In this document: piece by piece, positions 1 through 64,000 of the stretch | How positions within the stretch are numbered: position 1 is the stretch's first letter | How the letters are laid out: each line of letters opens with the position of its first letter | Assembly (NCBI GenBank): GCA_041651015.1 | Contig: JBAZKA010000002.1 | Span: 137,269-201,268, forward strand | Length of the DNA stretch: 64,000 nucleotides | From: Patescibacteria group bacterium | Lineage (GTDB): Bacteria > Patescibacteriota > Patescibacteriia > Magasanikbacterales > GWA2-37-8 | Reading direction: 5' to 3' | Translations under genes and position numbers: made by a program | The notes under the pieces: generated by a model | Database searches by the model: none | What the model saw: the letters and a program-made list of their open reading frames with translations, nothing else | What the model was told of the DNA's origin: nothing

Positions 1-464
1 ACACACAAGCCGTGGAAATTTTGGAGAAGTCCGGTGAAAAATTTGAATATCCGGTTGGCTGGGGTAAAGAACTGCAAACCGAGCATGAAAGATATCTGAC
101 TGAGGTGGTTTATAAGAAGCCGGTTTTTGTCACGGATTATCCCAAGGAGTTCAAAGCGTTTTACATGCGCCAAAATGATGATGGTAAAACCGTGGCTGCC
201 ATGGATTTGCTCGTGCCCGGTATTGGTGAAATTATCGGCGGCAGCCAGCGTGAAGAACGTTTGGCTAAATTGGAAACGCGTATGAAAGAATTAAACTTGA
301 ATCCGGATGATTACTCATGGTACTTGGATTTGCGCAAATACGGCGGTGTACCGCACGCGGGATTTGGCCTTGGCTTTGAACGCCTGATAATGTATTTAAC
401 GGGCATGGAAAATATCCGCGATGTGATTCCGTTCCCGCGGACGCCCAAGAACGCGGAATTCTAA
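1..464 (+). CDS. asnS: asparaginyl-tRNA synthetase, C-terminal fragment (5' part outside window)
   Basis: Class II aaRS motif 3 (GFGLGFERL) and AsnRS-type C-terminus [15 protein letters not shown]. Reading frame is open to the window edge. Confidence 0.8.
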
Positions 465-477
465 ATTAAAAAAATAA

Positions 478-516
478 ACACCGTTCGGATTATTACCGAT
501 CGGTGTTTTTTGTCGT
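478..516 (+). terminator. rho-independent terminator after asnS
   Basis: Imperfect GC stem acaccgttcgg/ccgatcggtgt followed by a T-run. Confidence 0.55.
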
Positions 517-835
517 ACTCTGTGGTCTGTGGTCACTTTGCTCGGACACGCGAATTTAGATATGAGATTACGACCAGTATGCCGAGCTCAATGATTAGAA
601 GTCCGGCCGGAATCATGGAAAAATACATTACTGTGTTTGTCTTTTGGTTGTCTTGCGTCGCAGTAGATACCAAAAAAGCGGTGACGACGACGAGGGCAAA
701 AATGGCCATTGTTAGATAACACAACGTGTAAATTTTGTTCGCTATAGATACAAACCTTGTTGTCATTGGGCGCATCCTTTCGTTTGAGCGAGCAATAGCT
801 GTAAAAAGAACGCTTACGGCATTGATATAATGTCA

Positions 836-1816
836 CTATTTTAGGTTCGGGTCAAGTGTTATAATTACCACCTCCGGTATGGCAAATAATCTAAGCGGCG
901 CGCCGGATTCACCCGCGCCCACTGAGATATAAATCGGCGAGCCGTTGTAATAATTCATACCACGATAGTATGAATTTTCCAGAATTGTCTGCGCACCGGC
1001 GAGAGGCCCCCAAAGCGGTATCCAAATTTGTCCGCCGTGGGTGTGTCCGGCGAGGGTGAGCGTAGGATACGCAAAATTCGCCGGGTAAGATAATATCCCG
1101 TCCGGGTTGTGAGTAATAAAGATTAGCGGTTTGTCTTCGTCCCAATTATTTAATTCCGAAAAATCCGGTTGTTTATTTTTCCAAATATCATCAATGCCGA
1201 ATAAGCAAATTTTTTGATTGTTTATTTCCGGACAGACGATATTATTTTTAAGTAAAGCAATACCCATTTCACGCATGCGATCGGCTAAAATTAGAGAACG
1301 ATCGCCGGTATGCTTCTCCGGTTTGTCAATAATGTGTCCGCCGATGCCGTATTCATGGTTGCCAAGAACGTAATATACAGGATAACGGCTGACCAAATTT
1401 GCCAGTGGTTCCAAATATTCGCTTTCGTCTTCAAAAGTTCCTTCGTTATCAATCAAATCTCCGCCAAGAATTACGATGTCCGGATCATTGGCAATAATTT
1501 TTTTTACGATTTTTTTCACCCAATCGGATTTTTTCCATTGGCCGACTTGGATGTCCGAGACAAAAGCGATCTTAATCTGGTGCTGTAATTTATTATCGTT
1601 TAATTCTACTTTCGTCGTTTTCAAAATAAATGGTTCCACGAGCGTAGAGTAAAAAGCAAGAAAAATTCCCAGAACAAGAATTGACAGACATAAAACCGAT
1701 AGTCGTCTGTGGCGCGCAAAAAATAATTCCGGTTTACGCCGGTCGCGGATAATAAAAAATATCATGATCGCCGCCACCGCGACATAACCGTATGTGATAA
1801 TGAGGAGAAAATTCAT
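836..1816 (-). CDS. membrane-anchored metallophosphoesterase (calcineurin-like)
   Basis: N-terminal TM helix. Phosphoesterase motifs GDLIDNEG, GNHEY and GHTHGGQ. Low GC like the host. Confidence 0.75.
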   Translation of the reverse strand: MNFLLIITYGYVAVAAIMIFFIIRDRRKPELFFARHRRLSVLCLSILVLGIFLAFYSTLVEPFILKTTKVELNDNKLQHQIKIAFVSDIQVGQWKKSDWVKKIVKKIIANDPDIVILGGDLIDNEGTFEDESEYLEPLANLVSRYPVYYVLGNHEYGIGGHIIDKPEKHTGDRSLILADRMREMGIALLKNNIVCPEINNQKICLFGIDDIWKNKQPDFSELNNWDEDKPLIFITHNPDGILSYPANFAYPTLTLAGHTHGGQIWIPLWGPLAGAQTILENSYYRGMNYYNGSPIYISVGAGESGAPLRLFAIPEVVIITLDPNLK

Positions 1817-2058
1817 AGTGCCCTTGAGTTCGTATTTTCCGAAATTGATGAGTTATACAAAATGGCTAAAACAACGATACCTGAATTGGGCGAAGCTGTC
1901 AATTCAATAGAAATGTGAGTTATTATTCCGAACTGGCCCCCACTGCATTGCCCTGATTACGTATTCATTAAAATCGCCAGGTTTTACAGTTCTGTTGTTT
2001 CAGCATAATAACTTCATCGACCTAGGAATCTATTGATTTTCAGTTCGTCAATGCCACA

Positions 2059-2883
2059 CTATTCCCACAAAGATATGCCCAGCATCTTGCTTACCATCGA
2101 ATCGTATGAAAAAAGTATATGGTTGGACATCATCGTGTTTTCTTGGATCCTATCGATTGTCCATGCAATTGCTTGTAAGTCAGGTTGTCTGATAGAAAAA
2201 GAAAAACTGCCAACCGTGAGATCTTCAACAGCGCCGGATTCTGAATTTTGAAAGATCATGCCATCAATGACCCGATAAATAAAACATTTTCCAGCAATAT
2301 GGATAAAATCAGGGCGTCTGTTAATGGGAATACTATGGTTAATTAAGTAGTATTCGTTGACGTGGTTAAATATTGTATCAGGGGCAATCGAGTCCGTTGC
2401 GTAGATTATTTTGACTGGCCAATTGTCATACTTCCCATATTTGAGCTGACTACTAATCCTTCCTTTAAGGTCTTTCACCGGTGGAATTGAAGCAATGCCA
2501 TCAAGTGCATCAAATAATTCTTTTTTATCTAATGTTGACTTAATGGAGACAACCCCAAGCGTCCCTTCTATCGGTGAAAATGATTTTCCTGATCCATCTT
2601 GATTGTGGAGGTTAAAACGCGGTGTGGTGTCAGTTGTGATGATAATATCGAGTTGCTTGGACTCCACGCCTTCTTCATCAAAAATGAAACCGCCGAAGAA
2701 AATATTGCATTTCGATGGGATGTGCTGTTTGAGAAATTCGGCATAGATTTTCTCTCTTGAGGTGCCTATGTCTGTGCAATTTCTAAAAACGGAAGCAGCC
2801 TTGGCTTCTCCACGAAGAACTTCGGCGACTTTCAGGTAGTATTCTCGCAATCTAAGGAAGATATTGTCATTTGTTTTATTCAT
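2059..2883 (-). CDS. hypothetical protein, possible nucleotidyltransferase-fold (weak)
   Basis: 274 aa. FFGGFIFDEEGVESKQLDIIITTD resembles a Gly-rich loop plus acidic strand of Pol-beta-like NTases, but the second acidic residue is not clear. Low GC. Last gene before the GC jump. Confidence 0.35.
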   Translation of the reverse strand: MNKTNDNIFLRLREYYLKVAEVLRGEAKAASVFRNCTDIGTSREKIYAEFLKQHIPSKCNIFFGGFIFDEEGVESKQLDIIITTDTTPRFNLHNQDGSGKSFSPIEGTLGVVSIKSTLDKKELFDALDGIASIPPVKDLKGRISSQLKYGKYDNWPVKIIYATDSIAPDTIFNHVNEYYLINHSIPINRRPDFIHIAGKCFIYRVIDGMIFQNSESGAVEDLTVGSFSFSIRQPDLQAIAWTIDRIQENTMMSNHILFSYDSMVSKMLGISLWE

Positions 2884-3144
2884 TATTTATCCTCCATGGC
2901 TAGAAAACTTTTCAATCTCTCCCTCCTTCGAACCCACTTATCCACAACATGAACACGGATCCGCCGTTTTAGCCCCCTCTCGGTTGTATTAAATATCAGC
3001 TACACTATTCAGCAAGCGATCACCGGGAGAGGACTACAAACAGAAATTTAGTTTTCGTTCTCACCTCAGATCGCGATTATTCAAATGGCTCTAGACAGGC
3101 CTATCCAATCGCAGAAGGGAGGTGAGATGCACAAACGATAACAG

Positions 3145-3564
3145 GTGATTCGCACACCTGTCAAGTGCAGTAGATTTATGAACGACAATTCATACGATGA
3201 AGAAGACGGCTTCAGCTTCAACGCCAACAGCGAGGGAGAGGAGGCGCCGCGTCGCCGGTCTCCGCTCGCGCTCCACATCCGCCGCTTGCGGCAGTGGTAC
3301 GGCGAGACCGGGATAGAACAGCAAGACCTCGCCCAGATCGCGGGCGTGTCCGATCGCCAGCTCCGCGTCTACGAACGCGGCCGCGCTCTGCCCCAGTCCA
3401 TCGAGTTCCTGCTTTCCATTGCCCTCGCGCTCGGCGTGCCCATGGAGTGGCTCATCAACCCCAACCGGCTCGAGAAGATCCGCCAACAGATCGACGAACG
3501 CCGCGAAGCCTTCGAAAGAAGCCGCCTCGGCATTGAGGGCTCCAGCGGATCATGTGAGGAGTAG
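3145..3564 (+). CDS. XRE-family helix-turn-helix transcriptional regulator
   Basis: HTH_XRE-like segment QQDLAQIAGVSDRQLRVYERGRALPQSIEFLLSIALALGV. First high-GC gene. GTG start at 3145 or ATG at 3178. Confidence 0.6.
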   Translation: MIRTPVKCSRFMNDNSYDEEDGFSFNANSEGEEAPRRRSPLALHIRRLRQWYGETGIEQQDLAQIAGVSDRQLRVYERGRALPQSIEFLLSIALALGVPMEWLINPNRLEKIRQQIDERREAFERSRLGIEGSSGSCEE

Positions 3565-4063
3565 CATTCCTTTCACGATCGCCGCGGTCGTCCGACACGC
3601 CGGCCTTGCCATCACCGTTCTTCGCGGACACGAGGTCATCGAGATCAACAAAACGAGGATCACGTCCTCGGAGAAGCTCGGCCGCGTTGTGGCGAAGTAC
3701 ATAAACGAAGCCGCCGACGATTACGAAGCAGAGAAGATCATTGTGGAGAGAAACAGCTCCGTTCACCGCATCCTGCGGAAACGTTGCTGCTCTGGAGAGA
3801 GACTCTTCACCGTCGATCCTCGTGACATCAAGCGGCTCGCGCTGCGCGACGAGCCGTGCGCTACAAACAGGGCGCTCCTCGCGAGGCTCATCAGGCGCTA
3901 CCCCAAGCTCGCACGGTTCGTCGCGGTTCACCGCGACACGGGCGAGCTCGGATGGAACGACCCGCGGCGCACCGCCGCGCTCCTCGCCGTCGCGCTCGGC
4001 TTCGCCGCGCAGAACGTCACGCAGAACGTCGCCGATCACGGCGACTCAAACATTCATTCATGA
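3554..4063 (+). CDS. hypothetical protein (start uncertain, non-ATG)
   Basis: Long ORF in a coherent frame after the XRE gene with no internal Met. A GTG at 3554 is the most plausible start. No recognisable domain. Confidence 0.3.
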   Translation: MRSSIPFTIAAVVRHAGLAITVLRGHEVIEINKTRITSSEKLGRVVAKYINEAADDYEAEKIIVERNSSVHRILRKRCCSGERLFTVDPRDIKRLALRDEPCATNRALLARLIRRYPKLARFVAVHRDTGELGWNDPRRTAALLAVALGFAAQNVTQNVADHGDSNIHS

Positions 4064-4075
4064 TCACTAAAACCC

Positions 4076-4333
4076 ATGTTCAACAAATTCAAACGTCCGG
4101 GAGCGGAGCACCGCTCCCGTGAAACAAATGTGGACAAATTACTCCGTATTTTAGGCGACGAGCGCTGGCACTCCACGTCCGAGCTTGTGGCACGCGTATC
4201 CCATTCGTTCTCGCACTCGAAATTTAGGCTCGTGAAATACGGCTACCCCGTGGAGAAACGAAAACACCCGCACAAATCTCGGCAGTACCAATACCGGCTT
4301 CGCCCCATTCCGGGCGAGCCGGAGTTCGAATGA
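4076..4333 (+). CDS. hypothetical small basic protein
   Basis: 85-aa ORF with ATG start, basic composition, possibly DNA-binding. Confidence 0.35.
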   Translation: MFNKFKRPGAEHRSRETNVDKLLRILGDERWHSTSELVARVSHSFSHSKFRLVKYGYPVEKRKHPHKSRQYQYRLRPIPGEPEFE

Positions 4334-4823
4334 TCCTTCGCCGCGGTCGCGACGCTCACGCGATCGACGACCGGCTCCTATTCGCCGTCATACTCTTCCT
4401 AAAAGACGAGGAGCCTCGAACGGCCTAACAACGAGAAAACTGGCTAACCAACGGGCTGAAAACGCCACGCGTGCCGTGGGCTTCGCCCCCGACGTATTTC
4501 TGTCATCTAAGTGTGGTCCCGCCCGGGTCATCTCCCCTTCGGGTCGAGCCTCGGTCACCCCACTAAGAGACAGAAATACGTCGGGTGCCTGCGGCCCCAC
4601 GACACGCGGGCGGCGGGCTACCCCGAGGCCGACCGCGACACCGACCCCGCAGAGGCGGGGCGGGTCGCGTCGCCGGCCATCGGGTCCCAACGCCGAACGG
4701 GTGAACGGGGTGAAGAGAGTGCCTCAACATCCTACGGAGAAATCATGGCGCGCGGCCGGGCCGCGTTGGGCGTGGCTTCGCGCGTCCCCTTTACTTTTTC
4801 TATCCACTATCCAGCACCCCTCT

Positions 4824-5741
4824 ATGTCGACATCCCCCTACCGTCGCCCGGAGCAACCCGCCTCCGGCTTCATCCTCCAACCGCGGGACAGAAAAATCCT
4901 CAAGACAGTGGTCACACACCGATTCGTCCGCAGCGACCACGTCCGCGATCTGCTCTTCCCGGACAAGTGCCTGCGCGTCGTGCAAGTGCGGCTCCGCAAG
5001 CTGTGGGAGCACCGTTACCTCGCCCGCTACTTTGTACCCAAGATCTGGAACGTCCCCGAACCGGCCATGGTGCGCCCGGGCCAGCCGGTCTACGGCTTGG
5101 ACGAGGCCGGCGTGGCTCTCTTCGCCGACAGCGAGAACGCCCACGCGATCGTCGCGAAGTACCGAGCCGGCAAGGTGAGCAGCTCTTGCTTGGAGCACAA
5201 CCTCGTAGCGACCGATTTCCTCGTCAGCACGGCGTTGGCCTGCTCGGGTCGGAAGGATCTCCAACTCGTCGAGGCCGAGAGCGAGGCGAGCTTCTGGCAC
5301 AAGATCACCGAGTGGAAGGCCAAGGGCAACCGCGGGCAGTTCATCATCCCGGACTGCGGTGTCACGCTCGCAAACGAGAAGGGCGAGCGCCTCACGTTCT
5401 ATGTCGAGGTCGTTCGCGCCGATGTGAAGGGTGGCAACGGACACCTCATCCGGAAGCTCGATCACTACGTTAAGCTTTTACGCGAGGGGTTCTTCAAGAA
5501 GGTCTACGGCCACGATCACCTCCGCGCCGTGATCATCGCCACCACGTCAGGCAACCGCGCCGACAACCTGCGCGAACTCGCCAAGTCGCTCACGAACGGC
5601 CGGCGTCTGTTCTGGTTCGGCTCATTCCAGACCAAGGGAGAGGACGGCAGCAATATCTCCACGATCACGAGGGACACGATCCTCGCGAAGAAGTGGATGA
5701 CGGCCGACGGGGAGTTACTATCCATCGCCGAAGCAGTGTGA
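4824..5741 (+). CDS. replication-relaxation family protein
   Basis: N-terminal wHTH-like LQPRDRKILKTVVTHRFVRSDHVRDLLFP...VRLRKLWEHRYLAR typical of Replic_Relax plasmid/ICE proteins. ATG at 4824 inside the longer ORF 4476..5741. Confidence 0.5.
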   Translation: MSTSPYRRPEQPASGFILQPRDRKILKTVVTHRFVRSDHVRDLLFPDKCLRVVQVRLRKLWEHRYLARYFVPKIWNVPEPAMVRPGQPVYGLDEAGVALFADSENAHAIVAKYRAGKVSSSCLEHNLVATDFLVSTALACSGRKDLQLVEAESEASFWHKITEWKAKGNRGQFIIPDCGVTLANEKGERLTFYVEVVRADVKGGNGHLIRKLDHYVKLLREGFFKKVYGHDHLRAVIIATTSGNRADNLRELAKSLTNGRRLFWFGSFQTKGEDGSNISTITRDTILAKKWMTADGELLSIAEAV

Positions 5742-5897
5742 ACGGGCATTCACCGACTCTATAACAGTCTCCCTTGTACCATGACACACCTGTGACACTA
5801 ACAATATCTACACAGAAAAAACGCTATAACCTATTTGACAGAATAAAAACCTCTGGCCACGTTTGAGATGCTTCCCAAACAACCATAGGAGGGGGAA

Positions 5898-6215
5898 ATG
5901 GATCCAAGACGAATCAGTCTAGACGTCACGGTCGGCGAATACAACGGTGTCTGCTTGCCCAGCAACGAGGGCTCCACGGGGTATCATTGGATTCTTCCGA
6001 TGATGCCTAACTGCATCAACCGCACGAATGACGAGTGGATGCCAGCGTTCCAGACCTCGCCGGGCTATACTGGCACCCCTGGTGTCCACGTGTTCGTGTT
6101 CCAGGGGATGACGCCCACGCAACAGCCGGCGGAGATGGAATTCTTGCTGGTGCCGCCGGGGCGTGACCAGAAGCCGACGCAGAGAGCCGTCTGCACGGTC
6201 ACCGTGCGCAAGTAG
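5898..6215 (+). CDS. hypothetical protein
   Basis: 105-aa ORF with no recognisable domain. Confidence 0.3.
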   Translation: MDPRRISLDVTVGEYNGVCLPSNEGSTGYHWILPMMPNCINRTNDEWMPAFQTSPGYTGTPGVHVFVFQGMTPTQQPAEMEFLLVPPGRDQKPTQRAVCTVTVRK

Positions 6216-6271
6216 CTCCCGCCCGCGCCGCATCTCAGTTTTTCCACGATAATCATTTTTTAAAAAAAATC

Positions 6272-7558
6272 ATGACCATCACCCAACATCTGTCGCAAAC
6301 GGCCGAGGGGGATCCGCTCCTCATCCTCGGCGAGACCGTGTTCCGACATCGCCATCAGCGGTTCGGACTTCTGCCCGAGGATCGGCTTCGTCATCTCTGG
6401 CTCCTCGGCAAGACCGGCTGCGGCAAGTCCACACTCCTCGCGAACCTCGCCATCCAGGATCTGGAAGCCGGCAACGGATTCGCCCTCCTCGACCCGCACG
6501 GCGATCTCGTCGATGACGTCCTGCCGTTCGTGCCGCCGAATCGCATCAACAATGTGCTCCTTTTCGCGCCGGAAGATCGCGATTACCCAGTATCGTTCAA
6601 CGTCTTCCGCCGAGGCCGATCGCTCCATCCGGACACGGCGCTCCTCGCCTCGGGGCTGCTCTCGGTGTTCAAGAAGCACTGGGCGGATTCCTGGGGACCG
6701 CGGCTTGAGCACATTCTCAGAAACGCCATCCTCGCCGTGGCGAACGACCAGAGAGCGACGCTCCTCTTCCTCTACCGCTTCCTCACAGACGAGGCGCTCC
6801 GCGACAACGTGGTCGCCACCGTATCAGATCCGGTTGTCGCGGCGTTTTGGAAGAAGGAGTTCCCGGGCTACACCAAGGCGCTCCAGGCCGAGGCGATCGC
6901 CCCGGTTTTGAACAAGCTCGGCGCCTTTGTCGCGAACCCGATCATCCGCGCCATCGTTGGGCAGGAACGCTCACGCGTGGATTTCATCTCCATCATGGAA
7001 ACGAGGGGTATCATCTTTGCCAAGCTCCCGTCCGGACGCATCGGCGAGGACGCGAGCCGTCTCCTCGGCTCTCTCCTTCTCACCGCGATCCAGCTCGCGG
7101 CCATGGAGAGATCGCACCGAGAACCGACCTTCACGATCTACGCCGACGAGTTCCAGCACTTCGTCACCGATTCCCTTGCGACCATGCTCGCCGAGGCCAG
7201 GAAGTTCGGCCTCGGGCTCGTGCTCGCGCACCAGTACCTCGGCCAGCTACCAGTCACGGTGCGAGACGCACTTCTCGGCAACGTCGGGAGCGTCGTCTGT
7301 TTCCGCCTCGGCGCGCACGACGCCGAGATCCTCGCCCCGGAGTTCAACCCGCCGTTCGTGGAACACGATCTGCAGCACCTCGGTCGCTACCACGCCGCGG
7401 TGAAGATCCTTGCGAGGGGGGAGTCTCTCCGACCGTTCACGATGAGGACGTTGGAGATGAAGACACCGACGCTTGGAGCCGAGAAGAGGGTTGCGAGGTT
7501 GGAGACACAGGTGAGGAGACGATTCTGTGATTTAATCACACTGAACGTCCCAAAATGA
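6272..7558 (+). CDS. VirD4/TraG/TrwB-like P-loop ATPase (coupling-protein-like)
   Basis: Walker A LLGKTGCGKST, DPHGD motif (like the VirD4 DPKGE motif), Walker B IYADEF. Confidence 0.55.
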   Translation: MTITQHLSQTAEGDPLLILGETVFRHRHQRFGLLPEDRLRHLWLLGKTGCGKSTLLANLAIQDLEAGNGFALLDPHGDLVDDVLPFVPPNRINNVLLFAPEDRDYPVSFNVFRRGRSLHPDTALLASGLLSVFKKHWADSWGPRLEHILRNAILAVANDQRATLLFLYRFLTDEALRDNVVATVSDPVVAAFWKKEFPGYTKALQAEAIAPVLNKLGAFVANPIIRAIVGQERSRVDFISIMETRGIIFAKLPSGRIGEDASRLLGSLLLTAIQLAAMERSHREPTFTIYADEFQHFVTDSLATMLAEARKFGLGLVLAHQYLGQLPVTVRDALLGNVGSVVCFRLGAHDAEILAPEFNPPFVEHDLQHLGRYHAAVKILARGESLRPFTMRTLEMKTPTLGAEKRVARLETQVRRRFCDLITLNVPK

Positions 7559-7641
7559 CGCGTTTCAAACGGCATTCCATGCAATGAAGACAAGATAAAA
7601 AATTTCTGTACATTCGATCAGGTCTGCATTATTTTTCGAAA

Positions 7642-8172
7642 ATGGACTGGAGACGACGAAGGCAGATCCGCCAGTTGGCTGATCGTGTGCGAGATGCCCT
7701 CAAGTTGGAAGGCCCCCCTTATGACGTCGAGCTAGCAGTAAAGCTTCTGAACGGCACTATCGTAGCTCCAACTGACTGGCTGACAGAAGCCCTTGTTCGC
7801 AAGAATGGCGAGTCCTTCATCATCGAGGCAACAAAAGCAGCGTCATCGGAACGACAGCGGTTCTCTATAGCTCATGAGTTGGGCCACTTGTTCCTTCACA
7901 TGGGATATCTGGTTGATATAGACACTTGGAACAGCATCAACGAATACCGCGATTCCCCCATGTACCGCAGGGGACATAGCGAAGAAGAATTCGAAGCCAA
8001 CGAGTTTGCCGCCGCCTTCCTCATGCCAGAATCTGACTTCCGAAAAGTGGCCGAAGAACACAAGGTCGGTTGCAGTTACCGAACAACGGACATCGCACAA
8101 AAATTCGGTGTCTCCATGCCAGCCGCCCAAAACCGCGGTAAATGGATAGGCCTTTTCGACTGGAATTCATAA
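7642..8172 (+). CDS. ImmA/IrrE-family zinc metallopeptidase
   Basis: HEXXH motif (AHELGHLFLH) followed by EANEFAAAFLMP, the downstream Glu motif of the ImmA/IrrE (DUF955) fold. Stop abuts the start of the next gene (8172/8173). Confidence 0.7.
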   Translation: MDWRRRRQIRQLADRVRDALKLEGPPYDVELAVKLLNGTIVAPTDWLTEALVRKNGESFIIEATKAASSERQRFSIAHELGHLFLHMGYLVDIDTWNSINEYRDSPMYRRGHSEEEFEANEFAAAFLMPESDFRKVAEEHKVGCSYRTTDIAQKFGVSMPAAQNRGKWIGLFDWNS

Positions 8173-9459
8173 GTGCCGAAAAATATAGAACTCATCCAGC
8201 AAGAATTGGGCTCGGCCCCTGTGGAAACCTCCGACCTGCCTCCTGCCCGCGTGTATCTCTTCATTTCGTTTGACTTAGTGAACTCTACAATTTTCAAACA
8301 GCGTGAAGAGAGTTGGCCCACGGTTCTTGGGACCTTCTACAGAAGAGCCGAGCATGGGATAAACGCTCGGGTCGCAGGCGCAACCGTTTGGAAGTACGCT
8401 GGCGATGAGGTTCTGTTCTGGGTCGCTCCATCATCGGCTGAAGAAATGTGCAAACAACTCGACGGCGCGTATCAGGTGCTGCAAGAGTTAGATCGTGAAA
8501 TGGACACTACCTCTAACCGTCGTCTTCGGGTGAAGGGCACCTGCTGGATAGCTTTAGCCGAGCCAGAAAGTCCAGAGAATTTGCGGAGCCCTGATAGACC
8601 CAAAGCACCCAATCTCATCATCTCCCAACCGCTCGAAGCGAATCCACCGACTCGTGATTTCGTCGGGCCTGATATTGATGCTGGATTCAGACTAGGTGCA
8701 TGCACGTTCAAGTCCACTTTTGCTGTGAGTGCTGAACTAGCGGCGGTTCTTTTAGATAAAGCGCCGATGCCAATCGCTAATAATCTTCATGTTGTCGGGT
8801 ACAAGAAATTGAAAGGTGTATGGAAGGATCGTTTCTACCCCATCGTTTGGTATCGCAAAGAGCTGGATAATGGCTTTGAATATGATGATAAATACGAGAA
8901 CGAAATGCTCGCCAATGGCATTGCAGAGAAGGAAAAAAAAGCAGCCAAGATCGAAGAACTGAAAGACGCTGTCCATAGCATTCGAACCGGATACGTTAAG
9001 CAGCTACTCGATGCCTTTGAACGACCAGCATTGGAAATGTCACCTACGCCGCGTCTGGAAGTACACTGTGCTGCAGCGTGTCGCCGTAGCAATGGCGACG
9101 TTTTGGTCGCCCAGCGCCAAGCAGATAAACGCATCCATCCGGAGAAGTGGGAGTTTGGTTGTGCTCAACTTCGACTCGGAGATACGTTTGAGGAAGCGCT
9201 CGCTCGAGATTACAGGGATGATTTCGGTGCTGAACTCAACTTCCCCGCCGACGCCCATGCACTGGCAACCTACAGTTTTGAACGCGATGGAAGGAAGATT
9301 CCTGGTGTCATTTTACTCGCGATTGTCACAAATCCCGAAGACTGCAAAGCACACAAGCATCAGAATATCCGCTGGATTAACCCCAGCGACCCACCACATG
9401 ATGTGGTCGAGAATGCTGTCCCCGATCTCGTGAAGGCGCTTTCTCGACTTGCGAGTTGA
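8173..9459 (+). CDS. class-III-nucleotidyl-cyclase-like domain fused to NUDIX hydrolase domain
   Basis: N-terminal F-x-D-L-x-x-S-T (FISFDLVNST), K-x-x-GD-x-x-L (WKYAGDEVLF) 44 aa later, and G-x-x-I-D-x-G-F-R-L (GPDIDAGFRL). C-terminal NUDIX-box-like GDTFEEALARDYRDDFGAE. See findings. Confidence 0.5.
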   Translation: MPKNIELIQQELGSAPVETSDLPPARVYLFISFDLVNSTIFKQREESWPTVLGTFYRRAEHGINARVAGATVWKYAGDEVLFWVAPSSAEEMCKQLDGAYQVLQELDREMDTTSNRRLRVKGTCWIALAEPESPENLRSPDRPKAPNLIISQPLEANPPTRDFVGPDIDAGFRLGACTFKSTFAVSAELAAVLLDKAPMPIANNLHVVGYKKLKGVWKDRFYPIVWYRKELDNGFEYDDKYENEMLANGIAEKEKKAAKIEELKDAVHSIRTGYVKQLLDAFERPALEMSPTPRLEVHCAAACRRSNGDVLVAQRQADKRIHPEKWEFGCAQLRLGDTFEEALARDYRDDFGAELNFPADAHALATYSFERDGRKIPGVILLAIVTNPEDCKAHKHQNIRWINPSDPPHDVVENAVPDLVKALSRLAS

Positions 9460-9833
9460 GAGAGACCTGATAGAGACGTCAGAATCTGACTGATCAAGGG
9501 GCTCTACGGCTGTAATTCACGCCTGGGAATGAGTGCGAAACGCAGGCACAGGTCGCTGCCGCGTCAAAATCTTTTTTATAGCCACTTTCTCGGTATTCCA
9601 CAGCGAACGTTTCATGCCTGTGTCCCCGCCCCCTCTAACGTGGCTGGTAACCAATTCCGACCACGGCGCACGTCAGCCTGACCGCTGGCGCGGCGCGCAT
9701 CTCGCCTTCGAGGTCAGTCGATGCGAGGTGCTTAGAGGGGACGGGAGCATTCCCGCCCACCGTTCTTTTCACAACGTTCCTTCCCTGCCTGCCGGCAGGC
9801 AGGCACAACCCCAAACCCAAGGAGACAAAGAAG

Positions 9834-10049
9834 ATGGAAACGCACAGCACCGATCCGGAACGCGAGATCATCGACGGCTTCACCGCCGTCGAGATCAGGA
9901 ACATGGCCTTGGACAGCGTGGTCCAGGCCCGCTGCGACGACTGCGGCGCGATCCACGATGTGGAGCCCGACGCCGAGTCCTACGATTGCGCGAGCTGCGA
10001 CGCCAAGGGCTCGGTGAAGAGCCCGCTCGTCAAGCTCGGCCTCATCTGA
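9834..10049 (+). CDS. hypothetical zinc-ribbon protein
   Basis: aggaga RBS. Two CxxC pairs (CDDCG ... CASCD). Confidence 0.4.
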   Translation: METHSTDPEREIIDGFTAVEIRNMALDSVVQARCDDCGAIHDVEPDAESYDCASCDAKGSVKSPLVKLGLI

Positions 10050-10101
10050 CCGACGCGGACATCACCGCACTTCTACGGAGAAGAGAAAGGAGGAAACGAA
10101 A

Positions 10102-11358
10102 ATGACCGACTGGGTCGACTTCGCCGAGATCCGCGAAAGGGTTTCGCTCGAGCAGGTGCTCCTCGAGTTCTACGGACTCGACAACCTGCGCCGCGACAAC
10201 GCGAAGCTCATCGGGCCGTGCCCGGTGCACCTGGGCGACTCGAAACGAGCCTTTCACGCCGACCTCACGAAAAACGTCTGGCACTGCTTCACCGGCTGCC
10301 ACCGCGGCGGGAACCAGCTCGACCTCGTGGCGCTCAGGGAGGGGATCACCATCCGCGAGGCCGCGCTCAAGCTCAAGGCGTTCTTCCACCTCGACGAACG
10401 CGGCAGCACGGCTCGCTCTCAACAGGGCGCCGCCACCGCTCGCGCATCGCCGAAGGGATCATCTCCCTCTCAGTCATCCACTCCACCCCGTCGCTCCTCA
10501 TCCCGCACAGACACCGCCGCCCGACACGAACATCAGCGTGCATACGCCGAAAGCGATGGCGACGACTGCGATGCCGACGGAGAGGTCATCGCCGACGACG
10601 GCAACACCAACGCCACCGACGGTGCAACCGCGAGCTCAACCGCAGACACTGATCTTCCGATCAACCCGCCGCTCGACGTCGTCCTCAACCTGAAGGGAGA
10701 TCACCCGCATCTCGCAAAGGATCGCGGACTCGCTCCCGAGACGATCGCGCACTTCGGCGTCGGCTACTGCCACCGCGGCATCATGAGGGGTTGCATCGCC
10801 ATTCCGATCCACGACGAGATGAACAACCTCATCGCCTACGCCGGACGGCGCCTCAAGCCCCAGGACATCCGCGAGCTCGGCAAATACAAGCTGCCCAAGG
10901 GCTTCCGCAAGGATCGCGTCCTCTACAACCTCAATCGCGTGAAGGACGCGATGCCCGCCGAAGGCATCGTCCTCGTTGAGGGCTTCTTCACCGTGTTGAA
11001 GCTCCACGAGGCCGGCGTCCAGAATGCGGTCGCGGCCATGGGTTCGGAGCTGTCCGACGCTCAGGCGCAGCTCCTGATCGACACCCCCGGCGTGATCATC
11101 TTGTTCGACGGCGACAACGCCGGACGCCTCGGCGCGATAAACGCGAGAGACAAACTCACCGCGCTCGGCATCACTGTCCGCGTCGCGAATCTGCCCGAGA
11201 ACACGGAGCCGGACGATCTTTCACCCAAGGCGCTGCGCTGGCTCGTGAACGGCATGAAGTTGCTCGACATCGCCGAGGTCGGCTTCTCGTTCCGAGAACC
11301 GCGCGCCGGTGCAAGCGCAGACACCGTCACCGCATCGCCGAAAGAAATGGAGGAATGA
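10102..11358 (+). CDS. DNA primase (CHC2 zinc finger + TOPRIM)
   Basis: CHC2 zinc finger CPVHLGDSKRAFHADLTKNVWHCFTGC. TOPRIM segment VLVEGFFTVLKLHEAGVQNAVAAMGS...ILFDGDNAG. Low-complexity linker in the middle. Confidence 0.75.
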   Translation: MTDWVDFAEIRERVSLEQVLLEFYGLDNLRRDNAKLIGPCPVHLGDSKRAFHADLTKNVWHCFTGCHRGGNQLDLVALREGITIREAALKLKAFFHLDERGSTARSQQGAATARASPKGSSPSQSSTPPRRSSSRTDTAARHEHQRAYAESDGDDCDADGEVIADDGNTNATDGATASSTADTDLPINPPLDVVLNLKGDHPHLAKDRGLAPETIAHFGVGYCHRGIMRGCIAIPIHDEMNNLIAYAGRRLKPQDIRELGKYKLPKGFRKDRVLYNLNRVKDAMPAEGIVLVEGFFTVLKLHEAGVQNAVAAMGSELSDAQAQLLIDTPGVIILFDGDNAGRLGAINARDKLTALGITVRVANLPENTEPDDLSPKALRWLVNGMKLLDIAEVGFSFREPRAGASADTVTASPKEMEE

Positions 11359-11359
11359 A

Positions 11360-11569
11360 ATGCGAGTTCAACTCACGGTCGACATCTCCGCCCGGATGGC
11401 TCGCGCGATTGCCCACCAGTGGGGCTTTGAGCGCCGGGCGACACGCAGCGAAATGGAGGTCTGGTTCGACGGCCACATCACCGCGCTCTGCGAAGTCGTG
11501 ATGCACGAGTACCTCGCGCACCAGCGCGAGGAGCGGAAACGCCGAAGGAGGCTTCGCCATGACGGATAG
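11360..11569 (+). CDS. hypothetical small protein
   Basis: ggagg RBS, ATG at 11360, 69 aa with an Arg-rich tail. Confidence 0.35.
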   Translation: MRVQLTVDISARMARAIAHQWGFERRATRSEMEVWFDGHITALCEVVMHEYLAHQREERKRRRRLRHDG

Positions 11570-11909
11570 CGACTTCGAGATCGTCCACACCTACACCCGT
11601 GAACAGGCGATCGAAGACGGCGTGCTCGTAGAAACGGGCACTGCAATCGTCCCCTCAGTGAAAGGCATTGCCGCGGTATCTGTCTGCATCACCGTGAACT
11701 GCTACGCGACCGCTCATCTTGACGATGATGGGCGCCGCGCAAGAGTCGTCGAGCTCGCTCTCGCCGCGCTCTTCAACAAGCCCGATCGCGAGGACACGCC
11801 CTACATGCGCCTGCGCGTGCTCAAGGAGAATCTGCCCGCCGGCTGCCCGACCATCTGGGCGATCCTCGACGGCGACGGCATCACGGTGATGCTCCCCGAG
11901 GACTACTGA
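11559..11909 (+). CDS. hypothetical protein
   Basis: 116-aa ORF contiguous with neighbouring genes. Confidence 0.4.
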   Translation: MTDSDFEIVHTYTREQAIEDGVLVETGTAIVPSVKGIAAVSVCITVNCYATAHLDDDGRRARVVELALAALFNKPDREDTPYMRLRVLKENLPAGCPTIWAILDGDGITVMLPEDY

Positions 11910-11951
11910 ACCCCGCCGAAGAGATCACCGAACAAAAGAAAGGAAAACCAA

Positions 11952-12608
11952 ATGGCTCGTCATCATCATGGCGGCGAGCGCCGTCAGCTCGCCGACCGGC
12001 TCCTCCTTACAGGAGCCGAGTTCTTGTCCGAGGCCGAGCTTCTCGGCCTCGCCCTGCACCACACCGCGCTCGGTCACGCGCTTGCCTCGCAGACAACAAA
12101 CTGGTCCGAGGCCGATCGCACTCTCATTGGCCGTGTGCCCGGGCTGTCAACGGATCGCCTCGCCTCGCTCTATGCGATGAGTGAACTGGCGAAACGGTTC
12201 GCGGTACGTCCGCTCTATCTCAGTCAGTCCCTCCATTGCAGCGAGGCCGTGGTGAATGTCTATCGGCCCAAGCTCGCCCTGATCAAGCAGGAGGTGTTCG
12301 TGGCGATCTCGCTCAACAACCGGAACTGCGTGGTCGCCGAGCACACCATCGCCAAGGGCTCGCTCGATTCGGTCAACGTCCATCCGCGCGAGGTGTTCCG
12401 TCCGCTCCTGCGCGACGCGGCCGCCCGCGCCATTGCACTGCACAACCACCCGTCCGGAGATCCGACGCCGAGCGAGAACGATATCTCAATGTGCCGCCGC
12501 CTCCACGAGGTCGGCAAGCTCGTCGGCATCCCGCTCCTGGATTTCCTGATCGTGGCCCACGAAGGCTCGGTCTCGTTCCGCGACATCGGGCTCATGCCCG
12601 CGTCGTGA
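11952..12608 (+). CDS. radC: RadC-like JAB/MPN domain protein
   Basis: JAMM motif HNHPSGDPTPSENDI. Confidence 0.8.
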   Translation: MARHHHGGERRQLADRLLLTGAEFLSEAELLGLALHHTALGHALASQTTNWSEADRTLIGRVPGLSTDRLASLYAMSELAKRFAVRPLYLSQSLHCSEAVVNVYRPKLALIKQEVFVAISLNNRNCVVAEHTIAKGSLDSVNVHPREVFRPLLRDAAARAIALHNHPSGDPTPSENDISMCRRLHEVGKLVGIPLLDFLIVAHEGSVSFRDIGLMPAS

Positions 12609-12790
12609 GAGACGAGATCAAATCACAACGCTCTTTTCTCTGCCCGCCAATTCGCTGCGCCGCCATGGCGATAGCGACTTGAGCGGGCAGGCGCTCTTTC
12701 ATCCAAATCACCGCGCTCCTCGGGCTCGCCCAATGACGGCGGGCTCGAGGGCGCCTCTTTCCCGAGAACGGGAAGAAAGGATCTGTCCCC

Positions 12791-13015
12791 ATGCCGAAGA
12801 ACAACAGCAGAAACAGCGAAGAGAAGAAGACGCACCTCAACGTGTTCACGCCCGTGGAGAAGAAGGACTCTAAAACGTTCTGGCTCCGCGTCGGCTCGGC
12901 CTTCACCAACAAGGACGGGAGCATCAACGTGTACCTGGATGCTGTGCCCTTGAACGGCAAGCTCCAGCTCCGCGAGCCGAACCCCAACCCGGATGAGCGC
13001 GACGATGACCGGTGA
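12791..13015 (+). CDS. DUF736-like protein (ICE-associated)
   Basis: FWLRVGSAFTNKDGSINVYLDAVPLNGKLQLRE matches the DUF736 pattern seen in integrative conjugative elements. Confidence 0.5.
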   Translation: MPKNNSRNSEEKKTHLNVFTPVEKKDSKTFWLRVGSAFTNKDGSINVYLDAVPLNGKLQLREPNPNPDERDDDR

Positions 13016-13748
13016 CAAAGAAGAAAACACCGGCCTACCGGACGGTGTGAACACCCCGATCGACGAGCGGATGTCTGTCCGTCTCATTGAAGCACTCACC
13101 GCGGTCTGGTCCAAGATCCGTAAACATCATCCCGATGTTCCCGGTGTCGTCATCCTCGCCGCGCCGTCACTGCGAAAGCAGCTCAACGTCCTCGGCCACT
13201 TCGCCGCGCTCCGCTGGAGCGCGCGAAAGAAGGGTGATCAGCACTTCCACGAGGTCGTGGTTGTGGCCGAGCACCTCGACCGCACAGCCGAGGAGATCGT
13301 CGGAACTATCGTTCACGAGGCCGCACACGCTATGAACTTCGAGCGACAGATCTTCGACTGCTCACGGAGCCAGTACCACAACCAGCGGTTCAAAGACGCT
13401 GCCGAGGAGCTCGGGCTCGAGGTGGACCAGGTACCGCACTACGGCTTCGCGAAGACAAGGATGACCGAGAAGACGATCGCGCTCTACGCGAACGAAATCG
13501 CAGGGCTCAACGACGCCCTCGTCCACCGGAGAAAACCGATCATCATCGCGAAACCCGCGCCGCCAAAGGATGGCACGCGCGACGGACCGGGTGACGAAAA
13601 CGACAACGCCGACGACACGCCCGCCTCGCGTCACCTCAAAGCCGTCTGCTCCTGCGACCCGCCGTTCATTATCCGAGTTTCCAGAAAAACCCTCGCCGAG
13701 ACGCGCATCATCTGCGCGCGATGCGGGGAGGAGTTTGGGGTCGTCTAG
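12993..13748 (+). CDS. SprT-like zinc metallopeptidase with C-terminal zinc ribbon
   Basis: HEAAHAM (HExxH) plus C-terminal CSCDPP...CARCGEEF ribbon. Confidence 0.55.
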   Translation: MSATMTGDKEENTGLPDGVNTPIDERMSVRLIEALTAVWSKIRKHHPDVPGVVILAAPSLRKQLNVLGHFAALRWSARKKGDQHFHEVVVVAEHLDRTAEEIVGTIVHEAAHAMNFERQIFDCSRSQYHNQRFKDAAEELGLEVDQVPHYGFAKTRMTEKTIALYANEIAGLNDALVHRRKPIIIAKPAPPKDGTRDGPGDENDNADDTPASRHLKAVCSCDPPFIIRVSRKTLAETRIICARCGEEFGVV

Positions 13749-13759
13749 TCGTTCTTTGT

Positions 13760-13786
13760 AGCCCGCCAAAAATGGCGGGCTTTGTA
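13760..13786 (+). terminator. hairpin after SprT-like gene, at the boundary of the low-GC islet
   Basis: Stem agcccgcc/ggcgggct with a weak T-run. Confidence 0.4.
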
Positions 13787-13871
13787 TGTCACACCTGTAC
13801 CCCTTGACACTTTTTTATTTTTCATATTTTATTTCTATTCTATTTCGGTTTTTCCAAACAGGAGGTACATT

Positions 13872-16718
13872 TTGTCGTTTGATTTTCAAACAATAGTTTC
13901 CGACATTTTAGAAAAACAATCTCTTGTTAGTTCTCCTTACCACAAAGCTTATCACGCATATATTGTAAATTGGCTAACAAACAGATATAAAGACAAATAT
14001 CCATATGTTACGCTTGTTGGTGTCGGTGGAACCGGTGTAGTTCTCGGCTTCTCTGACACCAGTTCTTCTCCTTTGAAATGTATTAAATACCCTGTTTCTT
14101 CATTTGGCACGACTGGCAATTTTACTCCAGGGCACGTCATCGAAACAGAAGCAAATCGTCTTACACAATTAAGTCATCAGAATATTTTACACGTTGACGA
14201 AGTAGGTAGTGTTCCTGTTGTTGATAATAGTGATGATTTCTCTCTAATCGACAACGAGGGCGAGAAGATCCCTTTCTTTGTAATGCCCTTCATACCCTGT
14301 AAAAATCTTGCTGATTTTCTTAAAGAAGATAGACCTATCGACCAAATCGTTTTGCTTACCATTCTCGCCCAAATTGCGGAAGCACTTGATTACGTACATC
14401 ATCACCATTTAATTCATCTCGATATCAAACCTGAAAACATTTTTGTTGATTTCACTTCTCCTGAGATTATTAACGCCAAACTCGCTGATTTTGGTTCGTG
14501 CAAAGAAATTTCTGTTGGTTCCACTTCCAAATCCATTGTCCTTTGCACAGATGGATATATACATCCAGATCTTTTAAACATTATTAAACAAGGGAACGAT
14601 AGCGATGCAAGACGTTTTCGCAATAAAGTTCCTAAAAGCATTTTTGATTCGAGATTTGATCGCTATTCTTTCGGAGCAACGATTTTGGATTCTGTTTACT
14701 TGTTTCTATCCAACAGTGTAGGAAGATCCGTCTCTCCCTATATGCTTCGTGCACTTCAGTTTATTTCTTTGAAGTGCGCCGATGGTTATGCAAATCACAT
14801 GGCAACACATCCTCGTCGCAAATATCTCGCACCTCCTGATCTTTATAACGATTTACTTTCAAAGAAAGTATCCTATGCTAGCACTACAGAAGTTCTCCGC
14901 GACATTCAAGCCGTTATCTCCAATGGGGATGGTTTCACAGAGCAGGAACTTCTTGATAGTTCCCAGGGAATCGTTTGTTTACCACCACGGTCTTTTGCGC
15001 CGTTCCCAGATAGAGTGCAACAGACTGTCGATTCCACGCCCGTTCGTCGCCTTTCAAGTATTTCACAGTTGGCTCTTGTATATCATGTATATCCAGGCGC
15101 TTCTTACACAAGAAAAGAACATACAATAGGTGTTTTTGCGACAGCCGCAGTTCTTTTGCGCCACATCATTAAAGATAGCAGAAATCCACTCGGCGTGCTA
15201 CTGCTTACACTAAAATGGCAGAGAGCTATACTGTTAAGCTCTCTCTGGCACGATATATCACATATTCCCTTAATGCATGAATTCGAAGATTCGATACCAG
15301 AATTGAGTCAAGGGTACTATTTTGCAAAAATTATGGAAAAGGACTTTGGTTCATTGGCTTTTCAAAAGGAAATTGATACTATTTTGGCTCTATGGAATCT
15401 TACCAGAATTGATGTTGTTTTGGTTCTCGGCAAAAAAAAGAACTTCGATTATCGTAAATGGAATCTTGACGAAGCCCAATGGGATTTTTTATGGGAACTT
15501 CCCGAAAGGCAGCTTTCTGCAAGTATTCTAAACAGTGCTGTTGATGCAGACAAAATGGATTATCTTCAAAGAGACGCTTTACATGTAGGTGTTCAATATG
15601 GTCACACAGTAGATCTTGAGAGGCTTTTCCGCAGAGCAACAGTCGCACTTACAGTGAATACAAATAAAAGGGATGGAACCACGATTACTTCCTTTAAATG
15701 CAGTTTAGGCTTCTGGAGTACAGGTGCAGCAGCTGCAGAAGCTGTAATTGAAGCACGACACAACATGTTCAATCAGGTTTATGCACATAGAACAGTTCGT
15801 GCTTCCAGGGCTATGCTGAATTATATTGCATGGAATTGGCGTTGTAGTATTGAGGAAGGAAAGACATATCGCCCTAATAGTTTGTTTGTAAGAGGTAGCT
15901 CTTTGTGCCCTAGCGGAAGCATCCTATCGCAGATGAGAAAACAGACTCAAAAGCAAATGCAAATGGATGAAATTGGTTCCACTGCCTTTGCTGAAAATAG
16001 AACACTGAATGTTTCCGAAAAACGTTTTGAAGATAAGCTGCGTGATAATTTGCCATATTTGGAATCGTCACTGATAAGATGGTTGGCGGCGCAATCCGGG
16101 AAAGACGAAGCGGTATTAATGGCCGAGTCGTTGATACAAAGAGAATTGTATAAGGAATTATTTGTAATAAAAATTGCGAAAGTTCAACAGTTGTTTGATG
16201 CAATATACTCAACAAAAAAGGACACCGAGAATGAATCAAAGTATGAAATGAACTTTCGGTGCAATAATTGGTTAGGGCTTATTGATTTCATAGAAGCAAA
16301 ACTTAAGGAATACATACAAAATGAAGAAAAAAACAAAAGCGTGGCTATATCAATGGAGCAACTAGAGAAATCGAAGTTGCCTTGTTTATTGGTTGATTTT
16401 GCGTTGCCTAAAACAATGCGTGGGCAACCTATACTATACCTGGTGAGCGAAGAAATGAGATCTGGTGTTGGTTGGGAAAAAGTTAGAAAACAAAATCCAA
16501 GCGGTGGAAAAGAAACTTTATCTGGCATGATCGTTGAGAAGTCGAGAATTTATGAGTTGTTCGGGGGAGGGGTATCGGAAAGCAAGTGGTTAACACCTGT
16601 GATTAGAGTATTCGCGTCGAAAGAGATAGCAAATGTATTACGCAGACATCTTCACGAAGAAACAGTAATCGAATGGCTAAATAGATATTTACAGGATGGA
16701 AGAGCTGTCGTGGAATAA
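13872..16718 (+). CDS. Hanks-type Ser/Thr protein kinase fused to dGTPase/SAMHD1-like HD domain
   Basis: Kinase motifs GVGGTGVV (Gly loop), HLDIKPENIF (catalytic loop), KLADFGS (DFG). C-terminal HD motifs H...LWHDISH and VDADKMDYLQRDALHVGV (dGTPase/SAMHD1 signature). aggagg RBS then TTG at 13872. The ORF is open from 13782. GC is ~38% inside a 65% GC region. Confidence 0.6.
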   Translation: MSFDFQTIVSDILEKQSLVSSPYHKAYHAYIVNWLTNRYKDKYPYVTLVGVGGTGVVLGFSDTSSSPLKCIKYPVSSFGTTGNFTPGHVIETEANRLTQLSHQNILHVDEVGSVPVVDNSDDFSLIDNEGEKIPFFVMPFIPCKNLADFLKEDRPIDQIVLLTILAQIAEALDYVHHHHLIHLDIKPENIFVDFTSPEIINAKLADFGSCKEISVGSTSKSIVLCTDGYIHPDLLNIIKQGNDSDARRFRNKVPKSIFDSRFDRYSFGATILDSVYLFLSNSVGRSVSPYMLRALQFISLKCADGYANHMATHPRRKYLAPPDLYNDLLSKKVSYASTTEVLRDIQAVISNGDGFTEQELLDSSQGIVCLPPRSFAPFPDRVQQTVDSTPVRRLSSISQLALVYHVYPGASYTRKEHTIGVFATAAVLLRHIIKDSRNPLGVLLLTLKWQRAILLSSLWHDISHIPLMHEFEDSIPELSQGYYFAKIMEKDFGSLAFQKEIDTILALWNLTRIDVVLVLGKKKNFDYRKWNLDEAQWDFLWELPERQLSASILNSAVDADKMDYLQRDALHVGVQYGHTVDLERLFRRATVALTVNTNKRDGTTITSFKCSLGFWSTGAAAAEAVIEARHNMFNQVYAHRTVRASRAMLNYIAWNWRCSIEEGKTYRPNSLFVRGSSLCPSGSILSQMRKQTQKQMQMDEIGSTAFAENRTLNVSEKRFEDKLRDNLPYLESSLIRWLAAQSGKDEAVLMAESLIQRELYKELFVIKIAKVQQLFDAIYSTKKDTENESKYEMNFRCNNWLGLIDFIEAKLKEYIQNEEKNKSVAISMEQLEKSKLPCLLVDFALPKTMRGQPILYLVSEEMRSGVGWEKVRKQNPSGGKETLSGMIVEKSRIYELFGGGVSESKWLTPVIRVFASKEIANVLRRHLHEETVIEWLNRYLQDGRAVVE

Positions 16719-16721
16719 AAA

Positions 16722-16748
16722 ATCCCCAAGAAAACAAACTTGGGGAGA
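16722..16748. terminator. bidirectional hairpin between convergent genes
   Basis: Hairpin ccccaag-aaaacaaa-cttgggg flanked by A/T runs. Confidence 0.5.
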
Positions 16749-16769
16749 AAGAATTCGATGCCTTTGATT

Positions 16770-17510
16770 TCAAGAATCGATCGGATTCAAACCAAGAAGA
16801 AAGAATCCAACATTATCGTCTCTGTTTCCGTCCCATACATTGCAACGAAGACCTGATTTCTCAAAAGTAATTGTCACTACTCGGCCACGTGAGTATTTAT
16901 CGTCGGTGGATACACTTAAAAGAGAGTCGGGCGCTCGACAGCCGGTTTCTCTAAAATGGGAGAAAACGAGAGGGACAATAACCGAAATAGAACCTAAAGA
17001 AAGGCAATGGACTTCTGGAAGACCGTTGAGTTCGCGTAAGATCCGTAAATAGTCATTCTGTTCTGCAAACGAACGACTAGTACTCGATTTAGCAACGACT
17101 GGAATCCAGAAAGCAATTGCTGGCAAAGATAACTCTTTACATTGATGTAGAGCTTCCTTATTTAAAAGAACTCGACCGCCACAAAAGGGGCCTGTTTTAC
17201 TGCCGTTTTCAAACAGACTGAATCCCTTGCGTAAATGCCAACAACAAGGGCCGTTGTAATCCACAGATCTTGAGTAACTTCTCCAGGCTGATACGGTTGA
17301 GGAAGGCTCACAGCAAGCATTTCTGTGAAGAAATGTTACTGCTTCCTCATCTGTAAGTGGAGTGGCGAAGGTATATTTCTTTTCTTCTGAAAGAATATTC
17401 CCTATCATGGATTTCAATAGCACTCCATTGTTGATTATAAAACGACGTTCGTCCACGTTCAAAGAGAGAAACAAATTGGAGATTTCCAAGAATGACACGT
17501 CTTTCGGCAT
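16770..17510 (-). CDS. hypothetical protein (Cys/His-rich)
   Basis: 246-aa low-GC ORF convergent with the kinase-HD gene. CCEPS...CCWH motifs. No recognised domain. Confidence 0.45.
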   Translation of the reverse strand: MPKDVSFLEISNLFLSLNVDERRFIINNGVLLKSMIGNILSEEKKYTFATPLTDEEAVTFLHRNACCEPSSTVSAWRSYSRSVDYNGPCCWHLRKGFSLFENGSKTGPFCGGRVLLNKEALHQCKELSLPAIAFWIPVVAKSSTSRSFAEQNDYLRILRELNGLPEVHCLSLGSISVIVPLVFSHFRETGCRAPDSLLSVSTDDKYSRGRVVTITFEKSGLRCNVWDGNRDDNVGFFLLGLNPIDS

Positions 17511-17979
17511 GACACGCTCCTTGTAAATGTACAGACAGTAAAATTTTACTGTCGGAAGGTGCGAATCGTCGCGTCCTCCACTATTTCGTCCAGTTGATAA
17601 ATAAAAGCAGTCTTAAAATACGACTTGATTGTTGAACTTCATAGTGGAAGACATGAACTGAGACACATTAAGTGTATCACAAACAAGGAACATATGTCAA
17701 ATACAATACATGGTCACCCTGATGTCAAGCATTGGGGCTTGGCGCGATTTAGTCAAGACCCAACTACAATACCAGACAGCGCTATCGAAAAGACCATAGG
17801 GCACTTGAAAATATAAAAGATTAAAACTGCTTGCTGTTATAAAAATAGCTTTATCCATCTATATTACAATATTACCGTCCTGAGATGCACCGCAAGAAGC
17901 TTGCGAATGCTCAATAATATGAAAAGCGATTTTGTCTTTTTACAAAACAGGTATCGCATCATTGAGAATATGAAGGTTT

Positions 17980-18031
17980 AGCACTGGCAACTCCGCGGTG
18001 CGAGGCCCATGGGGTCCAGTTGCCAGTGCTG
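17980..18031. repeat. 13-bp inverted repeat hairpin at low-GC/high-GC junction
   Basis: Arms agcactggcaact and agttgccagtgct separated by 25 nt, followed by cttttat. Confidence 0.5.
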
Positions 18032-18057
18032 AGCTTTTATAAAAAGTGCTCTCGGGA

Positions 18058-18687
18058 TCACTCGCTCTTCGCCGCTGGTTCCCCTTCGGGTGGTGCCGCC
18101 AGAACGTTCACGTTCACCTCCACTTCGGTCAGCGCGGAATTGTAGGCCGCGTCTTTCGCGCGGATCACGAGTCGGTACTTGCCGGGCGAGAGCCCCTTGG
18201 GCACCGGGAAATCCAGCTCCTCGCGTTTGGAATCCAGGGCGCCATCCTTGACTCTGAGCGTGGTCCAGGTCTTACCGGCGTCGCCGGATACTTGGATGAG
18301 CGTGATGTTGGAAAGCGCGTCTTCAACCGCGCCGGTCACGCGTCCTTCCGCCTCTTTGAGGTCAATGAAGCGCGGCGGCGCGGTGTCCTGTTGCTGGGCG
18401 AGCGCCCCTATATCCCCGTTGGCCGCAGATACGCTTGAGGTAGACACAGCAGCTTCATCCAGTATCTCGGCCTCGGAGCAGACCGCGGTCGGCGAATTGC
18501 CCGAATCCGGATTCGGGCAGTAGAAAACCTGCGTCTGCACGGGCAGGCCGAAAAGCGTGGTGGTCTTCACATACCAGGCCTCACCGGTCGCGTCCTTGAC
18601 CGAGGGCATGGACGAGGTGACGGACGTGCAGCCGGTGGTCAGGGCGATGAGCGCGATCGTCGCGATAGAAAGATTTTTCTTTTTCAT
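18058..18687 (-). CDS. lipoprotein
   Basis: Signal peptide with lipobox MKKKNLSIATIALIALTTGC. The M15 start is inside a longer ORF. Confidence 0.55.
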   Translation of the reverse strand: MKKKNLSIATIALIALTTGCTSVTSSMPSVKDATGEAWYVKTTTLFGLPVQTQVFYCPNPDSGNSPTAVCSEAEILDEAAVSTSSVSAANGDIGALAQQQDTAPPRFIDLKEAEGRVTGAVEDALSNITLIQVSGDAGKTWTTLRVKDGALDSKREELDFPVPKGLSPGKYRLVIRAKDAAYNSALTEVEVNVNVLAAPPEGEPAAKSE

Positions 18688-18698
18688 GGTCACCTCCA

Positions 18699-18926
18699 TC
18701 ACCGCGTCACTTCGGCGACGGGCCGGCACTTGGGCTTGCCGTCGGTTGCGCGGCAGAACAGCATGTCCGTGCCGAAGTAGCTCCCCTTGACCACATAGGC
18801 ATGATTCTCGGACGACACCACGGCCGTCCGTGCCACGCAGCCCGAGGTGATCGCGCCGAGCGCGAGAAGCAGAACGAAAATGATCGCCGCCGGCTTGGCC
18901 GAGCGGTGCTTTTTGTTGTTCTTCAT
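18699..18926 (-). CDS. small lipoprotein
   Basis: Signal peptide with lipobox LLLALGAITSGC. Confidence 0.45.
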   Translation of the reverse strand: MKNNKKHRSAKPAAIIFVLLLALGAITSGCVARTAVVSSENHAYVVKGSYFGTDMLFCRATDGKPKCRPVAEVTR

Positions 18927-19069
18927 TATAACTTTACCTTTTCTTCAGGTTATCTTTGCCGCCCGCGCCTCAGCGCTCACGGCATCTCCAGTTTCCATCT
19001 CGAAAGGCGCTCTCCCGCCGCCGATGCCGGAACCATCCATGGGCATCGGCGGCAGGAGTCGTCATTCCG

Positions 19070-22402
<3,333 letters not shown>

Positions 22403-22579
22403 CTTCTCTTCCTCCCCGAGCCGCGCCTCAGGCGCACGAGCGTTCACGGTGTTTCCGCACGGCCCGCTGTTGTCCCATCTCTCAAGGCGCACTCCCGCCG
22501 CCGATGCCGGGACCATCCAGGGGCACCGGCGGACGGGACGTGCGAGGACCCCCGCGTTCAAAGCGGCCGATGCCGCCGA

Positions 22580-23134
22580 CTACTCGTGACTTGGTTCGCT
22601 CTGTTCGCTGCCGGCTGCCGCCGAGTCGTCTTTCAACGGAACGGCGACAGGATCTGGGGCCGCTTTCTCGACTGAATCGGCCCAGATGTAGCGGAACATG
22701 GGGACTTCCATTCCAGCCCCTTTGCAGTATTCTGAAGTGACGTAGCCCTTTACGATTATGCGATCGCCGTCGGATAGGCTTTCGATCGACGAGTATTTGT
22801 CTTTGCCGATTTCAAGGAAGACGCTTTGCGCTCCTCCATCCGCAGCAGTTTTCCCTGGTTCGTGAAGCCCGCTGAAAATGGAGTCGGGGCAATACTGTTG
22901 CTCAATGGCAGCACGCTGGCCTCCATATGAGGCCTCAACCTCCACCCACTTGCCTTTGGGCTGCAAGGCTTGGATGGTCTTCAACGACATCTTCTCGTAG
23001 GTCTTGGGGCCGGGAGCAGCGGCGTATTCATTGCTGCCGCCGCCGCTCTCCGAGTAGATGAGGCTCCCGCATCCGGCGACGGTCATAGCAAGAACCCCCA
23101 GCGCGACCATGGACAACCAGACTGACTTCTTCAT
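22580..23134 (-). CDS. lipoprotein
   Basis: MKKSVWLSMVALGVLAMTVAGC lipobox. Internal start at M75 of the ORF. Confidence 0.5.
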   Translation of the reverse strand: MKKSVWLSMVALGVLAMTVAGCGSLIYSESGGGSNEYAAAPGPKTYEKMSLKTIQALQPKGKWVEVEASYGGQRAAIEQQYCPDSIFSGLHEPGKTAADGGAQSVFLEIGKDKYSSIESLSDGDRIIVKGYVTSEYCKGAGMEVPMFRYIWADSVEKAAPDPVAVPLKDDSAAAGSEQSEPSHE

Positions 23135-23421
23135 CCTCTCTCCTCCGTCTGTGCCCTTTAAAAAGAAAAGGGCGAATGAGTCGGCCTCTCGCGAGAACTC
23201 ACCCGCCCAATCCGCACAAACGAAGGTAATCACTCCTCCGCTGCCACGGTGGCGCAAGGATACGAGAGGCCTTTGTCTTGAGCTGGCAGTCAACGCGATC
23301 CGTCGCGGGTGATTAATCCGCCTAGCCCTTGCGGGCCGGATCGAGTCTTCTTTCAACTCACGACCATTATGGTGGCGATGGGGAAGAGAAGCAATAGGGA
23401 AAAAGAGAAAACCCGCGCGGA

Positions 23422-23664
23422 TTAAGGCGCAACGCGATTGAGCGTGTGCACGCCGAGAGGTAGATCGTTGCGATCAACGATCACGACGTCGGAGATATTT
23501 TTCGTCCAGGTGGCGGCGACATTCTGTGCTTCTTCTTTGTCGTCGTAGCTACCGATGACGACCGCGCCGGGCACGTAGACGGCGTATCTCCCGGACTCGG
23601 TTTTGTTGGGAGAGCGCGCGATGGCACTCTCTACCTCGTAGATCTGGGCGATCCTGTTGGTCAT
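23422..23664 (-). CDS. hypothetical protein
   Basis: 80-aa ORF. Confidence 0.3.
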   Translation of the reverse strand: MTNRIAQIYEVESAIARSPNKTESGRYAVYVPGAVVIGSYDDKEEAQNVAATWTKNISDVVIVDRNDLPLGVHTLNRVAP

Positions 23665-23849
23665 GCGAGCCTCATGTAAGTCGGTTGACGGAACATACCA
23701 TAGCTGTAATCGACCGCCTTCCTATAATTCTGAAAAATTGCAACAAGGACGTTACGGGCTCGGTTTCTCGCAGTTCCCACGGTCATGACCGTTGCGCGGG
23801 CCTCAACCGGGATCCATGGTAGTCACGTTCGCGTCAGTCGGAGGGCACC

Positions 23850-24206
23850 ATGGCCGAGAAGAAATCAGCGGTGCTGTGCCAGAGTTGTGGCATGGCGATG
23901 TATGATGCGGAGAACTTTGGTACCGATGCCCAGGGCAACCGGGTGAGTGATTACTGCCGGGACTGCTTCCGGAATGGAGGCTTCGTAGAGCCGGAGCTGA
24001 CCATGGAGGTCATGATCCAACGGCTTTCCGAAGGCATGTTCCGGTCGGAACAAGAACCGTCGATTAGAGACTCCATCGTTAATTTTATCGGCAGCCTCGA
24101 GCGGTGGCACGGAGAGCTTTGGACCCCTCCGCCATCGACTATTTCGGTCGTTGAAGACAACGAGGAAACGCCCGGAGGCTTGAGCTCGTCGTTCAGCCCA
24201 AGGTAG
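23850..24206 (+). CDS. hypothetical zinc-ribbon protein
   Basis: CQSCG...CRDCF motif. Confidence 0.4.
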   Translation: MAEKKSAVLCQSCGMAMYDAENFGTDAQGNRVSDYCRDCFRNGGFVEPELTMEVMIQRLSEGMFRSEQEPSIRDSIVNFIGSLERWHGELWTPPPSTISVVEDNEETPGGLSSSFSPR

Positions 24207-24440
24207 AGCCGCCGAACAAGAAAGAGAATGCCCCTCAAGGCGAACGCCTTCCTGATTTGTCTGTCTGCACCCGCCGATCTGTCTTTCGATTCTTTGCCGC
24301 GGAAAGGCAGTGGAGCTTGTTGTCTATACGATTCCGTCCATCGGGTTGACCGCGTTGAGCGGGATCTCGCGCACGACGTGCTCGACCGGGAGTTCTGGGG
24401 ATGACTCAGCCAAAGCTGCTATTGCAGTGTTGGACACATT

Positions 24441-24782
24441 GTGATAATCTACTTATTAGACGCTAAGTCTGTATTAATTAATGACATAACAATACTTATG
24501 GAAATACACGATCGATTTTCTGAGAATCCCGATGGGATTGATGTGGTTGGTTGTAATTCTTACTCAGATTACCAAGAACTCGCGGAGAAACTTGACAAGG
24601 AAGGATATGTTTTTGCACATAATATGCTAAAATCAGATGCAAAGCAATGGTTTGACAATAGTGGCATAAAGAAAGATAATGATGTGGTTTTTACAAGCGC
24701 CTTCTCTCGTCCGAATGAGATAAAATTGTACGGTGAGCCCGTGAAGGGCTACGTTGGAATTTGGTGCAGACAGGGTAAATAA
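24441..24782 (+). CDS. hypothetical protein (low GC)
   Basis: 113-aa ORF convergent with the cyclase-CSD gene. Confidence 0.35.
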   Translation: MIIYLLDAKSVLINDITILMEIHDRFSENPDGIDVVGCNSYSDYQELAEKLDKEGYVFAHNMLKSDAKQWFDNSGIKKDNDVVFTSAFSRPNEIKLYGEPVKGYVGIWCRQGK

Positions 24783-24821
24783 AACGAAGGATCAATCAGA
24801 GTATTTATTTGGCGATAGTAA

Positions 24822-25967
24822 TCATTGGATCTTTATCGGATAGTAACCAGCGGGACCTTTTTCATTTTTATCGATAGTAAAGTCGATGGTCATTCCACGT
24901 GACCACGCGATGGATTCGTCGAGTAGAATGAAGAATTTTTTGGTCCCCCCATCCTTCGTTTCACAAGATGCAAATCCGTAACCTTTTATAACTGTATCCA
25001 ATCTCCCTCTTAGAACTTCTCCAAATCTAATCACATAAGTAGCACGCCGACTTTTTCCTTTCGCAAGAGAAAGTGCAGGTATAAACCAGACTTCTTGGTC
25101 TACCTCTATTCCTAGTCCATTCTGAAACAAACAGTCTGGATTAAACCAGAAATCTTCATCTCCGGGGCCTGAGATGAAACCATAAGTATCTTTTAAGGAA
25201 GAAATGCGTCCCATTATCCACTCGATGTTTTCAGATTGATTTTCCCTGGGACTGATTTTAATCGATTCATCGTTTTGTTTCGATGGTGTATTGGCCAACA
25301 CAATGGTCTGGCCAAGACTCGTTTTTGTAATATAGGGTGTGCTGACTCCATATCTTTGGGCCGCCCACATTATTTCGTAATATCCAATAGGACGGGAGAA
25401 ACCTTTCGCTGTGACAAATTCCTCGTTGCCTTGGTAGTCGGAAACTTTTCGTTTAGGAGACACGTTTCTTCCGAGCCGGGATGAAATTCTATTCATCGCG
25501 GCAGCGGCTACTGTATCATTGTCGACAAAAACAGCGTTAGATTTTGCTGCACTGCAAAGACGAAAAGCCCTATCAGCTACTGTGCCTATATAGTCCTTGC
25601 TTCCTTCGGTTACATCAAATTCGATTACTTCACCATAAGACACACCAACCGAACAACTGCATGAAATCTGGTTTTGCTCCCTGGCAACTGCCATGGATTC
25701 CTGAATAAATATTGACCAGTTGATAGCTTCCGCCACATGATCCTCGGAAAAGACTGACATAGCACCATCACCAAGAAACTTTACTATTGTGCCTTTGTAC
25801 TCTTTGATGCTATTAAAAAGCAAATCGAAAAACCATGCATATTGTGTGAGCCATGTTGCTTCCGACTGTTGCTCTTTCATGCTCGTGGAATCGGTAAGAT
25901 CAACAGCGACTATTGTTTTCATAACTCTTGAATTTGGATCGCGAAAAGTTTCATGTAATGATGTCAT
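24822..25967 (-). CDS. class-III-nucleotidyl-cyclase-like domain fused to two cold-shock (CSD/OB) domains
   Basis: Cyclase-like VAVDLTDST, KFLGDGAM and GTVADRAFRL. Two CspA-like modules: DTYGFISGPGDEDFWFNPDCL...GIEVDQEVWF and IKGYGFASCETKDGGTKKFFILLDESI...TIDFTIDKNEKGPAG. GC ~40%. Confidence 0.55.
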   Translation of the reverse strand: MTSLHETFRDPNSRVMKTIVAVDLTDSTSMKEQQSEATWLTQYAWFFDLLFNSIKEYKGTIVKFLGDGAMSVFSEDHVAEAINWSIFIQESMAVAREQNQISCSCSVGVSYGEVIEFDVTEGSKDYIGTVADRAFRLCSAAKSNAVFVDNDTVAAAAMNRISSRLGRNVSPKRKVSDYQGNEEFVTAKGFSRPIGYYEIMWAAQRYGVSTPYITKTSLGQTIVLANTPSKQNDESIKISPRENQSENIEWIMGRISSLKDTYGFISGPGDEDFWFNPDCLFQNGLGIEVDQEVWFIPALSLAKGKSRRATYVIRFGEVLRGRLDTVIKGYGFASCETKDGGTKKFFILLDESIAWSRGMTIDFTIDKNEKGPAGYYPIKIQ

Positions 25968-26877
25968 GGACCCTCCTTTGGAATGATGTTGTCATTCAAT
26001 ATATAAACACGCGTACTAGTTTATCTCCTTCATTGGTGAAAACTTCCTTGGTGGTGCTCGAATGGAATTATGCGTTTGTTTTCTTTACAAGAATCCGTTC
26101 CTGTGGTGAGCCCCCGTTGGGGCACGGTGGAAAGGGCTCGCCCTTAACACACGTAGTTTCTTTACCGCAAAGTTTGCATCCGAATACGCCGGACTCAGGA
26201 ACGACTTGGACAGATTTGTACCCCATTTTGAACTCCTATGTTACCGACATCCCTAAAGCGGGATATTGGATAATTATCCACGCGAAAAATCGAAATAAAT
26301 CGATTGCTTCTAACAGGGAGGAAGAGGCAAGCTTCAGAAACTTCAACTAGGATGTGAAATGTAGTTCGTCTTGAGAAATATGTTTTTCCGCATGCAGATT
26401 TTCGGAAACCATATCCTTTCTTCCATTGTGGGAAATGCCACCACTGCAAAACACAGAACATAACGAAATTACCAAAAGGCAAACATCGGAATAATAATCG
26501 CACCTCGTGGGAGAAAATCAAGAGGTACAGGTGTGACAATGATAAGCTAAAAATCGTTATACGCATAAAAGACGAGGGCTAATAACGGAATACGAAAACA
26601 AACCTCTGGAAAAATGAGATACGCGATCAGTGTTCCTTCAGTTTTTGTGTCCGAATCGGAGTCGATATCGGTGTTGTCGTCCTCAACATGAAGAGCGATT
26701 TCACCCGTATTTTGTGGATGATCAATGTCTCGCTTCCGAGACGATCGCCCACTTCGGCATCGGCGACTGCCGCTGCGGCGATATTTTTCATTTCATCGTC
26801 ATCGCCCTTGCTCTCCACACCGGACGCGATCCAAAATCCGATCTGCATTTCCGGAAAGCGACCGCGGAGGGACTTCG

Positions 26878-27327
26878 ATGGATACCCAGATCCTTTCAAC
26901 CGAAGACATTGCGCTTCAGAGCATCGACGAGCTTCAAGACCGAATGGAGCGTATCACCCTGTCGTTTTACAAACGGATGTCCTCGATGTCCGAGTCCTCC
27001 CTTTCTCTCATCGCCTTCACCGCGCTTCGCTACATCCACGCGTACGGCCCCGCGACCGTCGGGAAAATATTCTCGGCCATCGCTCGCTCGCAGAGCACGA
27101 CCTCCGAGCTCCTCACGCGTTTACGCAAGCACGGCCTTGTTGAGCACAATAGGAACGACAAGGATGGCCGAGTGGTAAATATTCGCATCACAGGCAAAGG
27201 GCGGAGCGCTTTGGCGAGCGCCGAGGCCAAGCGCGACGAGGCCTGGCGCGATCTGCTCGGTCATCTCGATGAAAACGATCGGCAGACCTTGATCGCCGCG
27301 ATGCGGCAAATCTGCGCGATACTCTGA
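26878..27327 (+). CDS. MarR-family transcriptional regulator
   Basis: MarR-like wHTH (ATVGKIFSAIARSQSTTSELLTRLRKHGLVEHNRNDKDGRVVNIRITGKGR). ggaggg RBS with ATG at 26878. Confidence 0.6.
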   Translation: MDTQILSTEDIALQSIDELQDRMERITLSFYKRMSSMSESSLSLIAFTALRYIHAYGPATVGKIFSAIARSQSTTSELLTRLRKHGLVEHNRNDKDGRVVNIRITGKGRSALASAEAKRDEAWRDLLGHLDENDRQTLIAAMRQICAIL

Positions 27328-27338
27328 CCGGAGAACCG

Positions 27339-27692
27339 ATGAACAACATGAACCCTTCGACAAACACACCGGGGCAGGCTCCTCCCAAAAGAGGCGGCTA
27401 CGGACGTCTCGCGATAGTGTTGCTTTTACTTCTCATCGCGGTCTGCGGTATCGGCTATCTTTATCTGCGTATGACGCTCGCGGAATTCGAGCGCGACAAG
27501 GCCGTCGTAGAAAAGCAACTCGCTGACGCGCACGCCACGGCGAGCGCTGTTGATGCCAGATACAACGCGGCGATCGCCGCCTGCACCATGCAGGAACAGA
27601 CCTGCCGCGTCGAGCTCGACAAGTGCAAGCGCAGCATGCAGACGATGGTGGAGACGCCGCCAGCGCTTACACCGGCGCCGAGCGTCATGTAG
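27339..27692 (+). CDS. membrane-anchored hypothetical protein
   Basis: One TM helix (LAIVLLLLLIAVCGIGYLYL) with a coiled-coil-like tail. Confidence 0.4.
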   Translation: MNNMNPSTNTPGQAPPKRGGYGRLAIVLLLLLIAVCGIGYLYLRMTLAEFERDKAVVEKQLADAHATASAVDARYNAAIAACTMQEQTCRVELDKCKRSMQTMVETPPALTPAPSVM

Positions 27693-27750
27693 CGTACGGT
27701 CGCGGGTCTGTGTGTTCCGCAACGATGGTCATTTCATGGGGGCATCAGTG

Positions 27751-28038
27751 ATGCGTTTGACCAAGGCAGGCATCATCGAAAAAATTTTAAGAAAACGTCT
27801 CGCGGCCACGCAAGCAGCGGCCGCGGACTTCACTGACCTCATTTTCGAGATCATGAAGGAGACGCTCGCCCGAGGCGAAGGTTTGAAGCTGACGCGGTTC
27901 GGTAACTTCATGATCACAAAGAAGCGTGAACGGATCGCCAGAAATCCGCATACCGGCGAAGCGATGGTGATCGCCGCGAGGCGCGTGGTGGGATTCAAGG
28001 CAAGCACGCTACTGAAGAAAGACATTAATAAAGTATAA
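27751..28038 (+). CDS. HU/IHF-family DNA-binding protein
   Basis: MRLTKAGIIEKIL...GEGLKLTRFGNFMITKKRERIARNPHTGEAMVIAARRVVGFKAS shows the HU/IHF arm pattern. Confidence 0.65.
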   Translation: MRLTKAGIIEKILRKRLAATQAAAADFTDLIFEIMKETLARGEGLKLTRFGNFMITKKRERIARNPHTGEAMVIAARRVVGFKASTLLKKDINKV

Positions 28039-28301
28039 AGGTCCGGCGACTGTTTTATAGAACTAGAATTGATGCTGATTCAAGGCTGTCTATAACAAAA
28101 AAAGAATGATTTACCCAAATCCGCTCCTCATTAATTCTCGGTTTCTTTCCGCCAAATCTTCATGACTGTCAGAATCCGATTCCCGGTAATATATTGAATA
28201 TTCAAACAATTTCCGACATTTGTAACAAGTTGCGCTTGACAAGAATCATTCCGTTAATTATCTCATATTAAATTCAACCCCATTTATGGAGGAGAAAAAA
28301 G

Positions 28302-28760
28302 ATGAATCTGGAAGGTCAGAAGTATTCGAGCGAAATGGTTTCTCTTATGATCGAAGCTTTGGGCGGAGACGCTCAGGTGGAGAAGATCGTCAAACAGAAG
28401 CGCATCGCCGCCGTGGTGAAGGCGGGGACGACGGTCGGGGAAGCTTGCGACAAGGCGCAGGAAGAGGGTTGGCTCGACTGGTTCCGCGCCATGACCATGG
28501 GCGAGATGGCGGCAATGCTCGGCGGGAAAGGGTCATCCCAAAAGGCGTCCGGCACTCGGATGAACAAAGAGGAAGTAGTCGCCCTGTGCGGCAAGGTCAT
28601 CGCCTTCTTGCAGGGGAAACCGGGAACCAGGGTCGGTGAAATCTCCTCCGCCGTGGGGGCCGAATCCATCAAGGTCGCGGCCCAGCTCAGAAAACTGATC
28701 ACCGAAGGCAAGGTCAGGAGCGAGGGCGCGAAGATCAAGACGGTGTATTTTTTGAAGTAG
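28302..28760 (+). CDS. hypothetical protein, possible winged-helix DNA-binding C-terminus
   Basis: ggagg RBS. C-terminal LCGKVIAFLQGKPGTRVGEISSAVG...LRKLITEGKV. Confidence 0.4.
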   Translation: MNLEGQKYSSEMVSLMIEALGGDAQVEKIVKQKRIAAVVKAGTTVGEACDKAQEEGWLDWFRAMTMGEMAAMLGGKGSSQKASGTRMNKEEVVALCGKVIAFLQGKPGTRVGEISSAVGAESIKVAAQLRKLITEGKVRSEGAKIKTVYFLK

Positions 28761-28829
28761 ATAGCGGTTTTTCTTGGCCCTGGGAGTCACTCGCCTCCGT
28801 TTCTAATCGGCTACCGGCAACTACCACTC

Positions 28830-29597
28830 TTGCAATATCGCTTTCCGCATTTAAAGGGTACACGTGTACCTCTTGTGAATTCTGAAAATCGTCATACTAT
28901 GTCTACAGGTGATATTCTCATGCCCCAATTTACTACCCAATCATACCCATACGATGTTGAGGATCAAACAATTCTTGTTGTCGACGACGATGTCATGGTT
29001 CTGCAAATGATTCGCAGAACGCTGAATAACAGCGGGTTTGCCAATGTGTTGACAACCGCGGATGCAGCGACCGCACTGGTAATCATTGATGGCTGTCGTC
29101 CTGCCCTTGCGCTCGTGGATCTCGATCTCGGCCCAGACTCGCAAAACGGAATCGGCCTGATAAAACAGCTAAAGCCAAGTCCGGATGGGCCGATCCCTGT
29201 GGTTCTTTCCGGCAATAAAACGCAGGAGCAGTTTTTCAAGGCAGCACGTGCCGGAGCTGTCGACTATTTTGTCAAAGGACCGTGTATCGATCTCTCCAAA
29301 GAAGTGAGACGGCTGCTGAATGGAGAACGTGGTGTCACGAAAGAACGTTCTTTGCCCGAGATCGTTTCCGATCTTGGTTATCTGCGCTCTTTTGGCTTAA
29401 CAAGAAAAGAGATTGAAATTCTCACTGAGTTCGCCAATGGGTTTCCCAAGATAAGTGATCTGGCCAAACGCCAACAGCAACCGCCAATACAGGTGAGAAA
29501 GTATTTTTCAAGTATCTACGAGAAGCTCAACATAACCGATATTCACCAACTTATTCGCACACTGATGATTTGCGAATTTTTCAACAGAGATAACTGA
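28830..29597 (+). CDS. two-component response regulator, LuxR/FixJ-type HTH
   Basis: Receiver domain (ILVVDDD...ALVDLDLGPDS). C-terminal LuxR HTH (LTRKEIEILTEFANGF...KISDLAKRQ...VRKYFSSIYEKL). Real start probably 28899 or 28920. Confidence 0.65.
   Translation: MQYRFPHLKGTRVPLVNSENRHTMSTGDILMPQFTTQSYPYDVEDQTILVVDDDVMVLQMIRRTLNNSGFANVLTTADAATALVIIDGCRPALALVDLDLGPDSQNGIGLIKQLKPSPDGPIPVVLSGNKTQEQFFKAARAGAVDYFVKGPCIDLSKEVRRLLNGERGVTKERSLPEIVSDLGYLRSFGLTRKEIEILTEFANGFPKISDLAKRQQQPPIQVRKYFSSIYEKLNITDIHQLIRTLMICEFFNRDN
28857..28870. promoter_or_regulatory. perfect 14-bp palindrome GGTACACGTGTACC (operator-like)
   Basis: Lies ~30-60 bp upstream of the likely start of the response-regulator gene. Same motif family as sites at 32683, 32886, 36381 and 36592. 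Confidence 0.5.
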
Positions 29598-29684
29598 GTA
29601 ATCATTGAATATGTTTCGGTGATCCAATTTGAAAACATATTTACTCAACTTGGTGCAAGAAGAACTCGACGGAGGGATTAATCA

Positions 29685-31349
29685 ATGCATATCCATCAAT
29701 ATATTACAAATGGATATATCGCATTATTGTTGATTGTTTTAAATGCCTGTCAAGGCGTTCAACAAAACTACGGCCCGCATGACACCGAGACCAATGCGGA
29801 CGCGGCGCCGGACACCGACACTGATGCAGATGCCGACAGCGATGCGGACAGTGAATCCGAGACCGTCGATACGGACTTCACGAGCGAGGCGATCCCGACG
29901 ACGTGCGCCGAGGCGGCGGAGCAGCAGACGTCTGTTGGGTGCGAATTCTTCGCGGCGGATTTGGACAACGCCTCTCAGAACGACCACATGACCTACGCCA
30001 TCGTGGTCTCCAATCCGCAGGAAGTGCAAAGCGCCCAGATCACTCTATGGGACGGCACCGAGAGCGCCATCTACACGGCGACGCTGGCGCCCGGCGAGCT
30101 CCATGTCATCGACGTTGCGTGCGATTTGGGCTGTCTGGTGCCACCGCACGAAATCGACAAGCAGGGATTCTCTCGAGGGGCCGGTTTTCGCCTCGCCTCC
30201 GACGTCCCGATTCTCGTCTATCAATGGAATACCTACGGCATCGATGAGGCCAGCGTAGATGCCTCACTACTTTTACCGACCGTCAGCTTGGGCAGAAGCT
30301 ACATCGTCGCGGCGTGGGGACAGGGCAATAGCATCAACATGCCGACCAGTGTCTCCCAGGTCACAGTCGTCGCCATCGAGGACGATACGCACGTCTCGTT
30401 TATCCCCTCGACGGACGTTCCGGATTTCGGCGACGCGGGGCCGTACGGGGCGGGTGTGGAGACGGAGCCGGTGAGGCTCGACGCGTTCGACATAATCGCG
30501 CTCGGCCCAGCGATCTTGGATGATGACGTCACAGGCACCGTCGTTCGGTCGGATAAGCCGGTAGTCGTGTTCGGCGGGCACGCGTGCGCCACAGTGCCCG
30601 ATGTGTACTATCAGGCCTGCGATCACCTGGAGGAACAACTCTTCCCGTTGTCAGCGTGGGGAACGAGCTCTGTATTGGCGCGGCACGCTCCGCGCCAGAA
30701 CTGCATGTACGAGGATCTGGTCGTCTGGCGGGTCATTGCGGGTGCGGACGACATGGCCGTGACGTTCGACCCGCCGGCGCCCGATCCCGCGGGGAGCGCG
30801 TACTACTTTGAAAAGCAAGGTGACGTGCTCGAGTTCATGGCGTCGGACAACTATTACGCCGAGGGCCTGTTCGAGAGCCCCGCGGACCCGACCGAGCCCG
30901 AGGCACCGTTCCTCGCGTATCAGTTGATGACGGGCGCCGACTACCCTGACTGCTTCCTCAACGAAACGAGGAGGGAAGGCGACCCGATGATGCTCCAGGC
31001 CGCGCCGGCCTGGCAGTACTTGGACAGGTACGTGTTCAACACGGACAACGTGTTCGACTTCGCCTATGACCGCATCACCATTGTGAGACCCACGGGTGCG
31101 CACGTGGTGCTGGACTGCCTGGGGCTCATCCCGGACTCGCAGTTCACGGCGGTCGGCTCGAGCGGTTGGGAGGTCGCCTACGTCGTCATCGACGATCCCG
31201 ACAACACGACCGGTTGCGAGGACGGTGCGCACGTCCTCACGGCTTCGGCCCCCGTGGGCCTGTCCGTCGTGGGAACTGGCGATGGCGTGTCATACGGCTA
31301 TATGGGCGGCACGGGCGTGGCGCCGATCAACCCGGTGGTGGTGGAATAG
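29685..31349 (+). CDS. secreted lipoprotein, unknown function
   Basis: Lipobox LLLIVLNAC. Acidic D/T/S linker. 554 aa with no recognised catalytic motif. Confidence 0.5.
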   Translation: MHIHQYITNGYIALLLIVLNACQGVQQNYGPHDTETNADAAPDTDTDADADSDADSESETVDTDFTSEAIPTTCAEAAEQQTSVGCEFFAADLDNASQNDHMTYAIVVSNPQEVQSAQITLWDGTESAIYTATLAPGELHVIDVACDLGCLVPPHEIDKQGFSRGAGFRLASDVPILVYQWNTYGIDEASVDASLLLPTVSLGRSYIVAAWGQGNSINMPTSVSQVTVVAIEDDTHVSFIPSTDVPDFGDAGPYGAGVETEPVRLDAFDIIALGPAILDDDVTGTVVRSDKPVVVFGGHACATVPDVYYQACDHLEEQLFPLSAWGTSSVLARHAPRQNCMYEDLVVWRVIAGADDMAVTFDPPAPDPAGSAYYFEKQGDVLEFMASDNYYAEGLFESPADPTEPEAPFLAYQLMTGADYPDCFLNETRREGDPMMLQAAPAWQYLDRYVFNTDNVFDFAYDRITIVRPTGAHVVLDCLGLIPDSQFTAVGSSGWEVAYVVIDDPDNTTGCEDGAHVLTASAPVGLSVVGTGDGVSYGYMGGTGVAPINPVVVE

Positions 31350-31357
31350 CGGAGCGC

Positions 31358-31984
31358 CTATTGCTCCTCGGCATATTGTCCGGTAGCGTTGCGCCGGCGC
31401 ATCTCCTCAAGCGGAAGTTTGAAACCATCACGACCAAGCCACAAGTAAGATTTATAAGACCCATCCTGTTCATGCTCGCCTGTGAAGTAGTTCGATGCGC
31501 CTTCCCATGGCATGAAAGTAAGGTATCGCTGGTATTCCACAAACGCCTCAGTGGTAGCATGTTGATAGGTGATCTTGCACAGAGTTTTACCACAGGTAGA
31601 CTCAACAAACGCCGTGTCAATGAGTTTGTTTTCTACAATGAATCGCGCCGCGTCTTTGCTATACTGCGCGCCAGCGGGTTTGTCGACAGGCTCTTGGGAA
31701 AGCAGGGTATCCAGTTGGCCCGGCACTTCGGCCCACCCGGTCGTTTCCTCATCTAAAACTTTTTTTTGTGCAGCAGCAATCGCCACCAACTTCGCTTTTG
31801 TTTCCGAGATGCGTTTATCTTGATTGCTTTGTACCGTACCTTTGGGACGTTGTGGTGTGAAAATAGAATTATGTTGAACGCCAGTTGAATGCGATCTTGC
31901 CGAGTAGGGCAATGCCCTTGCTACGCAAATAGCAATTACAATGGCTATCGCTGCCATCAAGATCAGCAGGAATTTTTTTTTCAT
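31358..31984 (-). CDS. secreted protein, cassette member A1
   Basis: Signal peptide. Paralog of 34756..35391 (shared C-terminal Cys pair and GxxLPLxE...R tail). Confidence 0.5.
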   Translation of the reverse strand: MKKKFLLILMAAIAIVIAICVARALPYSARSHSTGVQHNSIFTPQRPKGTVQSNQDKRISETKAKLVAIAAAQKKVLDEETTGWAEVPGQLDTLLSQEPVDKPAGAQYSKDAARFIVENKLIDTAFVESTCGKTLCKITYQHATTEAFVEYQRYLTFMPWEGASNYFTGEHEQDGSYKSYLWLGRDGFKLPLEEMRRRNATGQYAEEQ

Positions 31985-32008
31985 GGGAATTGATGTTGTG
32001 TTTTACGA

Positions 32009-32548
32009 TTAGTCCATCCAGTATTCAATAACCTTCACGATCTGGGTACTGCCACTGTACGCAGAAGCACCGCAGCGCGCGACCTGATCATCATAAGTCC
32101 ATATCGAACCGCCATTGTAGGTTCTGCCCTGAATAATGTAATTTGCATCGGTGCACCTGAAACCATCGTTGCCTACTAATTGCGTTACATCTGCAGCCGT
32201 CCACGCTTCTTTCCAAATGTCGTAATTTTGAAAACTGTAGAGAGGAGAAGTTTCCCCGGAATCTAGCTCCATGCAGCAAGTCCAATTCACTCCGTATCCG
32301 TTCGCCGTGTCATGCCCGGTAGGCTGCCAACGTTCACAGGTTCCTATGCCGCTATAATCACATGGACTAATCGATTGATCGAGATCCCCCTCTGATGCCC
32401 ACCAAATCGAACCGGTAGTACAAACCTTTGTTCCTGCATCCTGAAGAAGACAGATGCGAAAGCTCCTGGCTTCCACTTTGAGCGCGCTAGCGTTGAGCGA
32501 GACGAGCATTAACCCTAGGGCCGCAGTCATGAGGAACAGTTTCTTCAT
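32009..32548 (-). CDS. secreted Cys-rich protein, cassette member B1
   Basis: Signal peptide ...SALKVEARSFRIC. Paralog of 35472..36095 (conserved IEYWMD/IEYRMDE C-terminus). Confidence 0.5.
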   Translation of the reverse strand: MKKLFLMTAALGLMLVSLNASALKVEARSFRICLLQDAGTKVCTTGSIWWASEGDLDQSISPCDYSGIGTCERWQPTGHDTANGYGVNWTCCMELDSGETSPLYSFQNYDIWKEAWTAADVTQLVGNDGFRCTDANYIIQGRTYNGGSIWTYDDQVARCGASAYSGSTQIVKVIEYWMD

Positions 32549-33052
32549 CTTGCACCTTCCATTTTTTGCCCGAGATGGGCGGTTGCGGTTTCGGTCGTGG
32601 AAACGTCCCGAAAGCCTTTCAGTGCTTTTTCATTAGAGCACCATCTACATCGTGCAACCATGCGAAGATGCCCGTCAACTCGTACAGGTGTACCCTCGCG
32701 AAGCGGTGCGAGTAGAAGGAGAAAAGCGGTGAGAATTTTGAAAATACATTGAATATCAGATAGATAGGAACGGGTCGATGAGTCTTCTCGGCCAAGTACT
32801 TCTGGTGGAAAAATCACGCGAGAAGAGGGAATAGCATCACCTCCTGACGGATAGAAACTGCGTAACTTGTTATATGTATTGACATTTTAGCGCCGGTACA
32901 GGTGTGCCTTTTTCTGTGACAAAATTTCCTAAAAAAAGCGATCCAATATCCCTCCAAGACAGCGACTGTGCACAGCGACCACTTTGCCAGAAACACCTTC
33001 TCGTCCCGACGCATTCACCAACTTGAATGCCCCTGTCGGCTGCGCAGCGTTG

Positions 33053-34732
33053 TCATTGCACCCTGTACTTCGCAACGAACGGATGCTCGTGGACGCCATC
33101 GCACGTCACGGGATTGCCGTCGTCGTCGTACCCGAACGTCGCGATCTCCGGCACCGAGGAATTGTTGTTGTAGTTCCCACCGACGACGAACTCGTCCGCG
33201 CCTACCGATGTGACGCTGCTCGGCAAGATGCAGCTTTCCAGGTCGGCCGAGGGGATGAGCCCCGCCCACGCGAGCGCGCCGCCGAAACCGTACCGTGCGA
33301 TGAACGCGTGTTCGAGTCCTGTGTACTCTAAAGAGAATATGGTCTCTTCCGGTTCGCCGTAGCCGAACGTCGCCGTCGGACCGCCCACGAAGCCGACCGC
33401 GTAAAGACCTTCCGTGTCCGCGGCAACGCCGTACACGCGGTCGTTGCCGCCGGACAGACCGACGCTCTTCGCCCACGGAAAATCGCCGTCGGGAGCGCTC
33501 GCGGCGATGAAGCCGGATTCGGATTCGTCCAGAGAAAGTGTCTGGTCGCCGAATGTGGCCTCCCCTTGATAATAGCCGACGAGCACGGCGCCGCTCCCAA
33601 GAGCGGCGACATTCCATCCGTACTCTTCGGTTCCTTCGCTGGAGCCAGCGCGCACGGCCCATTGCAGCGTCCCATCATCGACCGCATAGCGCGCCACGAA
33701 GATGTCACCCGCCCCTTCAACGGTGAACTTCGTCTCGTTCGTCTCCCCCGAGCCGAAGGTGACCGTGTCGCCCGCTGTTTCGTCGAGGATACCGCCGACC
33801 AGCACGATCTCGTTGCCCGAAACGAGCGCCAACCCCGAGCCATAAGCGAACCCGCCGGTCGTGCCCTTGGCCCACAGGAGCGCACCGTCCGCATTATAAC
33901 GAGCGAGAAATGCTCCCTGCGAGGGCAATGTCGTTTCATTCGACTCACCCTCGCCGAACACCGCCGGCCCACCTACGAATCCTGAGACGATGACCGTGTC
34001 GTCAGGCGCCGCGACGATGTCAGACGACGAGTCGGTATAGTCACCATCAATCGATCCAACCGAGATGGCCCACAGGAGCGCGCCGTCCGCACTGTAGCGA
34101 GCAAGGAAACAGTCCCGTCCGTCGTCGACGGCCGCCAACTGAATGTCGGCGCCACTTGGGGATTCGAGTGTCACCGTGCCGTATATCGCGCCACTGATTG
34201 CGAGATCACCCTTGTCGGTCTCAACGACGCCCAACGCGCCAATCTGCGATTCTTCGAAGCTGCCGACCGAGATGTAGTCCGCGGACCAGGCGATCGCCCC
34301 GCCCGACGCCAGAATAGTCAAAAAAGAAGAGATGGTTGGATATCTGACTTGGCTTGCAACAGCGATGCGCCCGTCGTTCAGCACCACGACGCGGGCGACA
34401 CCGCCCTCGTAGGCGAGCCCCGGATCGCCGAGACAAGCCACCCATTCGAGCGCGAACGGCCCGGGCGAAACGAACGTCCCGCCGTCGTCTTCGCTCCCGG
34501 CGTCCGCGGCCGCGTCCGTCCCGGCGTCGGCGCCCGCATCCGGACCGGCGTCCATCAAATCATCCGTGTCGCCCCCGTCGGGCGCTCCGCTGTGGTGCTT
34601 TTCCGAGCACGATGAGCAGCCAGCGAGTTGCCACAAGATGGCCGAACTGAGCACTATCCCAATAAACAATTCCGGCGGGCACCGTCTCCGACGCTGTTCA
34701 CGAACGAGCAAATTCGTCATGACTTCACCCAC
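33053..34732 (-). CDS. beta-propeller repeat lipoprotein (SBBP-like repeats)
   Basis: Lipobox LAGCSS. Acidic linker. At least six repeats of the type FLARYxADGALLWA / FVARYAVDDGTLQWA. Confidence 0.55.
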   Translation of the reverse strand: MGEVMTNLLVREQRRRRCPPELFIGIVLSSAILWQLAGCSSCSEKHHSGAPDGGDTDDLMDAGPDAGADAGTDAAADAGSEDDGGTFVSPGPFALEWVACLGDPGLAYEGGVARVVVLNDGRIAVASQVRYPTISSFLTILASGGAIAWSADYISVGSFEESQIGALGVVETDKGDLAISGAIYGTVTLESPSGADIQLAAVDDGRDCFLARYSADGALLWAISVGSIDGDYTDSSSDIVAAPDDTVIVSGFVGGPAVFGEGESNETTLPSQGAFLARYNADGALLWAKGTTGGFAYGSGLALVSGNEIVLVGGILDETAGDTVTFGSGETNETKFTVEGAGDIFVARYAVDDGTLQWAVRAGSSEGTEEYGWNVAALGSGAVLVGYYQGEATFGDQTLSLDESESGFIAASAPDGDFPWAKSVGLSGGNDRVYGVAADTEGLYAVGFVGGPTATFGYGEPEETIFSLEYTGLEHAFIARYGFGGALAWAGLIPSADLESCILPSSVTSVGADEFVVGGNYNNNSSVPEIATFGYDDDGNPVTCDGVHEHPFVAKYRVQ

Positions 34733-34755
34733 CTGATTAGGTGTCTTGAGTACGG

Positions 34756-35391
34756 TTATTCTTGTAATGTTTTTTGTCTGTCATGCAACTCTTTCAGTGG
34801 GAGTTCGTAGCCGTTCGTCCCCATCCAAAACGTGCTGCTCCATGTATCATCATTGCTTGGTGAACCGTGAAAATAGTTGGAGTCGCCGAACCAGAGGAAT
34901 ATACTATTTGCTTTTTGATACGATTTGTAATCGTCACTATTGTTGTGCGTGAATTTCACACGACATATTTCGCCACCGCATTGGGCTTCGACCAACGCTG
35001 TCCCTTCAAGCTTGGCGTCCTTCAGAAATTGTTGGGCAGTTGCACGCATAGAATCGCTGGCAAGGATATCATTTTTTTGGAGTTTAAAAAGATGATCGAG
35101 CTCTTCGGGGACATTCTCCCACGCTGAAGCGGTTTTCTCTTCCTCGGGGCGAGGCGAAACCATCGCGGCTTTCATCTTTTTTAAAAAAAGCTCTCTTTTT
35201 TTACTGTCCGGTGTTTGTGAAGAAATTTCCCCATCGGACACAGACATGGATCGGGGCGTCTGTAAAGTGTTCTCTCGTGGTGACGATGTTGATTTTCGAG
35301 AGATGGCGACGAGGGCTCCCGTGGCAATTACGGACACCAACAAAGCTGCAACGAGGTATCTTCGATTCATCGCTTGTTTGCCTTTTGCCAA
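34756..35391 (-). CDS. secreted protein, cassette member A2
   Basis: Signal peptide. Paralog of 31358..31984. Confidence 0.5.
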   Translation of the reverse strand: MAKGKQAMNRRYLVAALLVSVIATGALVAISRKSTSSPRENTLQTPRSMSVSDGEISSQTPDSKKRELFLKKMKAAMVSPRPEEEKTASAWENVPEELDHLFKLQKNDILASDSMRATAQQFLKDAKLEGTALVEAQCGGEICRVKFTHNNSDDYKSYQKANSIFLWFGDSNYFHGSPSNDDTWSSTFWMGTNGYELPLKELHDRQKTLQE

Positions 35392-35471
35392 TTGGTCAAT
35401 GACAGCAGAAAATGAAAAATGAACGGAAGCGCTTGTGTACGCGCTTCCGTTCCAAGTTGCTGCATTGAATG

Positions 35472-36095
35472 TTATTCGTCCATTCTATATTCAATGCCCA
35501 TTGTTTTGTAAGAACCCGAAGTGTTCACCACGGTCATTTTGCATGCCATAACGCCCATATCGGAAGTATAATTATGATCATCAACGTCTTCAAACTCGAT
35601 GCCCTGATAGACCGTATCAGTAGTTGTGCAATAGTTGACGGAAGAACCCTCTGTCCAGGTCACAATACTATCGATTTCGCCAGCTCCCCATTGAGTCCAG
35701 CCAACAGGAAGAGCGGGAAGAGGAAGTGGGTCAGCGACGGTGTTATAAAATATAAATCCTCCGCCTGTGATGGTCTCCGCTGATGTCTTTACAAAACAGC
35801 ATGATGACGACACAGCCTGGACGTCATTATAGTACGTCACGTCTATGGGGCTCCAGACTTCGCATGAGGCCCAATCGGCATTGCCCGGGTTTTCGCAGGT
35901 TGTATCTGTTCTCTTATACAGAGTAGCACTATTGCCTTTGTGGTAGGTGACGTACCATCCATCTCGACACGCAGTATCGGTGTTGTTCACGGCGGTACAG
36001 AAGGTGATCGCCCGAGCCTCCGCGCTGAGCGCCGAGGCGTCATGACAGAAGAAATAGACTCCCAAACTTGCTACCAACAGAGACAGTTTCCGCAT
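35472..36095 (-). CDS. secreted Cys-rich protein, cassette member B2
   Basis: Internal start MRKLSLLVASLG inside ORF 35472..36248. Paralog of B1. Confidence 0.45.
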   Translation of the reverse strand: MRKLSLLVASLGVYFFCHDASALSAEARAITFCTAVNNTDTACRDGWYVTYHKGNSATLYKRTDTTCENPGNADWASCEVWSPIDVTYYNDVQAVSSSCCFVKTSAETITGGGFIFYNTVADPLPLPALPVGWTQWGAGEIDSIVTWTEGSSVNYCTTTDTVYQGIEFEDVDDHNYTSDMGVMACKMTVVNTSGSYKTMGIEYRMDE

Positions 36096-36999
36096 TTTTC
36101 GCCATCCTTCTTTTTGGCAACTTTGCCAGTTGAATTCCGCCACAGCATAATTGCTCCGACGGGAACATCTGATACGAATTAAAAACGAATTACAGGCTAT
36201 TCTGGAGCCTTCCCTCCTTACTTCGAAGCACGACATCGGGTCGTGCACGCGTGTGAAGTCGTTTCGGTTTGGTTCGCGTCAAGTTGTTCACTGTATTTTT
36301 TCCAAAGCATTCGTGTTGCCGAAGTCGAACGTGAACTTTACGAAATAATCGAACAGCCGATGAGGAGAAGTCGTCAAGACGTACACCTGTACCCTCCCGA
36401 GAATGTCGGAACAGGGAAGAAACAGGGTGGAGATGACAGAAAGATGAGCAAAAACAAATAGAAACGAAAGGTGGAATACAAGAACCGTAAGACCTGTAAA
36501 GACTCGAATAGTCGGGGGAAAGCTTACTGAATCATCTGTTGCATCGCATGAAAGCGGGATAACCCATGGAAATCATGTCATGTTTAGATTGGGTACAGGT
36601 GTACCAATCATTTTTTCTTATTTTGCGAAACTTTTTTGTAACAAGCCTGAAAAGGGGCTCCGCCCCTTTTGAACCCTGGCCTTAGTTGATCGGGATGTCG
36701 GCGAACGGGATGTTGTCGAAGACGATCGCGAGGATGAACACGGCCACCACTGGCGCGTGTTTTGTTTTTGCCTTCTCCTCTTGCTGGGTATTTTAGCGAA
36801 TCGGCGGCACGGCTGTGCAAGGTAGTGCTCGCTTGGCTTCGCCTCCACCTTGACAGCGTGCCGCATCGATTCGCTTCTCTTGGCAGCAAGAGGGAGAAGG
36901 CAGGAGCGAACCTGCGCCGACAAAGGTCGGGTGAGCGAACACGGGGTTGCCCGGGCGTTCATCACCGGTGCGGGATCGCTTCAAGCCAGGCTCTCCGTA

Positions 37000-37215
37000 A
37001 TGTTTAAAAATATGACTCAACAATTTTTTTCAAAAAGAATGAGCACGCGGGATTTCATCTACTGCGAGACGTGCGAGACCTACGTGGATCTGTTCAAGTT
37101 CGACTCGTTGGAAGAGACCGGACACGGCGAGTGTGCCTGGAGATTCGTGAACCCGATCGAGCTTCCGGTTTTGGCGGATGAGGTCGCGGCCGAGGGCTGT
37201 TTGCTCGGCTGGTAG
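37000..37215 (+). CDS. hypothetical small protein
   Basis: ATG at 37000. CETCETY...GHGEC motif. Confidence 0.25.
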   Translation: MFKNMTQQFFSKRMSTRDFIYCETCETYVDLFKFDSLEETGHGECAWRFVNPIELPVLADEVAAEGCLLGW

Positions 37216-37286
37216 GTCTGCCTGCCGGTAGGCCGGTGTGCTCGCGGTTTAAACTATACATTTTATTCCACTTAATTTTGAAAACT

Positions 37287-37850
37287 ATGACGACGAGAAT
37301 CAACACGGAGAAGCTGGACGAGAGCAACACCTTGCTTGAGATCCTGATCGACGAGTGCCGACGTCACGAGCTGCCGAAGTTTCAGGAAGGAGAGGGGCGG
37401 ACGATCATCCGGGCCTTTCATGTCCCGTACAGCGGCAGCTCCCGGCCGGACTATGTGGACTTCTTCGACTACCTGGAGGAGGACGCGCGCATCCTGGTCA
37501 TGGAACTCTACGACCGAGGGAAAGCGGATCGCACGGGCGACATCATGACGCTCGAAGAACTCAAGGCCGAGTGGGAGACCGTGGACGATGACGGGCTCTT
37601 GCACGACCTTGTCGATCGGAGCTTGACCTGGCAGCAGGGACTCAGGGAGTGCGAGATCATTCTCGACAACTGCGAGGAGGTGGAGACGGACTCGGGGCTC
37701 TGGGAGAAGCTCGAGCCGACCGAGGCGATCCGGTCTCAGGCGTTCTTCACCTACAAGAACGAGGTGAGGAGACGCGGCCTCGCGCTCATCGAGGAAAAGA
37801 TCAAAGACGAGCACGAGTTCACGAACGAGAACGACTGGGTGTTTGCGTAG
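37287..37850 (+). CDS. hypothetical acidic protein
   Basis: 188 aa from the MTTRINTEK start, no recognised domain. Confidence 0.4.
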   Translation: MTTRINTEKLDESNTLLEILIDECRRHELPKFQEGEGRTIIRAFHVPYSGSSRPDYVDFFDYLEEDARILVMELYDRGKADRTGDIMTLEELKAEWETVDDDGLLHDLVDRSLTWQQGLRECEIILDNCEEVETDSGLWEKLEPTEAIRSQAFFTYKNEVRRRGLALIEEKIKDEHEFTNENDWVFA

Positions 37851-37936
37851 GAGGTGAAGGAGTAGGAAATCAGGGAGCGGGATTCTTGGTCGCGGTCAGC
37901 TCGGCCGCGACCGAGGGTTCGCGCGGGGGTTTCCGT

Positions 37937-37959
37937 TTCCGTTGCCGTACTGTTGCCGT
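37937..37959. repeat. 23-bp direct repeat copy 1 (ttccgttgccgtactgttgccgt)
   Basis: Identical copy at 38146..38168 inside the 3' end of the integrase gene. Candidate att core or arm-type site. Confidence 0.5.
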
Positions 37960-38127
37960 GGGTCTACCACCAGAGGCGGATTTTGAGGGTTTTGGACGGT
38001 ACGAGAAGGACTTGAACCGATCTGCGAAGATAGCGGGAATTGCTGGCAAAGCCGCGTCCCGTCTGGCTTTCCGCGATCTTCGAGCAGGTGGTTCAAGTCC
38101 CGTCGGGGTCACAATGATTTCAGGGGT

Positions 38128-39369
38128 TTAGACACTCACCACGCCTTCCGTTGCCGTACTGTTGCCGTAAACACGCGCCCCGTTGCCATCCAAGACGGCA
38201 ACGGCGTCGGTCACCGATTCCGGTGACAGGTGCGCGTAGCGGAGCGTCATCTGCATGGTGGCGTGCCCGAGTTGTTCCTGAATCGTCTTGAGCGGCACGC
38301 CGCGCATCGCGAGATGCGAGGCGTAGGTGTGCCGCAGAACGTGCCAGCCGATCTCGCGCACGTTCGCGAGCTCGCAAACATGCCGCAGCGCCCAATCCGA
38401 GCTGTTCGAAGAAATCGCCGAGCCGTCTGCTGTTGAAAACACGAGCTGTGCGCCGATCGTGCGACGCGCCGCGAGCGCGCTGTCCGTTGTGTCGTTCACG
38501 GTGCCGCCATCCTCGTACGCCCGCCGCCGTTCATTTTCACGCGCGGCTCGCTTGCACTGTTCGATCACGGCAACGGTTGCCGGCGTGAGGTACACGGTGC
38601 GCACCTTGTTGTTCTTCGGCGAACCGATGATGCCCTTGGCCACGGCGCGCGAGATGCGCAGATACGGCGATCGTCCCTTGAGCTGGACATCGCCCCACCT
38701 GAGTTCGAACAGCTCCCCGCGCCTGAGTCCGGTGCGCATGGCGACGAAGAACGGCGCGTGCCACAGCGGCGCTTTCGCGGCTGCGGTCGCGAGAAGCCGC
38801 TCCGCCTCCTCGAACGAGAGGTAGTCGAACGACGGTGGTGGGCACTTTGGAAAACGGCAGCGCGGCGCGCGCTCGAGATGTCCGACTTCGGTGGCGTACC
38901 ACAAGAGCCGCGACAAGACGGCGAGCGCGTTCTTCACGGTCTTGGGCGAGAGCCCCGAGGCGAGCAGGTCTTTCTTCATCTTGTCGATGTCGAGCGTGTT
39001 GATCTCATCGAGCCGCTTCAATCCCATGGCCGGCAGGATGTAGAGCCGGAGCATCGATTGTTTGGAGGTCACCTCGGACGGCTTGTTCTCGGTCTTCGCG
39101 TACAACTCGATGAACACTTTTGAGAACGCTTCGACCGTCGGCATTTCTTCTTGTTCTTCCGCTCCTTTCTCGCGGTACGTGCCGTCGCTGAGCGCCCGGA
39201 AAATCGCGCGCTCCTCGGCCTCGGCTTCGCGCCGAGTCGTGCCTTGAGCGACGCGCCGAATGCGTTCGCGGCGGCCGTCCGCGTGTCTGTATGCAAAGTC
39301 GATCAAAAGAATCTCCCGCACCGTGCCGGTCTTTTTGTCGGTGCGATTTTCGCGTCTCACGCTCATCAC
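38128..39369 (-). CDS. tyrosine recombinase / phage-type integrase
   Basis: C-terminal catalytic region HVLRHTYASHLAMRGVPLKTIQEQLGHATMQMTLRYAHL (R..H..R..Y). N-terminal SAM-like domain. Confidence 0.85.
   Translation of the reverse strand: MMSVRRENRTDKKTGTVREILLIDFAYRHADGRRERIRRVAQGTTRREAEAEERAIFRALSDGTYREKGAEEQEEMPTVEAFSKVFIELYAKTENKPSEVTSKQSMLRLYILPAMGLKRLDEINTLDIDKMKKDLLASGLSPKTVKNALAVLSRLLWYATEVGHLERAPRCRFPKCPPPSFDYLSFEEAERLLATAAAKAPLWHAPFFVAMRTGLRRGELFELRWGDVQLKGRSPYLRISRAVAKGIIGSPKNNKVRTVYLTPATVAVIEQCKRAARENERRRAYEDGGTVNDTTDSALAARRTIGAQLVFSTADGSAISSNSSDWALRHVCELANVREIGWHVLRHTYASHLAMRGVPLKTIQEQLGHATMQMTLRYAHLSPESVTDAVAVLDGNGARVYGNSTATEGVVSV
38146..38168. repeat. 23-bp direct repeat copy 2
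   Basis: See copy 1. Overlaps the last ~8 codons of the integrase. Confidence 0.5.
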
Positions 39370-39752
39370 TCACCTCTGCGATGAACGGGACGCGGCTTTG
39401 CCGCGAACCAAGATATCACAGATGGGCGGTGCACGCGGAAGGTTCGCCCGCAACGACGCACTCCGGGCAAGTCCCCGCGGCGGATCATCGCGTAGACGGT
39501 CTTGCGATCGAGTCGCAAATATTCGGCGGTCTCTTCAATCGACAGAAATTCGAAGCGCGCGAAACAGTCGTCTTTTTCGATGTCATCGCCGGAGTCGGGG
39601 ATGCTGCGCGATGTCCGCAGAATGTCTCCGTCATCGCCCGCCCGCCCACTCGTTGCGCGCTTCTCGGCGGAAACGGCGTCCGCGACGATCCCGTTCGCGC
39701 CGTCGGTGTCGGCGTTGAAACGGGGGCTACTCGGAGGTTCGGATCGATCCAT
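39366..39752 (-). CDS. excisionase-like HTH DNA-binding protein
   Basis: C-terminal LSIEETAEYLRLDRKTVYAMIRRGDLPGVRRCGRTFRV (Xis/MerR-type HTH). Overlaps the integrase start by 4 nt. Confidence 0.6.
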   Translation of the reverse strand: MDRSEPPSSPRFNADTDGANGIVADAVSAEKRATSGRAGDDGDILRTSRSIPDSGDDIEKDDCFARFEFLSIEETAEYLRLDRKTVYAMIRRGDLPGVRRCGRTFRVHRPSVISWFAAKPRPVHRRGE

Positions 39753-39764
39753 GTTCCTTTCCTT

Positions 39765-40676
39765 TCAACCTCGCCCTGTCCTGGCAGAGCCTCGTCTATC
39801 CACCCGTCTATCCGCGGCGAGGCGCGTCTTTGGAAACCCGCGCCGTTCGCGGTTCCGCGCGATCGCGGTGGCGGGTGTATTAGGGCCTCTGGCCCGTCCC
39901 CCCGCCGCGCCGCCTACCTCGGTCGGTTCCCGCACCGGTCGCGCGTTGACCTCGTCCACGAGGAACACGCGGCCGAACTCCTCGAGCCCGTGCGACGCGA
40001 GCGACTCCGTGATTGTCGTTCGTCGCGCTTCGCTCAGCACCACGAACCACAGGGCGTCGATGACGCCGTGCTCGGCCGCGCCGAGATACCTCGCCAGCTT
40101 GTCGCCGATCACAGACTTCACCGGCTCGGTGCCGCAGTCCGCTTCGACCGCGACGAAGACCGCGCCCTCCGGTGTTGCGAACTCGGCCAGGCCGTCCGGC
40201 TCGATGTGCCAGTCCGCGAGCCCGATCTCGGCCGCGAGCGCGCCGCCGGCGTTGGCCCAGCGGACGAGAGGCGATCCTCGTTTCTCTCCGAGCGCGGCCG
40301 CGTAGAGCCTGGCATCCACCACCATGAGCCGATGCGTGAGAGTCGACATCTGGATCGGGCCGGCGAGCCGCAATCGTCCTTCCAGATCCGGACGCGTGCT
40401 CTCGGCGAGCCGCAGTCCGCGCTTGGTCAGCGAAACGAGATTGGGGCTGTTCGCGCCGGTAACGGCCACGTTGATAAACCCCGCATCAAACAAACGGCGC
40501 AATCGCCGACGGGCGCGATCTTCGCTCGGGAAGAGCGCACGCGCCGCTTGCGATGTGGACATCGCGCCGCACAAACCGACGAGCGTGAGCACGTCGATGT
40601 CTCTCTCCTGAATCTCAAATCGCGACGAGACTCGGACGCGGCCCGTGCGCGAGGGCTTGGGTGAGCGCGCGGTCAT
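39765..40676 (-). CDS. replication-relaxation family protein (second copy)
   Basis: N-terminal ERDIDVLTLVGLCGAMSTSQAARALFPSED..RARRRLRRLFDAGFI, similar in pattern to 4824..5741. Confidence 0.45.
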   Translation of the reverse strand: MTARSPKPSRTGRVRVSSRFEIQERDIDVLTLVGLCGAMSTSQAARALFPSEDRARRRLRRLFDAGFINVAVTGANSPNLVSLTKRGLRLAESTRPDLEGRLRLAGPIQMSTLTHRLMVVDARLYAAALGEKRGSPLVRWANAGGALAAEIGLADWHIEPDGLAEFATPEGAVFVAVEADCGTEPVKSVIGDKLARYLGAAEHGVIDALWFVVLSEARRTTITESLASHGLEEFGRVFLVDEVNARPVREPTEVGGAAGGRARGPNTPATAIARNRERRGFPKTRLAADRRVDRRGSARTGRG

Positions 40677-41032
40677 ATGTGGATCCTGAACGGGTTGAGC
40701 ACACTGAGGCCGCAGACCGGGCAGTTCACGTAGGGCGCGATCGGCGCCCTACATTCCGGGTTTTCGCATTTCAGGATGGACGAGTTTTCGTAGGTGTAGC
40801 CGCACGAGGTGCACTCGTACACCTGACCGACGAGCGAAAAGACATGACCGCGAGGGCAAGTGACGACACCGCCGCGAATGGCGCTTCGCGCTCCCCACAG
40901 CCCGACGATGAGCTTGAAGACAAAACGCAGACCACTGAGCAACCAGAACGCGATCTCTGTCATCGTAACGACGACATTCGCGGCCAGGGTGACGAGAAAC
41001 TTCACGATGTTGAAAACGTTCTTCATGGTCAA
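40673..41032 (-). CDS. membrane protein with C-terminal zinc ribbon
   Basis: Two TM helices then CPRGH...CTSCG...CENPEC...CPVCG. Confidence 0.4.
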   Translation of the reverse strand: MTMKNVFNIVKFLVTLAANVVVTMTEIAFWLLSGLRFVFKLIVGLWGARSAIRGGVVTCPRGHVFSLVGQVYECTSCGYTYENSSILKCENPECRAPIAPYVNCPVCGLSVLNPFRIHI

Positions 41033-42609
41033 CCCCAGCGCGAACGCGGACGCGAAGCCGCGCTCGGCGCGTTGTCCGGCGCGTTCGTTTCGGCGCTCGC
41101 CGCGTTCGCATTCTGTTGTTCAGCGAATGTCGGCGAGGTTGGTCTCGACTGTCGCGGACGGCCGCGACATTTCCCTCTGCCCGAACGCGGCTCCTCGCCA
41201 AACGCTTCGGCGAGAGTCACGCGGCGAGATGTGGACGGCGGGAGCGCCAGGCGCGACTTGGCCGCGGTGATCTCGTCCTCGTGCTCGCCCGTGGCGCGAT
41301 GCAGCGCTTCCATATCCACGTCGGCCGAGTGGAAACGTTGAAGCGCGCCGGGCACGATGCGGAAGAACGCCCGATCTTCCAAATTGCACACGGCCGCCGC
41401 GAAACGGGAGCGAACGGCGCCGATGGTCTCATCCGTGCCGGACTTGGGCGCGCGCTCGCGGCTGAGCATTTCCGCGTCAGGCGCGGATAGACGCCCAACG
41501 ATTTTGAGCGTCGTATTCGTCAAAAGAACATCGAGCAAATTCGGGGCGGCTTTGTGCAAGAGCACGGTGCCTTGGGTGATGGCCGTGAGTGACATCCCGC
41601 GGCTTCTGCCCGTGGTGAGAATGGCTTCGGCACTGTCCGAGAGCGCATTGGCCACGAGCTGGGCTTCGTCGACAACCACACGGACGTGATGTCCGCTCCA
41701 CGGACTCGGACGCGAAAGCAAGTGGTCGATGACCACTCGGCACAGGAGGTTTGAGAAAAAATCTCTGAGCGAACTCATTCCACCCGACGGTGAGCCCAAG
41801 TCGATGAGCGTGAGAGCGCCGGGGCGTGTGAGATCGTCCAGAGAGATGCACGAAGCGGTGCTCATCATCCGCTCGAGCGGCTCGGTCATAGAGAAGGAGG
41901 TTCGCAACCGACTGGCACAGGACGAACGGAGCTCGTCTGAGAGTTGTGCAGACAAGAGGAACTGCTGGGCGCGTTCGGACGAGGTGGCGCGCGCCAGGGA
42001 CTTGAGTCCCTGTTTCTGCGTGAGCGCGTCGAGCGTCCAGATCGGATTCGCCGCCGGGTGATCCGATGCCAAGGTGCTGAGCAACAGATGCGCGAGGACG
42101 TCGAGCTGTCGAGCGCCAGTTCCCAGATGCTTGATCCCACCCGCGGCAGTGGAGACGTTGTTCACGAGCTCGGCGATCTGCATTGCCCGGATGCCGAGCG
42201 TCGAGTCTCGTCCGAGTTCGAGCCGGCAGAGGTTGAACGGGAAGCCCGTGCCCGAGAAGGGGTTCAGGTAGTTGATGTCACGGAGCCGCTTGGGAGCGAT
42301 GTGCGCGATTGCGGAGACGAGCGCGGCCACGATATCTCCCTTTGGGTCGATAACCGCGTAGGCGGTGGAGTCGGACGAGGCGATCTCGGCGGCGAACGCG
42401 GCGGCGCACATCAGGCTCTTGCCCGAGCCGCTCGCGCCGAGCACCAGCGAGCTTGCCGAGTGTTCGAGCGTAGGACGCGGCCAGAGGACGGATGAGCCGT
42501 CCTCGGCCTGTCCGATGATGACTCCGTCATCCGGCGACGCAGGCTGGGTGCCGCGCGCCGCCGAATGACGCGGTTTGCCGAACAACATCTTGGTGAAATC
42601 CAGGATCAT
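41029..42609 (-). CDS. VirD4/TraG-like P-loop ATPase (second copy)
   Basis: Walker A LGASGSGKS, DPKGD motif, Walker B VVVDEAQ. Confidence 0.55.
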   Translation of the reverse strand: MILDFTKMLFGKPRHSAARGTQPASPDDGVIIGQAEDGSSVLWPRPTLEHSASSLVLGASGSGKSLMCAAAFAAEIASSDSTAYAVIDPKGDIVAALVSAIAHIAPKRLRDINYLNPFSGTGFPFNLCRLELGRDSTLGIRAMQIAELVNNVSTAAGGIKHLGTGARQLDVLAHLLLSTLASDHPAANPIWTLDALTQKQGLKSLARATSSERAQQFLLSAQLSDELRSSCASRLRTSFSMTEPLERMMSTASCISLDDLTRPGALTLIDLGSPSGGMSSLRDFFSNLLCRVVIDHLLSRPSPWSGHHVRVVVDEAQLVANALSDSAEAILTTGRSRGMSLTAITQGTVLLHKAAPNLLDVLLTNTTLKIVGRLSAPDAEMLSRERAPKSGTDETIGAVRSRFAAAVCNLEDRAFFRIVPGALQRFHSADVDMEALHRATGEHEDEITAAKSRLALPPSTSRRVTLAEAFGEEPRSGRGKCRGRPRQSRPTSPTFAEQQNANAASAETNAPDNAPSAASRPRSRWG

Positions 42610-42610
42610 C

Positions 42611-42931
42611 TTACTTGTCGACCCGGCGTTTCAGCGACGTGGCCGGCGGCGGAAAGCGCTTGGAGAGGTTTTCTTTACGTCCGCGGAATCGCACGTAGGC
42701 GATGACGATGACCACGGCAACGAGCCCGAAGAACACCCAGCCCCAGGGGAAGTCTACGGAGCCGATCGCGGATGCACCCTCATGCGCCGTGGACGAGAAG
42801 TATGACAGGGCGAGGGGGAGCACCGTAACGACGGTGATGAGCCCGAGAATGATGCGCCCGAGAGACTTGGCCTCTTTCGGCAGTCCGAAAACAAGGCAGA
42901 GTCCGACGGCGACAAGGAGGATGGCAATCAT
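42611..42931 (-). CDS. small membrane protein
   Basis: Two to three TM helices. Confidence 0.4.
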   Translation of the reverse strand: MIAILLVAVGLCLVFGLPKEAKSLGRIILGLITVVTVLPLALSYFSSTAHEGASAIGSVDFPWGWVFFGLVAVVIVIAYVRFRGRKENLSKRFPPPATSLKRRVDK

Positions 42932-43710
42932 TGAACGCCTCCTCGCGATATCGCGTCTTTCGGACAGAAGGGTGAGAAAACCACTGCATCGCCAACGGTG
43001 AAGCGGGGACGCCAGAGTTCCATGGCAACGCTCGTCGGCACGTCCGGGGCGCGGTTACGCCGTTTCTTTTCCGCCGGGTTGATCCGTTCCGCCCAGCCGC
43101 ACCAACGGACTTGGATGCCGGTGTTGTCGAGCGGCGGCGGGCTCTTCTTCGAGGCTTTTCCCCTTTCGAAAGAGCGGAGGAAATACTCGGACTCGGTCTC
43201 GATGCCGTCGCTCCGGATCCAGAGGGTGCAGGCGACATCCTGCTGTCCGCAGCCCGCGGCCCGCATCTGTTCCAGCGTTCTACTGACCGCCAAATCGATG
43301 GGAGAGAAGCGGAGATCGAACGAGGTGCGCAACACGGCTTCCAAAGTCTCGTCCATGAGCTTGCCGTGCTCCTCCTTCGCCGCCTCGTTTCCTTCGATGA
43401 CGCTGCCGCGATTCGCGAGGTGCAACTCCTTGATCGCGATCGGTTCCATGTTTGTTTCTGGGTTGCCGGTTTTGAGGACGTAAACGTCGAGGCGATCCGC
43501 TTCCTCGGGGTTGGCGAGCGTTTGTTCCACCAAGGCGCGGATGATCTGATCATCCTTCTGAAGTGAATTCGAGACGTCATGAAGCAGGGCGTGGACAGCG
43601 CGCTTCTCGGCCGGCTCCTGGTAGTACGTGGTCGCATACGCTGCCGCGCCGATGACGAGGACGATGCTGGCGAGCAAGACCAGCTTCTTGGTTCTGGTGA
43701 TCTTTTTCAT
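42928..43710 (-). CDS. membrane-anchored hypothetical protein
   Basis: N-terminal TM anchor. Overlapping start/stop with neighbours suggests an operon with the ATPase. Confidence 0.45.
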   Translation of the reverse strand: MKKITRTKKLVLLASIVLVIGAAAYATTYYQEPAEKRAVHALLHDVSNSLQKDDQIIRALVEQTLANPEEADRLDVYVLKTGNPETNMEPIAIKELHLANRGSVIEGNEAAKEEHGKLMDETLEAVLRTSFDLRFSPIDLAVSRTLEQMRAAGCGQQDVACTLWIRSDGIETESEYFLRSFERGKASKKSPPPLDNTGIQVRWCGWAERINPAEKKRRNRAPDVPTSVAMELWRPRFTVGDAVVFSPFCPKDAISRGGVQ

Positions 43711-43712
43711 GG

Positions 43713-44744
43713 CTATCCCTCGCTTCTTGAACGCGAGCGTTTACGGCCGCGCATCTGGTTTGCGTTTTCCATGATGGCCGCGATGGCCGCGGCCTCGGCG
43801 ACCTTCTCGACCGCTTCGGTGAGGGTCTCTGCCTGCGCGGCGGCGTCTTCACGCTCGAACAAATGTTGCTCGTGTTCGTGGATGACCTGTTCTTCCTCGG
43901 CGAGCTCGACTTCGATCTTTTCCAGATTCTGCTGGGCGGCGGCTAAGAAGTTCACCCGCCGCATGTATTCCTCGTTGTCTTCACGAAACGCCAGATACTG
44001 GTTCTCCAGCCCGCGGCCGGTGACGTTCAGCCAAAGCACGATCGCGAGTTCAACGGCTGAGAGGCCGACACTCAGCATGAGGGCGGTGAAGGAGGAGCCG
44101 GCGACCAAGCGTATGAGGAACAGGGCGATGGAGAAAATGATGCCGGCGGCGAGGGCGATCTTCTGCGCTTTCTTGTTGTAGGCGTTCGCTTCGTACGTGG
44201 CGACGAGGCCCCATGACACCATACCGCCGCAGGCCACACCGACGATGGCGGAGGCGAGCCAAGCGGCGGCACCGCGAAGGCGGCCGACGAAAAACACGTC
44301 ATGAATGGAAATTGCCAGGGTGGCGGCGATGACCGCGGTGCCGATGACGACGTCTACGATGGGCGGAATGGGCTCGGGCGTCGGTTCTCCATATTCGGCC
44401 AAGCCCTCCTTACGTTCTTTGGTTTCCCTCTTTGCGGCCTCCCGCTCTTCCGACAGTTTTTCGCGTTTTGCCTTGGCCCGTTCGCATTTCGCATTGCGAG
44501 CGTGGTCGTGGTCGCTCTTCTCTACATCGAACAATTTGGCGGCGTGCATCTTTGCCGAGGCGACGAACGGCGAGATGATCTTCTTGATAAGTTCGCCGTC
44601 CAATACCTTGATGCCCATCTCTCGGAGTGTGTGATAAACGGCAGTGTCGACATCTGTGTAAATTGTGAGGTCCTTACCAGATGTCGCTTGCCCAAGAATG
44701 GCGCAAACCCTCTTTTCTGACTGATTTGTTTGATCTTTTTTCAT
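43713..44744 (-). CDS. membrane protein with coiled-coil, hypothetical
   Basis: Central multi-TM region flanked by charged coiled-coil segments. Confidence 0.45.
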   Translation of the reverse strand: MKKDQTNQSEKRVCAILGQATSGKDLTIYTDVDTAVYHTLREMGIKVLDGELIKKIISPFVASAKMHAAKLFDVEKSDHDHARNAKCERAKAKREKLSEEREAAKRETKERKEGLAEYGEPTPEPIPPIVDVVIGTAVIAATLAISIHDVFFVGRLRGAAAWLASAIVGVACGGMVSWGLVATYEANAYNKKAQKIALAAGIIFSIALFLIRLVAGSSFTALMLSVGLSAVELAIVLWLNVTGRGLENQYLAFREDNEEYMRRVNFLAAAQQNLEKIEVELAEEEQVIHEHEQHLFEREDAAAQAETLTEAVEKVAEAAAIAAIMENANQMRGRKRSRSRSEG

Positions 44745-44876
44745 TTCTCTTTTCTTTCTGCTTTCCGTTCCTTGTCTTTCCGGTTCCTTTCTGTTTCTGC
44801 ATTGAGTTTACTCATTCAAGCAGGTGCTCGTTGATTGGATTGTATTTTCGTCTTCCATACATTTGCTTGCTCCTTA

Positions 44877-45590
44877 CTATGCGGTTTGCCTGAAAACAGA
44901 ATTGCAGACATTGCACGTGGCATCGAAGTAGACGCTGCGCGCGATATAGATTCTGGTGCCACATTTGCAATGCCAGCATTTGCGACTCTTCTGTTTGGAG
45001 ATAACTGTCTCGGTCTCGTCCTTTTCGAAGCAGCCCCGAGTGCCGTTCAAATTGTTCTGCTGCGCCCAATCCAAGAACGGACTCGGATCAACGACAAGGC
45101 TTTCGACTTTCGCGGCTCCCCAGCGGTTGCAGGGAATTCCGATTGCGTCCAACGCCTTACGCATGCTCGAAGAGTGATAATTGTTCACGGAACTTGGCGC
45201 GGTGTCTGTGATTTCTTCTAGAGCATGGAACATTTCGTGGAGCAAAATGGCCGCAATTTGGATTTCGGAATGCTTATGGAAATAGCCGGGATTGATACCG
45301 ATCTCAAAGCGATTGCCATATCCGTTGCGGTTGCAATGATAGTGGCCGAGCCACCTGCTATGCACTTCTTTAAATGTGAATACGAAGTCCGGGCGGGACG
45401 TCGGGCGATATTTCCATTCTCTCGGTATAAAACATTCCCAGAGAGAGACCGACCACTGACGCATTTTCTTTGAAATTTCCGAGTAGTGCCAATCTGACAG
45501 ACTATCCTGAAAGTTTCCGAGAGATTGGTTCATCTCCGCATCGGTGATGTTGGGCTGCACGACCAACACTTCTGCTGTTTGCCTTGTCAT
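44877..45590 (-). CDS. SprT-like metallopeptidase with zinc ribbon (second copy)
   Basis: HEMFHAL plus CWHCKCG...CNVCNS. Confidence 0.5.
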   Translation of the reverse strand: MTRQTAEVLVVQPNITDAEMNQSLGNFQDSLSDWHYSEISKKMRQWSVSLWECFIPREWKYRPTSRPDFVFTFKEVHSRWLGHYHCNRNGYGNRFEIGINPGYFHKHSEIQIAAILLHEMFHALEEITDTAPSSVNNYHSSSMRKALDAIGIPCNRWGAAKVESLVVDPSPFLDWAQQNNLNGTRGCFEKDETETVISKQKSRKCWHCKCGTRIYIARSVYFDATCNVCNSVFRQTA

Positions 45591-45919
45591 GGGTTATTCG
45601 CCTTTCGTAAAAGGCTGCGTCGTGCTGCAAATCTCATTGAGAGTTCGGCCAATGATTTCTCTGATGTGCTCGTGAAATGCGGCGAAGTAATGTTACGGGT
45701 GTCAGGGAATTGCTTGTCTTTCGGTTCCGTTTCATCTGAAACGGTTTTCCGTTGTTTTTCTTCTGGAATTGTGTTAGCTGATTTGAACATCTTTGATCCT
45801 CATGCTCCTTTTCGAAGCGTTCTGTCGTCTGCTGTTGTGGGTCTATTCGTGCAACAGGCGACATCTGTCTCTACCTACTTGAGTTTCTTTAGTTTTTCCG
45901 CAGATGCACGGGCTATCTA

Positions 45920-46318
45920 TTGACAATTATTGGTATTTCTGGTAGGCTTTGTTTAGTTCACTTCTTGGTATTAGTTACATACCAACCAACTGGCCCCTTC
46001 GGGCCGTTTGGCTGGAGTTTTCGTGGGGCCGAGAAAGGACGGCCTATCGTGCCCCACAAAACAAAAGAGGATTTGGTTAAAGAAAGAAGAAAGCTTATAG
46101 AAGAACAGATTATCTCCCTGCATCTGGTCAAAAGACGGATGGGATGTGATTCAGATGATGTTAATCTATCACTGGCTGGTCTGTTTATTGACGGCGGCCC
46201 TCTGTCTGAAAAGCAAGCTCTTTTACTTAATCACACAAAACACTGCGAACCTTGCCGTCTTCTTTGTGATCTTATCACAAAAACGATTCGGCTTGACCGT
46301 CTTGAAAATTCATTGTGA
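45920..46318 (+). CDS. hypothetical protein, zf-HC2 anti-sigma-like motif
   Basis: LLNHTKHCEPCRLLCD resembles the zf-HC2 anti-sigma N-terminus. Start uncertain. Confidence 0.3.
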   Translation: MTIIGISGRLCLVHFLVLVTYQPTGPFGPFGWSFRGAEKGRPIVPHKTKEDLVKERRKLIEEQIISLHLVKRRMGCDSDDVNLSLAGLFIDGGPLSEKQALLLNHTKHCEPCRLLCDLITKTIRLDRLENSL

Positions 46319-46375
46319 GATTGCGACAGCAGCGCGTATTTTAAAATATCAAGTTCGGACATTACAAGCTCTCCA

Positions 46376-48802
46376 TTGGAGAGCTTTTGTTTTTATCCCA
46401 TGAAAGTAAAAAGAAAAAAGCTTTCACAGTTAGAATTGGAACGGTTCGTAAACGAACTGTACGCCAAAGCCAAGATACGGTCGTTTTTATCTGATTTGGA
46501 AGCAGTCGATCGGTTGCAACGTTTTTCTGATTTATCGAGCGAGTTCGGTGTTAGCTTTTCGAAAGATGAATACAAGAGAATATTTAATGACATCCAATAT
46601 TCGGCTTTTTACGAGTTACAAGAAAGAAGTGAAGACTCGATAGAAGAATTGCCCGGAGATGAAGACGAGAATCCTGGATTTTTGCTAGACGAAAGAAAAA
46701 AATATATAAAACATTTGGTAGAAGAACGTGAATCAGAAAAAAGGTTAGAGGAGCGAAACGCCCTTGAAACAGAATGTTCGATTGATTCGCCAACTCAAAA
46801 TGAAGCAAATGAAGACAAGAGAACCTTTATCGACTTTCTTGCACCAGTAATATTTGATCTTGTAGGAAAGAGCAACCCGTCTATTGTTGGTGTCTATCAC
46901 CTGTGTTGTAGGAAAGGCTTATCCCCGAAAGCGGCAGCAAAAGAACTGGAACTCACCGAGGGTCGAGTCTCTCAAATTAAGTCAGAAATAGTCGAGGTTT
47001 TTACAAAACACTATCCCAAAATCGCAAATGATAGGAAGAAATTCCAAGAAGCTTCAAGAATTATAACTCAGTTTTATGTTAGGAAATTAAAGATAGACGA
47101 TCCTGAAACCGTGAGAAAACTTACCGCAGTATTGACTGGCGCAGCCGTCTTCTTCGTAGCACTGATTTCTCAAGCAACAGAGATTTTCACGAGTGATGAG
47201 CTTATTGAAAATATTGCGAGAGGCACCAAGTCAACGTCGCTCTGGCAAGGATTCAAAGATCGCTACATCAACAAAATTAACATATTGTTGTCTCTTGCGA
47301 CAATCATTGTTTTGTCTCCTGCAATATATGAACTATTATCACATAGGCCTCATATAAAACCATCCCAGGGTAATATTACAGATCCAGCTACCGGATCAGA
47401 CGAGAATAACCCACAGAATCTCTTTAAAAATGAGAATGACAGCGGTGCGGTCGACGTAATGAATGGCGTAGAGTACTTGTCATTGCAGATAGAACAGACG
47501 TTTGGAAAAGAAAAATATAAAAACGTTTTTGTAATAAACGGTATTCCGCCAGATTATACAAGGGTGGTTGTGTATGAAATAACGAATAGAAACAAGATTA
47601 ATGCTACACATTTAGACATGAGCGCTGAAGCTTACTTGGTTCCCGCCATTGGCAATTCTAAAATTCCTATAAGTACGATGATACTTACCGCCGATGGTGA
47701 AAACACAAACACGAAGGCGATTGCCACAGAATCATCAGGTGCGGAACCGAAAAAGACTATGATAGTAATAGGTTCAACAATGCAGATAGAGCCGGGCTCC
47801 GTGATAGAAGGTACCTTCAATGTTGACTATGAAATTGGCAATATTAGGAAGAAACAAAGTAGGACTTTTGAAATCAAAGAACCCGGCGCATTTTTATGGG
47901 CCGGGGAATCTGAGATGAGCAGATACGGAGACAAATTGAATAGAAATTCTGTCATAATAGCTTCCAAGGGCGGAACCGCAAATATTGAAATAAGCACATA
48001 TCCCGAAGAAATTCTGGTGGGATGTTTATCAAAACCGAGTAATTTGCCAACAAAAGAAGGTTGCAAGAAGACCATACCAGACATGAGCTTTATTACGGCA
48101 GATATAGTAACGACAACTGATGGCGGTGGTGTCATGGACGGATTTATACGGATCTTGGAGATAGAAACAAAACAATTATTGAATCGAAACTTGGCACAAT
48201 CCAACAAAGAAAACGAACCAATAGCGCAGTGCGATTTGGCAGCCAATATTCTAGGAGTCGAATCTTGCGAAGGTGTTGTACAGGCAGTACCAGAGCAAGG
48301 GAAATTGCTTTTGTTGGATGAAAAGGGAGGATTTTTTCTCTCAGACCTTGACGGCGGGATTGAAAATGAGGACAAATGGATAATAGCCTTTGTTTCGGAA
48401 TCGAAAGGTAGAAAATGGTTTGCGAAAGCTAATGTCAACATTGAGAACAATGATCTGACGAGACTGTCAATAAAGAGTGAAAATGAAAGCGAGAAAACAG
48501 TTTCCTGTAAAACAACTAACAGAGCTGGATTTACGGAAGGATATTGCCTGCCAATACAATTGTCAGCTTACAGAATTGACGATGATACTTGGATCGGAAG
48601 TTATCAATTGTCTGGAATTGTTTATCCACGACAAAAAATGAAAGAGAATTACAAAGGCGCCTTGGCTTTGATTAGATTCTGTAAGTTTGAAGAAGGATGG
48701 AAGCCATGTAGTAAAAAAAGCGGAACACAGTATTGGGAAAAGATAGCAGAAAGAAGCGAGATATTTAATTCAAGTTGTAAAAAAAGTAATTGTTCACTAT
48801 AA
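46376..48802 (+). CDS. membrane protein with N-terminal sigma-70 region-4-like HTH and large extracytoplasmic domain
   Basis: HTH in IVGVYHLCCRKGLSPKAAAKELELTEGRVSQIKSEIV. Two TM helices at ~aa 255-310. ~500-aa C-terminal domain. GC ~38%. Confidence 0.5.
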   Translation: MESFCFYPMKVKRKKLSQLELERFVNELYAKAKIRSFLSDLEAVDRLQRFSDLSSEFGVSFSKDEYKRIFNDIQYSAFYELQERSEDSIEELPGDEDENPGFLLDERKKYIKHLVEERESEKRLEERNALETECSIDSPTQNEANEDKRTFIDFLAPVIFDLVGKSNPSIVGVYHLCCRKGLSPKAAAKELELTEGRVSQIKSEIVEVFTKHYPKIANDRKKFQEASRIITQFYVRKLKIDDPETVRKLTAVLTGAAVFFVALISQATEIFTSDELIENIARGTKSTSLWQGFKDRYINKINILLSLATIIVLSPAIYELLSHRPHIKPSQGNITDPATGSDENNPQNLFKNENDSGAVDVMNGVEYLSLQIEQTFGKEKYKNVFVINGIPPDYTRVVVYEITNRNKINATHLDMSAEAYLVPAIGNSKIPISTMILTADGENTNTKAIATESSGAEPKKTMIVIGSTMQIEPGSVIEGTFNVDYEIGNIRKKQSRTFEIKEPGAFLWAGESEMSRYGDKLNRNSVIIASKGGTANIEISTYPEEILVGCLSKPSNLPTKEGCKKTIPDMSFITADIVTTTDGGGVMDGFIRILEIETKQLLNRNLAQSNKENEPIAQCDLAANILGVESCEGVVQAVPEQGKLLLLDEKGGFFLSDLDGGIENEDKWIIAFVSESKGRKWFAKANVNIENNDLTRLSIKSENESEKTVSCKTTNRAGFTEGYCLPIQLSAYRIDDDTWIGSYQLSGIVYPRQKMKENYKGALALIRFCKFEEGWKPCSKKSGTQYWEKIAERSEIFNSSCKKSNCSL

Positions 48803-49086
48803 TAGATAAGATATCCGTTTCTGCCCCTCCCCACTCCAGAACTGAGGAGTACAATATCCGGATATGCAAAAAATATTCAAGAATTGTCGGCCCGAATATA
48901 GTAAAACCAGCGAACAAACAGAAAAAAAAATTCCGGTATTTGCCGAAGAAGAAATAAAAAACATCCTCGAATTTCTAGGGTGTCTTAAAGATATCTCGGA
49001 AGGACTTTTACGCAAGGGTTATACTCTCGCAGACGGGGTATTCATTCAGCCAAATAACAACAATAAGTCAGTAAATTCATTTCCAT

Positions 49087-50718
49087 ATGAGGACAACCGA
49101 ACTCGTTAAAACCGCACATGAATATCTCATCTATGCTCGTAAAAGCACTGATGACCAAGAGCATCAGAAGAACTCTATCGAATACCAGGTGATGCACTGC
49201 CGGAAGTTCGCCGCCGACCTTGGCCTGCGGATAGCCGATTACGCTGAAGACGATTTTTGTGACAACGGCATCGTTCAAGAGAGTCATACGGCGTTCAAAA
49301 CCTCCGGGTTGGAGATCTCACCAGATGGCTCGATACAGTACAATATCGACCGGCCTCGCTTTCAAAGACTTGTCGCGCTTCTGGCCTCTGGAAAATTCAA
49401 AGGAGTGATCTGCCTTTGCTGGGATCGCCTGTCTCGAAATCCGCACGACGATGCGGTTGCGAAATATCTTCATGATCGCGGCGTCGACATCCGATTTGTT
49501 CTCGCTACATACGACAACTCCAGTTCTGGCGCCCTTCACATGGCCATCGATGGTGTATTCGCCTCTTTCTATTCGCGCAATGTCTCCGAAAAGGTGACCT
49601 TGGCAATTGCTAAGCTGCGCCTCGAAGGAAAGCGCCTCGGCAAAGCGCCAATCGGATATTTAAACAGAGGGTCTGGGAACAAGCCGCTCGACCCTGCGCG
49701 TGCTCCTGTGGTCAAGAAGCTCTTTGAGCTCTACGCCACCGGTGAGTGGAGCATCGCCCAATTGGCGCAGTGGGCGAAGAAGCAAGGACTCACCAGCCAG
49801 GGTAAGCTCAGAAAGAAAAAATCGCCCGAAGGAGAAAAGGCTCATCCTGTTCTCCCGAGAACGATTGAGTTGCTACTACACAACCCGTTCTATGCCGGCT
49901 TTCTCCGCCACGACGGCGTTGAGTACCCTGGCGCTCACGAGCCGCTCATTTCTAGAGAGCTCTTTGATCATGTTCAACTCGTCCACAGAAAGCGCACGAC
50001 CTCTGTCCATTACGCCGAGGAACTGCCCTTCTGTTATCGCGGCCTGATCCGCTGCTCTTGCGGTCGGAGCTATTCCCCCTATCTTCAGAAGACTTATGTC
50101 TACTACGGCGCACGTTGTCGCGGCGCCTGCGGTAATCCGACACGGAATCTCTCCGAGCAGAAAATAGACGCGGTTTTCCAAAAATTGCTCGGCCGCCTTC
50201 ATTTTTCCGAAGAAGAAACGGCTTGTATAAAAGAAAATGCGCCGCAGTTTTTCGCTGAAGCGAACACGAAGAGAAATGAAACAGGACTGATCTACGAAAA
50301 ACAGCGCAACCGACTGATGCGTGATCTTCAGTATCTTGAAGACAATAAAATAGACCTGCTCAGAGAGCGTGCATTCACGCCAAATGAGATTTCAAAAGAA
50401 ATGGCACAATTGCGTGTCGAACTTGGGAGTCTAAAAACAAAAGCCACGACTTTAATCGAGGTAGATGAGCAGACAAAATTAGAGACAGTCCTGAATTTTT
50501 CCGAACTCATTATTTCCGCCAAGTCTGCATTAGAAAACGCCGATAGTCAGAAAAAGCGACACTTGTTCACAACCCTGTTTTCCGAACTGGTTTTGGACAA
50601 CGGAATTGTCGCTAGTTACAGCGCAAAACCGGGTATTGAAAAGTTGCTGAAAAGACCTCTTGCGAAACTCAGTGCCCTTGGAGGGAGTCGAACCCCCGTT
50701 ACTAGATTCGAAGTCTAG
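49087..50718 (+). CDS. large serine recombinase
   Basis: Resolvase-type N-terminus YLIYARKSTDDQEHQKNSIEYQ (catalytic Ser), recombinase domain, Cys-rich zinc ribbon (CSCGRSY...CRGACG), coiled-coil. The last ~15 codons are tRNA-Arg sequence. Confidence 0.8.
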   Translation: MRTTELVKTAHEYLIYARKSTDDQEHQKNSIEYQVMHCRKFAADLGLRIADYAEDDFCDNGIVQESHTAFKTSGLEISPDGSIQYNIDRPRFQRLVALLASGKFKGVICLCWDRLSRNPHDDAVAKYLHDRGVDIRFVLATYDNSSSGALHMAIDGVFASFYSRNVSEKVTLAIAKLRLEGKRLGKAPIGYLNRGSGNKPLDPARAPVVKKLFELYATGEWSIAQLAQWAKKQGLTSQGKLRKKKSPEGEKAHPVLPRTIELLLHNPFYAGFLRHDGVEYPGAHEPLISRELFDHVQLVHRKRTTSVHYAEELPFCYRGLIRCSCGRSYSPYLQKTYVYYGARCRGACGNPTRNLSEQKIDAVFQKLLGRLHFSEEETACIKENAPQFFAEANTKRNETGLIYEKQRNRLMRDLQYLEDNKIDLLRERAFTPNEISKEMAQLRVELGSLKTKATTLIEVDEQTKLETVLNFSELIISAKSALENADSQKKRHLFTTLFSELVLDNGIVASYSAKPGIEKLLKRPLAKLSALGGSRTPVTRFEV

Positions 50719-50744
50719 TGTCCTATCCGCTGAACGACAAGGGC
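50673..50744 (-). tRNA. tRNA-Arg (anticodon TCG)
   Basis: Manual cloverleaf: acceptor GCCCTTG/CAAGGGC, anticodon loop CTTCGAA, T-arm GGGGG-TTCGACT-CCCTC. Confidence 0.7.
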
Positions 50745-50772
50745 GTTTAAAACCCGCTTTCGCGGGTCTTTG

Positions 50773-50844
50773 TGGGTCGCCAGGGATTCGGACCCTGGAC
50801 CTTGTCCTTAAGAGGGACCTGCTCTACCAACTGAGCTAGCGACC
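50773..50844 (-). tRNA. tRNA-Lys (anticodon CTT), atypical T-loop
   Basis: Acceptor GGGTCGC/GCGACCC, D-arm GCTCAGTTGGTAGAGC, anticodon loop CTCTTAA. T-loop reads TCCGAAT (C at position 55). Confidence 0.55.
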
Positions 50845-50845
50845 C

Positions 50846-50886
50846 CCTCACCCAGAAATTTTTTGAAAAAAATTTCTGGGTGAGGG
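50846..50886. terminator. perfect 17-bp-arm palindromic hairpin
   Basis: cctcacccagaaatttt-ttgaaa-aaaatttctgggtgagg. Confidence 0.6.
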
Positions 50887-50930
50887 GGCGACCCGTTGCA
50901 TTTCTGCATGAGTCGCCTTGTAAGTAAATT

Positions 50931-51695
50931 TTATAACGGATCGCCCGGACTTCGTTTAATTACACGTGTGCTCGGACCTTTCCAGCTCTTGGCCTGTAAA
51001 GCCATTTCCGCGGCTTCGGTTTGAGCCTCTTGCTTGCTCATGCCTTCGCCGGTCGCGATTAATTCTTTGCCGAGATAAACCCCGACTTTAAATATTTTCG
51101 CGTGGTCCGGTCCGGTTTCGCCGAGGACTTTGTAGTTCGGCGTCAGCCCGACAGTTTCTTGGGCCGATTCCTGGAATCGGCTCTTGGCATCCATGTATAA
51201 ACCGTTTTCCAAAATGTATGGCAACTTCGGTATCACCCATTGTAAAATAAATTTTTTGGCCGCCTCATATCCGCCGTCCAAATACATGGCGCCGACCACG
51301 GCCTCAATCGTATTAGCCATGATATAGTCGCGCGCTTTGGTGCCGGCGTCTTTGGCTTCGCCATGGCTCAAAAATAAATATGGCTCCATGCCGATTTCGT
51401 AAGCAATGCTCGCGAGTGTTTTGGCATTCACGAGCGCGGCGCGCCAGTTAGTCAATTCGCCCTCGGGATTGGAAAATTCATTGAACAGATATTCTGTGAC
51501 AATCAGTTCCACCACGGCATCTCCTAAAAATTCTAAACGCTCATTATGCATGAGCGGAAAGTCGCGATGCTCGTTTAAGTACGACCGATGAACAAATGCC
51601 TGAATCAAATAATCCGGATCGTTGAACGATGTCCCCATTTTTTTCTCAAGAGCGGGGAAGTCTTTGGCTATGACTTCTGGTCTTTCTGCCATCAT
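50931..51695 (-). CDS. rnc: ribonuclease III
   Basis: RNase III signature ERLEFLGDAVVELIVTEYLF plus C-terminal dsRBD. Start at the internal MMAERPEV. Confidence 0.85.
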   Translation of the reverse strand: MMAERPEVIAKDFPALEKKMGTSFNDPDYLIQAFVHRSYLNEHRDFPLMHNERLEFLGDAVVELIVTEYLFNEFSNPEGELTNWRAALVNAKTLASIAYEIGMEPYLFLSHGEAKDAGTKARDYIMANTIEAVVGAMYLDGGYEAAKKFILQWVIPKLPYILENGLYMDAKSRFQESAQETVGLTPNYKVLGETGPDHAKIFKVGVYLGKELIATGEGMSKQEAQTEAAEMALQAKSWKGPSTRVIKRSPGDPL

Positions 51696-51699
51696 ATTT

Positions 51700-52173
51700 T
51701 TATTCTTTTTTAGTTTCCGTTTTTTCCGGTTCGGTATTTTGAGCCGCGGCTTGTTCCTCGGGCGGGAGATTTTTGAAAATCGCGCCGAGCACTCCATTTA
51801 CAAATTTGCCAGATGACGGCCCGCCAAATCCTTTGGCCAGCTCAATCGCTTCATTAATCGCCACTTTGGGCGGAACGTTTTTAGCAAAAACTAATTCGTA
51901 AACTCCGAGGCGCAAAACATTTCTGTCCACCACGGTAATTTGTTCAATCGGCCAATCGGGCGCGTATTCGGAAATTACCTTGTCTATCTTTTTCATGTTG
52001 GCGATGACGCCATTAATAAGCTCCACGGTAAATTCTTTTTCCGAAAGTCCGTCGCCGAATTCTTGGAAATTATGTTCCAGAATTTGCGGCAAGCGGTCGT
52101 TTTCGCTCCCACGGAAATCCCACTCAAACAAAGTTTGCATGGCGATTGTTCTCGCCAGATGGCGATTGGACAT
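51700..52173 (-). CDS. nusB: transcription antitermination factor NusB
   Basis: [14 protein letters not shown]...[13 protein letters not shown] pattern. Start at internal MSNRHLAR. Confidence 0.75.
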
Positions 52174-52183
52174 ATTATAAAGA

Positions 52184-52396
52184 TTATTTCTTGGCCTTTT
52201 TGGCGGCGCGAGCCGTGGCGCGTTTAACGCTGATGACTTCACGTCCGCGGTAAGTGCCGCAGAATCCGCAAGCGCAATGCGGCTTGACCGGTTTTTCACA
52301 TTTCGGGAAAAGATTGTATGTCTTGTCCGATAAAGCAAAATGCGCGGCGCGGCGGCGTTTGTGTGACGATGTTCGTCTATGTCCGGGTAAACCCAT
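52184..52396 (-). CDS. rpmF: 50S ribosomal protein L32
   Basis: [19 protein letters not shown]...[22 protein letters not shown] matches the L32 pattern. Confidence 0.7.
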
Positions 52397-52717
52397 ATGG
52401 TTGGTATTTAGTAAGTGATAATTTGTATTTTGTTACGACAAAACGTGGCTATTGTAGCAGATATTATGGTTTTTGGCAAGTGGGGATAAAATCCCTTATT
52501 TTAGCTAAAAAATGAATTTTTGGGCCATACCCCCTTGACAAAACCTCCAAAATATGCTATACTTATCCGTTAAGCTGAAAAATTTGCCCGCACATTACAA
52601 AGGTTCAAACGTCGAATAAAGGGTCAGGGTGTAGAGATAGCATCTGATTGATCTGTCTATAGAAATAAATAACACCGGCCTTTTATCGGACGTTTGAGCA
52701 ACAACTAGGAGGAAACA

Positions 52718-53125
52718 GTGAGCAAGAAAGATAAACAGAATGGTAAGGCTGGCAACGACAACACGATCCTCTGCACCATGTGCAAAATCAACCATGTGCT
52801 GCCGGAGACCGCATGGCTCCCGCACGCGGAGGTCATCATGGAGCAGCTCGGCCGAGAGGTGGAGACCGCAGACCTCATAAATCACGTGATCTGCCGCACC
52901 TGCGCCGACGAGATCGTGAAGGTCAAGCAGCCCGTGGGCCACGAGCGGCGTTCGTACGTCTACCGTTACGGTCAGACCTGCGAGTGCCTCGAGACGCGCG
53001 ACGCCCGACGAGCCGCGGCGAAGCGGCGCGAGATCGCCGCGAAGGCCCGCAACCTCGTCCGGTTCTCGGACGGCGGAGCGGGTGCCAAGGTCGGCGACAT
53101 CGTCATCATGAAGAAGGTCGGCTAG
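52718..53125 (+). CDS. hypothetical Cys-containing protein, anomalously high GC
   Basis: aggagg RBS with GTG start. ~62% GC within a ~40% GC region. CTMC and CRTC pairs. Confidence 0.45.
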   Translation: MSKKDKQNGKAGNDNTILCTMCKINHVLPETAWLPHAEVIMEQLGREVETADLINHVICRTCADEIVKVKQPVGHERRSYVYRYGQTCECLETRDARRAAAKRREIAAKARNLVRFSDGGAGAKVGDIVIMKKVG

Positions 53126-53443
53126 CGCGTCCCAAAAACCCGAACCTGAACAAGAAAGGATGGTGCCCATGCTCCGTGAGTGGTAAGCGCTCTTCAGCGA
53201 AAAACGGCGCAAGGACAAAAATAGTTTTTCGCAAACAACGAAAGCGGGTCAGCCAACGTTGGCGCGCCCGCACGCGACAACAAGAAAGGGAATAAGAATG
53301 CTCATTATATAGCGCCAGCGTCGGCGCAGCACAAAAATCGACGGGGACCGGCACAGCAATGTGGCCGGTCTTATTTTTTACCAATCTTGACTTTTTATAA
53401 TATTTATAGTAGTATTTTGCCAAACTAAACCGAGGAGGGAATC

Positions 53444-53710
53444 ATGCGCTCATTCAAAAAAATTGTGGTCTGGTTCGTCTATCAGTTGGTGATAATAATC
53501 GGCGCGCTCTGCGTCAGTTCTGTGCCGATTGCGATCGGGTTGGCAATATTTATTTGGATATACGCCACCGAGCAACCGGTGTGGATTTCCGCCCCGTGGT
53601 CAATCATTGCCGCATTGGCCGTGATTCTTCCGCTGTTCGGTCTGAAGAATAAAAATGTGGCAGTCATGCCCATGAGTTTGGAAGAATTTTTTCTCCGCCA
53701 TATGGATTGA
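53444..53710 (+). CDS. small membrane protein
   Basis: ggaggg RBS. Three hydrophobic helices. Confidence 0.45.
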   Translation: MRSFKKIVVWFVYQLVIIIGALCVSSVPIAIGLAIFIWIYATEQPVWISAPWSIIAALAVILPLFGLKNKNVAVMPMSLEEFFLRHMD

Positions 53711-53911
53711 TGTGTTGCACCTTTCGCGCGCCTCCCTCGGGAGCGCGTTTTTTTGTCGCAATTTGCGAAATATATTTTATTTAAGAAAATTTACTGCGCG
53801 TTTCGCTAGTTAGCAGGTTAATTAATAATTTGATTTTAGAGCCATTTTCTGCTATTGTAGCATCATTATATGTATTAATTGCGTATCGTGTTTTGCTGAA
53901 AATAATTAGTT

Positions 53912-54244
53912 ATGAATTATTCCAAAGAAATTAAAAAAGATTGCTATGCTGTCCGCATGACGGCTAGGGAAAACGACGAAGAACTGGGACATGCGTACTT
54001 GTATATAATTTTTAATGACTTGCACAAAGAACCATATGGTTTATTGGAGGATGTGTTTGTCAGCGACAAATGCCGTGGCCGCGGAGTTGGCAGTGAACTT
54101 TTAAAAATGATTATCAATGAAGCGAAAGAGCGCGGATGTTATAAACTAATTGCGGACAGTAGAAACAGCCGGACAGAAGTTCACGCCTGGTATTTGGCGA
54201 GCGGGTTCGTGGAATATGGCAAAGAATTTAGAATGGAATTTTAA
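53912..54244 (+). CDS. GNAT-family N-acetyltransferase
   Basis: Acetyl-CoA-binding motif RGRGVGSELLKMIINEAKERG. Confidence 0.7.
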   Translation: MNYSKEIKKDCYAVRMTARENDEELGHAYLYIIFNDLHKEPYGLLEDVFVSDKCRGRGVGSELLKMIINEAKERGCYKLIADSRNSRTEVHAWYLASGFVEYGKEFRMEF

Positions 54245-54258
54245 TTTAAAATAATCAT

Positions 54259-55149
54259 ATGCTTTGCGAAAGAATAAAAATGAAAAATCCGAATATCCTG
54301 GCAGTTTGCCCGGACGCGGAATACGCGCTTTTGGATTCGGGTGACGGAGAAAAGTTGGAACAATACGGTAAATATGTTTTGTCGCGTCCTGATCCGCAAT
54401 CGCTTTGGAAAAAGAAATTACCACAAACTGATTGGGCAAAAGCCGATGCCATATTTTTGCGCGATGGGCGCGCAACCGAGTGGAAATTGAAACCGGGTGT
54501 ACCGGCCAAGTGGGAAGTGGAATTGCAAGGTTTAAAATTTTGGGTCAAACCGACCTCATTCAAACACACCGGACTTTTTCCCGAGCAATCCAGCAACTGG
54601 TATTGGTTGTCAGGTATTATTCAAGCCTCCAAACAACCCCTGGAAGTATTGAATTTATTTGGTTATACCGGCGGAGCGACATTGGCGTGCGCCAAGGCCG
54701 GAGCCAAGGTCTGCCATGTGGATGGTTCCAAAGCGGCGGTCACTTGGGCGCGGGAAAACGCGGAATTAAATAATCTGCAGGACAAACCGATTCGTTGGAT
54801 TATTGATGACGCGGTAAAATTTGTGAAACGCGAAATCAAACGCGGGCACAAATACGATGGCATCATTATGGACCCGCCGGCTTTTGGCCACGGTCCAACC
54901 GGCGAGATGTGGAAGATTGAAGAAAATTTTTTAGAATTTTTGGATTTATGCAAACAACTTCTCTCGGATAAGCCGGCTTTTGTTTTGCTCAATGGTTATG
55001 CTTCGGGCTATTCGGCCATTGCCTATGAAAACGCGTTGAAAGATTTAATGGGCGATGTTGGTGAGATTGAAAAAGGCGCGCTCACTATCCGCGAACGCGA
55101 TACCGAGCGTCTTTTGCCCTGCGGAATTTACGCACGGTGGAAAAAATGA
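54259..55149 (+). CDS. class I SAM-dependent RNA methyltransferase (RlmI/RlmK-like)
   Basis: LNLFGYTGGATLACAKAGAKVCHVDGSKAAV and WIIDDAVKFV. Confidence 0.65.
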   Translation: MLCERIKMKNPNILAVCPDAEYALLDSGDGEKLEQYGKYVLSRPDPQSLWKKKLPQTDWAKADAIFLRDGRATEWKLKPGVPAKWEVELQGLKFWVKPTSFKHTGLFPEQSSNWYWLSGIIQASKQPLEVLNLFGYTGGATLACAKAGAKVCHVDGSKAAVTWARENAELNNLQDKPIRWIIDDAVKFVKREIKRGHKYDGIIMDPPAFGHGPTGEMWKIEENFLEFLDLCKQLLSDKPAFVLLNGYASGYSAIAYENALKDLMGDVGEIEKGALTIRERDTERLLPCGIYARWKK

Positions 55150-55152
55150 TTT

Positions 55153-55797
55153 ATGCTCAAAGTTCTCTATGAAGACAACCACCTTATCGCCGTATTCAAA
55201 CCGGCTGGTGTTTTAGTTCAAGGGGATAATACTGGAGATATTTGTTTGATGGACGACGTTAAAAAATATTTAAAAGAAAAATACAAAAAAACTGGAAATG
55301 TATTTCTCGGTTTGCTTCATCGTCTGGACAGGCCGGTTTCCGGTATTGTGCTTTTTGCCAAGACATCAAAAGGCGCTTCGCGTTTGTCCGAGCAAATCCG
55401 TAATCATGAATTCAAAAAAGAATACCACGCGTTGGTTGAGGGAAAACTAAAATCCGCCCGAGGCGGACTAAAGAATTATTTGTTGCATGACGAAAAAACA
55501 AACAAAGCGCAAATTTTTGATACTCCCAAAGGCGACGCGCAACTAGCCGAGTTGTCTTATGAAGTGGAAGAAACACAAGGGAAAAACTCTTTGCTCAAAA
55601 TTGACTTGAAAACCGGTCGGCATCATCAAATCAGGGCGCAGTTTGCCCATCTGGGTCATCCGCTTGTCGGGGACAAAAAATACGGCGCGGGAATGCTGTA
55701 TCGGGCAGGGGAGATCGCGCTTTGCGCCACTAAAATTACTTTCAAAACCGCGACTGGTGATGAAGTAAAAGAGGTGAAAATAAAAGCGCCTTTTTAA
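55153..55797 (+). CDS. RluA-family pseudouridine synthase
   Basis: Catalytic HRLDRPVSGIVLFAK. GRHHQIRAQFAHLGHPLVGDKKYG. Confidence 0.8.
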   Translation: MLKVLYEDNHLIAVFKPAGVLVQGDNTGDICLMDDVKKYLKEKYKKTGNVFLGLLHRLDRPVSGIVLFAKTSKGASRLSEQIRNHEFKKEYHALVEGKLKSARGGLKNYLLHDEKTNKAQIFDTPKGDAQLAELSYEVEETQGKNSLLKIDLKTGRHHQIRAQFAHLGHPLVGDKKYGAGMLYRAGEIALCATKITFKTATGDEVKEVKIKAPF

Positions 55798-56672
55798 GTT
55801 AATATTTGCGCCAAAATTTCATTCACATACCCCATGCCGTCATCACCAGTAATCACCACGTCAAAATTTTGTTTGTATAATTCCAAGTGTTCGTCGGTCA
55901 TTTGGTTGTAAAATCCGATTTTGATTAAATTGTTATAATCAAATCCGGTAACCATGCCCGTGTCATCAATGCCATCGCCCATGAGAATTACGTTCGGGCG
56001 TTTTTTTATTTCGTCAAAAATCGGCAGGGATTCCAAAGTAATTTCGTATTTATTCAGTGAGTGGACCACCGGCTCTTTGGCCGCAATCATTTTGCCATTG
56101 GCGTCAAATTCATACCAATTGGCGACAATGAAGATATTGTCGTATACGCGGTCAAAATTATTGATATAACGTTTTATCATGTAGCCCGGAGCGGCTGACA
56201 TAATTACGAATGGGATATTTTTGGCAAATGTATCACGAAACAAATCAAGCGCGCCGTCGCGGAAAAATAACGGATGCTCGGCGCAAACCCGGTCTAGAAG
56301 CGTCTTGGTAACTCCAAACTGAATCATGTCGGCATGGGCCGCGTCCCACCACTCGCGCATATAATTCGCGCGTTCGTCAAAACTGCGGTTGTAGTCAATT
56401 TCAATCGGATAATATTTCTCGTAGTGTTCTCGGCTGATTTTAACATACTCAGGATCTAAATAGCCGTCCCGGCGTAAATTGGCAAAAATGGAAGTAAAAT
56501 TGTTGCCTTCGTCATCGTATGCTCGCGTCAAGGTCCGATCAAAATCTGTTAAAATATGCAATTTTTCCGCGCCGTCTAGGCGCATATTGTCTATGGTTTG
56601 TTTCAATGATTCAGGATTGCAAATAATTACTTCTGGTTTGAGTTTCATGCCGGCGGGAGTTTGATAAGTCAT
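55794..56672 (-). CDS. HAD-superfamily pyrimidine 5'-nucleotidase-like
   Basis: HAD motif I DFDRTLT. Similar to cytosolic 5'-nucleotidase III. Confidence 0.55.
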   Translation of the reverse strand: MTYQTPAGMKLKPEVIICNPESLKQTIDNMRLDGAEKLHILTDFDRTLTRAYDDEGNNFTSIFANLRRDGYLDPEYVKISREHYEKYYPIEIDYNRSFDERANYMREWWDAAHADMIQFGVTKTLLDRVCAEHPLFFRDGALDLFRDTFAKNIPFVIMSAAPGYMIKRYINNFDRVYDNIFIVANWYEFDANGKMIAAKEPVVHSLNKYEITLESLPIFDEIKKRPNVILMGDGIDDTGMVTGFDYNNLIKIGFYNQMTDEHLELYKQNFDVVITGDDGMGYVNEILAQILT

Positions 56673-56674
56673 AA

Positions 56675-57376
56675 TTATTTACTCAAATAAAATTTTCTTT
56701 CTCCCTCCGAAAATTTTTCAATGGCATAGCGCAACATGGTGCGTGGCATATTTTTATAACGCGGTTTTAAATAATTCGTCAAAACTTTTTTATCGCGCTT
56801 GCCAACCTCGCGCAACATCCAACCGACCGCTTTGTGCATTAAATCATGTTTATCATTCAGCAAAATGTCGGCAAGTTTTAATGTGTCATCAAATTCTCCG
56901 GCGCGGATAAAAGCATAAGTGGCGAGCATGGCAATGCGCCGTTCCCAAAGAATTCTGGATTTGGCTAATTTATACAGTATTTTCCGATTTTTATCCAAAA
57001 GCCAAGTGCCAACAATATTCGGCGCGGATAAATCCACCAAATCCCAATTGTTTATCCGTTTGGTGTGTTTGAGGTAAAAATCAAAAATCTTTTTTTGATC
57101 TGCTTCACTAATTTTGGGGAATTTATAAGTCAAGATAATTAATCCGGTCAAACGGAATTCGTGATACGGACTCGCGATTAATTTTTTTACGTCTTCAAGC
57201 GTAATTTCTTGGAAATATTTTTTCGCCACTTCACGTTGACGGGGCACTTTGATACCCAAAAATTTATCTCCCTCGCCATATTGCCCCTTGCCGGTCTTGA
57301 AGAATCTTCGCAGGTGCACGGCTTGTTTTTTGTCGGCTATTTTATTCAATTCATTCGCGATTTTTGGGCAAATCAT
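56675..57376 (-). CDS. DNA alkylation repair protein (AlkC/AlkD-like HEAT repeats)
   Basis: NNWDLVD and all-helical repeat pattern. Confidence 0.6.
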   Translation of the reverse strand: MICPKIANELNKIADKKQAVHLRRFFKTGKGQYGEGDKFLGIKVPRQREVAKKYFQEITLEDVKKLIASPYHEFRLTGLIILTYKFPKISEADQKKIFDFYLKHTKRINNWDLVDLSAPNIVGTWLLDKNRKILYKLAKSRILWERRIAMLATYAFIRAGEFDDTLKLADILLNDKHDLMHKAVGWMLREVGKRDKKVLTNYLKPRYKNMPRTMLRYAIEKFSEGERKFYLSK

Positions 57377-57456
57377 ACATGCTTGCGTTAAATTTTGTAT
57401 CAGTGTAATATTTTAATAATGGTACGCCGTCAATTACCCTATCACGTACAAAAATT

Positions 57457-58764
57457 TTGCGCAATATGGTCAAACAAATCATTGATTTACATATTCATTC
57501 TAAATACTCGCGCGCGTGCAGTAAGGATTTGGAGTTGCCCAAAATTGCCTCCGCCTGCGTCAAAAAGGGGATAGATATTTGCGCCACCGGTGATTATACG
57601 CACCCGATGTGGTTTGAGCATATTAAAGATAATTTAGAAGAAATAGCTGATTCTGGGTTATATCGGCTTAAACGCGCAAATGCCACATCGTCCGCCTCGG
57701 GCGGACGTGAAACCCGTTTTATTCTTTCCACCGAACTATCCTGTATCTATAAAGATAAAGACGCGACACGTCGCCTACATTTGGTCGTTCTCGCGCCAAA
57801 TATCTCGGCTGTAGCCAAACTTAATGAATATTTGGCTAACCTTGGCTGTAATTTACGTTCTGATGGCCGGCCAATTTTAGGCCTCAAGGCCAAGGAAGTG
57901 TTGAAAATATTATTGGAAATTGATGAAAGATTTATGCTCATTCCGGCGCATGCTTGGACGCCCTGGTTTTCCATTTTCGGTTCCAAATCCGGTTATGATA
58001 AATTGGAAGATTGTTTTGAAGAATTATCGCCCCACGTTTGTGCTTTGGAGACAGGGCTGTCCAGCGACCCAGCCATGAATCATTTGTGGAGCGCTTTGGA
58101 CAAATACACACTCGTTTCAAATTCCGACGCGCATAGTTTGGATAAGCTTGGACGTGAAGCCAATGTTTTTGAATTTAATAATGAAAAGGAAATCACCTAT
58201 GATGAGATTTGCAGGGTGATTAAAACCGGCGATAAAAAAACATTCAAATACACGATTGAATTTTTTCCCGAAGAAGGCAAGTATCATTTTGACGGACACG
58301 CGCCATGCGCTGTGTGTCTGACTTCGGCGCAAACGAAAAAAGAAAATTATCTGTGCCCGAAATGTAAAAAGAAAATTACGGTCGGTGTCTTACATCGGGT
58401 GGAGGATCTGGCCGACCGCGAGGAAAAAAATATTCCCGATAAGTTTATTCCACACAAATATATTGTTCCTCTTTTGGAAATTATTGCGTCAGTGTTTGAG
58501 GTGGGAGTAAACAGCAAGCGAGTTCATGCTGAGTACGAAAATTTAATAAAAAACATTGGCCATGAGTTTTACATTTTGATTGACGCGCCGATTGAAAAAA
58601 TAAAAAAGGAAACCAACAATGAAAATATCGCGCTGGCCATTGCCAATATGCGTGAAGGTAAAATTGGCGTTTTCCCCGGGTACGACGGAATATTTGGTCG
58701 GATAGATTTATTGCAGAATAACAAGAAAAAACGGGTTGAACAGGGGCGGCTGATGCTTGAGTAA
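57457..58764 (+). CDS. PHP-domain nuclease, endonuclease Q-like
   Basis: N-terminal DLHIHSKYSRACS PHP motif and C-terminal zinc finger CPKCKKK...C. Size ~435 aa. Confidence 0.5.
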   Translation: MRNMVKQIIDLHIHSKYSRACSKDLELPKIASACVKKGIDICATGDYTHPMWFEHIKDNLEEIADSGLYRLKRANATSSASGGRETRFILSTELSCIYKDKDATRRLHLVVLAPNISAVAKLNEYLANLGCNLRSDGRPILGLKAKEVLKILLEIDERFMLIPAHAWTPWFSIFGSKSGYDKLEDCFEELSPHVCALETGLSSDPAMNHLWSALDKYTLVSNSDAHSLDKLGREANVFEFNNEKEITYDEICRVIKTGDKKTFKYTIEFFPEEGKYHFDGHAPCAVCLTSAQTKKENYLCPKCKKKITVGVLHRVEDLADREEKNIPDKFIPHKYIVPLLEIIASVFEVGVNSKRVHAEYENLIKNIGHEFYILIDAPIEKIKKETNNENIALAIANMREGKIGVFPGYDGIFGRIDLLQNNKKKRVEQGRLMLE

Positions 58765-58778
58765 ATATTACATAAAAA

Positions 58779-58812
58779 ATAAAAAACCCCGCTTTCGCGG
58801 AGCTTTTTATTT
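58779..58812 (+). terminator. terminator hairpin
   Basis: aaaaaaccccgctttcgcggagcttttt. A related cccgctttcgcggg hairpin occurs at 50754..50768. Confidence 0.45.
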
Positions 58813-58819
58813 TAAGAAA

Positions 58820-58918
58820 CTATTTGCGTTTCTTGGCCGGTTTGCGTTTCTTGGCCACCGGTTTCTTCGCGACTTTTCGTTTGGTCGCCGGTTTCTTCGC
58901 TTTTTTCTTAGCTGGCAT
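58820..58918 (-). CDS. 32-aa lysine-rich basic peptide (MPAKKKAKKPATKRKVAKKPVAKKRKPAKKRK)
   Basis: aaggggg RBS, ATG start. KKP repeats. Below the ORF-track size cutoff. Confidence 0.35.
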   Translation of the reverse strand: MPAKKKAKKPATKRKVAKKPVAKKRKPAKKRK

Positions 58919-59197
58919 ATTGGGCACCCCCTTTCTTCTGCGCGAGGCGCGCATAATGGGATAATTTTTTCTTTACTCGCGATCGCGAGAAAAAATTTTT
59001 TATTGTTGAAGTTTCTGCCAACAAGCATTGAGCACAAACTTCTTTCGACCTATCTATATTATATGCATAAATCAAAAAAAATGAAATAGTGTCAAGCAAA
59101 GTTATGCACAGGCTGACAAAATATTTGTAAAAATTAATTTATCTTGACTGAAATTATTATTTCTGGTTAAATTACATCATAATTTAATTGTTTTGTT

Positions 59198-60082
59198 ATG
59201 ACAAACGAAAACGAAATTGAAGTTAGTTCGCAACATGAGCACGAAGTTAGCGATAGCGAATTGTCGGCACTAAAAAAAGAAGTGTTTAAGGAACAAGATG
59301 GCATGATGAATAAATTGGTGAAGGACGGTGCTGTCAATTTTTTCAGGCAAGAGTTTCCTGATTTACGGCATGCGTTTATTGAACCGCAACGATGTGTTTG
59401 TTGCGCGGACGAAGGCACTGCACACATGGACATTAACGGTGAAGCTAAGTTTGCTTTAGCCGGTTCGGGGATATTGTATCCAGCCGGAGGCGAAGCCGAA
59501 CGTTTGGAAAAAGTAGCAAAAATAATGATTGAACGAGGGGTGAAAAATATTACGAGTCACGATGGTTGTGGCGCGGGCGGAGAAGCGTTCAAACGCGCTT
59601 TTCCCGAAGCCGACCCGCACGATCCGGATTTGGCGCAAAAGATTGCGGCGTACACCAAAGCGTGGGCTGATAAGCTGGCAGATAAAATGCGCGAGCTTGG
59701 CCATGACGCTGAACGCACGCATATTCCGGCGAACGAAATGGTACGACCGGAAAAATTTCACAACGCGCGCGTCATTTATTTTGACGGAGTCGGCGGTTTT
59801 AATCCTAACAAGGAAGTTGATTTGCCCAAAGGATTTGTGGTGGAAAGAAAATATTTGCCGGCTGATTACGCGGCCACGGAATTGGGATTTTTGTCAAACA
59901 TCGCTTTCGGTCATCATGGCTTTGGCGAATTGTTTACCGCGGATAATCCGTTTGTGCTCATTGCCATGGCGCGGACGGCCGATGAAGCTGATAGTTTGAA
60001 AAAAGAAATTGAAACCACGCTAGCGGAAAATGAAAATTTCAAATCAGAAAAGATAAAAATTGACGCGATTGTGATTGAGTAA
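59198..60082 (+). CDS. hypothetical protein
   Basis: 294-aa host-GC ORF, no recognised domain. Confidence 0.5.
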   Translation: MTNENEIEVSSQHEHEVSDSELSALKKEVFKEQDGMMNKLVKDGAVNFFRQEFPDLRHAFIEPQRCVCCADEGTAHMDINGEAKFALAGSGILYPAGGEAERLEKVAKIMIERGVKNITSHDGCGAGGEAFKRAFPEADPHDPDLAQKIAAYTKAWADKLADKMRELGHDAERTHIPANEMVRPEKFHNARVIYFDGVGGFNPNKEVDLPKGFVVERKYLPADYAATELGFLSNIAFGHHGFGELFTADNPFVLIAMARTADEADSLKKEIETTLAENENFKSEKIKIDAIVIE

Positions 60083-60091
60083 CAGAAAATA

Positions 60092-60130
60092 AATAAGCCC
60101 CGACTGCGAATGTCGCGTTCGGGGCTTTTC
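60092..60130. terminator. bidirectional terminator
   Basis: gccccgactgcgaatgtcgcgttcggggc followed by ttttcgtttt. Confidence 0.6.
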
Positions 60131-60144
60131 GTTTTATCTCTTGG

Positions 60145-61014
60145 TTAGGCGGCGGATGATTCCTTGTGGTCCGGGTGGCGCGGATCCGTGGGCTCAAGCA
60201 ATTCGCGAAGCGCCGGTTCAATGATATTCTCGCGAATATCCTTTGCGCCCTTGGAAATACCAACTCGCGTTTTGTTGCGTAATACAGCGACGGTACGGTT
60301 TAATGTATCAACAGCCAGCGACAGGTCCTTTTCCTCATTGATCGCCATTCTGTAATAGCGCATAAACATATCACCGAATTCGTTAGGCCACGCCCACATG
60401 CATTCGTCTTCTGGCGTCATGAGGTTCATGAATCCGATTAATGTGTTTATGTCCACTCGCATGGCCTCGTCGCCCGACCTAATCAATACATCGCTGCAGC
60501 TCGGAGTATTATTCTCATCATGGTTGTTTTTCAAGTAATTGCGGTCAATATACCAACCGCCTCCACCGCCGATTCTGCCGTTGATTCGTACTTGACGCGT
60601 GAACCAGCCACCCAATGAGATAATCACAGCACTGCGCTCAACCGCCATCGGTTCGCCGCGAAGTACAACCTCTGCGCGTTGTTCCTCATGGAGTGGCTCA
60701 TTGCAGCATTTTGCGTGGAAGAGCCAGAGCTCGTATCCAATCACGTTGCGTTTGAAGTACCGAATAGTGACGGAAATGAATATGATGTATCCGATAATGG
60801 CAGAAGGCAAGGATATATAGTAGAGACAATGCGGGAAGCTGCGCGGTTCCTCGCCAGAATAGAAAAACCAGAGGATGACGCTTATCACTGTCCCGATAAG
60901 CGCCATTACCAGCCAGGCGCGAGTGCTGACAGCCCCGTGTGATTCGGCGTATTCACGCCAAAAGCCCTCTCCTTTCGTTGGCACGGCAAAATTTACATGT
61001 CTTTGCTTTTTCAT
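60145..61014 (-). CDS. membrane protein, hypothetical
   Basis: Two TM helices. MKKQRHVNF start inside ORF 60145..61047. Confidence 0.45.
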   Translation of the reverse strand: MKKQRHVNFAVPTKGEGFWREYAESHGAVSTRAWLVMALIGTVISVILWFFYSGEEPRSFPHCLYYISLPSAIIGYIIFISVTIRYFKRNVIGYELWLFHAKCCNEPLHEEQRAEVVLRGEPMAVERSAVIISLGGWFTRQVRINGRIGGGGGWYIDRNYLKNNHDENNTPSCSDVLIRSGDEAMRVDINTLIGFMNLMTPEDECMWAWPNEFGDMFMRYYRMAINEEKDLSLAVDTLNRTVAVLRNKTRVGISKGAKDIRENIIEPALRELLEPTDPRHPDHKESSAA

Positions 61015-61238
61015 CTTCCGTCTCCTTTTTCCGACGTCCCGACACAAAGTCGGGATCAGTGGGTGGCGCGATGGACCGGTCTTTTTGGCACCATGCCAAA
61101 CAATCCGTTCGATCCGCCAAGAGATAAAATGTCAGGGAACTGGCAGTATTGAAACACGGATTAGGTGTAAAGTCAATGGGGGGGGGAGGACACTCTCTCC
61201 ACACAAAAAAATAACGGCAAAATGCCGTTATATTTTTG

Positions 61239-61320
61239 TGCCCGAGGAGAGAATCGAACTCTCATGACCGAAGCCGCACGATTTTGAGTCGTGTTCGTCT
61301 ACCAATTCCGACACCCGGGC
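61239..61320 (-). tRNA. tRNA-Leu (anticodon CAA)
   Basis: Acceptor GCCCGGG/CTCGGGC, anticodon loop CTCAAAA, long variable arm CGGCTTCGGTC, T-arm GAGAG-TTCGATT-CTCTC. Confidence 0.7.
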
Positions 61321-61419
61321 TAAATGTGCAAATATTATAGTAAATTCATGGAAAAATGTCAATAGGCCATCTTGTTTTTTTCGCTCCGTGTGCTACAATA
61401 TATTCATTAATATTTCTTC

Positions 61420-62187
61420 ATGCCTCCGGTAATTTCCATTGTCAATCAAAAAGGCGGAGTGGGTAAAACCACCACGGCCGTGAATTTAGCCGCCGGGCTG
61501 GCCGAGACCGGTAAGTTTGTATTATTGGTGGATTTGGATCCGCAAGGCAACGCCACATCCGGACTTGGCGCCAAACCTGAAGAAAATGAATCCGGGCTGT
61601 ATCATGCTATTGTCGGCCAGGCTCGCATTCATGACATTATCAAAAATACGGCCCACACCGGATTGCGGGTTGCTCCGGGTACGCCAGACTTGGCCGGCGC
61701 CAACGTGGAATTGGTAAATGTGGAAGGGCGCGAAAGAAAATTATCAGATATAATTTCCGAAGCCAAACATGCTTACGATTACATCATCATTGACTGTCCG
61801 CCCTCGCTCGGAATTTTAACTTTAAATGGTTTGGTTGCGGCCGACCACGTGCTCATCCCGGTGCAAGCCGAGTATTACGCGCTGGAGGGTTTGGGGCAAT
61901 TATTAAAAACCATTGACTTGGTGCGTGAGAATATCAAGCCGGAGTTAAACGTACTTGGCGCCGTGCTCACCATGTATGATTCGCGCAATCGTTTGTCCGA
62001 AGAAGTTTTGCATGAGCTTTATAAATATTTTCCCAACAACATATTTCGTTCGGTGGTGCCGCGTACCGTGCGTTTGGCCGAAGCTCCGAGCTATGGCCAA
62101 AGCATTTTTCATTATGAACCCAGTGGTAAGGGCGCCAAAGCCTATGAGCGTTTGACGCGGGAATTTTTAGATAGATTTGAAAAATAA
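61420..62187 (+). CDS. parA: chromosome partitioning ATPase ParA/Soj
   Basis: Deviant Walker A VNQKGGVGKTTTAVNLAAGLAE. Confidence 0.85.
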   Translation: MPPVISIVNQKGGVGKTTTAVNLAAGLAETGKFVLLVDLDPQGNATSGLGAKPEENESGLYHAIVGQARIHDIIKNTAHTGLRVAPGTPDLAGANVELVNVEGRERKLSDIISEAKHAYDYIIIDCPPSLGILTLNGLVAADHVLIPVQAEYYALEGLGQLLKTIDLVRENIKPELNVLGAVLTMYDSRNRLSEEVLHELYKYFPNNIFRSVVPRTVRLAEAPSYGQSIFHYEPSGKGAKAYERLTREFLDRFEK

Positions 62188-62198
62188 AATATTTTTTT

Positions 62199-63068
62199 AT
62201 GTCTCTCGGCCGAGGACTTGGAGCATTGATCACTCCAACCACAACCAAAGAACGGCAAAAAAAGGAATACTCAACCGGCGCCAAAGATAATACTCAGTCC
62301 TCACAACGAATCTGGACTGTGCCGGTTTCGGAAATCACGCCAAACGCGGATCAGCCGCGCAAATATTTTAATCCCGAAGAATTGCAGGAGTTGTCCAACT
62401 CAATCAAAGAGCATGGCGTATTACAGCCTCTTTTGCTCGCGGAAAAGCGCGATGGCGGATATGAAATCATCGCCGGTGAACGCCGCTATCGGGCCTCCAA
62501 ATTAGCGGGATTGGCCACTGTGCCGGCTATTGTCAAAGAATTATCCGAACAGTCAAAATTAGAAATTGCCTTGATTGAAAATATTCAGCGCGCTGATTTG
62601 AATCCCATTGAAGAAGCATTTGCCTATAAACGTTTGATTGATGAATTTAAATTGACCCAGCAAGAAGTGGCTGATAAAGTCGGCAAGAGTCGTCCGGCTG
62701 TGGCCAATACCGTTCGTTTGCTGGAATTGCCAGATGAAGTGCAAAGCGCTTTAATTGAAAAGAAAATTAACATGGGTCAAGCGCGCGCGCTACTGTCGCT
62801 TGGCAACAAAAAAGAACAGCTTGACGCACTGTCCTCCATGCTGGGGCAAAAAATTACGGTCCGTGAATTGGAAAAATCCGTAGCAAAAATGAAAACCGGC
62901 GGATACACGCGCCGCGATCCCAACCTCGCGTACATGGAAGAAAAACTTCGCGCCGCGCTCGGCACTAAAGTCAACATCACGCAAAAAGGCGAGCAAGGGG
63001 TGGTGGCTATCAATTACTATTCCAAAGAAGAACTGGCGCGCGTGATTAAAAAAATTATTGAAGAATAG
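62199..63068 (+). CDS. parB: chromosome partitioning protein ParB/Spo0J
   Basis: ParB box GERRYRASKLAGLATVPAIV plus HTH. Confidence 0.85.
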   Translation: MSLGRGLGALITPTTTKERQKKEYSTGAKDNTQSSQRIWTVPVSEITPNADQPRKYFNPEELQELSNSIKEHGVLQPLLLAEKRDGGYEIIAGERRYRASKLAGLATVPAIVKELSEQSKLEIALIENIQRADLNPIEEAFAYKRLIDEFKLTQQEVADKVGKSRPAVANTVRLLELPDEVQSALIEKKINMGQARALLSLGNKKEQLDALSSMLGQKITVRELEKSVAKMKTGGYTRRDPNLAYMEEKLRAALGTKVNITQKGEQGVVAINYYSKEELARVIKKIIEE

Positions 63069-63078
63069 AAAAATAAAA

Positions 63079-63110
63079 AGCCCGCCTTATTTGGCGGGTT
63101 TTTGTTTTTT
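63079..63110. terminator. bidirectional terminator between parB and the RelA/SpoT-family gene
   Basis: Stem agcccgcc/ggcgggtt with A-run upstream and T-run downstream. The stop codon of the minus-strand gene lies in the loop. Confidence 0.6.
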
Positions 63111-63989
63111 ACGAATATGAGGCATGTGAGGCAACGGAGGAATCAGATTTTTTAGCCAGCTCTTTTTTTCCACGTTCAAATATTGTCGTATGTGTTCGCG
63201 AGCGGCGTGTGTCTTTACAAATTTTAGCCAGTCCCGGCTCGGGCCTTTGCGGTTTTTGTCAGTAATGACTTCCACCACGTCACCGCTTTTGAGCGGTGTG
63301 TCCAACGAAACCATTTGGTCATTCACCAGAACGCCGTTGCATTTATTGCCAATGTTGGAGTGAATGTTGTAAGCAAAATCAACCGCCGTGGCATTTTCCG
63401 GCAGGTCAATGACATCGCCCTTGGGCGTGAAGACGAAAATCCGGTTTTGAAAAAAATCTACTTTCAGAACATCCAAATCCGATAAATTATTCAGCACTTC
63501 TTTTTGAATACGGGCCAATTCCGCGGCCCAGGAAATGTCTTTGGCCGGCGGACGCGTATGTCCGTCCTTGTTTTCATCATAATGCCAATGCGAAGCAATG
63601 CCAAATTCAGCCTCTTCGTGCATCTCCGGCGTGCGAATTTGAAATTCCACCACGCGCCCCTCTTCACAAAAAACCGTGGTATGCAAAGATTTGTATCCGT
63701 TCGGTTTGGGCTGAGAAATATAATCTTTGATTCTTCCTTTGAGCGGCCGCCATAATTTGTGAATCGCGCCCAAGGCGGCGTAGCAATCCCCAATGCTTGG
63801 CACCACCATGCGCACCGCCACCACATCATGAACTTGTTCCGTATCCCAATTTTTTTGTTTTAGCTTTGTAAATAAACTGTATAGGCGTTTTTTTCGGCCA
63901 TGAATATCTAACAGTTTGATGTCATCAAGTTTTAATTCTTTTTTTACATCAGCCATGATGGTTTTTAAATACTCCTCTTCTTCGGCCAC
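63087..63989 (-). CDS. RelA/SpoT-family (p)ppGpp synthetase domain + TGS domain protein
   Basis: Synthetase motifs RLYSLF, YKSLHTTV, EFQIRTPEMHEEAEFGIASHWHY. TGS segment IFVFTPKGDVIDLPENATAVDFAYNIHSNIG. The N-terminus may continue beyond the window. Confidence 0.7.
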   Translation of the reverse strand: MAEEEEYLKTIMADVKKELKLDDIKLLDIHGRKKRLYSLFTKLKQKNWDTEQVHDVVAVRMVVPSIGDCYAALGAIHKLWRPLKGRIKDYISQPKPNGYKSLHTTVFCEEGRVVEFQIRTPEMHEEAEFGIASHWHYDENKDGHTRPPAKDISWAAELARIQKEVLNNLSDLDVLKVDFFQNRIFVFTPKGDVIDLPENATAVDFAYNIHSNIGNKCNGVLVNDQMVSLDTPLKSGDVVEVITDKNRKGPSRDWLKFVKTHAAREHIRQYLNVEKKSWLKNLIPPLPHMPHIRKKQKPAK

Positions 63990-64000
63990 GATGCTATCAC

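What the first reader, a model, noticed from the sequence alone, without database searches (positions are those of the whole stretch)
3050..50744. ~47-kb high-GC mosaic integrative element in a low-GC host, bounded by tRNA-Arg
GC rises abruptly from ~40% to ~65% near 3.05 kb and returns to host-like values right at the tRNA-Arg/tRNA-Lys pair (50.67-50.84 kb). The interval encodes a large serine recombinase adjacent to the tRNA, a tyrosine integrase with excisionase, two Replic_Relax proteins, a primase, two VirD4-like ATPases, RadC, two SprT-like proteins, DUF736 and HU. This is the gene content of an integrative or conjugative element. The duplicated modules suggest at least two merged elements. 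Cargo resembles high-GC Myxococcota-like bacteria (MopE-like Cys repeats, SBBP propeller lipoprotein, D/T/S acidic linkers). The flanks look like a minimal CPR-type genome. A 25% GC differential between element and host is extreme and worth verifying as genuine transfer rather than a chimeric assembly.
Basis: partly seen in the sequence, partly recalled or inferred. Interest (0 to 1): 0.6.

Follow-up and report, generated by a model that had tools for sequence, protein, structure and literature searches.

The report
Foreign high-GC mobile island in CPR bacterium
A tiny-genome CPR bacterium (Candidatus Magasanikbacteria) carries a real 48-kb patchwork of foreign, mostly high-GC mobile DNA inserted next to a tRNA gene, and related elements sit in other CPR genomes, so this is repeated gene import rather than an assembly error.

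Summary
A compositionally foreign interval of about 47.8 kb (window ~2,911-50,718) lies between two flanks that share one genomic signature and belong to a Candidatus Magasanikbacteria (CPR) chromosome. It ends at tRNA-Arg(TCG).

It is a mosaic, not uniformly high-GC. Blocks of 60-63% GC alternate with 40-42% and 48-51% blocks; the flanks are 42-45%.

It contains two unrelated mobilisation modules, each with a MOBC/Replic_Relax relaxase and a coupling-protein-like ATPase. It also has a large serine recombinase (LSR), a tyrosine integrase with excisionase, defence-like genes and Myxococcota-like surface proteins. No mating-pore genes were found, so it looks mobilisable rather than conjugative.

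Chimerism is unlikely. A second assembler reproduces the left junction and the stretch from the island through LSR and tRNA-Arg into a CPR-type tRNA-Lys. Homologous elements show the same GC step and the same LSR-against-tRNA junction in other low-GC genomes, two of them loci of another Patescibacteria chromosome.

The left end is a rearrangement breakpoint, not an att site. DUF736 was not found.

Verdict: a new member of a known kind (accreted integrative mobilisable elements), notable for the host phylum and unameliorated composition.

The parts
2911..50718 (.). Composite foreign island, about 47.8 kb, 54.2% GC overall
   Evidence: GC profile. Tetranucleotide signature differs from both flanks. 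Homology to related elements begins at 2,917.
50672..50744 (-). tRNA-Arg(TCG) at the right junction. Its 3' 47 nt are overlapped by the LSR ORF.
   Evidence: ARAGORN and Rfam. Only 48-51/73 identical to the tRNA-Arg of the closest relatives, although the adjacent tRNA-Lys is 73-74/74 identical.
50772..50845 (-). Host tRNA-Lys(CTT). First unambiguous host feature on the right.
   Evidence: Identical to Magasanikbacteria loci L008 and L012.
49087..50718 (+). Large serine recombinase (543 aa, 50% GC); cognate integrase of the element-1 family
   Evidence: Resolvase and Recombinase domains. N-terminal YARKSTDDQ motif. 45-49% identical LSRs sit at the tRNA-proximal edge of homologous elements in L086, L090 and L091.
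3178..4333 (+). Element-1 regulatory head: XRE HTH (3,178-3,564), conserved 169-aa (3,554-4,063) and 85-aa (4,076-4,333) proteins
   Evidence: Pfam HTH_3. Conserved in order in L086, L087, L089, L090 and L091.
4476..5741 (+). Replic_Relax / MOBC-type relaxase 1 (true start probably about 4,824)
   Evidence: PF13814, E=7.5e-15. PHROG 'replication initiation by nicking'. 38-59% identical homologues in related loci.
5898..6215 (+). Chagasin-type peptidase inhibitor I42 (cargo)
   Evidence: Pfam, E=2.5e-7.
6272..7558 (+). Coupling-protein-like ATPase 1 (TrwB/VirD4 class; no predicted TM segment)
   Evidence: TrwB_AAD_bind, 33.3 bits. TrwB and DotL are the only PDB hits. More than 7,000 homologues. 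No TM segment by hydropathy scan.
7642..9459 (+). Mid-GC insert: M78/CapP-like peptidase (7,642-8,172) and a 428-aa NUDIX-containing protein (8,173-9,459)
   Evidence: Pfam, PADLOC capP, E=1.2e-27. The segment is absent from homologous elements.
10102..13748 (+). Element-1 tail: DnaG-type primase (10,102-11,358), DUF6573 (11,559-11,909), RadC (11,952-12,608), SprT-like 1 (12,993-13,748)
   Evidence: Pfam. Synteny and 53-70% identity in L087, L089, L090, L091, L109 and L122. A hairpin followed by a T-run (terminator-like, by reading) follows SprT.
13782..17510 (.). Low-GC block 1: Ser/Thr kinase (978-aa ORF) and a 246-aa protein
   Evidence: Pkinase, E=7e-23. PADLOC PD-T4-6 and mad6. Signature unlike host, r=0.42-0.48.
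18058..24206 (.). High-GC cargo 1: lipoprotein (18,058-18,729), 1,163-aa Big_13/MopE surface protein (19,070-22,561), 258-aa and 80-aa proteins, Zn_ribbon_2 protein
   Evidence: Pfam. Predicted signal or TM anchors.
24822..25967 (-). Low-GC block 2: PycC-like nucleotide cyclase (381 aa)
   Evidence: PADLOC PycC, E=1.3e-9. Weak Guanylate_cyc hit.
26725..29597 (+). Regulators: MarR (26,725-27,327), HU/IHF (27,739-28,038), wHTH (28,302-28,760), LuxR-type response regulator (28,830-29,597)
   Evidence: Pfam.
29685..31349 (+). IgGFc-binding-domain secreted protein (62% GC)
   Evidence: PF17517, E=1.8e-61. Named homologues are Polyangia, Deltaproteobacteria and Myxococcota MAGs.
31358..36248 (-). 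Duplicated lipoprotein pair (31,358-32,548 and 34,756-36,248; 46-50% GC) flanking a 63%-GC propeller lipoprotein (33,053-34,732)
   Evidence: Paralogy at 28-29% identity. Faint DUF5122 hit.
37937..38168 (.). Two exact 23-bp direct repeats (37,937-37,959 and 38,146-38,168), the second lying inside the 3' end of the tyrosine integrase gene, around a degenerate tRNA-3'-like stretch. Candidate element-2 attachment or arm region.
   Evidence: Interpretation not established.
38128..39752 (-). Element-2 tyrosine integrase (38,128-39,369) and HTH_17 excisionase (39,366-39,752)
   Evidence: Pfam. Same gene order in L124, where the integrase abuts tRNA-Arg(TCG).
39765..45590 (-). Element-2 mobilisation module: MOBC relaxase 2 (39,765-40,676), 2-TM/Zn-ribbon protein (40,673-41,032), coupling-protein-like ATPase 2 (41,029-42,609), three membrane proteins (42,611-44,744), SprT-like 2 (44,877-45,590)
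   Evidence: Pfam, NCBIfam, TM scan. Synteny in L120, L121 and L124.
46376..49109 (+). Low-GC block 3: 808-aa protein of unknown function and an 81-aa protein, co-oriented with the LSR
   Evidence: No significant family hits. Signature unlike host.

Best explanation
The interval about 2.91-50.72 kb is a genuine composite genomic island in the chromosome of a Candidatus Magasanikbacteria (CPR/Patescibacteria) bacterium. It abuts the 3' end of tRNA-Arg(TCG). It was built by accretion of at least two unrelated integrative mobilisable elements (IMEs) plus cargo.

Element 1 (E1) belongs to a very large, mostly uncharacterised family. Its canonical layout is: tRNA | LSR | XRE repressor, two small conserved proteins, MOBC (Replic_Relax) relaxase, coupling-protein-like ATPase, DnaG-type primase, DUF6573, RadC, SprT.

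Element 2 (E2) has a tyrosine integrase, an excisionase, a second MOBC relaxase, a second coupling-type ATPase and several small membrane proteins.

Inferred mechanism:
1. The LSR, which by established knowledge of the enzyme class needs no host factors, inserts the circular element at or in a tRNA gene.
2. After excision, the MOBC relaxase nicks an oriT.
3. The coupling ATPase hands the DNA to a mating pore supplied in trans. No pore genes are in the island.
4. The primase, RadC and the SprT-like protein aid establishment in the recipient.

The high-GC genes (GC3 0.75-0.83 against 0.40-0.55 in host genes) evolved in high-GC genomes. At least some cargo is Myxococcota-like. The lack of amelioration suggests recent arrival. 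The present copy is rearranged: the LSR and its cognate E1 backbone are 35 kb apart and relatively inverted, and the left end is a truncation. It may therefore no longer excise as a unit.
For: Genuine, not chimeric:
- The Logan assembly of SRR8542065 independently gives a 12.5-kb contig identical to window 1-12,433, spanning the left junction.
- A second Logan contig, 27.7 kb, was fetched over window 39,087-50,821 and is 100% identical there. Record coordinates place its start near 23,128. It runs through the LSR, tRNA-Arg and spacer into a tRNA-Lys identical to that of Magasanikbacteria relatives. The only break lies inside that 74-nt tRNA.
- Left and right flanks share one tetranucleotide signature (r=0.84-0.88). 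They carry housekeeping genes: a class II aaRS C-terminus, L32, NusB, RNase III, ParAB.

Recurrence:
- E1 ATPase homologues at 69-71% identity lie at two loci of a 963-kb Patescibacteria contig. GC steps from 43-45% to 60-68% exactly at an LSR that abuts a tRNA.
- A third low-GC MAG locus, L091, shows 85% ATPase identity and the same LSR-tRNA junction.
- The LSR 3' end meets the tRNA 3' end convergently in 4 of 4 loci.

Backbone and E2:
- E1 backbone synteny holds across seven or more loci.
- E2 synteny holds in L120 and L124 and in part in L121. L121 is another Magasanikbacteria MAG, where GC steps from 50-57% to 60-72%. In L124, at about 69% GC, the integrase abuts tRNA-Arg(TCG).

Class assignment:
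- PF13814 corresponds to MOBC. Serine integrase + MOBC + VirD4 is a described IME class (PMC5357655).
- MOBC is the commonest relaxase in Patescibacteria, often next to a t4cp, and a chromosomal MPF_FATA-like T4SS is widespread there (PMC12102498).

Cargo affinity.
Against: - No att direct repeats or empty site were found.
- In relatives, the genes downstream of tRNA-Arg lie on the other side of the RNase III cluster in this genome. The insertion therefore cannot be reconstructed as a simple event.
- The link inside tRNA-Lys rests on the MEGAHIT contig alone. Both assemblies appear to derive from the same run, SRR8542065 (inferred from 100% identical contigs, not shown), so no read-level or coverage evidence exists.
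- The ATPase and SprT assignments rest on weak profile hits.
- No oriT was identified, and the rest of the genome was not checked for a T4SS.
- Donor taxonomy rests on one cargo gene at 69% identity or less. The only named carriers of close E1 homologues are low-GC MAGs, labelled Patescibacteria and 'Bacilli'.
Confidence: 0.72

Rival explanations
1. Assembly chimera. A high-GC organism's element was wrongly joined to a CPR contig through shared tRNA sequence.
For: The Logan assembly breaks inside tRNA-Lys; its two contigs overlap by only 13 nt there. Both assemblies appear to use the same reads. tRNAs are classic chimeric joins.
Against: The left junction lies in unique sequence and is reproduced by a second assembler. 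The second assembler also links the island, LSR and tRNA-Arg to 50 nt of a tRNA-Lys that is 74/74 identical to Magasanikbacteria. The flanks on both sides share one signature. The same GC step at an LSR-tRNA junction occurs at two loci of another Patescibacteria chromosome.
Confidence: 0.04
2. Not one element but an integration hot spot. Several independent insertions (E1, E2, surface-protein cargo, low-GC defence genes) accumulated in situ in the CPR chromosome. None of it ever moved as a 48-kb unit.
For: The block structure is sharp, gene by gene. There are three compositional classes. E1 and E2 are unrelated. Relatives carry scars at the same locus: direct repeats of the tRNA-Lys and tRNA-Arg 3' ends, and an inverted tRNA-Arg.
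Against: E1-like and E2-like modules also lie within about 10-25 kb of each other on high-GC contigs (L122+L120, L124), so they may travel together. No host-signature DNA separates the blocks. Low-GC genes also sit inside a homologous element in a high-GC context, L089.
Confidence: 0.3
3. The immediate donor was another CPR bacterium, so the transfer was CPR to CPR. The high GC reflects older history or a higher-GC CPR lineage rather than direct transfer from Myxococcota.
For: The junction tRNA-Arg is CPR-like. Its 5' half is nearly identical to that of Magasanikbacteria-related L024 (my reading of the sequences), but it is unlike the closest relatives. L091 shows that these elements can carry a replacement tRNA plus its upstream flank from a related host. 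Named carriers of close E1 homologues are Patescibacteria. The literature finds most Patescibacteria HGT to be intra-phylum (PMC12455944).
Against: GC3 of 0.75-0.83 is far above any CPR flank seen here. E2 relatives lie in 64-71% GC contigs: in L124 GC stays at about 69% beyond the tRNA boundary, and the L120/L122 contig is high-GC throughout. The cargo's named homologues are non-CPR.
Confidence: 0.25
4. Self-transmissible ICE, or a prophage.
For: There are two coupling-type ATPases and several small membrane proteins in E2.
Against: No VirB4, VirB6 or other MPF family hit turned up in the Pfam, NCBIfam and PADLOC scans of the island's major ORFs. No phage structural or terminase hits were found.
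Confidence: 0.07

Closest known systems
Streptococcal IME_Class_8: serine integrase + MOBC (PF13814) relaxase + VirD4 coupling protein (Coluzzi et al. 2017, PMC5357655)
   Same: The same three signature functions in a compact mobilisation module with no mating-pore genes. Accretion with other IMEs at one site is also described there.
   Different: The proteins are far below curated family cut-offs. The host is a CPR bacterium. The backbone also carries a primase, RadC and SprT. In this family the LSR abuts tRNA genes. Here the LSR is 35 kb from its module.
MOBC relaxase / T4CP pairs noted statistically in Patescibacteria genomes (Microb Genom 2025, PMC12102498)
   Same: MOBC is the commonest relaxase in Patescibacteria and is often adjacent to a t4cp. 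The authors read this as acquired mobile elements. A resident MPF_FATA-like T4SS could act as helper.
   Different: That survey did not report, in the passages retrieved, the elements themselves, their integrases, tRNA junctions, GC discordance or cargo.
Genomic islands of Patescibacteria (mSystems 2025, PMC12455944)
   Same: Islands and HGT make up as much as 13% of genome length in aquifer Patescibacteria.
   Different: Those were predicted by composition tools. The passages retrieved mention no integrase or relaxase, so no element family appears to be described.
Actinomycete integrative and conjugative elements (AICEs, e.g. pSAM2). Compared from general knowledge, not a paper read here.
   Same: Small integrative elements at tRNA genes with int/xis, a replication or nicking protein, a single DNA-translocating ATPase and a NUDIX gene.
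   Different: No FtsK_SpoIIIE (TraB) domain was detected. The ATPases hit TrwB, TraG and DUF87 instead. The relaxase is MOBC-type.
Classical tRNA-targeting genomic islands with tyrosine integrases. Compared from general knowledge.
   Same: E2 has an integrase and excisionase next to a tRNA-like remnant. Its relative in L124 abuts tRNA-Arg(TCG).
   Different: The junction integrase here is a large serine recombinase, and no flanking direct repeat of the tRNA 3' end exists.

Membership tests
Integrative mobilisable element (IME), serine-integrase/MOBC/T4CP class | Encodes its own integrase | tested here: met
   LSR with Resolvase (E=2.3e-19) and Recombinase (E=2.9e-14) domains and a YARKSTDDQ serine motif. 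A tyrosine integrase, E=1.2e-25, is also present.
Integrative mobilisable element (IME), serine-integrase/MOBC/T4CP class | Relaxase of the MOBC / PF13814 superfamily | tested here: met
   Two PF13814 hits, 55.9 and 55.4 bits against a cut-off of 25.3. The NCBIfam MobC subfamily hit is only faint. Nicking activity was not tested.
Integrative mobilisable element (IME), serine-integrase/MOBC/T4CP class | VirD4/TrwB-type coupling protein | tested here: inconclusive
   ATPase 1: TrwB_AAD_bind, 33.3 bits (cut-off 20.5), with TrwB and DotL as the only PDB hits at E about 6e-4. ATPase 2: only sub-threshold TraG-D_C, DUF87 and CD1115 hits. Neither has the N-terminal TM segments typical of T4CPs.
Integrative mobilisable element (IME), serine-integrase/MOBC/T4CP class | No mating-pair-formation (T4SS) genes of its own | tested here: met
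   No VirB4, VirB6, VirB8 or similar hits among the island's major ORFs. Several proteins remain unassigned.
Integrative mobilisable element (IME), serine-integrase/MOBC/T4CP class | Defined attL/attR ends, and excision to a circle | tested here: not met
   No repeat of the tRNA or junction sequence exists at the far end. The left end is a truncation just after the RBS of a lost divergent gene. Excision is not testable here.
Self-transmissible ICE | VirB4-class ATPase and other MPF components | tested here: not met
   None detected.
AICE (actinomycete type) | FtsK/SpoIIIE-domain TraB translocase | tested here: not met
   No PF01580 hit on either ATPase.
Prophage | Capsid, terminase, portal or tail genes | tested here: not met
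   PHROGs gave only a nicking-initiator hit and two unknown-function hits. No Pfam phage structural domains were found.
E1 element family (LSR | XRE-MOBC-T4CP-primase-RadC-SprT at tRNA 3' ends; defined here) | Backbone gene order and sequence homology | tested here: met
   26-85% amino-acid identity across the backbone (ATPase 60-85%, relaxase 38-59%, small head proteins 26-61%). 66-83% DNA identity over 2.9-13.75 kb with L086, L087, L089, L090, L091, L109 and L122.
E1 element family (LSR | XRE-MOBC-T4CP-primase-RadC-SprT at tRNA 3' ends; defined here) | LSR 3' end convergent with, and within about 15 nt of or overlapping, a tRNA 3' end | tested here: met
   Window tRNA-Arg, L086 tRNA-Val, L090 tRNA-Ala, L091 tRNA-Ile.
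E1 element family (LSR | XRE-MOBC-T4CP-primase-RadC-SprT at tRNA 3' ends; defined here) | LSR lies a few kb upstream of, and divergent from, the XRE module | tested here: not met
   In the window they are 35 kb apart, at opposite ends and co-oriented. This indicates inversion or recombination.
Host: Candidatus Magasanikbacteria (Patescibacteria/CPR) | Flank proteins and synteny match Magasanikbacteria genomes | tested here: met
   RNase III is 80-84% identical to MAGs labelled Magasanikbacteria or Patescibacteria. The L32-NusB-RNaseIII-tRNA-Lys-tRNA-Arg order is conserved. NCBI labels the contig's proteins Patescibacteria.

The most novel reading that the evidence does not exclude
Uncultured CPR bacteria repeatedly capture unameliorated, host-factor-independent LSR elements, with their Myxococcota-type surface proteins, directly from the high-GC bacteria they live on. 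GC-discordant IMEs at tRNA genes would then be a genomic marker of who the physical host of a CPR lineage is. The recurrently linked E1+E2 pair might also form a minimal transfer system that uses the resident Patescibacteria T4SS.
Probability: 0.2. Interest if true: 0.8.

Novelty: new member of a known kind. Interest (0 to 1): 0.55.

Why it matters
CPR/Patescibacteria have genomes of about 1 Mb (general knowledge; this genome's size was not measured) and mostly unknown hosts. On that estimate the island would be roughly 5% of the genome. It consists of recently imported foreign DNA: mobilisation genes, defence-like genes and secreted or surface proteins whose relatives are in Myxococcota.

The same element family, with the same recombinase-against-tRNA junction and GC step, sits at two loci of another Patescibacteria chromosome from the same sample and in a third low-GC MAG. 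Three consequences follow.

1. High-GC segments in CPR MAGs should not be discarded automatically as contamination.
2. There is now a concrete, abundant element family (more than 7,000 ATPase homologues in public data) behind the MOBC/T4CP signal seen in surveys.
3. Donor-recipient links could be tested as clues to CPR host association.

Tried and rejected
1. Direct repeats of tRNA-Arg, tRNA-Lys or the junction sequence anywhere in the window. None is longer than 15 nt.

2. An apparent tRNA T-arm-like match at the left boundary (CTCCCTCCTTCGAACCC). It turned out to be the Shine-Dalgarno and leader of a lost divergent gene, conserved with L091. It is not an att site.

3. A T-loop consensus scan. 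Three hits against 2.8 expected, so not informative.

4. An empty-site allele. Relatives conserve RNaseIII-tRNA-Lys-tRNA-Arg but are followed by genes that lie elsewhere in this genome, so no clean empty site exists.

5. The internal low-GC blocks as host DNA. Rejected on tetranucleotide signature.

6. E1 and E2 as duplicates. Rejected, since there is no BLASTP similarity.

7. DUF736. Not found by Pfam on candidate small ORFs or by motif scans. My first HU regex also missed the real HU/IHF gene, which I later found by reading ORFs.

8. Known plasmids. There is no near-identical DNA. The best ATPase-1 match is 38.5% (Sulfitobacter), and there is none for ATPase 2.

9. The JGI metagenome scan. 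Only four close relatives, too few for a host-range survey.

10. PDB sequence search. Nothing beyond Walker-A-level hits.

11. Literature. No paper was found linking Magasanikbacteria with Myxococcota or describing this element family.

Full report
**Observation.** The 1-kb and 300-nt GC profiles show a sharp rise near 3.05 kb, followed by a block mosaic rather than a plateau.
- About 60-63% GC: 2.9-7.6, 9.5-13.75, 18.0-24.25, 29.7-31.35, 33.05-34.7 and 37.2-44.8 kb.
- About 40-42% GC: 13.8-17.95, 24.3-26.6 and 45.6-48.9 kb.
- About 48-51% GC: several blocks, including the recombinase gene.

The flanks are 41.8% (left) and 45.2% (right). The island as a whole is 54.2%. The differential is therefore about 16-20 points at block level, not 25.

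GC3 of the high-GC genes is 0.75-0.83, against 0.40-0.55 in flank genes.

tRNA-Arg(TCG) at 50,672-50,744 and tRNA-Lys(CTT) at 50,772-50,845 are confirmed.

A composition-normalised tetranucleotide comparison shows four things:
- The two flanks are one genome (r=0.84-0.88).
- The high-GC blocks resemble each other (r=0.80-0.90).
- The internal low-GC blocks are not host-like (r=0.42-0.52 to the flanks).
- The recombinase gene groups with the island.

**Host.** The right flank encodes RNase III, NusB, L32, RluA-type pseudouridine synthase, ParA, ParB and a RelA/SpoT-type protein. The left edge encodes the C-terminus of a class II aminoacyl-tRNA synthetase.

RNase III is 80-84% identical to proteins of MAGs labelled Candidatus Magasanikbacteria or Patescibacteria. 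The order L32-NusB-RNaseIII-tRNA-Lys-tRNA-Arg is conserved in them. NCBI labels this contig's proteins 'Patescibacteria group bacterium'.

The window is part of a 241,451-bp ENA contig, ERZ27247363 k141_1359160.

**Gene content.**

Module E1, 2.9-13.75 kb, plus strand:
- XRE HTH.
- Conserved 169-aa and 85-aa proteins.
- Replic_Relax (PF13814).
- I42 inhibitor.
- TrwB-like ATPase.
- A mid-GC insert: M78/CapP-like peptidase plus a NUDIX-containing protein.
- DnaG-type primase.
- DUF6573.
- RadC.
- SprT-like protein.

Cargo, 13.8-37.2 kb:
- A 978-aa Ser/Thr kinase (PD-T4-6 / mad6-like, low GC).
- Lipoproteins.
- A 1,163-aa Big_13/MopE protein.
- A PycC-like cyclase (low GC).
- MarR.
- HU/IHF at 27,739-28,038.
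- A wHTH protein.
- A LuxR-type response regulator.
- An IgGFc-binding-domain protein.
- A propeller lipoprotein flanked by a duplicated lipoprotein pair.

Module E2, 38.1-45.6 kb, minus strand:
- SprT-like protein.
- Three membrane proteins.
- A TraG/DUF87-like ATPase.
- A 2-TM/Zn-ribbon protein.
- A second Replic_Relax.
- HTH_17 excisionase.
- Tyrosine integrase.

From 46.4 kb onward there is a low-GC 808-aa protein, an 81-aa protein and the large serine recombinase (LSR). The LSR ORF overlaps the 3' 47 nt of tRNA-Arg.

No VirB4 or other mating-pore family and no phage structural family was detected. DUF736 was not found.

E1 and E2 proteins have no BLASTP similarity to each other. They are two different elements with analogous functions, not a duplication.

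**Chimera test.** Exact-protein look-ups found independent Logan contigs from run SRR8542065.
- One of 12,521 bp is 100% identical to window 1-12,433. It spans the host/island junction, which lies in unique sequence.
- One of 27,694 bp was fetched over window 39,087-50,821 and is 100% identical there. Record coordinates place its start near window 23,128, so it would cross several internal GC steps. It covers the LSR, tRNA-Arg, the 27-nt spacer and 50 nt of tRNA-Lys.
- A third starts at 50,809 inside tRNA-Lys and continues into the RNase III side.

The only link not reproduced is inside a 74-nt tRNA-Lys. That tRNA is 74/74 identical to Magasanikbacteria relatives and is therefore a cross-genome repeat in a k=31 graph.

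With both flanks sharing one signature, a cross-phylum chimera is very unlikely. Both assemblies appear to use the same reads, so read-level confirmation is still needed.

**Recurrence.** The E1 ATPase has more than 7,000 database homologues, and the top 120 are at least 60% identical.

Two copies at 69-71% identity lie on a 963,177-bp Patescibacteria contig, GCA_041649475.1. The sequence around one copy also appears as a separate contig in this ENA assembly. At both loci GC steps from 43-45% to 60-68% exactly at an LSR.

A third low-GC MAG locus, L091, has an 85%-identical ATPase and the same layout.

LSRs 45-49% identical to the window's sit at the tRNA-proximal edge of all three. In all four cases the LSR 3' end converges on, and comes within about 15 nt of or overlaps, a tRNA 3' end: Arg-TCG, Val-CAC, Ala-TGC and Ile-GAT.

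In L091 a truncated 5' copy of tRNA-Ile (nt 1-53), with its upstream flank, precedes the intact tRNA. This suggests that the crossover lies near the T-arm and that the element carries a replacement tRNA.

Consistent with such replacement, the window's tRNA-Arg is only 48-51/73 identical to that of its closest relatives. The adjacent tRNA-Lys is 73-74/74 identical.

Other E1 homologues lie in stretches of 10-21 kb that are 55-71% GC (L087, L089, L122). There the integrase can instead be a tyrosine recombinase with an excisionase.

**E2.** Its ATPase family is small, with 77 hits. The module order (membrane proteins, ATPase, small TM protein, Replic_Relax, xis, int) is conserved in three places:
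- L120, at 64-71% GC.
- L124, at about 69% GC, where the integrase abuts tRNA-Arg(TCG) and GC stays high beyond the tRNA.
- In part, a Magasanikbacteria MAG, L121, where host GC of 50-57% steps to 60-72%.

E1-like and E2-like modules co-occur on the same contig in the window, in L122+L120 and in L124. Matching contig lengths suggest a fourth, 19,995-bp contig.

**Boundaries and history.** DNA homology to other E1 elements runs from 2,917 to 13,746, with a gap at the M78/NUDIX insert.

At the left end, homology with L091 starts at the ribosome-binding site of a divergent gene that is missing in the window. The host DUF6602 gene follows about 30 nt later. The left end is therefore a truncation or rearrangement breakpoint, not an att site.

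Canonically the LSR lies a few kb upstream of, and divergent from, the XRE module. Here they are at opposite ends and co-oriented. This implies an inversion, or recombination between elements.

No direct repeats mark the ends.

In relatives, the genes downstream of tRNA-Arg (window 54.2-60.1 kb homologues) lie on the other side of the RNase III cluster in this genome. No clean empty site exists.

The locus is a hot spot in relatives:
- tRNA-Arg is inverted in L006, L007 and L008.
- L005 has a direct repeat of the tRNA-Lys 3' end around a 68%-GC insert.
- L032 repeats the tRNA-Arg tail.

**Origin of the foreign DNA.** For the IgGFc-binding cargo protein, every named homologue apart from the window's own protein is non-CPR. 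They are mostly Polyangia, Deltaproteobacteria, Myxococcales, Sandaracinaceae and Enhygromyxa, plus one Phycisphaerae, at 28-62% identity.

This supports a Myxococcota-like ancestry for that gene, though not an identified donor.

For the E1 backbone, the only named carriers of close homologues are low-GC MAGs, and the junction tRNA is CPR-like. A CPR-to-CPR last step cannot be excluded.

**Mechanism.** Shown: domain content, synteny, junction architecture and compositional foreignness. Inferred from established knowledge of these families:
- LSR-mediated, host-factor-independent integration at tRNA genes.
- MOBC relaxase nicking.
- Hand-over by the coupling-type ATPase to a mating pore supplied in trans.
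- Primase, RadC and SprT as establishment functions.

Three papers bear on this:
- PF13814 corresponds to the MOBC relaxase class, and a serine-integrase + MOBC + VirD4 IME class is described in streptococci (PMC5357655).
- In Patescibacteria, MOBC is the commonest relaxase and often sits next to a t4cp. An MPF_FATA-like chromosomal T4SS is widespread (PMC12102498).
- Genomic islands make up as much as 13% of Patescibacteria genomes (PMC12455944).

I found no description of this element family, its LSR-tRNA junction or its GC discordance in CPR hosts.

**Verdict.** This is a real, composite, rearranged integrative mobilisable island in a CPR chromosome. It is a new member of a known kind. It is of moderate interest because of the host phylum, the size relative to the genome, the unameliorated composition, the recurrence in other CPR genomes and the possible use of such elements as donor or host markers.

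Noticed in passing
L006, L007, L008 (about 10.9-12.6 kb) versus L005, L010, L012 and others: In three close Magasanikbacteria relatives, tRNA-Arg(TCG) is inverted relative to the adjacent tRNA-Lys. In L007 it is separated from tRNA-Lys by a DNA-alkylation-repair gene. The locus is a rearrangement hot spot.
   Followed up: partly
L005:10985-11273 and L032:12162/12352: L005 has a second copy of the tRNA-Lys 3' end (GAATCCCTGGCGACCC) 243 nt downstream of the tRNA, after an insert that reaches 68% GC. L032 repeats the tRNA-Arg 3' tail 190 nt downstream. Both look like scars of earlier integrations at these tRNAs.
   Followed up: partly
L091:395-552: A truncated tRNA-Ile 5' copy (nt 1-29 and 37-53) has its anticodon loop replaced by a GC-rich palindrome. 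It sits with its upstream flank directly before the intact tRNA-Ile that abuts the LSR. This suggests the LSR element carries a replacement tRNA.
   Followed up: partly
window 50672-50744: The junction tRNA-Arg(TCG) is only 48-51/73 identical to that of the closest relatives and is closest (61/73) to the more distant L024. The neighbouring tRNA-Lys is identical to relatives. Possible tRNA replacement by the element.
   Followed up: partly
window 52595-53218: A 205-207-aa ORF on the minus strand with local GC up to 68% lies inside the otherwise 45% host flank, between L32 and an 88-aa gene. It has no Pfam hit and no homologue in the 80 related loci. It may be a separate small foreign insertion.
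   Followed up: partly
window 50843-50888: A 46-nt near-perfect palindrome (96% complementary) lies between tRNA-Lys and RNase III. It looks like a bidirectional terminator.
   Followed up: no
window 37937-37959 and 38146-38168: An exact 23-bp direct repeat, 209 bp apart, is present. The second copy lies inside the 3' end of the tyrosine integrase gene. Between the copies is a stretch about 73% identical to the 3' half of the tRNA-Arg(TCG) targeted by the E2 relative in L124. These may be arm-type sites or an att remnant.
   Followed up: partly
window 7642-9459: An M78/CapP-like peptidase is immediately followed by a 428-aa protein with a C-terminal NUDIX domain and an N-terminal domain matching two unknown-function PHROGs. 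The pair is a mid-GC insert specific to this copy of E1 and may be a defence or anti-defence cassette.
   Followed up: partly
window 2059-2883: The host-side gene next to the island is a DUF6602 protein with NucC / PD-(D/E)xK-like hits in the defence database.
   Followed up: no
window 31358-32548 and 34756-36248: Two paralogous pairs of secreted or lipoprotein genes (28-29% identity, 46-50% GC) bracket a 63%-GC propeller lipoprotein gene. This is a duplicated cassette of mixed composition.
   Followed up: no
window 55794-56672: The CPR flank encodes a UMPH-1-type pyrimidine 5'-nucleotidase (E=2e-58), a family I know mainly from eukaryotes. Only 3 of the 80 related loci have it.
   Followed up: no
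L086, L089, L090, L124: Relatives of E1 often carry a sigma-54-activator-type AAA+ gene between the ATPase and the primase. The window copy lacks it.
   Followed up: no

Follow-up and report, generated by a model that had tools for sequence, protein, structure and literature searches.

Genes A and B, the two cyclase-like genes of the 64-kb stretch of DNA analysed here (the window, in which all coordinates are given), are best explained as members of one divergent class III cyclase lineage in which Asp is fixed at the transition-state Asn position, and which most likely consists of active cyclases that produce a cyclic mononucleotide signal within mobile-element or defence modules. We assign this reading, including the mechanism proposed below, a probability of roughly 60%. 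The features on which it draws are as follows.

7642..8172, + strand: M78 (ImmA/IrrE/CapP-like) zinc metallopeptidase, 176 aa, HELGH motif
8173..9459, + strand: gene A, 428 aa, GTG start; N-terminal Asp-variant class III cyclase-like domain and C-terminal Nudix-fold domain
8245..8868, + strand: gene A cyclase-homology domain, residues 25-232, from conservation and structure
8272-8274 and 8404-8406, + strand: codons of gene A metal Asp34 and Asp78
8392-8394 and 8656-8658, + strand: codons of gene A Lys74 and Asp162
8659..8697, + strand: gene A motif FVGPDIDAGFRLG, with Asp169 at 8677-8679 and Arg173 at 8689-8691
9055..9456, + strand: gene A Nudix-fold domain, residues 295-428, box G-D-x7-R-D-Y-R-D-D-F-G
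24822..25967, - strand: gene B, 381 aa; Asp-variant class III cyclase domain, then two cold-shock domains
24831..25226, - strand: gene B cold-shock (OB-fold) domains, residues 248-300 and 305-379, RNP-type aromatics Phe264 and Phe273
25353..25925, - strand: gene B cyclase domain, residues 15-205, from alignment and conservation
25554..25592, - strand: gene B motif YIGTVADRAFRLC, with Asp132 at 25572-25574 and Arg136 at 25560-25562
25779-25781 and 25593-25595, - strand: codons of gene B Lys63 and Asp125
25899-25901 and 25767-25769, - strand: codons of gene B metal Asp23 and Asp67

Asp at the transition-state Asn position

Both open reading frames are uninterrupted. Gene A carries the metal-strand motif SFDLVNST (residues 32-39), WKYAGDE (residues 73-79) and FVGPDIDAGFRLG (residues 163-175), and gene B carries AVDLTDST (residues 21-28), VKFLGDG (residues 62-68) and YIGTVADRAFRLC (residues 126-138); the three motifs of the two proteins are in register in the hhalign alignment (93.7%, E 1.9e-7). 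The Asn and Arg of the guanylyl cyclase Cya2 (PDB 2w01) align with Asp132 and Arg136 of gene B (phmmer), and in both AlphaFold models the variant Asp lies at the start of the helix that follows the strand bearing the conserved Asp-x-x-Gly. Of the class III pair of Asn and an Arg four residues on, the Asn is absent from A and B, where Asp169 and Asp132 take its place, and the Arg is kept (Arg173 and Arg136).

This arrangement is conserved in the homologues of both genes (families A and B). Across hundreds of sequences, in alignments with an overall identity of roughly 25-50%, the catalytic positions (two metal Asp, Lys, the Asp at -7, the variant Asp and Arg) are about 98-100% conserved. Within family A, D169, G171, F172 and R173 are each present in 238/238 sequences, as is D34, and D78 in 238/239; the corresponding counts in family B are 54/54 for D132, 53/54 for R136, 50/51 for D23 and 52/54 for D67, and the Lys/Asp base-recognition pair is kept in both families. 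Given this invariance, the occurrence of the motif in A and B is not due to chance. A sequence-only reading of this DNA had proposed that both proteins have Asp at the Asn site, and the Cya2 alignment, the hhalign register, the models and the invariance all bear this out, with no offset against class III cyclases. Two further marks that it regarded as distinctive turned out to be ordinary: Asn-type bacterial cyclases commonly have Ser-Thr in the metal strand (as GST or DST), and relatives whose Asn site is occupied by His or Gln also have Phe before the Arg.

The Asn site is variable among the nearest relatives of gene B (N, A, H or Q), and published active cyclases have His (Rv1900c) or Ile (DUF2652) there (PMC4886424). 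Since the site tolerates N, A, H and Q, and Asn is absent from some active cyclases, Asp may leave the chemistry unchanged, and the modified chemistry or substrate put forward in the earlier reading is no more than a possibility. The PycTM-linked PycC cyclases examined have Asn at this site (Asn-x3-Lys/Arg), whereas A and B have Asp-x3-Arg (in full, Asp-x-(Gly/Ala)-Phe-Arg), so Asp is not a general Pycsar trait. The invariant Asn-to-Asp exchange offers a clean single-residue probe of ribose positioning and transition-state stabilisation in class III cyclases.

Relationship between families A and B

Profile-level comparison (about 94%) supports the placement of A and B in one Asp-variant lineage. 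The family A profile reached hhalign probabilities of 94-95% with B-type groups versus 0.3-48% with equally sized canonical groups (SnoaL-cyclase, DUF4242-cyclase, small Asn-type and PycTM-linked PycC), and deleting the Asp-x-x-Phe-Arg block from both sides left 92.5-94.7% for the B groups versus 0.5-52% for the canonical ones. In a search with the same profile, B-type sequences scored 20-35 bits versus 7-12 bits for PycC. The affinity of A to B-type groups alone, motif masked or not, supports the earlier proposal that the two form a distinct subfamily.

Convergence would require A and B to have arisen independently from different cyclase clades, their co-occurrence in one window being a coincidence without shared meaning. 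We consider this unlikely, although cyclases in this region of the tree vary at the Asn site (N, A, H, Q, D), the two genes are on different strands, separated by 15 kb, differ in the GC content of their surroundings and never occur together in the other loci examined, and B is near canonical cyclases (Ma1120, E 1e-11), of which A matches none; neither the bit-score gap nor the hhalign gap (no canonical group above 48%), which persists with the motif masked, fits two unrelated origins.

Gene A and its module

The AlphaFold model of gene A (pLDDT 85) has class III cyclases as its best Foldseek matches (E 5e-9) and also matches MutT-type Nudix proteins; for the models of A and B, TM-scores on the target reach 0.82-0.89. 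The cyclase domain had no match in Pfam, PADLOC or PDB sequence searches, with nothing at E<=1 for PF00211. The C-terminal domain, a fusion overlooked in the earlier reading, scores 21.6 bits against Pfam NUDIX (cut-off 21.1), and its fold is matched by MutT and BdRppH (Foldseek E ~5e-8; sequence E 1e-7 to BdRppH). Its catalytic Nudix box (GX5EX7REUXEEXGU) is degenerate: across the family, other residues usually stand in place of the Arg, the first Glu and one Glu of the Glu-Glu pair. In the window copy (A-x5-D-x7-R-D-Y-R-D-D-F-G) the Arg is retained and each of the four Glu sites is an Asp, which makes this copy ambiguous taken alone. His298 and Cys330 are invariant in family A.

Family A comprises 2131 cluster representatives at E<=1e-3 and more than 1,700 clusters at 50% identity from many phyla, labelled as unknown function in PHROGs and as "NUDIX hydrolase" or "hypothetical" in genome records. 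Its cyclase domain is missed by the Pfam PF00211 and PADLOC PycC models, and as a result many PycTM genes appear orphaned; with family A recognised as cyclase-like, those effectors gain a putative signal generator.

An M78 peptidase, the cyclase-Nudix protein and, in about half of the genomes, PycTM make up a module of two or three genes, with gene A at its core. The stop codon of the peptidase gene, a neighbour not remarked on in the earlier reading, abuts the GTG start of gene A, and the protein matches Pfam Peptidase_M78 (1.6e-18) and, as its best PADLOC match, CapP (1.2e-27), spanning CapP profile positions 3-149 of 242. Among 54 genome loci from many phyla (six metagenome or genome contexts were viewed in addition), 51 have an M78 homologue immediately upstream of family A, and in 27 the Pycsar membrane effector PycTM, known from anti-phage defence and identified with PF18967 and the PADLOC PycTM models, adjoins family A. 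Temperate phages of Clostridioides difficile carry family A members in their lysogeny regions; in phiCD27, the trio of orf38 (M78), orf37 (family A) and orf36 (PycTM) sits between integrase and lysis genes. The cultured phages phiCD27 and phiC2, as well as Bacillus prophages, are tractable test systems.

The window pair lies in a conjugative-element-like region, with a coupling-protein-like gene and a primase gene on either side, and neither PycTM nor any other effector gene was found in the 64 kb. Many PycTM-less loci are set among ordinary chromosomal genes (e.g., UvrC, polyphosphate kinase) and have no consistent third gene, so the module there may do something other than Pycsar-type signalling. 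The earlier view that no receptor or effector is nearby, leaving the readout unknown, holds for the window copy of A as regards PycTM and other effector genes, but needs revision in that an M78 gene abuts A, PycTM adjoins its relatives in half of the loci and B is fused to cold-shock domains.

Gene B and its cold-shock domains

Gene B is closer to known cyclases. Its AlphaFold model (pLDDT 88) has class III cyclases as best Foldseek matches (E 2.5e-12), and several of its homologues carry a precomputed PF00211 match. Besides Ma1120, a PDB search with the family B profile recovered the cold-shock domains of CspB, CspD and Unr, twice per protein; G263, F264 and F273 are invariant, and residues 251-297 and 307-379 form beta-barrels in the model. 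These domains, which had escaped notice in the earlier reading, also give weak matches to PADLOC CSD_V and the NCBIfam retron Se72 effector. In 5 of 6 contexts, family B genes stand alone and have toxin-antitoxin, restriction, recombinase or other defence-like genes as neighbours; PycTM was never seen next to them in the loci examined.

Proposed mechanism and readings of the module

We hypothesize that a trigger, for example infection or DNA damage, acts via the M78 peptidase; CapP is a DNA-damage-activated peptidase (10.64898/2026.05.16.725639). As suggested by its adjacency and by the missing HTH repressor partner, the peptidase may cut or bind the cyclase-Nudix protein, in which the Nudix-like domain is a possible ligand sensor. 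The cyclase would then be turned on and its product would open PycTM, resulting in cell arrest or death. Gene B would be self-contained, with its two cold-shock domains probably binding single-stranded nucleic acid and gating the cyclase. The ImmA/CapP-like protease and the degenerate Nudix-fold domain would be two parts new to Pycsar-type signalling.

A further-reaching interpretation, which we offer tentatively, is that the M78 peptidase and the Asp-cyclase/pseudo-Nudix protein, with or without PycTM, represent an unrecognised class of defence system in which a protease, rather than just the cyclase, couples infection or DNA damage to signal synthesis, that the Asp reflects an altered product or catalytic step (e.g., ribose contact, general base or third metal), and that the cold-shock cyclase is a sister single-protein sensor.

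The pair might instead be the mobile element's own switch, governing induction or transfer in the manner of ImmA/ImmR, or a counter-defence, with the cyclic nucleotide or the Nudix-like domain serving the element rather than host-protective abortive infection. The placement of the pair, which temperate phages and prophages have in lysogeny or moron regions and the window has in a conjugative-element-like region, together with the classical control of element induction by ImmA-type peptidases (10.64898/2026.05.16.725639) and the half of the loci that lack PycTM, would suit such a role. We nevertheless judge it quite unlikely, as the pair has no HTH repressor gene beside it, either in the window or in the annotated loci examined, PycTM adjacency in 27 loci points to effector-killing logic, and many PycTM-less loci are set among ordinary chromosomal genes.

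Catalytic state and substrate

Returning to the reading of A and B as signal-producing cyclases, the conserved variant Asp, two metal Asp, Lys/Asp pair and Arg indicate that both are constrained and probably active enzymes, in agreement with the earlier contention that they are not random degenerate relics. That they are dead pseudo-cyclases retained for nucleotide binding or scaffolding, with the Asp a sign of decay, is quite unlikely, for although both miss the PF00211 threshold (no match for A; 19.8 bits versus a cut-off of 21.9 for B), inactive cNMP cyclase domains have been described in conflict systems (PMC7159879) and a few family B members lack catalytic residues (e.g., P0107), the ~98-100% conservation is what selection on an active site produces and the link with the signal-dependent effector PycTM argues for a product.

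The Lys/Asp pair suggests ATP, or a purine rather than a pyrimidine, as substrate, although two residues are an unreliable guide and PycC cyclases also keep the Lys. As for the palm domains of GGDEF and mCpol enzymes, no GGDEF or Cas10 entry was present among the best 50 Foldseek matches listed per model, which included class III cyclases plus, for A, Nudix proteins; the sole GGDEF sequence match was DgcZ (E 0.37).

Comparison with known systems

Class III adenylyl and guanylyl cyclases (Ma1120, Cya2, CyaC, CyaB, Rv1900c) share with A and B the fold, the two-metal Asp pair and the Arg, and adenylyl cyclases also share the Lys and Asp at the base-recognition positions. In contrast, the canonical enzymes have the ribose-contacting, transition-state Asn and the usual sensory domains, whereas A and B have Asp and are fused to a Nudix-fold or two cold-shock domains; A is, moreover, undetectable by sequence against PDB cyclases.

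Pycsar (PycC with PycTM or PycTIR; relatives Pycsar-1 to -4 and Pucsar) likewise relies on an enzyme of class III cyclase fold, is also found in prophages or defence islands, and shares the effector family PycTM with family A (27/54 genomes). B and its homologues match PADLOC PycC models weakly (1e-9 to 1e-12, compared with 3e-87 for the true PycC L031), and no such model recognises family A. Unlike Pycsar, family A is always Nudix-fold-fused and M78-paired, features that do not appear in the main text of a 2026 survey of immune cNMP cyclases (10.64898/2026.08.12.744502), and the window copy of A departs from Pycsar in having no effector adjoining the cyclase.

In CapP/CapH, ImmA/ImmR and IrrE/DdrO, too, an M78 HExxH metallopeptidase comes first in an operon of a defence system or mobile element. 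E. coli CapP, however, is ~288 aa with HTH and GAF after the peptidase domain, whereas the window peptidase has 176 aa and no Cys for a cysteine switch, and the HTH repressor partner of those pairs is replaced here by the cyclase-Nudix protein as the invariable partner.

The C-terminal domain of gene A has the fold of Nudix hydrolases (MutT, RppH) and of type 1 isopentenyl-diphosphate isomerase (IDI), but the Arg-Glu and Glu-Glu positions of the hydrolase box are mostly lost in family A. The conserved His and the Cys of the C-G-H-P motif in Salmonella IDI align with family A His298 and Cys330; in E. coli IDI these are His25, a metal ligand, and Cys67, a catalytic residue, and the remaining IDI ligands were not found in the family A domain. 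Finally, the C-terminal domains of gene B match the cold-shock-domain effectors of retron type V and Se72 below threshold, but gene B has no reverse transcriptase or ncRNA context and its cold-shock domains are fused to a cyclase.

A class III cyclase fold with aspartate at the transition-state position

Two genes of the window encode cyclase-like proteins.

Cyclase-like genes of the window and their motifs
8173-9459, + strand: gene A, 428 aa; SFDLVNST, WKYAGDE, and FVGPDIDAGFRLG
24822-25967, - strand: gene B, 381 aa; AVDLTDST, VKFLGDG, and YIGTVADRAFRLC

The sequence-only reading had placed an Asp at the site of the class III transition-state Asn in both genes (D169 in A and D132 in B; hereafter the variant Asp), and the register agreed in phmmer, BLASTP, hhalign, and AlphaFold models; the shared Asp is real and statistically solid. 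BLASTP gave only a weak alignment of A with B (E 0.011) that nevertheless kept all three motifs in register, and phmmer aligned VGAQVNLTYRI of the guanylyl cyclase Cya2 with IGTVADRAFRL of B, so that the Asp of B faces the Asn of Cya2 and the two Arg residues coincide. When homologue alignments (24 sequences per family) were compared by hhalign, A matched B with 93.7% probability (E 1.9e-7) and every motif was in register. AlphaFold models built on 24-homologue alignments reached pLDDT values of 85 (A) and 88 (B), and class III cyclases ranked first for both in Foldseek searches of the PDB (E 5e-9 and 2.5e-12, respectively), while the C-terminal half of the A model matched MutT-type Nudix proteins. 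In both models, the strand with the conserved Asp-x-x-Gly leads into a helix whose first turn holds the variant Asp, matching the position of the aligned Asn and Arg in canonical cyclases. An mCpol or GGDEF identity was unsupported by Foldseek, with no GGDEF or Cas10 palm among the best 50 matches listed.

Annotation by sequence was far less informative. The sole Pfam match of A was a marginal C-terminal NUDIX domain, and PADLOC returned only a Nudix-type candidate model; B scored below the Guanylate_cyc threshold in Pfam (19.8 vs 21.9 bits) and gave weak PycC (Pycsar cyclase) matches (1e-9) plus a cold-shock match in PADLOC. A PDB sequence search with the N-domain profile of family A (relatives of gene A, in which the cyclase is fused to a Nudix-fold domain) found no cyclase, the best match being a calcium-channel fragment (E 0.035), so the cyclase fold of A is visible only by structure or profile-profile comparison.

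Catalytic positions are near-invariant

Conservation was assessed in two samples. The family A sample of 238 informative sequences combined those of the first homology search with 150 representatives taken from a library-wide profile search and with 54 genome loci; family B (relatives of gene B, with a cyclase and two cold-shock domains) was represented by 54 sequences.

Conservation of catalytic positions in families A and B
Variant Asp: A D169, 238/238; B D132, 54/54
Arg: A R173, 238/238; B R136, 53/54
Gly and Phe before Arg: A G171 and F172, 238/238; B F135, 46/54
Metal Asp 1: A D34, 238/238; B D23, 50/51
Metal Asp 2: A D78, 238/239; B D67, 52/54
Lys before G-D: A Lys or Arg, 238/240; B K63, 53/54
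Acidic residue seven before the variant Asp: A Asp or Glu, 236/238; B D125, 54/54

Of the six classical catalytic positions, five are canonical, among them the Lys/Asp pair characteristic of adenylyl cyclases, and the sixth is fixed as Asp; this pattern indicates a constrained active site rather than decay. The earlier view that the two genes are not degenerate relics is thus upheld by near-invariance across both samples. A minority of family B lacks a metal Asp and the Arg (e.g., representative P0107, with VAQVADAA and VDRALAL), and these members are likely inactive derivatives.

The aspartate and its context in related cyclases

For comparison with PycC, motifs were read directly in cyclases linked to PycTM (the Pycsar membrane effector) from plasmids and from one genome locus. 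These cyclases carried Asn, followed four residues on by Lys or Arg, so the Asp is not a general Pycsar property. On the archaeal Haloterrigena plasmid pHTS138 (locus L018, 2174-4444), two cyclase genes adjoin a single PycTM gene, and one of them has a metal strand like that of A and B (IDLVDSTRLRE....W) yet keeps the Asn (ETINLASKIE).

The nearest outside relatives of B, fetched with a domain-only B profile, included SnoaL-cyclase fusions that read DYIGTTVNKAARI with Asn (Ala in two of them) and DUF4242-cyclase fusions that read ATV(H/Q)LAFRLCS. The residue at the Asn site therefore varies among the relatives of B and the site is plastic in this neighborhood, and the Phe-Arg-Leu-Cys-Ser context is not exclusive to Asp forms. 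Active cyclases without the Asn are also known; for example, Rv1900c has His and DUF2652 has Ile at this site (PMC4886424). The metal-strand Ser, which had likewise been taken as a shared deviation, proved to be nothing unusual, as "ST" is ordinary and canonical relatives have GST or DST.

A and B at the profile level

The A N-domain profile scored family B at 20-35 bits vs 7-12 bits for PycC. In a group test by hhalign, the A profile was compared with equally small alignments, with and without deletion of the 13-14-residue motif block on both sides.

Probability of matches to the A profile in hhalign, full and with the motif masked
B with cold-shock domains: 94.4%; masked 92.5%
Short B-type: 95.5%; masked 94.7%
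SnoaL-cyclase: 0.7%; masked 0.5%
DUF4242-cyclase: 0.3%; masked 0.5%
Small Asn-type cyclases: 11.6%; masked 17.8%
PycC: 48.5%; masked 51.8%

The affinity of A for B survived masking, which argues against an artefact of the shared motif. The proposal of one distinct subfamily was supported, the A profile matching the B groups at 94-95% and the four canonical groups at no more than 48.5%; these values support a putative single Asp-variant lineage comprising A and B, at the profile level rather than by phylogeny. The B profile matched all canonical groups at 98-99.7% in hhalign, so B resembles a modestly derived canonical cyclase, and A an offshoot that has diverged strongly and has only the B type as a clear relative. 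The two were not found together in the other loci examined.

Gene A belongs to a widespread Pycsar-like module

The most valuable outcome of this analysis is that gene A is part of a large, unannotated, Pycsar-like module, whose second gene in the window is as follows.

7642-8172: M78 metallopeptidase (ImmA/CapP-like) with a HELGH motif, directly upstream of gene A, its stop codon abutting the A start

An M78 gene of ~175 aa lay directly upstream of A homologues in all six independent contexts, and a PycTM gene (PF18967) was adjacent in four of the six. Scanning one genome per species yielded 54 family A loci from Proteobacteria, Verrucomicrobia, Myxococcota, Spirochaetes, Fibrobacterota, Ignavibacteria, Campylobacterota, Melainabacteria, Mycoplasmatota, and many Firmicutes. 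With locally built HMMs, M78 was found directly upstream in 51/54 of these loci and PycTM adjacent in 27/54, about five of the 54 stopping at a contig edge short of a visible downstream flank. Judging from organism names in record titles, the PycTM-linked loci were mostly from Firmicutes and Melainabacteria. No conserved third gene was detected in the PycTM-less loci, where neighbors were unrelated (HD, nucleoside deoxyribosyltransferase, UvrC, polyphosphate kinase, GGDEF, and DUF2079 proteins).

The earlier statement that the cyclases lack a recognizable receptor or effector is only partly right: no PycTM was found anywhere in the window and no small membrane protein downstream of A, yet an M78 gene abuts A, and PycTM is adjacent in half of the family A loci. 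The 190-aa ORF at 9533-10105 appears to be a frame artefact of high GC content.

The module is also found in cultured temperate phages. Between its integrase and lysis cassette, phiCD27 carries all three genes, as orf38 (M78), orf37 (family A, 528 aa), and orf36 (PycTM), and the same cyclase-Nudix gene is present in phiC2, CDKM9, phiCDHM19, and phiCD508; in PHROGs, the cyclase part is split over two families of unknown function. The library-wide profile search recovered 2131 family A cluster representatives at E<=1e-3, a number that falls to 1767 at the stricter cut-off of E<=1e-10.

Several loci depart from the common arrangement. In a Verrucomicrobiia MAG (L031, 4223-5540), a canonical PycC (PADLOC PDLC02368 at 3e-87; its Asn position aligns uncleanly) lies directly downstream of a PycTM-less M78 and cyclase-Nudix pair, so both kinds of cyclase module can be neighbors; a 200-aa ORF with three hydrophobic segments adjoins this PycC. 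Tandem M78 pairs, the extra copy being ~220-232 aa, precede the cyclase-Nudix gene in L001 (4694-5996), L022 (3629-4939), and L031 (1559-2751). A Nudix-fold domain was not detectable in the family A proteins of L034, L063, and L070 or in representatives such as P0110 and P0112 (255-330 aa), which are either shorter or divergent at the C-terminus, and the cyclase and Nudix parts are separate ORFs in L042 and L066 (split or frameshift).

The M78 peptidase and the Nudix-fold domain

The best PADLOC match of the window M78 peptidase was CapP (1.2e-27). In CapP, ImmA, and IrrE, an HTH repressor is cleaved on activation, and CapP is activated by single-stranded DNA (10.64898/2026.05.16.725639). Unlike these proteins, the window M78 is short (176 aa), has no Cys for a cysteine switch, and has no accompanying HTH gene, which makes the adjacent cyclase-Nudix protein the obvious candidate for its partner or substrate.

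9055-9456: Nudix-fold domain of gene A, with family-invariant His298 and Cys330 (the latter within W-E-F-G-C)

The Nudix box is degenerate across family A, with the Arg-Glu and Glu-Glu positions mostly replaced; the window copy is atypical in keeping the box Arg and having Asp at all four Glu positions. For the family, action as a canonical pyrophosphohydrolase is unlikely, and ligand binding or sensing is more plausible. His298 and Cys330 align with the "tplH" His and the C-G-H-P Cys of the Salmonella type 1 isopentenyl-diphosphate isomerase (IDI; PDB 3hyq, E 0.0035), the counterparts of His25, a metal ligand, and Cys67, the catalytic cysteine, in E. coli IDI. Together with the loss of most box Glu residues in the family, this alignment is a hint that the site works through Cys and His and is not that of a pyrophosphohydrolase.

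Gene B is a stand-alone cyclase

The cyclase and the two cold-shock domains are retained in B homologues. In six other contexts, B stands alone and lacks a conserved neighbor, and no M78, PycTM, or family A gene was found near B homologues in the loci examined. Neighbors included a SIR2/AAA_15 pair, GmrSD with a HEPN protein, and MazEF, HicAB, methyltransferase-helicase, resolvase, and transposase genes. B had no match in the phage database, and in the window it occupies a low-GC stretch (0.44) flanked by 0.6 GC. The most fitting reading of B is a sensor-cyclase that is complete in itself and resides in mobile or defense-type regions, its cold-shock domains probably sensing nucleic acid.

Proposed mechanism and described systems

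Our proposed mechanism builds on the fold, motif register, invariance, A-B affinity, and gene associations established here. A and B would both be active cyclases, with ATP as a possible substrate hinted at by the Lys/Asp pair; the product of A would activate PycTM where a PycTM gene is present, and the trigger may be supplied by the M78 peptidase or the Nudix-like domain. The variant Asp might change the hold on the ribose or the transition state, which is the weakest point of the proposal because relatives tolerate several residues at this site.

The nearest described systems to the gene A module are Pycsar and its recently surveyed relatives, and such systems were reportedly first predicted in a 2015 comparative-genomics paper on "nucleotide-centric systems". 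No description of the M78 and cyclase-Nudix module was found in the literature searched, and the 2015 work may hold an earlier mention. A 2026 survey covers Pycsar-1 to -4 and Pucsar together with the fusions and neighbors of each (10.64898/2026.08.12.744502, section 5); neither Nudix nor cold-shock fusions nor an M78 peptidase appear in its main text.

Genomic surroundings

Gene A and its M78 gene are embedded in a gene run (4476-13748) typical of conjugative or mobilizable elements.

4476-5741: Replic_Relax
6272-7558: TrwB-like coupling ATPase
10102-11358: DnaG-type primase
11952-12608: RadC
12993-13748: SprT-like protein

The GC content of the window is mosaic (0.40-0.64). On the - strand, 19070-22561 encodes a 1163-aa protein with bacterial Ig-like (Big_13) domains and MopE-type metal-binding repeats, and the gene downstream of it (22580-23356, - strand) had no Pfam match. 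A GC content of ~60% together with large Ig-like and conjugation-type genes is seemingly unusual for Patescibacteria, so the bin assignment of the source contig may be wrong. The gene at 13782-16718, in sharply low GC (0.40), encodes 978 aa with a Ser/Thr protein kinase domain at the N-terminus and a weak HD-associated region, and it may be a further conflict gene acquired horizontally.

Follow-up and report, generated by a model that had tools for sequence, protein, structure and literature searches.

A protein kinase fused to a SAMHD1-like HD phosphohydrolase, a candidate family of kinase-controlled nucleotide-depletion immune proteins

Nucleotide depletion is an antiviral strategy common to bacteria and humans, and only for very few systems, such as Clover, is it known how a toxic dNTPase stays off before infection. 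CDK1/2-cyclin A controls SAMHD1 at T592. The defensive dCTP deaminase discussed below has a kinase domain of nucleotide-kinase-like fold, and not of the Hanks type of protein kinases. SAMHD1 (human, C. elegans and R. irregularis) and the proteins EF1143, BT4208 and Aq_1910 carry a SAM domain or nothing at their N-terminus, whereas the family described here carries a protein kinase in this position and has a longer C-terminal lobe. Stk2, PD-T4-6, PglW and MAD6 have the Hanks-type kinase domain in common with this family, but all of them are without an HD domain, and the likeness is that of the generic kinase fold. Defensive dGTPases (Sp-dGTPase) and E. coli Dgt are likewise HD-superfamily dNTP degraders, encoded as single genes in defence islands (bioRxiv 10.1101/2021.04.26.441389), but they belong to another HD branch and have no kinase domain. 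In the defensive dCTP deaminase, an N-terminal kinase domain, described via a predicted nucleotide-binding motif, and the deaminase domain are both needed for defence (bioRxiv 10.1101/2021.04.26.441389). This protein likewise joins a kinase-like N-terminus and a nucleotide-depleting C-terminus in one polypeptide; its effector is a zinc deaminase, whereas the effector candidate in our family is an HD hydrolase. In Clover, composed of the dNTPase CloA and the nucleotidyltransferase CloB, a dedicated regulator restrains the toxicity of the defensive dNTPase (PMC12265719). There, the regulation depends on a small-molecule signal from a separate nucleotidyltransferase gene, whereas the present family has its protein kinase in cis, as a fusion, and lacks a conserved partner gene.

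The gene under study lies on the plus strand of the window, i.e., the whole stretch of 64,000 nucleotides analyzed, at positions 13872..16718. It encodes a 948-aa protein with a Hanks-type Ser/Thr kinase domain in the N-terminal part (14007..14780, plus strand), followed by a SAMHD1/EF1143-type HD phosphohydrolase core with its C-terminal lobe (14949..16715, plus strand). In the NCBI entry, MFA5127793.1, the sole annotation is 'protein kinase'. The maximal ORF in the ORF list spans 13782..16718 on the plus strand (978 aa), and the first-pass annotation had taken this span as the gene; the ORF is real, but the start is most likely TTG 13872 and not 13782, as judged by the sequence around it. 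An AGGAGG ribosome-binding site was read directly at 13860..13865 on the plus strand, 6 nt before this TTG, in agreement with the site and start codon already proposed. Moreover, both JGI and NCBI call a gene of 948 aa, and the starts of homologues align with this start (MSWDFQ in the homologue P0005 and LSFDFQ in the window protein). The 30 additional codons of the maximal ORF are AT-rich promoter DNA, translated. A TTGACA hexamer was observed upstream of the gene at 13805-13810, without a good -10 hexamer, and the consensus promoter scan flagged no promoter for this gene. When the ORF was checked for a split, a single intact frame was found, with the kinase and HD halves on one polypeptide, and the protein covered positions 6-889 of the 892 in the family profile in a single stretch.

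The kinase N-terminus is complete, as had been claimed from the motifs GVGGTGVV, HLDIKPENIF and DFG, and Pfam Pkinase (PF00069) matched the protein with E=7e-23 and 81.8 bits, against a gathering cut-off of 31.7. The catalytic motif set comprises the G-loop GVGGTGVV (residues 50-57 of the 948-aa protein; 14019-14042), K72 (codon at 14085-14087), E93, the catalytic loop H182-L-D184-x-K186-xx-N189 within HLDIKPENIF (residues 182-191; HLDIKPEN at 14415-14438) and D206-F-G208 (DFG, 14487-14495), all on the plus strand, and the P+1 or APE-like segment runs from T226 to H231-P232-D233. Conservation in the family was counted on 161 members; in their alignment, K72, E93, D184, K186, N189 and D206 are kept in 151-156 of the 152-156 sequences aligned. 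Judged by these residues, the kinase half is apparently catalytically competent and active. The residue after the catalytic-loop His is Leu in the window protein and is never Arg in the 161 members, and thus the family kinase is of the non-RD type.

The C-terminal half was compared with the PDB by phmmer, and SAMHD1 and bacterial EF1143-like HD proteins were retrieved with E-values of 1e-13 to 1e-10, which improved to 1e-41 to 6e-32 when the family profile was compared with the SAMHD1/EF1143-like proteins. This half resembles the solved SAMHD1/EF1143-type members in both fold and sequence, and the window protein also matched Pfam HD_assoc_2 (E=9e-6). The two motifs highlighted in the first-pass annotation are present, LWHDISH at residues 458-464 and the dNTP-triphosphohydrolase-type VDADKMDYLQRD at residues 557-568 of the 948-aa protein. 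The dGTPase/SAMHD1-like identity attached to them stood for the SAMHD1/EF1143 type and fell for the E. coli Dgt type, which was rejected: no NCBIfam dGTPase model matched the window protein at E<=0.01, and the HD half alone matched no PADLOC family at E<=1. As a positive control, the PADLOC dGTPase model recognized a neighbour gene in another locus of the family (L017) at 2.7e-92.

The assignment was also followed to the active site. By alignment, all four HD metal ligands are present in the window protein, and they are kept in nearly the whole family: H417 in 161/161 members (R414/H417 at 15111-15122), H460 in 157/161 and D461 in 161/161 (15249-15254), and D560 in 158/161 (D560-K561...Y564...D568 at 15549-15575), all on the plus strand. 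The residues R414, L400, K561, Y564, D568, R629 and Y637 are found in the window protein and conserved in the family; we take them to be the equivalents of SAMHD1 R164, L150, K312, Y315, D319, R366 and Y374, with the human numbering mapped by motif alignment. The equivalents of the dNTP-contacting R164, K312, Y315, D319, R366 and Y374 are kept in 151-161 of the 161 members, and that of L150 is invariant in an alignment of 17 sequences. The residues of the SAMHD1 allosteric site are partly kept: among the 161 members, the D137 equivalent is Asp, Glu or Asn, and the Q142 and R145 equivalents vary.

Our preferred reading, held tentatively, is that of a stand-alone, horizontally transferred defence enzyme in which a kinase controls the depletion of dNTPs, and the family is a good candidate for a kinase-controlled nucleotide-depletion immune protein. 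The HD domain would be the effector and would starve replicating phage or plasmid DNA by hydrolysing dNTPs or a closely related deoxynucleotide. The kinase domain would hold the toxic HD activity in check and switch it upon infection, through auto- or trans-phosphorylation within an oligomer, or through a phage cue; no phage-sensing domain was identifiable. We infer the dNTP as substrate, the defence role and the direction of control, from kinase to HD domain. Such switching would parallel the CDK control of SAMHD1 at T592. The parallel is conceptual, a Ser/Thr kinase modulating the antiviral role of a SAMHD1-type enzyme; in that case a eukaryotic kinase acts in trans, whereas T590 of the fusion (15639-15641, plus strand) is only a family-specific conserved Thr.

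The kinase could instead be the effector, phosphorylating host or phage proteins upon infection and leading to abortive infection, as Stk2 or PD-T4-6, with the SAMHD1-like domain as a nucleotide sensor, an oligomerisation module or a secondary effector that reads a phage-caused disturbance of the dNTP pool. We consider this exchange of roles unlikely. It would fit with kinase catalytic residues that are conserved as strictly as those of the HD domain, with SAMHD1-type enzymes being allosterically driven by (d)NTPs, with the loss of the HE-dyad His in the subclade of the window protein, and with the sensing of dTTP by CloA of Clover (PMC12265719). The kinase-based defence models mad6 and PD-T4-6 of PADLOC also matched the kinase domain, at 1e-21 to 1e-24, but the matches span only residues ~70-265 of the 978-aa ORF and are no better than that of Pfam Pkinase (7e-23), as for a generic kinase fold. 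Beyond this fold, no full-length similarity to PD-T4-6 or Stk2 was found with the PADLOC models, and the NCBIfam scores were far under the family cut-offs. Moreover, the near-invariance of all four HD metal ligands and of the residues that contact the substrate speaks for catalysis and not mere binding.

The preferred reading, dNTP depletion under kinase control, also concerns the family as a whole. The kinase::SAMHD1-like HD fusion is a conserved and diverse family, in which at least 150 clusters (50% identity representatives) match the family profile over its whole length without a break, each with E <= 4e-162; E359 and T590 are family-specific residues. Its hosts are found in the Lentisphaerota (Victivallis), Desulfobacterota, Acidobacteriota, Actinomycetota, Pseudomonadota and Planctomycetota, together with one Methanoregula archaeon. 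The spread is patchy: of 80 loci retained in a search of 185,579 species genomes, at least 13 have the fusion. The GC content of the gene is below that of the rest of its locus in 19/20 loci (sign test on the first 16 loci, p=0.0005), and the family moves horizontally. The fused architecture was not found in the phage (50,697 records) or plasmid (72,556 records) collections, where only weak kinase-only or HD-only matches were obtained. The closest HD-only relatives are proteins of ~443 aa from Planctomycetota that look single-copy. A 469-aa kinase-only relative, P0215, was considered as a natural split gene and rejected, being a frameshifted copy spread over three frames; its frameshifts are possibly long-read errors, and this decayed copy adjoins IS elements.

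When the neighbours of the homologues were checked for defence association, several defence genes were seen. The BREX genes BrxL, PglZ and PglX directly adjoin the fusion gene in L013 and a bSEFIR gene adjoins it in L019, while a DISARM-like helicase, DUF1998, a methylase and DUF4917 lie near it in L001-3, CBASS E2 and patatin, an AAA ATPase and a caspase-helicase in L004, and a C5-methyltransferase in L028. Genes of deoxynucleotide metabolism also occur as neighbours. In L017, a Dgt-type dGTPase gene follows the fusion gene after 23 bp, in the same orientation; in L093, a dCTP deaminase gene precedes it by 41 bp; and L004 and L094 have Nuc_deoxyrib_tr genes nearby. In a hand count on a small sample, made without a matched control, ~6/20 loci had defence genes adjacent or a few genes away (BREX, bSEFIR, CBASS, DISARM-like, methyltransferase and giant helicase). 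About half of the examined loci had neutral or housekeeping neighbours (L005, L008, L009, L090 and L091), among them tRNA synthetases in L090, a two-component system in L009 and sigma factors in L008. No partner gene is conserved across the ~20 family loci, and this includes a Clover-like adjacent nucleotidyltransferase.

The housekeeping character of L090, L009 and L008, the dCTP deaminase and dGTPase among the neighbours and the single-copy look of the closest HD-only relatives would suit a non-immune regulator of dNTP homeostasis, in which a signalling kinase ties the growth or cell-cycle state to dNTP degradation; precedents for growth-linked dNTP control are CDK with SAMHD1 and Dgt in the Caulobacter cell cycle. 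This is quite improbable in view of the extremely patchy spread, the foreign composition in nearly all the loci, the copies inside mobile elements and defence islands, and the decayed copy next to IS elements.

For the preferred reading, dNTP hydrolysis by the HD domain, the HE dyad (SAMHD1 H233-E234) has to be considered, as a Clover preprint reported that the His-Glu catalytic dyad is needed for dNTP hydrolysis (PMC12265719). The dyad is absent from the window protein, where Q480-G481 (15309-15314, plus strand) replaces it, and the subclade of this protein thus has Q-G where SAMHD1, EF1143, BT4208 and Aq_1910 have H-E. In the family consensus, H-E aligns with K-H-E of mouse SAMHD1, and His occupies the H233-equivalent position in 143/161 family members and 40/40 stand-alone relatives; among the 161 members, Gln is found there solely in the 13-member subclade of the window protein and one other sequence. 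This subclade keeps His at the H210-equivalent position, which is Gln in 106/161 fused members, i.e., two thirds of the family, in contrast to SAMHD1, EF1143, BT4208 and Aq_1910, and is His in 40/40 stand-alone relatives. The residue pairs 464/480 are Q/H in 101 members, H/H in 39, H/Q in 13 and Q/Q in one, so that nearly every member has a His at one of the two positions or at both, which is consistent with retained chemistry. Because of the Gln-Gly at the dyad position, the dNTPase activity of the window protein and its subclade appears less certain than first assumed.

The same replacements, His to Gln and, in the window protein, Gly for Glu, could mean that, for the Q480 subclade at least, the HD domain acts on another substrate (a nucleotide used in signalling, NTPs, modified phage nucleotides or nucleic acid) and does not deplete dNTPs, and the H210-equivalent shift from His in the stand-alone relatives to Gln suggests that the active site was remodelled in the fused proteins. 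We find this very doubtful, since the equivalents of the deoxyribose- and triphosphate-contacting L150, Y315, Y374, R164, K312 and R366 are conserved and positions 464/480 seldom lose both His residues.

The fusion gene lies in a low-GC islet (13790..17975) with 39.7% GC, and this islet is enclosed by two convergent genes that belong to a mobile element of 60-63% GC; the fusion gene itself has 39.6% GC and the flanks 61%, with single windows up to 0.65. The first-pass annotation had described a low-GC islet inside 65% GC DNA, which is true locally, but the ~60-65% GC DNA is a ~47-kb integrated, conjugative-element-like mobile region in a host of ~45% GC, and not the host genome. As this surrounding DNA is itself mobile, the islet is nested cargo. 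The mobile region also has CapP-like, cyclase-NUDIX and PycC-like genes, and the DNA of the upstream high-GC block had no relative in the plasmid collection (72,556 records). At the left edge of the islet, the terminator scan placed the intrinsic terminator of the upstream SprT-like gene (13760..13781, plus strand), and GC falls from 0.57 to 0.28 within 100 bp. Some 460 bp of the islet (17511-17975) are AT-rich and non-coding, and Rfam gave no match there; a search for att-like direct repeats on both sides of the islet yielded only short repeats at chance level. Its tetranucleotide composition correlated with r 0.40-0.45 to host-like DNA and 0.44-0.47 to the high-GC blocks, and an origin in either was not assignable by composition.

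The convergent 246-aa gene reported for the islet is present at 16770..17510 on the minus strand, with its own AGGAG and 9 Cys. Its protein had no Pfam, PADLOC or NCBIfam match and no homologue among 5.8 billion clusters, where it found only itself, and a single-sequence AlphaFold2 model was unusable (pLDDT 33). As a conserved partner of the family it was thus rejected. A stable hairpin lies between the two convergent genes (16723..16746, -15.9 kcal/mol, z=-5.0), where a terminator of the fusion gene had been proposed, but the A-run is on the plus side and the T-run on the minus strand, and the hairpin is therefore a better terminator for the 246-aa gene. That the pair forms a toxin or addiction module of the mobile element, for stabilisation or inter-element competition and with the 246-aa gene as the antidote, is highly improbable: the two genes lie in one islet and are alike in composition (tetranucleotide r=0.56-0.70), the DNA around them is conjugative-element-like and a dNTPase or kinase that escapes regulation would be toxic, but the putative antidote is an orphan, no neighbour is conserved in ~20 family loci and the genes are convergent, not operonic.

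The preferred reading of a kinase-controlled, dNTP-depleting defence enzyme can be taken one step further, to a possible but rather doubtful form: an undescribed prokaryotic (and archaeal) class of single-polypeptide immune proteins in which a SAMHD1-type dNTPase is switched by a fused non-RD kinase, similar to IRAK, RLK and RIPK, with E359 and T590 as the interdomain switch and with the catalytic His arrangement re-engineered in the Q480 subclade. In a non-exhaustive set of literature, no description of a Hanks-kinase::SAMHD1-like fusion was found, and the fusion is not covered by the PADLOC 2.0 models or a 2026 survey of dGTPase-domain fusions; for this reason, the family would extend the catalogue of single-gene defence systems. 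Patescibacteria are a group with small genomes, and a 47-kb mobile region with defence-like cargo is notable in a host MAG labelled as such. The family would also show that prokaryotes have drawn on the SAMHD1/EF1143 branch for conflict, and not on the Dgt branch alone, as speculated by Tal et al. (bioRxiv 10.1101/2021.04.26.441389). It would give a compact, genetically tractable model of the phospho-control of a dNTPase, with a possible evolutionary parallel to CDK-SAMHD1 regulation, and, if the proposed class is true, phospho-regulated SAMHD1 would have a bacterial counterpart in it.

The open reading frame claimed by the first-pass annotation (13782..16718, + strand) was present and uninterrupted, with 978 aa, and every protein motif quoted there was found in it. 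Reading of the sequence showed an AGGAGG at 13860-13865 followed six bases on by a TTG at 13872, and the JGI and NCBI annotations agree on a product of 948 aa; the NCBI entry, MFA5127793.1, carries no name beyond 'protein kinase' and comes from a MAG with the label Patescibacteria group bacterium. Homologue N-termini also aligned with the TTG 13872 start, and on these grounds we placed the gene at 13872..16718, numbering residues on the 948-aa form. The 30 further codons by which the maximal ORF is longer encode hydrophobic residues and represent AT-rich leader DNA. The GC content of the gene was 39.6%, compared with 61% in the 5-kb flanks, and the fall at the islet, the low-GC stretch 13790-17975 that also holds a convergent 246-aa ORF (16770..17510, - strand), was completed inside 100 bp on both sides. 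The terminator of the upstream SprT-like gene was found at 13760-13781, and a stable hairpin (16723-16746, -15.9 kcal/mol, z -5) lies between the kinase-HD gene and the 246-aa ORF.

A Hanks-type kinase makes up the N-terminal third of the window protein: Pfam Pkinase matched it at E=7e-23, and the family profile matched PknB and others at 1e-31. By homology, the C-terminal ~590 residues form a phosphohydrolase of the HD superfamily, in its SAMHD1/EF1143 branch. With phmmer, the C-terminal half matched SAMHD1 from R. irregularis, mouse and human, EF1143 and Aq_1910 at 1e-13 to 1e-10, and a 17-sequence profile gave the same type of matches at 1e-41 to 6e-32. The AlphaFold2 model was confident (pLDDT 83.4, pTM 0.85). 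The window protein is no dGTPase of the Dgt type: the NCBIfam dGTPase models did not match it, and no PADLOC family matched the HD half alone, even at E<=1, while the PADLOC dGTPase model did match, at 2.7e-92, the gene that served as positive control, which neighbours a family member in locus L017. Membership in the Dgt-type dGTPases, in PD-T4-6/Stk2 or in Clover, the CloA dNTPase plus CloB nucleotidyltransferase defence, was rejected for the window protein. Its sequence places it in the SAMHD1/EF1143 HD branch as well as among the Hanks kinases; one defining feature of the HD branch is lacking, the HE dyad (His-Glu, H233-E234 of SAMHD1).

A word-indexed search returned 17 clusters of the same architecture, and an exhaustive profile search of 1.84 billion representatives found at least 150 family proteins; among the matches listed, all had E <= 4e-162, and nearly all covered the whole profile in one stretch, with a length of 850-950 aa. 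The kinase::HD fusion is a conserved family and no one-off. Conservation was counted in a local alignment of 161 family members. The kinase residues K72, E93, D184, K186, N189 and D206 were kept in 151-156 of 152-156 aligned sequences, and the family kinase is non-RD because Arg never follows the catalytic-loop His. The HD metal ligands H417, H460, D461 and D560 were kept in 157-161 of the 161 members, as were, in 151-161, the residues that we take from motif alignment and the human sequence to be the counterparts of SAMHD1 R164, H215, K312, Y315, D319, R366 and Y374. This near-invariance of the catalytic residues in both domains shows purifying selection on both active sites. The closest stand-alone relatives were ~443-aa Planctomycetota proteins, with 31-38% identity over the HD core. 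Comparison with 41 stand-alone relatives gave three residues that are conserved in, and specific to, the fused family: P358 and E359 (100%), both where the kinase meets the HD domain, and T590, which is Thr in 89% of the fused family and Cys in the stand-alone relatives. These may be interface or regulatory positions.

The best-supported reading, which we put forward tentatively, is that of a single-polypeptide defence enzyme with a SAMHD1-type dNTP-degrading effector restrained or triggered by the fused kinase. The SAMHD1-type domain would degrade dNTPs and thereby block replication of invading DNA, and the kinase would act on it by auto- or trans-phosphorylation within an oligomer, or in response to a phage cue. 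Kinases sense phage in other systems, e.g., Stk2. Precedents are the defensive dNTP-depleting enzymes and a kinase-domain::dCTP-deaminase fusion that needs both domains (Tal et al., bioRxiv 10.1101/2021.04.26.441389), and a defensive dNTPase is under dedicated regulation in Clover (PMC12265719). Of this reading, the architecture, the fold, the conservation of the catalytic sites, the mobility and the genomic context were shown, whereas substrate, biological role and direction of control are inferred. The roles could be reversed, with the kinase as the effector and the HD domain as a nucleotide sensor; we regard this arrangement as unlikely.

Across ~20 family loci no conserved neighbour gene was found, and therefore the kinase-HD gene was considered a single-gene unit. 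Association with defence genes was counted by hand over ~20 loci, without a matched control set. Defence genes directly adjoining or close to a family gene were BREX (BrxL, PglZ, PglX) in a Thermoanaerobaculia MAG, a bSEFIR gene in Ca. Anammoxibacter, and, at other loci, a DISARM-like cluster (helicase, DUF1998, methylase) with DUF4917, CBASS E2 and patatin with an AAA ATPase and a caspase-helicase, a C5-methyltransferase and a 1626-aa helicase. Genes of deoxynucleotide metabolism are recurrent neighbours as well: a Dgt-type dGTPase on the same strand, 23 bp downstream of the family gene (L017, 12636-13820), a dCTP deaminase 41 bp upstream (L093, 975-1550), and nucleoside 2-deoxyribosyltransferase-like genes near two members (L004, 9783-10412; L094, 822-1328). 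Other loci had neutral neighbours. In 19/20 loci the family gene was poorer in GC than the remainder of the locus, the difference reaching 27 points, and the hosts belong to at least seven phyla plus one Methanoregula archaeon. The Methanoregula MAG carries a full-length kinase-HD gene (L014, 9851-12472; 873 aa, 33% GC vs 50% in the rest of the locus), indicating transfer across domains of life. One copy (L095, 10244-12683) is spread over three reading frames and adjoins an IS1595-type Zn-ribbon gene and a DDE transposase, reflecting either decay or long-read indel errors. The fused architecture was not found among 50,697 phage and 72,556 plasmid records. Such a combination is typical of an accessory or defence gene that is transferred often; a non-immune regulator of dNTP homeostasis, a role to be set beside the deoxynucleotide-metabolism neighbours, is considered improbable.

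The His-Glu dyad is needed for dNTP hydrolysis in this enzyme class, according to the Clover preprint (PMC12265719). The H-E of the family consensus aligned with the K-H-E of mouse SAMHD1, and the window protein has Q480-G481 at this position, so that dyad-dependent dNTPase chemistry is less certain in it than in most relatives. Gln480 was found in 14/161 members, 13 of these forming the subclade of the window protein, which shares 38-41% identity with the rest of that subclade. Position 464, equivalent to H210, was Gln in 106 and His in 52 of the 161 members, and the 464/480 pairs were Q/H in 101, H/H in 39, H/Q in 13 and Q/Q in one; the stand-alone relatives had His at both equivalents in 40/40. 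The fused family seems to tolerate the loss of either His, and not of both, a pattern that hints, weakly since it is essentially a single evolutionary event, at a relocated general acid/base rather than a dead site. That the HD domain has a different substrate, especially in the Q480 subclade, is quite improbable in our estimation.

The low-GC islet had been described as lying in high-GC DNA; the local contrast held, but this DNA is not the host genome. Positions 1-3000 and ~50.8-64 kb have 42-45% GC, agree in tetranucleotide composition (r 0.85-0.94), and include genes for RNase III and tRNAs. Between them, a mosaic region of ~47 kb (3200-50750) is made of 60-63% GC blocks with low-GC cargo patches between. 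The blocks contain a Replic_Relax relaxase (4476-5741), two T4CP-like ATPases (6272-7558 and 41029-42609), a primase (10102-11358), a tyrosine integrase (38128-39369), and DUF6573, RadC and SprT-like genes. Given these mobility genes and the host-like GC on both sides, we interpret the high-GC DNA as mobile DNA that has integrated into a genome of ~45% GC. A large serine recombinase with Resolvase and Recombinase domains (49087-50718, + strand) runs at its 3' end up to or into tRNA-Arg(tcg), and tRNA-Lys(ctt) comes next (50672-50845, - strand); this junction is probably the integration site and right boundary. A CPR-type label on a genome whose 241-kb contig holds ~47 kb of conjugative-element-like DNA that differs strongly in GC makes chimeric assembly or mis-binning conceivable. 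The high-GC block right of the islet also encodes a 1163-aa predicted secreted protein (19070-22561, - strand) with Big_13 and MopE metal-binding motifs and long acidic D-[ST]-D repeats, unusual for a Patescibacteria-labelled genome.

The islet is bordered precisely by the terminators of two element genes that converge on it, and a search for flanking repeats around it found none. Its tetranucleotides resemble neither host nor element (r 0.40-0.47), and its best match, with r 0.78, was another patch of low-GC cargo, at 45-49 kb. This patch holds an 808-aa ORF (46376-48802, + strand; 39% GC) with no Pfam or PADLOC match, which may be a further cargo gene of the same provenance. A toxin-antidote pair of the kinase-HD protein and the 246-aa orphan sharing the islet is highly improbable because the latter has no homologue at all among 5.8 billion clusters.

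Further cargo of the mobile region looks defence-related. A CapP-like M78 peptidase (PADLOC CapP, 1e-27) is directly followed by a 428-aa protein with a C-terminal NUDIX domain (PADLOC PDC-S07, 7e-11) and an N-terminus that looks cyclase-like by eye, without a model match; this pair (7642-9459, + strand), in a GC dip of 0.47-0.52, is possibly a regulated nucleotide-signalling defence module. A PycC-like 381-aa protein (24822-25967, - strand), in a separate low-GC patch at 24.4-27 kb, weakly resembles class III cyclases (Pfam Guanylate_cyc, 6e-4; PADLOC PycC, 1.3e-9). In the host-like DNA at 836-2883 (- strand), a DUF6602 protein (PADLOC PD-DExK, 2.6e-20; NucC-like nuclease, 6e-11) and an adjoining calcineurin-like metallophosphoesterase may be a defence pair.

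In function, the kinase-HD protein would be like the defensive dGTPases and SAMHD1. In a 2026 survey of fusions to dGTPase domains (PMC13519002), the partners listed are SAM, NLR, TIR, CARD, death and SIR2, and 'kinase' is not mentioned anywhere; defence by EF1143-type enzymes is speculation only in Tal et al. (bioRxiv 10.1101/2021.04.26.441389). No description of a Hanks-kinase::SAMHD1-like fusion was found in the literature searched, and database names for family members are generic ('protein kinase', 'HD superfamily phosphohydrolase'). That a nucleotide-depleting effector should be fused to a domain for sensing or regulation is by itself unsurprising, and the kinase-HD family is a well-founded candidate, open to testing.

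Follow-up and report, generated by a model that had tools for sequence, protein, structure and literature searches.

Gene and low-GC islet

The window, which is the whole stretch of 64,000 nucleotides analyzed here (contig JBAZKA010000002.1 of a Patescibacteria group bacterium), encodes on its reverse strand a protein of 381 amino acids. The features at the locus are listed below with the evidence for each. Residue numbers include the initial methionine, which the alignments and models omit, so that one has to be added to their numbers.

24350..26700, no strand: low-GC islet carrying the cyclase-CSD gene (composition profile)
24822..25967, (-) strand: complete ORF with the order cyclase-linker-CSD1-CSD2, 381 aa plus stop (ORF listing; 54 full-length homologs)
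25350..25967, (-) strand: class III nucleotidyl cyclase domain, aa 1-206 (Pfam, PADLOC, profile against PDB, model, Foldseek, conservation)
25230..25325, (-) strand: disordered, poorly conserved linker, aa 215-246 (pLDDT below 50; variable, gap-rich alignment columns)
25026..25217, (-) strand: cold-shock-like OB fold 1 (CSD1), aa 251-314 (profile against PDB, hhalign, models, Foldseek)
24831..25016, (-) strand: cold-shock-like OB fold 2 (CSD2), aa 318-379 (PADLOC, NCBIfam, profile, hhalign, Foldseek)
24441..24782, (+) strand: convergent ORFan, 113 aa from a GTG start or 94 aa from the ATG at 24498

The islet of 2.35 kb (approximately 24350-26700) has a GC content of about 0.40, compared to about 0.58-0.62 in its flanks, as determined with a composition profile. 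Other defence-like islets are also present in the window around it. The original prediction had described a low-GC gene for a protein of 381 amino acids that shares its islet only with a convergent ORF of 113 amino acids, and the intact reverse-strand ORF, the low GC and the convergent ORF were all recovered in our analysis. The protein has 54 full-length homologs with identities of 30-54%. In the family alignment the N-terminal L4, F8 and R14 are conserved and the first 15 residues are kept across the family, and therefore the ATG at 25967 is the correct start. The public annotation places the start 15 codons later, giving a protein of 366 aa.

The convergent 113-aa ORF has a frame-specific codon bias, suggesting that it is a real gene. 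Its sole database match was itself, no tblastn match was detected in the homolog loci and no Pfam or PADLOC family was found for it. It was considered as a partner or effector of the cyclase-CSD gene and rejected on these grounds; with no homolog besides itself, it does not qualify as a conserved partner. The approximately 730 bp upstream of the cyclase-CSD gene contain no convincing gene, and the ORFs there look non-coding. One of these regions, ORF123 (26195..26566), has a hydrophobic N terminus and was tested as a decayed copy of the membrane protein PycTM, but neither a PycTM HMM match nor a frame-specific coding signal was detected. Rfam gave nothing in 23500-27500, and the only repeats at the islet boundaries were short and at chance level.

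None of the ORFs up to about 3 kb away from the cyclase-CSD gene was found to encode a protein with a cNMP-binding domain, and the earlier statement that no CNB-domain effector lies nearby is thus correct for the window. Similarly, tblastn, a PycTM HMM and Pfam revealed no PycTM, TIR, NYN or CNB gene in the islet or among the neighbouring ORFs. A hidden PycTM or NYN gene was also sought in all six frames of the window with tblastn and the custom PycTM HMM, and nothing was found.

Cyclase domain and tandem cold-shock domains

The Pfam model Guanylate_cyc (PF00211) matched the 381-aa protein with an E-value of 6e-4 and 19.8 bits (cutoff 21.9 bits), and it matched two orthologs over the cutoff with 25.1 and 32.2 bits. 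A family profile built from 22 members matched solved class III cyclases with an E-value of 5e-12. The AlphaFold model of the protein had a mean pLDDT of 87.6, and Foldseek aligned it with Cya2, CyaB, CyaC and Ma1120 with E-values down to 8.5e-13 and target-normalised TM scores of 0.72-0.89 against solved class III cyclases. The palm-like beta-alpha-beta-beta-alpha-beta cyclase homology fold was present in both the model and the Foldseek alignments. HMMs, profile searches and a confident structure model thus agree with the class III cyclase-like palm domain that had been predicted, and the unrelated N-terminal fold named as the outcome that would speak against it was not what the model showed. 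The three predicted motifs were found as well, namely VAVDLTDST at aa 20, KFLGDGAM at aa 63 and GTVADRAFRL at aa 128, with a spacing of 43 aa between the first two instead of the 40 aa originally given. The same variant motifs occur in the first cyclase-like gene of the window (8173..9459), as had been noted.

The metal-binding residues Asp23 (in VDLTDST) and Asp67 (in GDG) align to the metal-binding Asp residues of Ma1120 and Cya2; Asp23 is near-invariant and Asp67 invariant in the family. According to the family alignments of both clades, D23, D67, K63, D125, R136 and K188 are all invariant or nearly so. In canonical class III adenylate cyclases a Lys and an Asp specify adenine. Lys63 and Asp125 are found at these purine-specifying positions, opposite the corresponding Lys and Asp in the alignment with Ma1120, a mycobacterial adenylate cyclase whose specificity mutant is designated 'KDA to EGY' in PDB titles. 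Class III cyclases further carry a transition-state Asn and Arg in the motif GxxxNxxxR, where the Asn usually orients the ribose. Arg136 of this pair is conserved, and the usual Asn position is taken by Asp132, which is invariant in both clades. The active cyclase Ma1120 has an Ala in the column aligned to Asp132, indicating that a cyclase may remain active without the Asn. With D23, D67, K63, D125, R136 and K188 all in one chain, the domain has the set of residues to be expected if the cyclase works as a homodimer and makes a 3',5'-cyclic mononucleotide.

PADLOC matched the protein to its PycC models with an E-value of 1.3e-9. For comparison, the same models were run against six ordinary cyclase domains of class III that carry the canonical Asn motif and lack a PycTM neighbour, and these controls reached 3.6e-10 to 9e-15. 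The PADLOC match was therefore rejected as proof of Pycsar membership, as all six controls scored equally well or better. With the family profile, the solved PycC proteins also ranked under the housekeeping cyclases (7r65 with 5e-6 and 8jsz with 4e-3, compared to 5e-12 for Ma1120). Because of the control and this ranking, the relationship to Pycsar rests on the gene neighbourhood of the orthologs and not on the cyclase sequence.

The cyclase domain is followed by the disordered linker (pLDDT below 50 at model residues 214-245) and by the two cold-shock-like domains. CSD1 contains an RNP1-like YGFI (aa 262) and an RNP2-like EDFWFN, and CSD2 contains an RNP1-like GYGFA, an RNP2-like KFFIL and a C-terminal KGPAG (aa 370). 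The YGFI and KGP segments had been predicted, together with a DxFxHxSxL segment that in the protein reads EDFWFNPDCL and has no His. Pfam CSD (PF00313) gave no match for the single 381-aa sequence, and precomputed matches to it were available for the homologs P0033 and P0054. For CSD2 there were weak matches to PADLOC CSD_V (2e-3) and to the NCBIfam retron Se72 CSD effector (0.0097).

The C-terminal 143 residues were also profiled and modelled apart from the cyclase. Their profile matched the tandem CSDs of Unr over both halves with an E-value of 1.9e-7, and CspB and CspA with about 1e-3 to 1e-4 (CspB 4e-4). Comparison of the single domains with hhalign gave 2.3e-5 for CSD1 (against CspA) and 9e-8 for CSD2 (against CspB), and the two domains were related to each other with an E-value of 2.5e-5. 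The separate model (pLDDT 92.2, pTM 0.85) contained two five-stranded barrels (5+5), for which Foldseek returned the CSD pairs of Unr (5e-7), the CSD pair of RNase R/II, S1 domains and CspA; superposition on CspA (1mjc) gave a target-normalised TM score of 0.70 and an rmsd of 2.9 A. The two CspA-like OB folds of the original prediction were thus recovered by profile, hhalign and Foldseek searches alike. The HMM searches and structure predictions that it had proposed as checks detected both the cyclase fold and the tandem CSD, and as HMMs, profile searches and confident models agree, we consider the architecture of a class III cyclase, a disordered linker and two CSDs to be nearly certain.

Cold-shock domains bind nucleic acids with aromatic residues in the motifs RNP1 (KGFGFI) and RNP2 (VFVHF). 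The hhalign alignments showed that the RNP1 aromatics are kept in both CSDs and that the central RNP2 aromatic is kept as W in CSD1 and as F in CSD2. The counterparts of W11, H33 and F34 of CspA are lost in both. Judged from these residues, binding of single-stranded nucleic acid by the tandem CSD is plausible.

Family members and their gene neighbourhoods

A profile search of 1.84 billion representative sequences yielded 161 clusters at 50% identity with E-values of at most 1e-30. Almost all members of these clusters are 370-420 aa long and matched the profile end to end. With local domain HMMs the order cyclase-CSD-CSD was assigned outright to 86 of the 150 members listed; the remaining ones were mostly fragments or had one CSD under the threshold, and three had a third CSD. 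The proteins form a rare and coherent family in which nearly all members have the three-domain layout. The family has two clades. Members of the clade to which the protein of the window belongs are 40-54% identical to it, and those of an actinomycete clade about 30%, with the same architecture and the same variant motifs. Members were found in metagenome-assembled genomes of Acidobacteriota and in cultured Streptomyces, Micromonospora, Streptoalloteichus and Allokutzneria. Outside the actinomycetes, the GC content of the gene is lower than that of the distal flanks in most loci. This low GC and the patchy, rare distribution suit defence genes that spread by horizontal transfer better than core signalling genes. 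The cyclase-only loci L015-L080 and L102-L171, which had been picked by a generic GDG pattern, were uninformative.

In the actinomycete clade the next gene on the same strand encodes a membrane protein of 165-174 aa and adjoins or overlaps the stop codon of the cyclase gene. This protein was identified as PycTM (PF18967) over the gathering cutoff, with E-values of 1e-11 to 2e-18, and PADLOC assigned it to PycTM too. The custom PycTM HMM detected it in 11 out of 12 actinomycete loci. It is located directly downstream of the cyclase gene in the Streptomyces, Micromonospora and Allokutzneria loci and in locus L099. Locus L096 (35% identity) contains in a row an integrase, a stand-alone paralogous cyclase with substitutions at catalytic positions, the cyclase-CSD-CSD protein and a TIR protein. 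The TIR domain matched PF10137, the CAP12/Pycsar TIR, with an E-value of 1.2e-21, and the N terminus of this protein is LTD-like, without a recognisable CNBD. Altogether the linkage to PycTM or TIR is tight, operonic and recurrent, with at least 13 loci in two phyla.

Within the clade of the window, L085 and L086 carry a divergent NYN and PycTM pair. A NYN gene is also located directly upstream of the cyclase gene in L081 and in L083/L084, and probably neighbours it in L095; the NYN proteins of these relatives belong to at least two dissimilar subfamilies. Other neighbours related to defence or mobility are SIR2 and SMC (L082), GmrSD and HEPN (L090), a methyltransferase, a helicase and HicAB (L087), TIR/SEFIR and a kinase (L081), and a recombinase and transposase (L083). 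Solo members in this clade are L001, L002, L082, L087, L089, L090, L172 and L174, of which L089, L172 and L174 are located among metabolic, housekeeping or two-component genes. The solo proteins retain all conserved catalytic and CSD residues, which argues against simple decay. The long uncalled gaps downstream of the close homologs were searched with blastn and tblastx for a shared non-coding element or a missed small gene, and nothing common was found.

A survey of homologs for partner effectors, which had been proposed together with the original prediction, thus revealed PycTM, TIR and the combination of NYN and PycTM beside relatives and none of them in the window. The linkage to PycTM, to TIR (L096) and to NYN with PycTM (L085) suggests that the family belongs to Pycsar-related anti-phage cyclases and is not an unprecedented class of enzymes.

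Relation to known systems and proposed function

The cyclic product is cCMP or cUMP in Pycsar and cGMP in Pucsar. Pycsar systems consist of a cyclase and a PycTM or PycTIR effector (PMC11224242, PMC13069673). Members of the published PycC clades A-E and of the recent clade F are either cyclases that stand alone or double cyclases, and some of them have small additions at the C terminus (PMC11224242, PMC13069673). A survey of immune cNMP cyclases from August 2026 distinguishes stand-alone, bihelical with an AGS-C sensor, STAND-fused, E2-associated and cGMP-making 'Pucsar' branches, with CNBD-TIR and 3TM effectors, and makes no mention of cold-shock, CSD or OB domains (bioRxiv 10.64898/2026.08.12.744502). 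How PycC proteins sense infection has been proposed to be direct binding of a phage component or an indirect cue such as pH (PMC11224242), and there is a precedent for a C-terminal sensor in the AGS-C of Pycsar-2 (bioRxiv 10.64898/2026.08.12.744502). No cyclase-CSD fusion is described in the searchable literature, and it may sit unremarked in the original set of 967 PycC proteins (Tal et al. 2021).

The family resembles Pycsar in its class III cyclase with both metal-binding Asp residues, in orthologs that form two-gene operons with PycTM (PF18967) or adjoin a CAP12/Pycsar-type TIR, and in the location of orthologs in defence islands or mobile elements; C-terminal add-ons (AGS-C sensor, zinc ribbon, Y-shaped beta structure) are also found in some of the described Pycsar clades. 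It differs from Pycsar in its C-terminal tandem CSD, which is unmentioned in the searchable Pycsar papers, and in the lack of an adjoining effector in the window and in most of its clade. In both sequence and fold, housekeeping cyclases also resemble the cyclase domain more than the solved PycC proteins do. The domain has the purine-type Lys/Asp pair and the invariant Asp at the usual Asn position, and the TIR protein of L096 has the LTD-like N terminus instead of a recognisable CNBD.

Canonical class III cyclases (Ma1120, CyaB, CyaC and Cya2) are the best matches in sequence and structure (5e-12; TM up to 0.89) and have in common with the family the metal Asp pair, the Lys/Asp pair, the Arg and a C-terminal KG motif. 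However, no CSD fusion is described among them, and the family differs by its invariant Asp in place of the Asn, its rarity, its horizontal distribution and its linkage to anti-phage effectors. The tandem CSD is best matched in structure by Unr/CSDE1 and the N-terminal CSD1-CSD2 of RNase II/R, with which it shares consecutive five-stranded OB barrels and RNP1- and RNP2-like motifs. In defence systems, CSDs are found in the retron Se72 effector and in CnuB of CoCoNuT, where they are predicted RNA-recognition modules (PMC11090510). In contrast to these systems, the CSDs of the family are joined to a nucleotide cyclase and not to a nuclease or GTPase, their aromatic patch is kept only partly (without equivalents of W11, H33 and F34), and CSD1 has conserved W-x-R-G and KNRRA features of its own.

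We propose that the protein is an immune nucleotide cyclase related to Pycsar in which the tandem CSD serves as a built-in sensor of nucleic acids, a reading to which we give a probability of roughly 0.55. The ligand of the two C-terminal CSDs would be single-stranded RNA or DNA arising in the course of a phage infection, and its binding would switch the cyclase on, for example if two cyclase domains were brought together on one strand. In the relatives, the cyclic nucleotide would then signal to the effector encoded by the neighbouring gene, either the PycTM membrane protein or a TIR NADase, and the activated effector would kill or arrest the infected cell. The copy in the window would be a horizontally acquired solo gene without an adjoining effector, and its output may reach a receptor whose gene lies elsewhere in the genome, or members of its clade may act without a dedicated neighbour. 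A nucleic-acid-sensing signalling enzyme, as originally suggested, appears to be the most plausible mechanism. We are more tentative on a further proposal, which we consider to have a minor chance of being right, that the tandem CSD of a Pycsar-type cyclase senses infection directly, with synthesis of the cyclic nucleotide turned on when single-stranded RNA or DNA of the phage binds to it, and that the solo clade represents a new wiring with a non-adjoining effector, a NYN-type RNase effector or a single-gene defence.

The Lys63/Asp125 pair at the adenine-specifying positions in the Ma1120 alignment, the housekeeping cyclases as nearest solved relatives and the many solo members of the close clade, three of them (L089, L172, L174) among metabolic or two-component genes, are consistent with a physiological, non-immune cAMP or cGMP cyclase. 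Its CSDs would tune the activity by cellular RNA or by cold or translation stress, its product would act on ordinary cNMP receptors, and the effector linkage in the actinomycetes would be secondary. We regard such a role as unlikely, as it has to be set against the tight operonic linkage to PycTM or TIR in at least 13 loci of two phyla, the frequent neighbours from defence islands or mobile elements, and the patchy, rare distribution with atypically low GC. It is improbable to a somewhat higher degree that the protein is self-contained, depleting NTPs or flooding the cell with cNMP when it binds phage nucleic acid, or that it works with a partner outside Pycsar such as a NYN RNase. This idea is wholly inferential, the window contains no NYN gene and the NYN proteins of the relatives come from at least two dissimilar subfamilies; a defence precedent for a single-protein cyclase was also not found in the searched literature. 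It is nevertheless in agreement with the NYN genes that adjoin the cyclase gene in L081, L083/L084, L085/L086 and probably L095, with the absence of a recognisable effector beside most members of the close clade, and with the ability of CSD proteins to be defence effectors or components, as seen from the retron Se72 match and the CSDs of CoCoNuT (PMC11090510).

The lack of an effector in the 2.35-kb islet, with only non-coding-looking ORFs in the approximately 730 bp upstream, and the occurrence of effector-linked members within the family would also be expected if a Pycsar-type operon had lost its effector on or after transfer, leaving an intact gene of a system that no longer works. We consider such an orphaned remnant very unlikely. 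The ORF is full-length, none of the conserved catalytic and CSD residues has been lost, and solo genes are the rule among the divergent members (40-54% identity), all of which keep these residues, which argues for selection on the solo copies.

If the more tentative proposal of a direct infection sensor proves to be correct, the tandem CSD would be the first module defined as recognising the trigger of a Pycsar-type immune cyclase. The cyclase-CSD fusion offers the concrete hypothesis that nucleic acid is the activating ligand of Pycsar-type cyclases, and the operon of the cyclase-CSD and PycTM genes is a tractable system for testing it, as it is carried by cultured Streptomyces and Micromonospora. 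The prevalence of solo genes and the recurrent NYN neighbours hint that the wiring of cyclic-mononucleotide immunity may be wider than a cyclase with an adjoining effector.

Start codon and upstream ORF of the cyclase-CSD gene

The public annotation of the window protein, P0001 (366 aa), begins at the second Met and leaves out positions 25923..25967 on the minus strand. This entry thus lacks 15 N-terminal residues that the family conserves (L4, F8 and R14), and its start codon was therefore probably miscalled. Upstream of the gene the following reading frame was found:

26068..26226, minus strand: 52-aa ORF, 100 bp upstream of the cyclase-CSD gene and on the same strand

This ORF has a zinc-ribbon-like CxxC...C pattern, a weak Pfam match to DUF1451 (0.0084) and a modest frame-specific codon bias. 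No such ORF was found beside homologs of the cyclase-CSD gene.

A second cyclase-like gene, low-GC islets and the source genome

The gene that the original prediction had called the first cyclase-like gene encodes a related domain, and a peptidase gene lies directly 5' of it:

8173..9459, plus strand: cyclase-like/NUDIX gene, 428 aa
7642..8172, plus strand: CapP-like M78/IrrE peptidase gene (PADLOC capP, 1.2e-27)

With hhalign, the N-terminal domain of the 428-aa product matched the cyclase-CSD family profile at E=1.3e-5, and it shares the variant motifs of that family, among them an Asp where Asn is usual (DFVGPDIDAGFRL). In place of the cold-shock domains (CSDs) it has a C-terminal NUDIX domain (Pfam 2.3e-4; PADLOC PDC-S07 7e-11). 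Beside the pair lie genes whose products resemble the coupling ATPase TrwB and the primase DnaG, and this suggests a mobile element.

The GC content of the window was found to be a mosaic, with islets of about 40% (1-3000, 14000-18000, 24350-26700 and 46000-49000) in a background of about 60%. Defence-like genes were found in several of these islets:

836..2883: metallophosphoesterase and DUF6602/NucC-like PD-(D/E)xK nuclease, in a low-GC islet
13782..16718: Ser/Thr kinase of 978 aa with matches to the models PD-T4-6 and mad6, in a low-GC islet
46376..48802: 808-aa protein without family match, in a low-GC islet

The product of the longest ORF noted in the window has a hydrophobic segment predicted to be signal-peptide-like, together with Cys-rich repeats of the form CDGxDNDCDG and long tracts of Asp, Thr and Ser:

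19070..22561, minus strand: ORF of 1163 aa

The label on the source record is 'Patescibacteria group bacterium'. As a GC content of about 60% and this long, repeat-rich ORF appear atypical of a reduced Patescibacteria genome, the bin assignment may be wrong.

Architectures and gene neighbours of the family

The family profile search also listed members with variant architectures. In P0195 an unrelated N-terminal region of about 170 aa precedes the CSD-CSD tandem of the family, and in five proteins (P0152, P0162, P0168, P0175 and P0199) an N-terminal extension of about 150 aa is followed by the cyclase domain without CSDs.

In the close clade of the window protein, genes for NYN-domain proteins (predicted RNases) repeatedly adjoin the cyclase-CSD genes immediately, once together with PycTM as well:

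L081, 5012-5830: NYN-domain gene
L083, 5078-5869: NYN-domain gene
L085, 4662-5486: NYN-domain gene

These NYN proteins belong to at least two dissimilar subfamilies, and a literature search found nothing tying NYN to Pycsar-type systems.

At another homologous locus, L096, the cyclase-CSD gene lies in a cassette:

L096, 2458-5174: three-gene cassette adjoining a phage-type integrase

Its order is a 241-aa stand-alone cyclase-domain paralog, the cyclase-CSD-CSD protein and a protein with LTD-like and TIR domains. The paralog carries Glu in place of the first metal Asp, Phe in place of the catalytic Arg, and KSF for KGF. These substitutions suggest that it may be a catalytically impaired regulatory partner, or may form part of a heterodimer.
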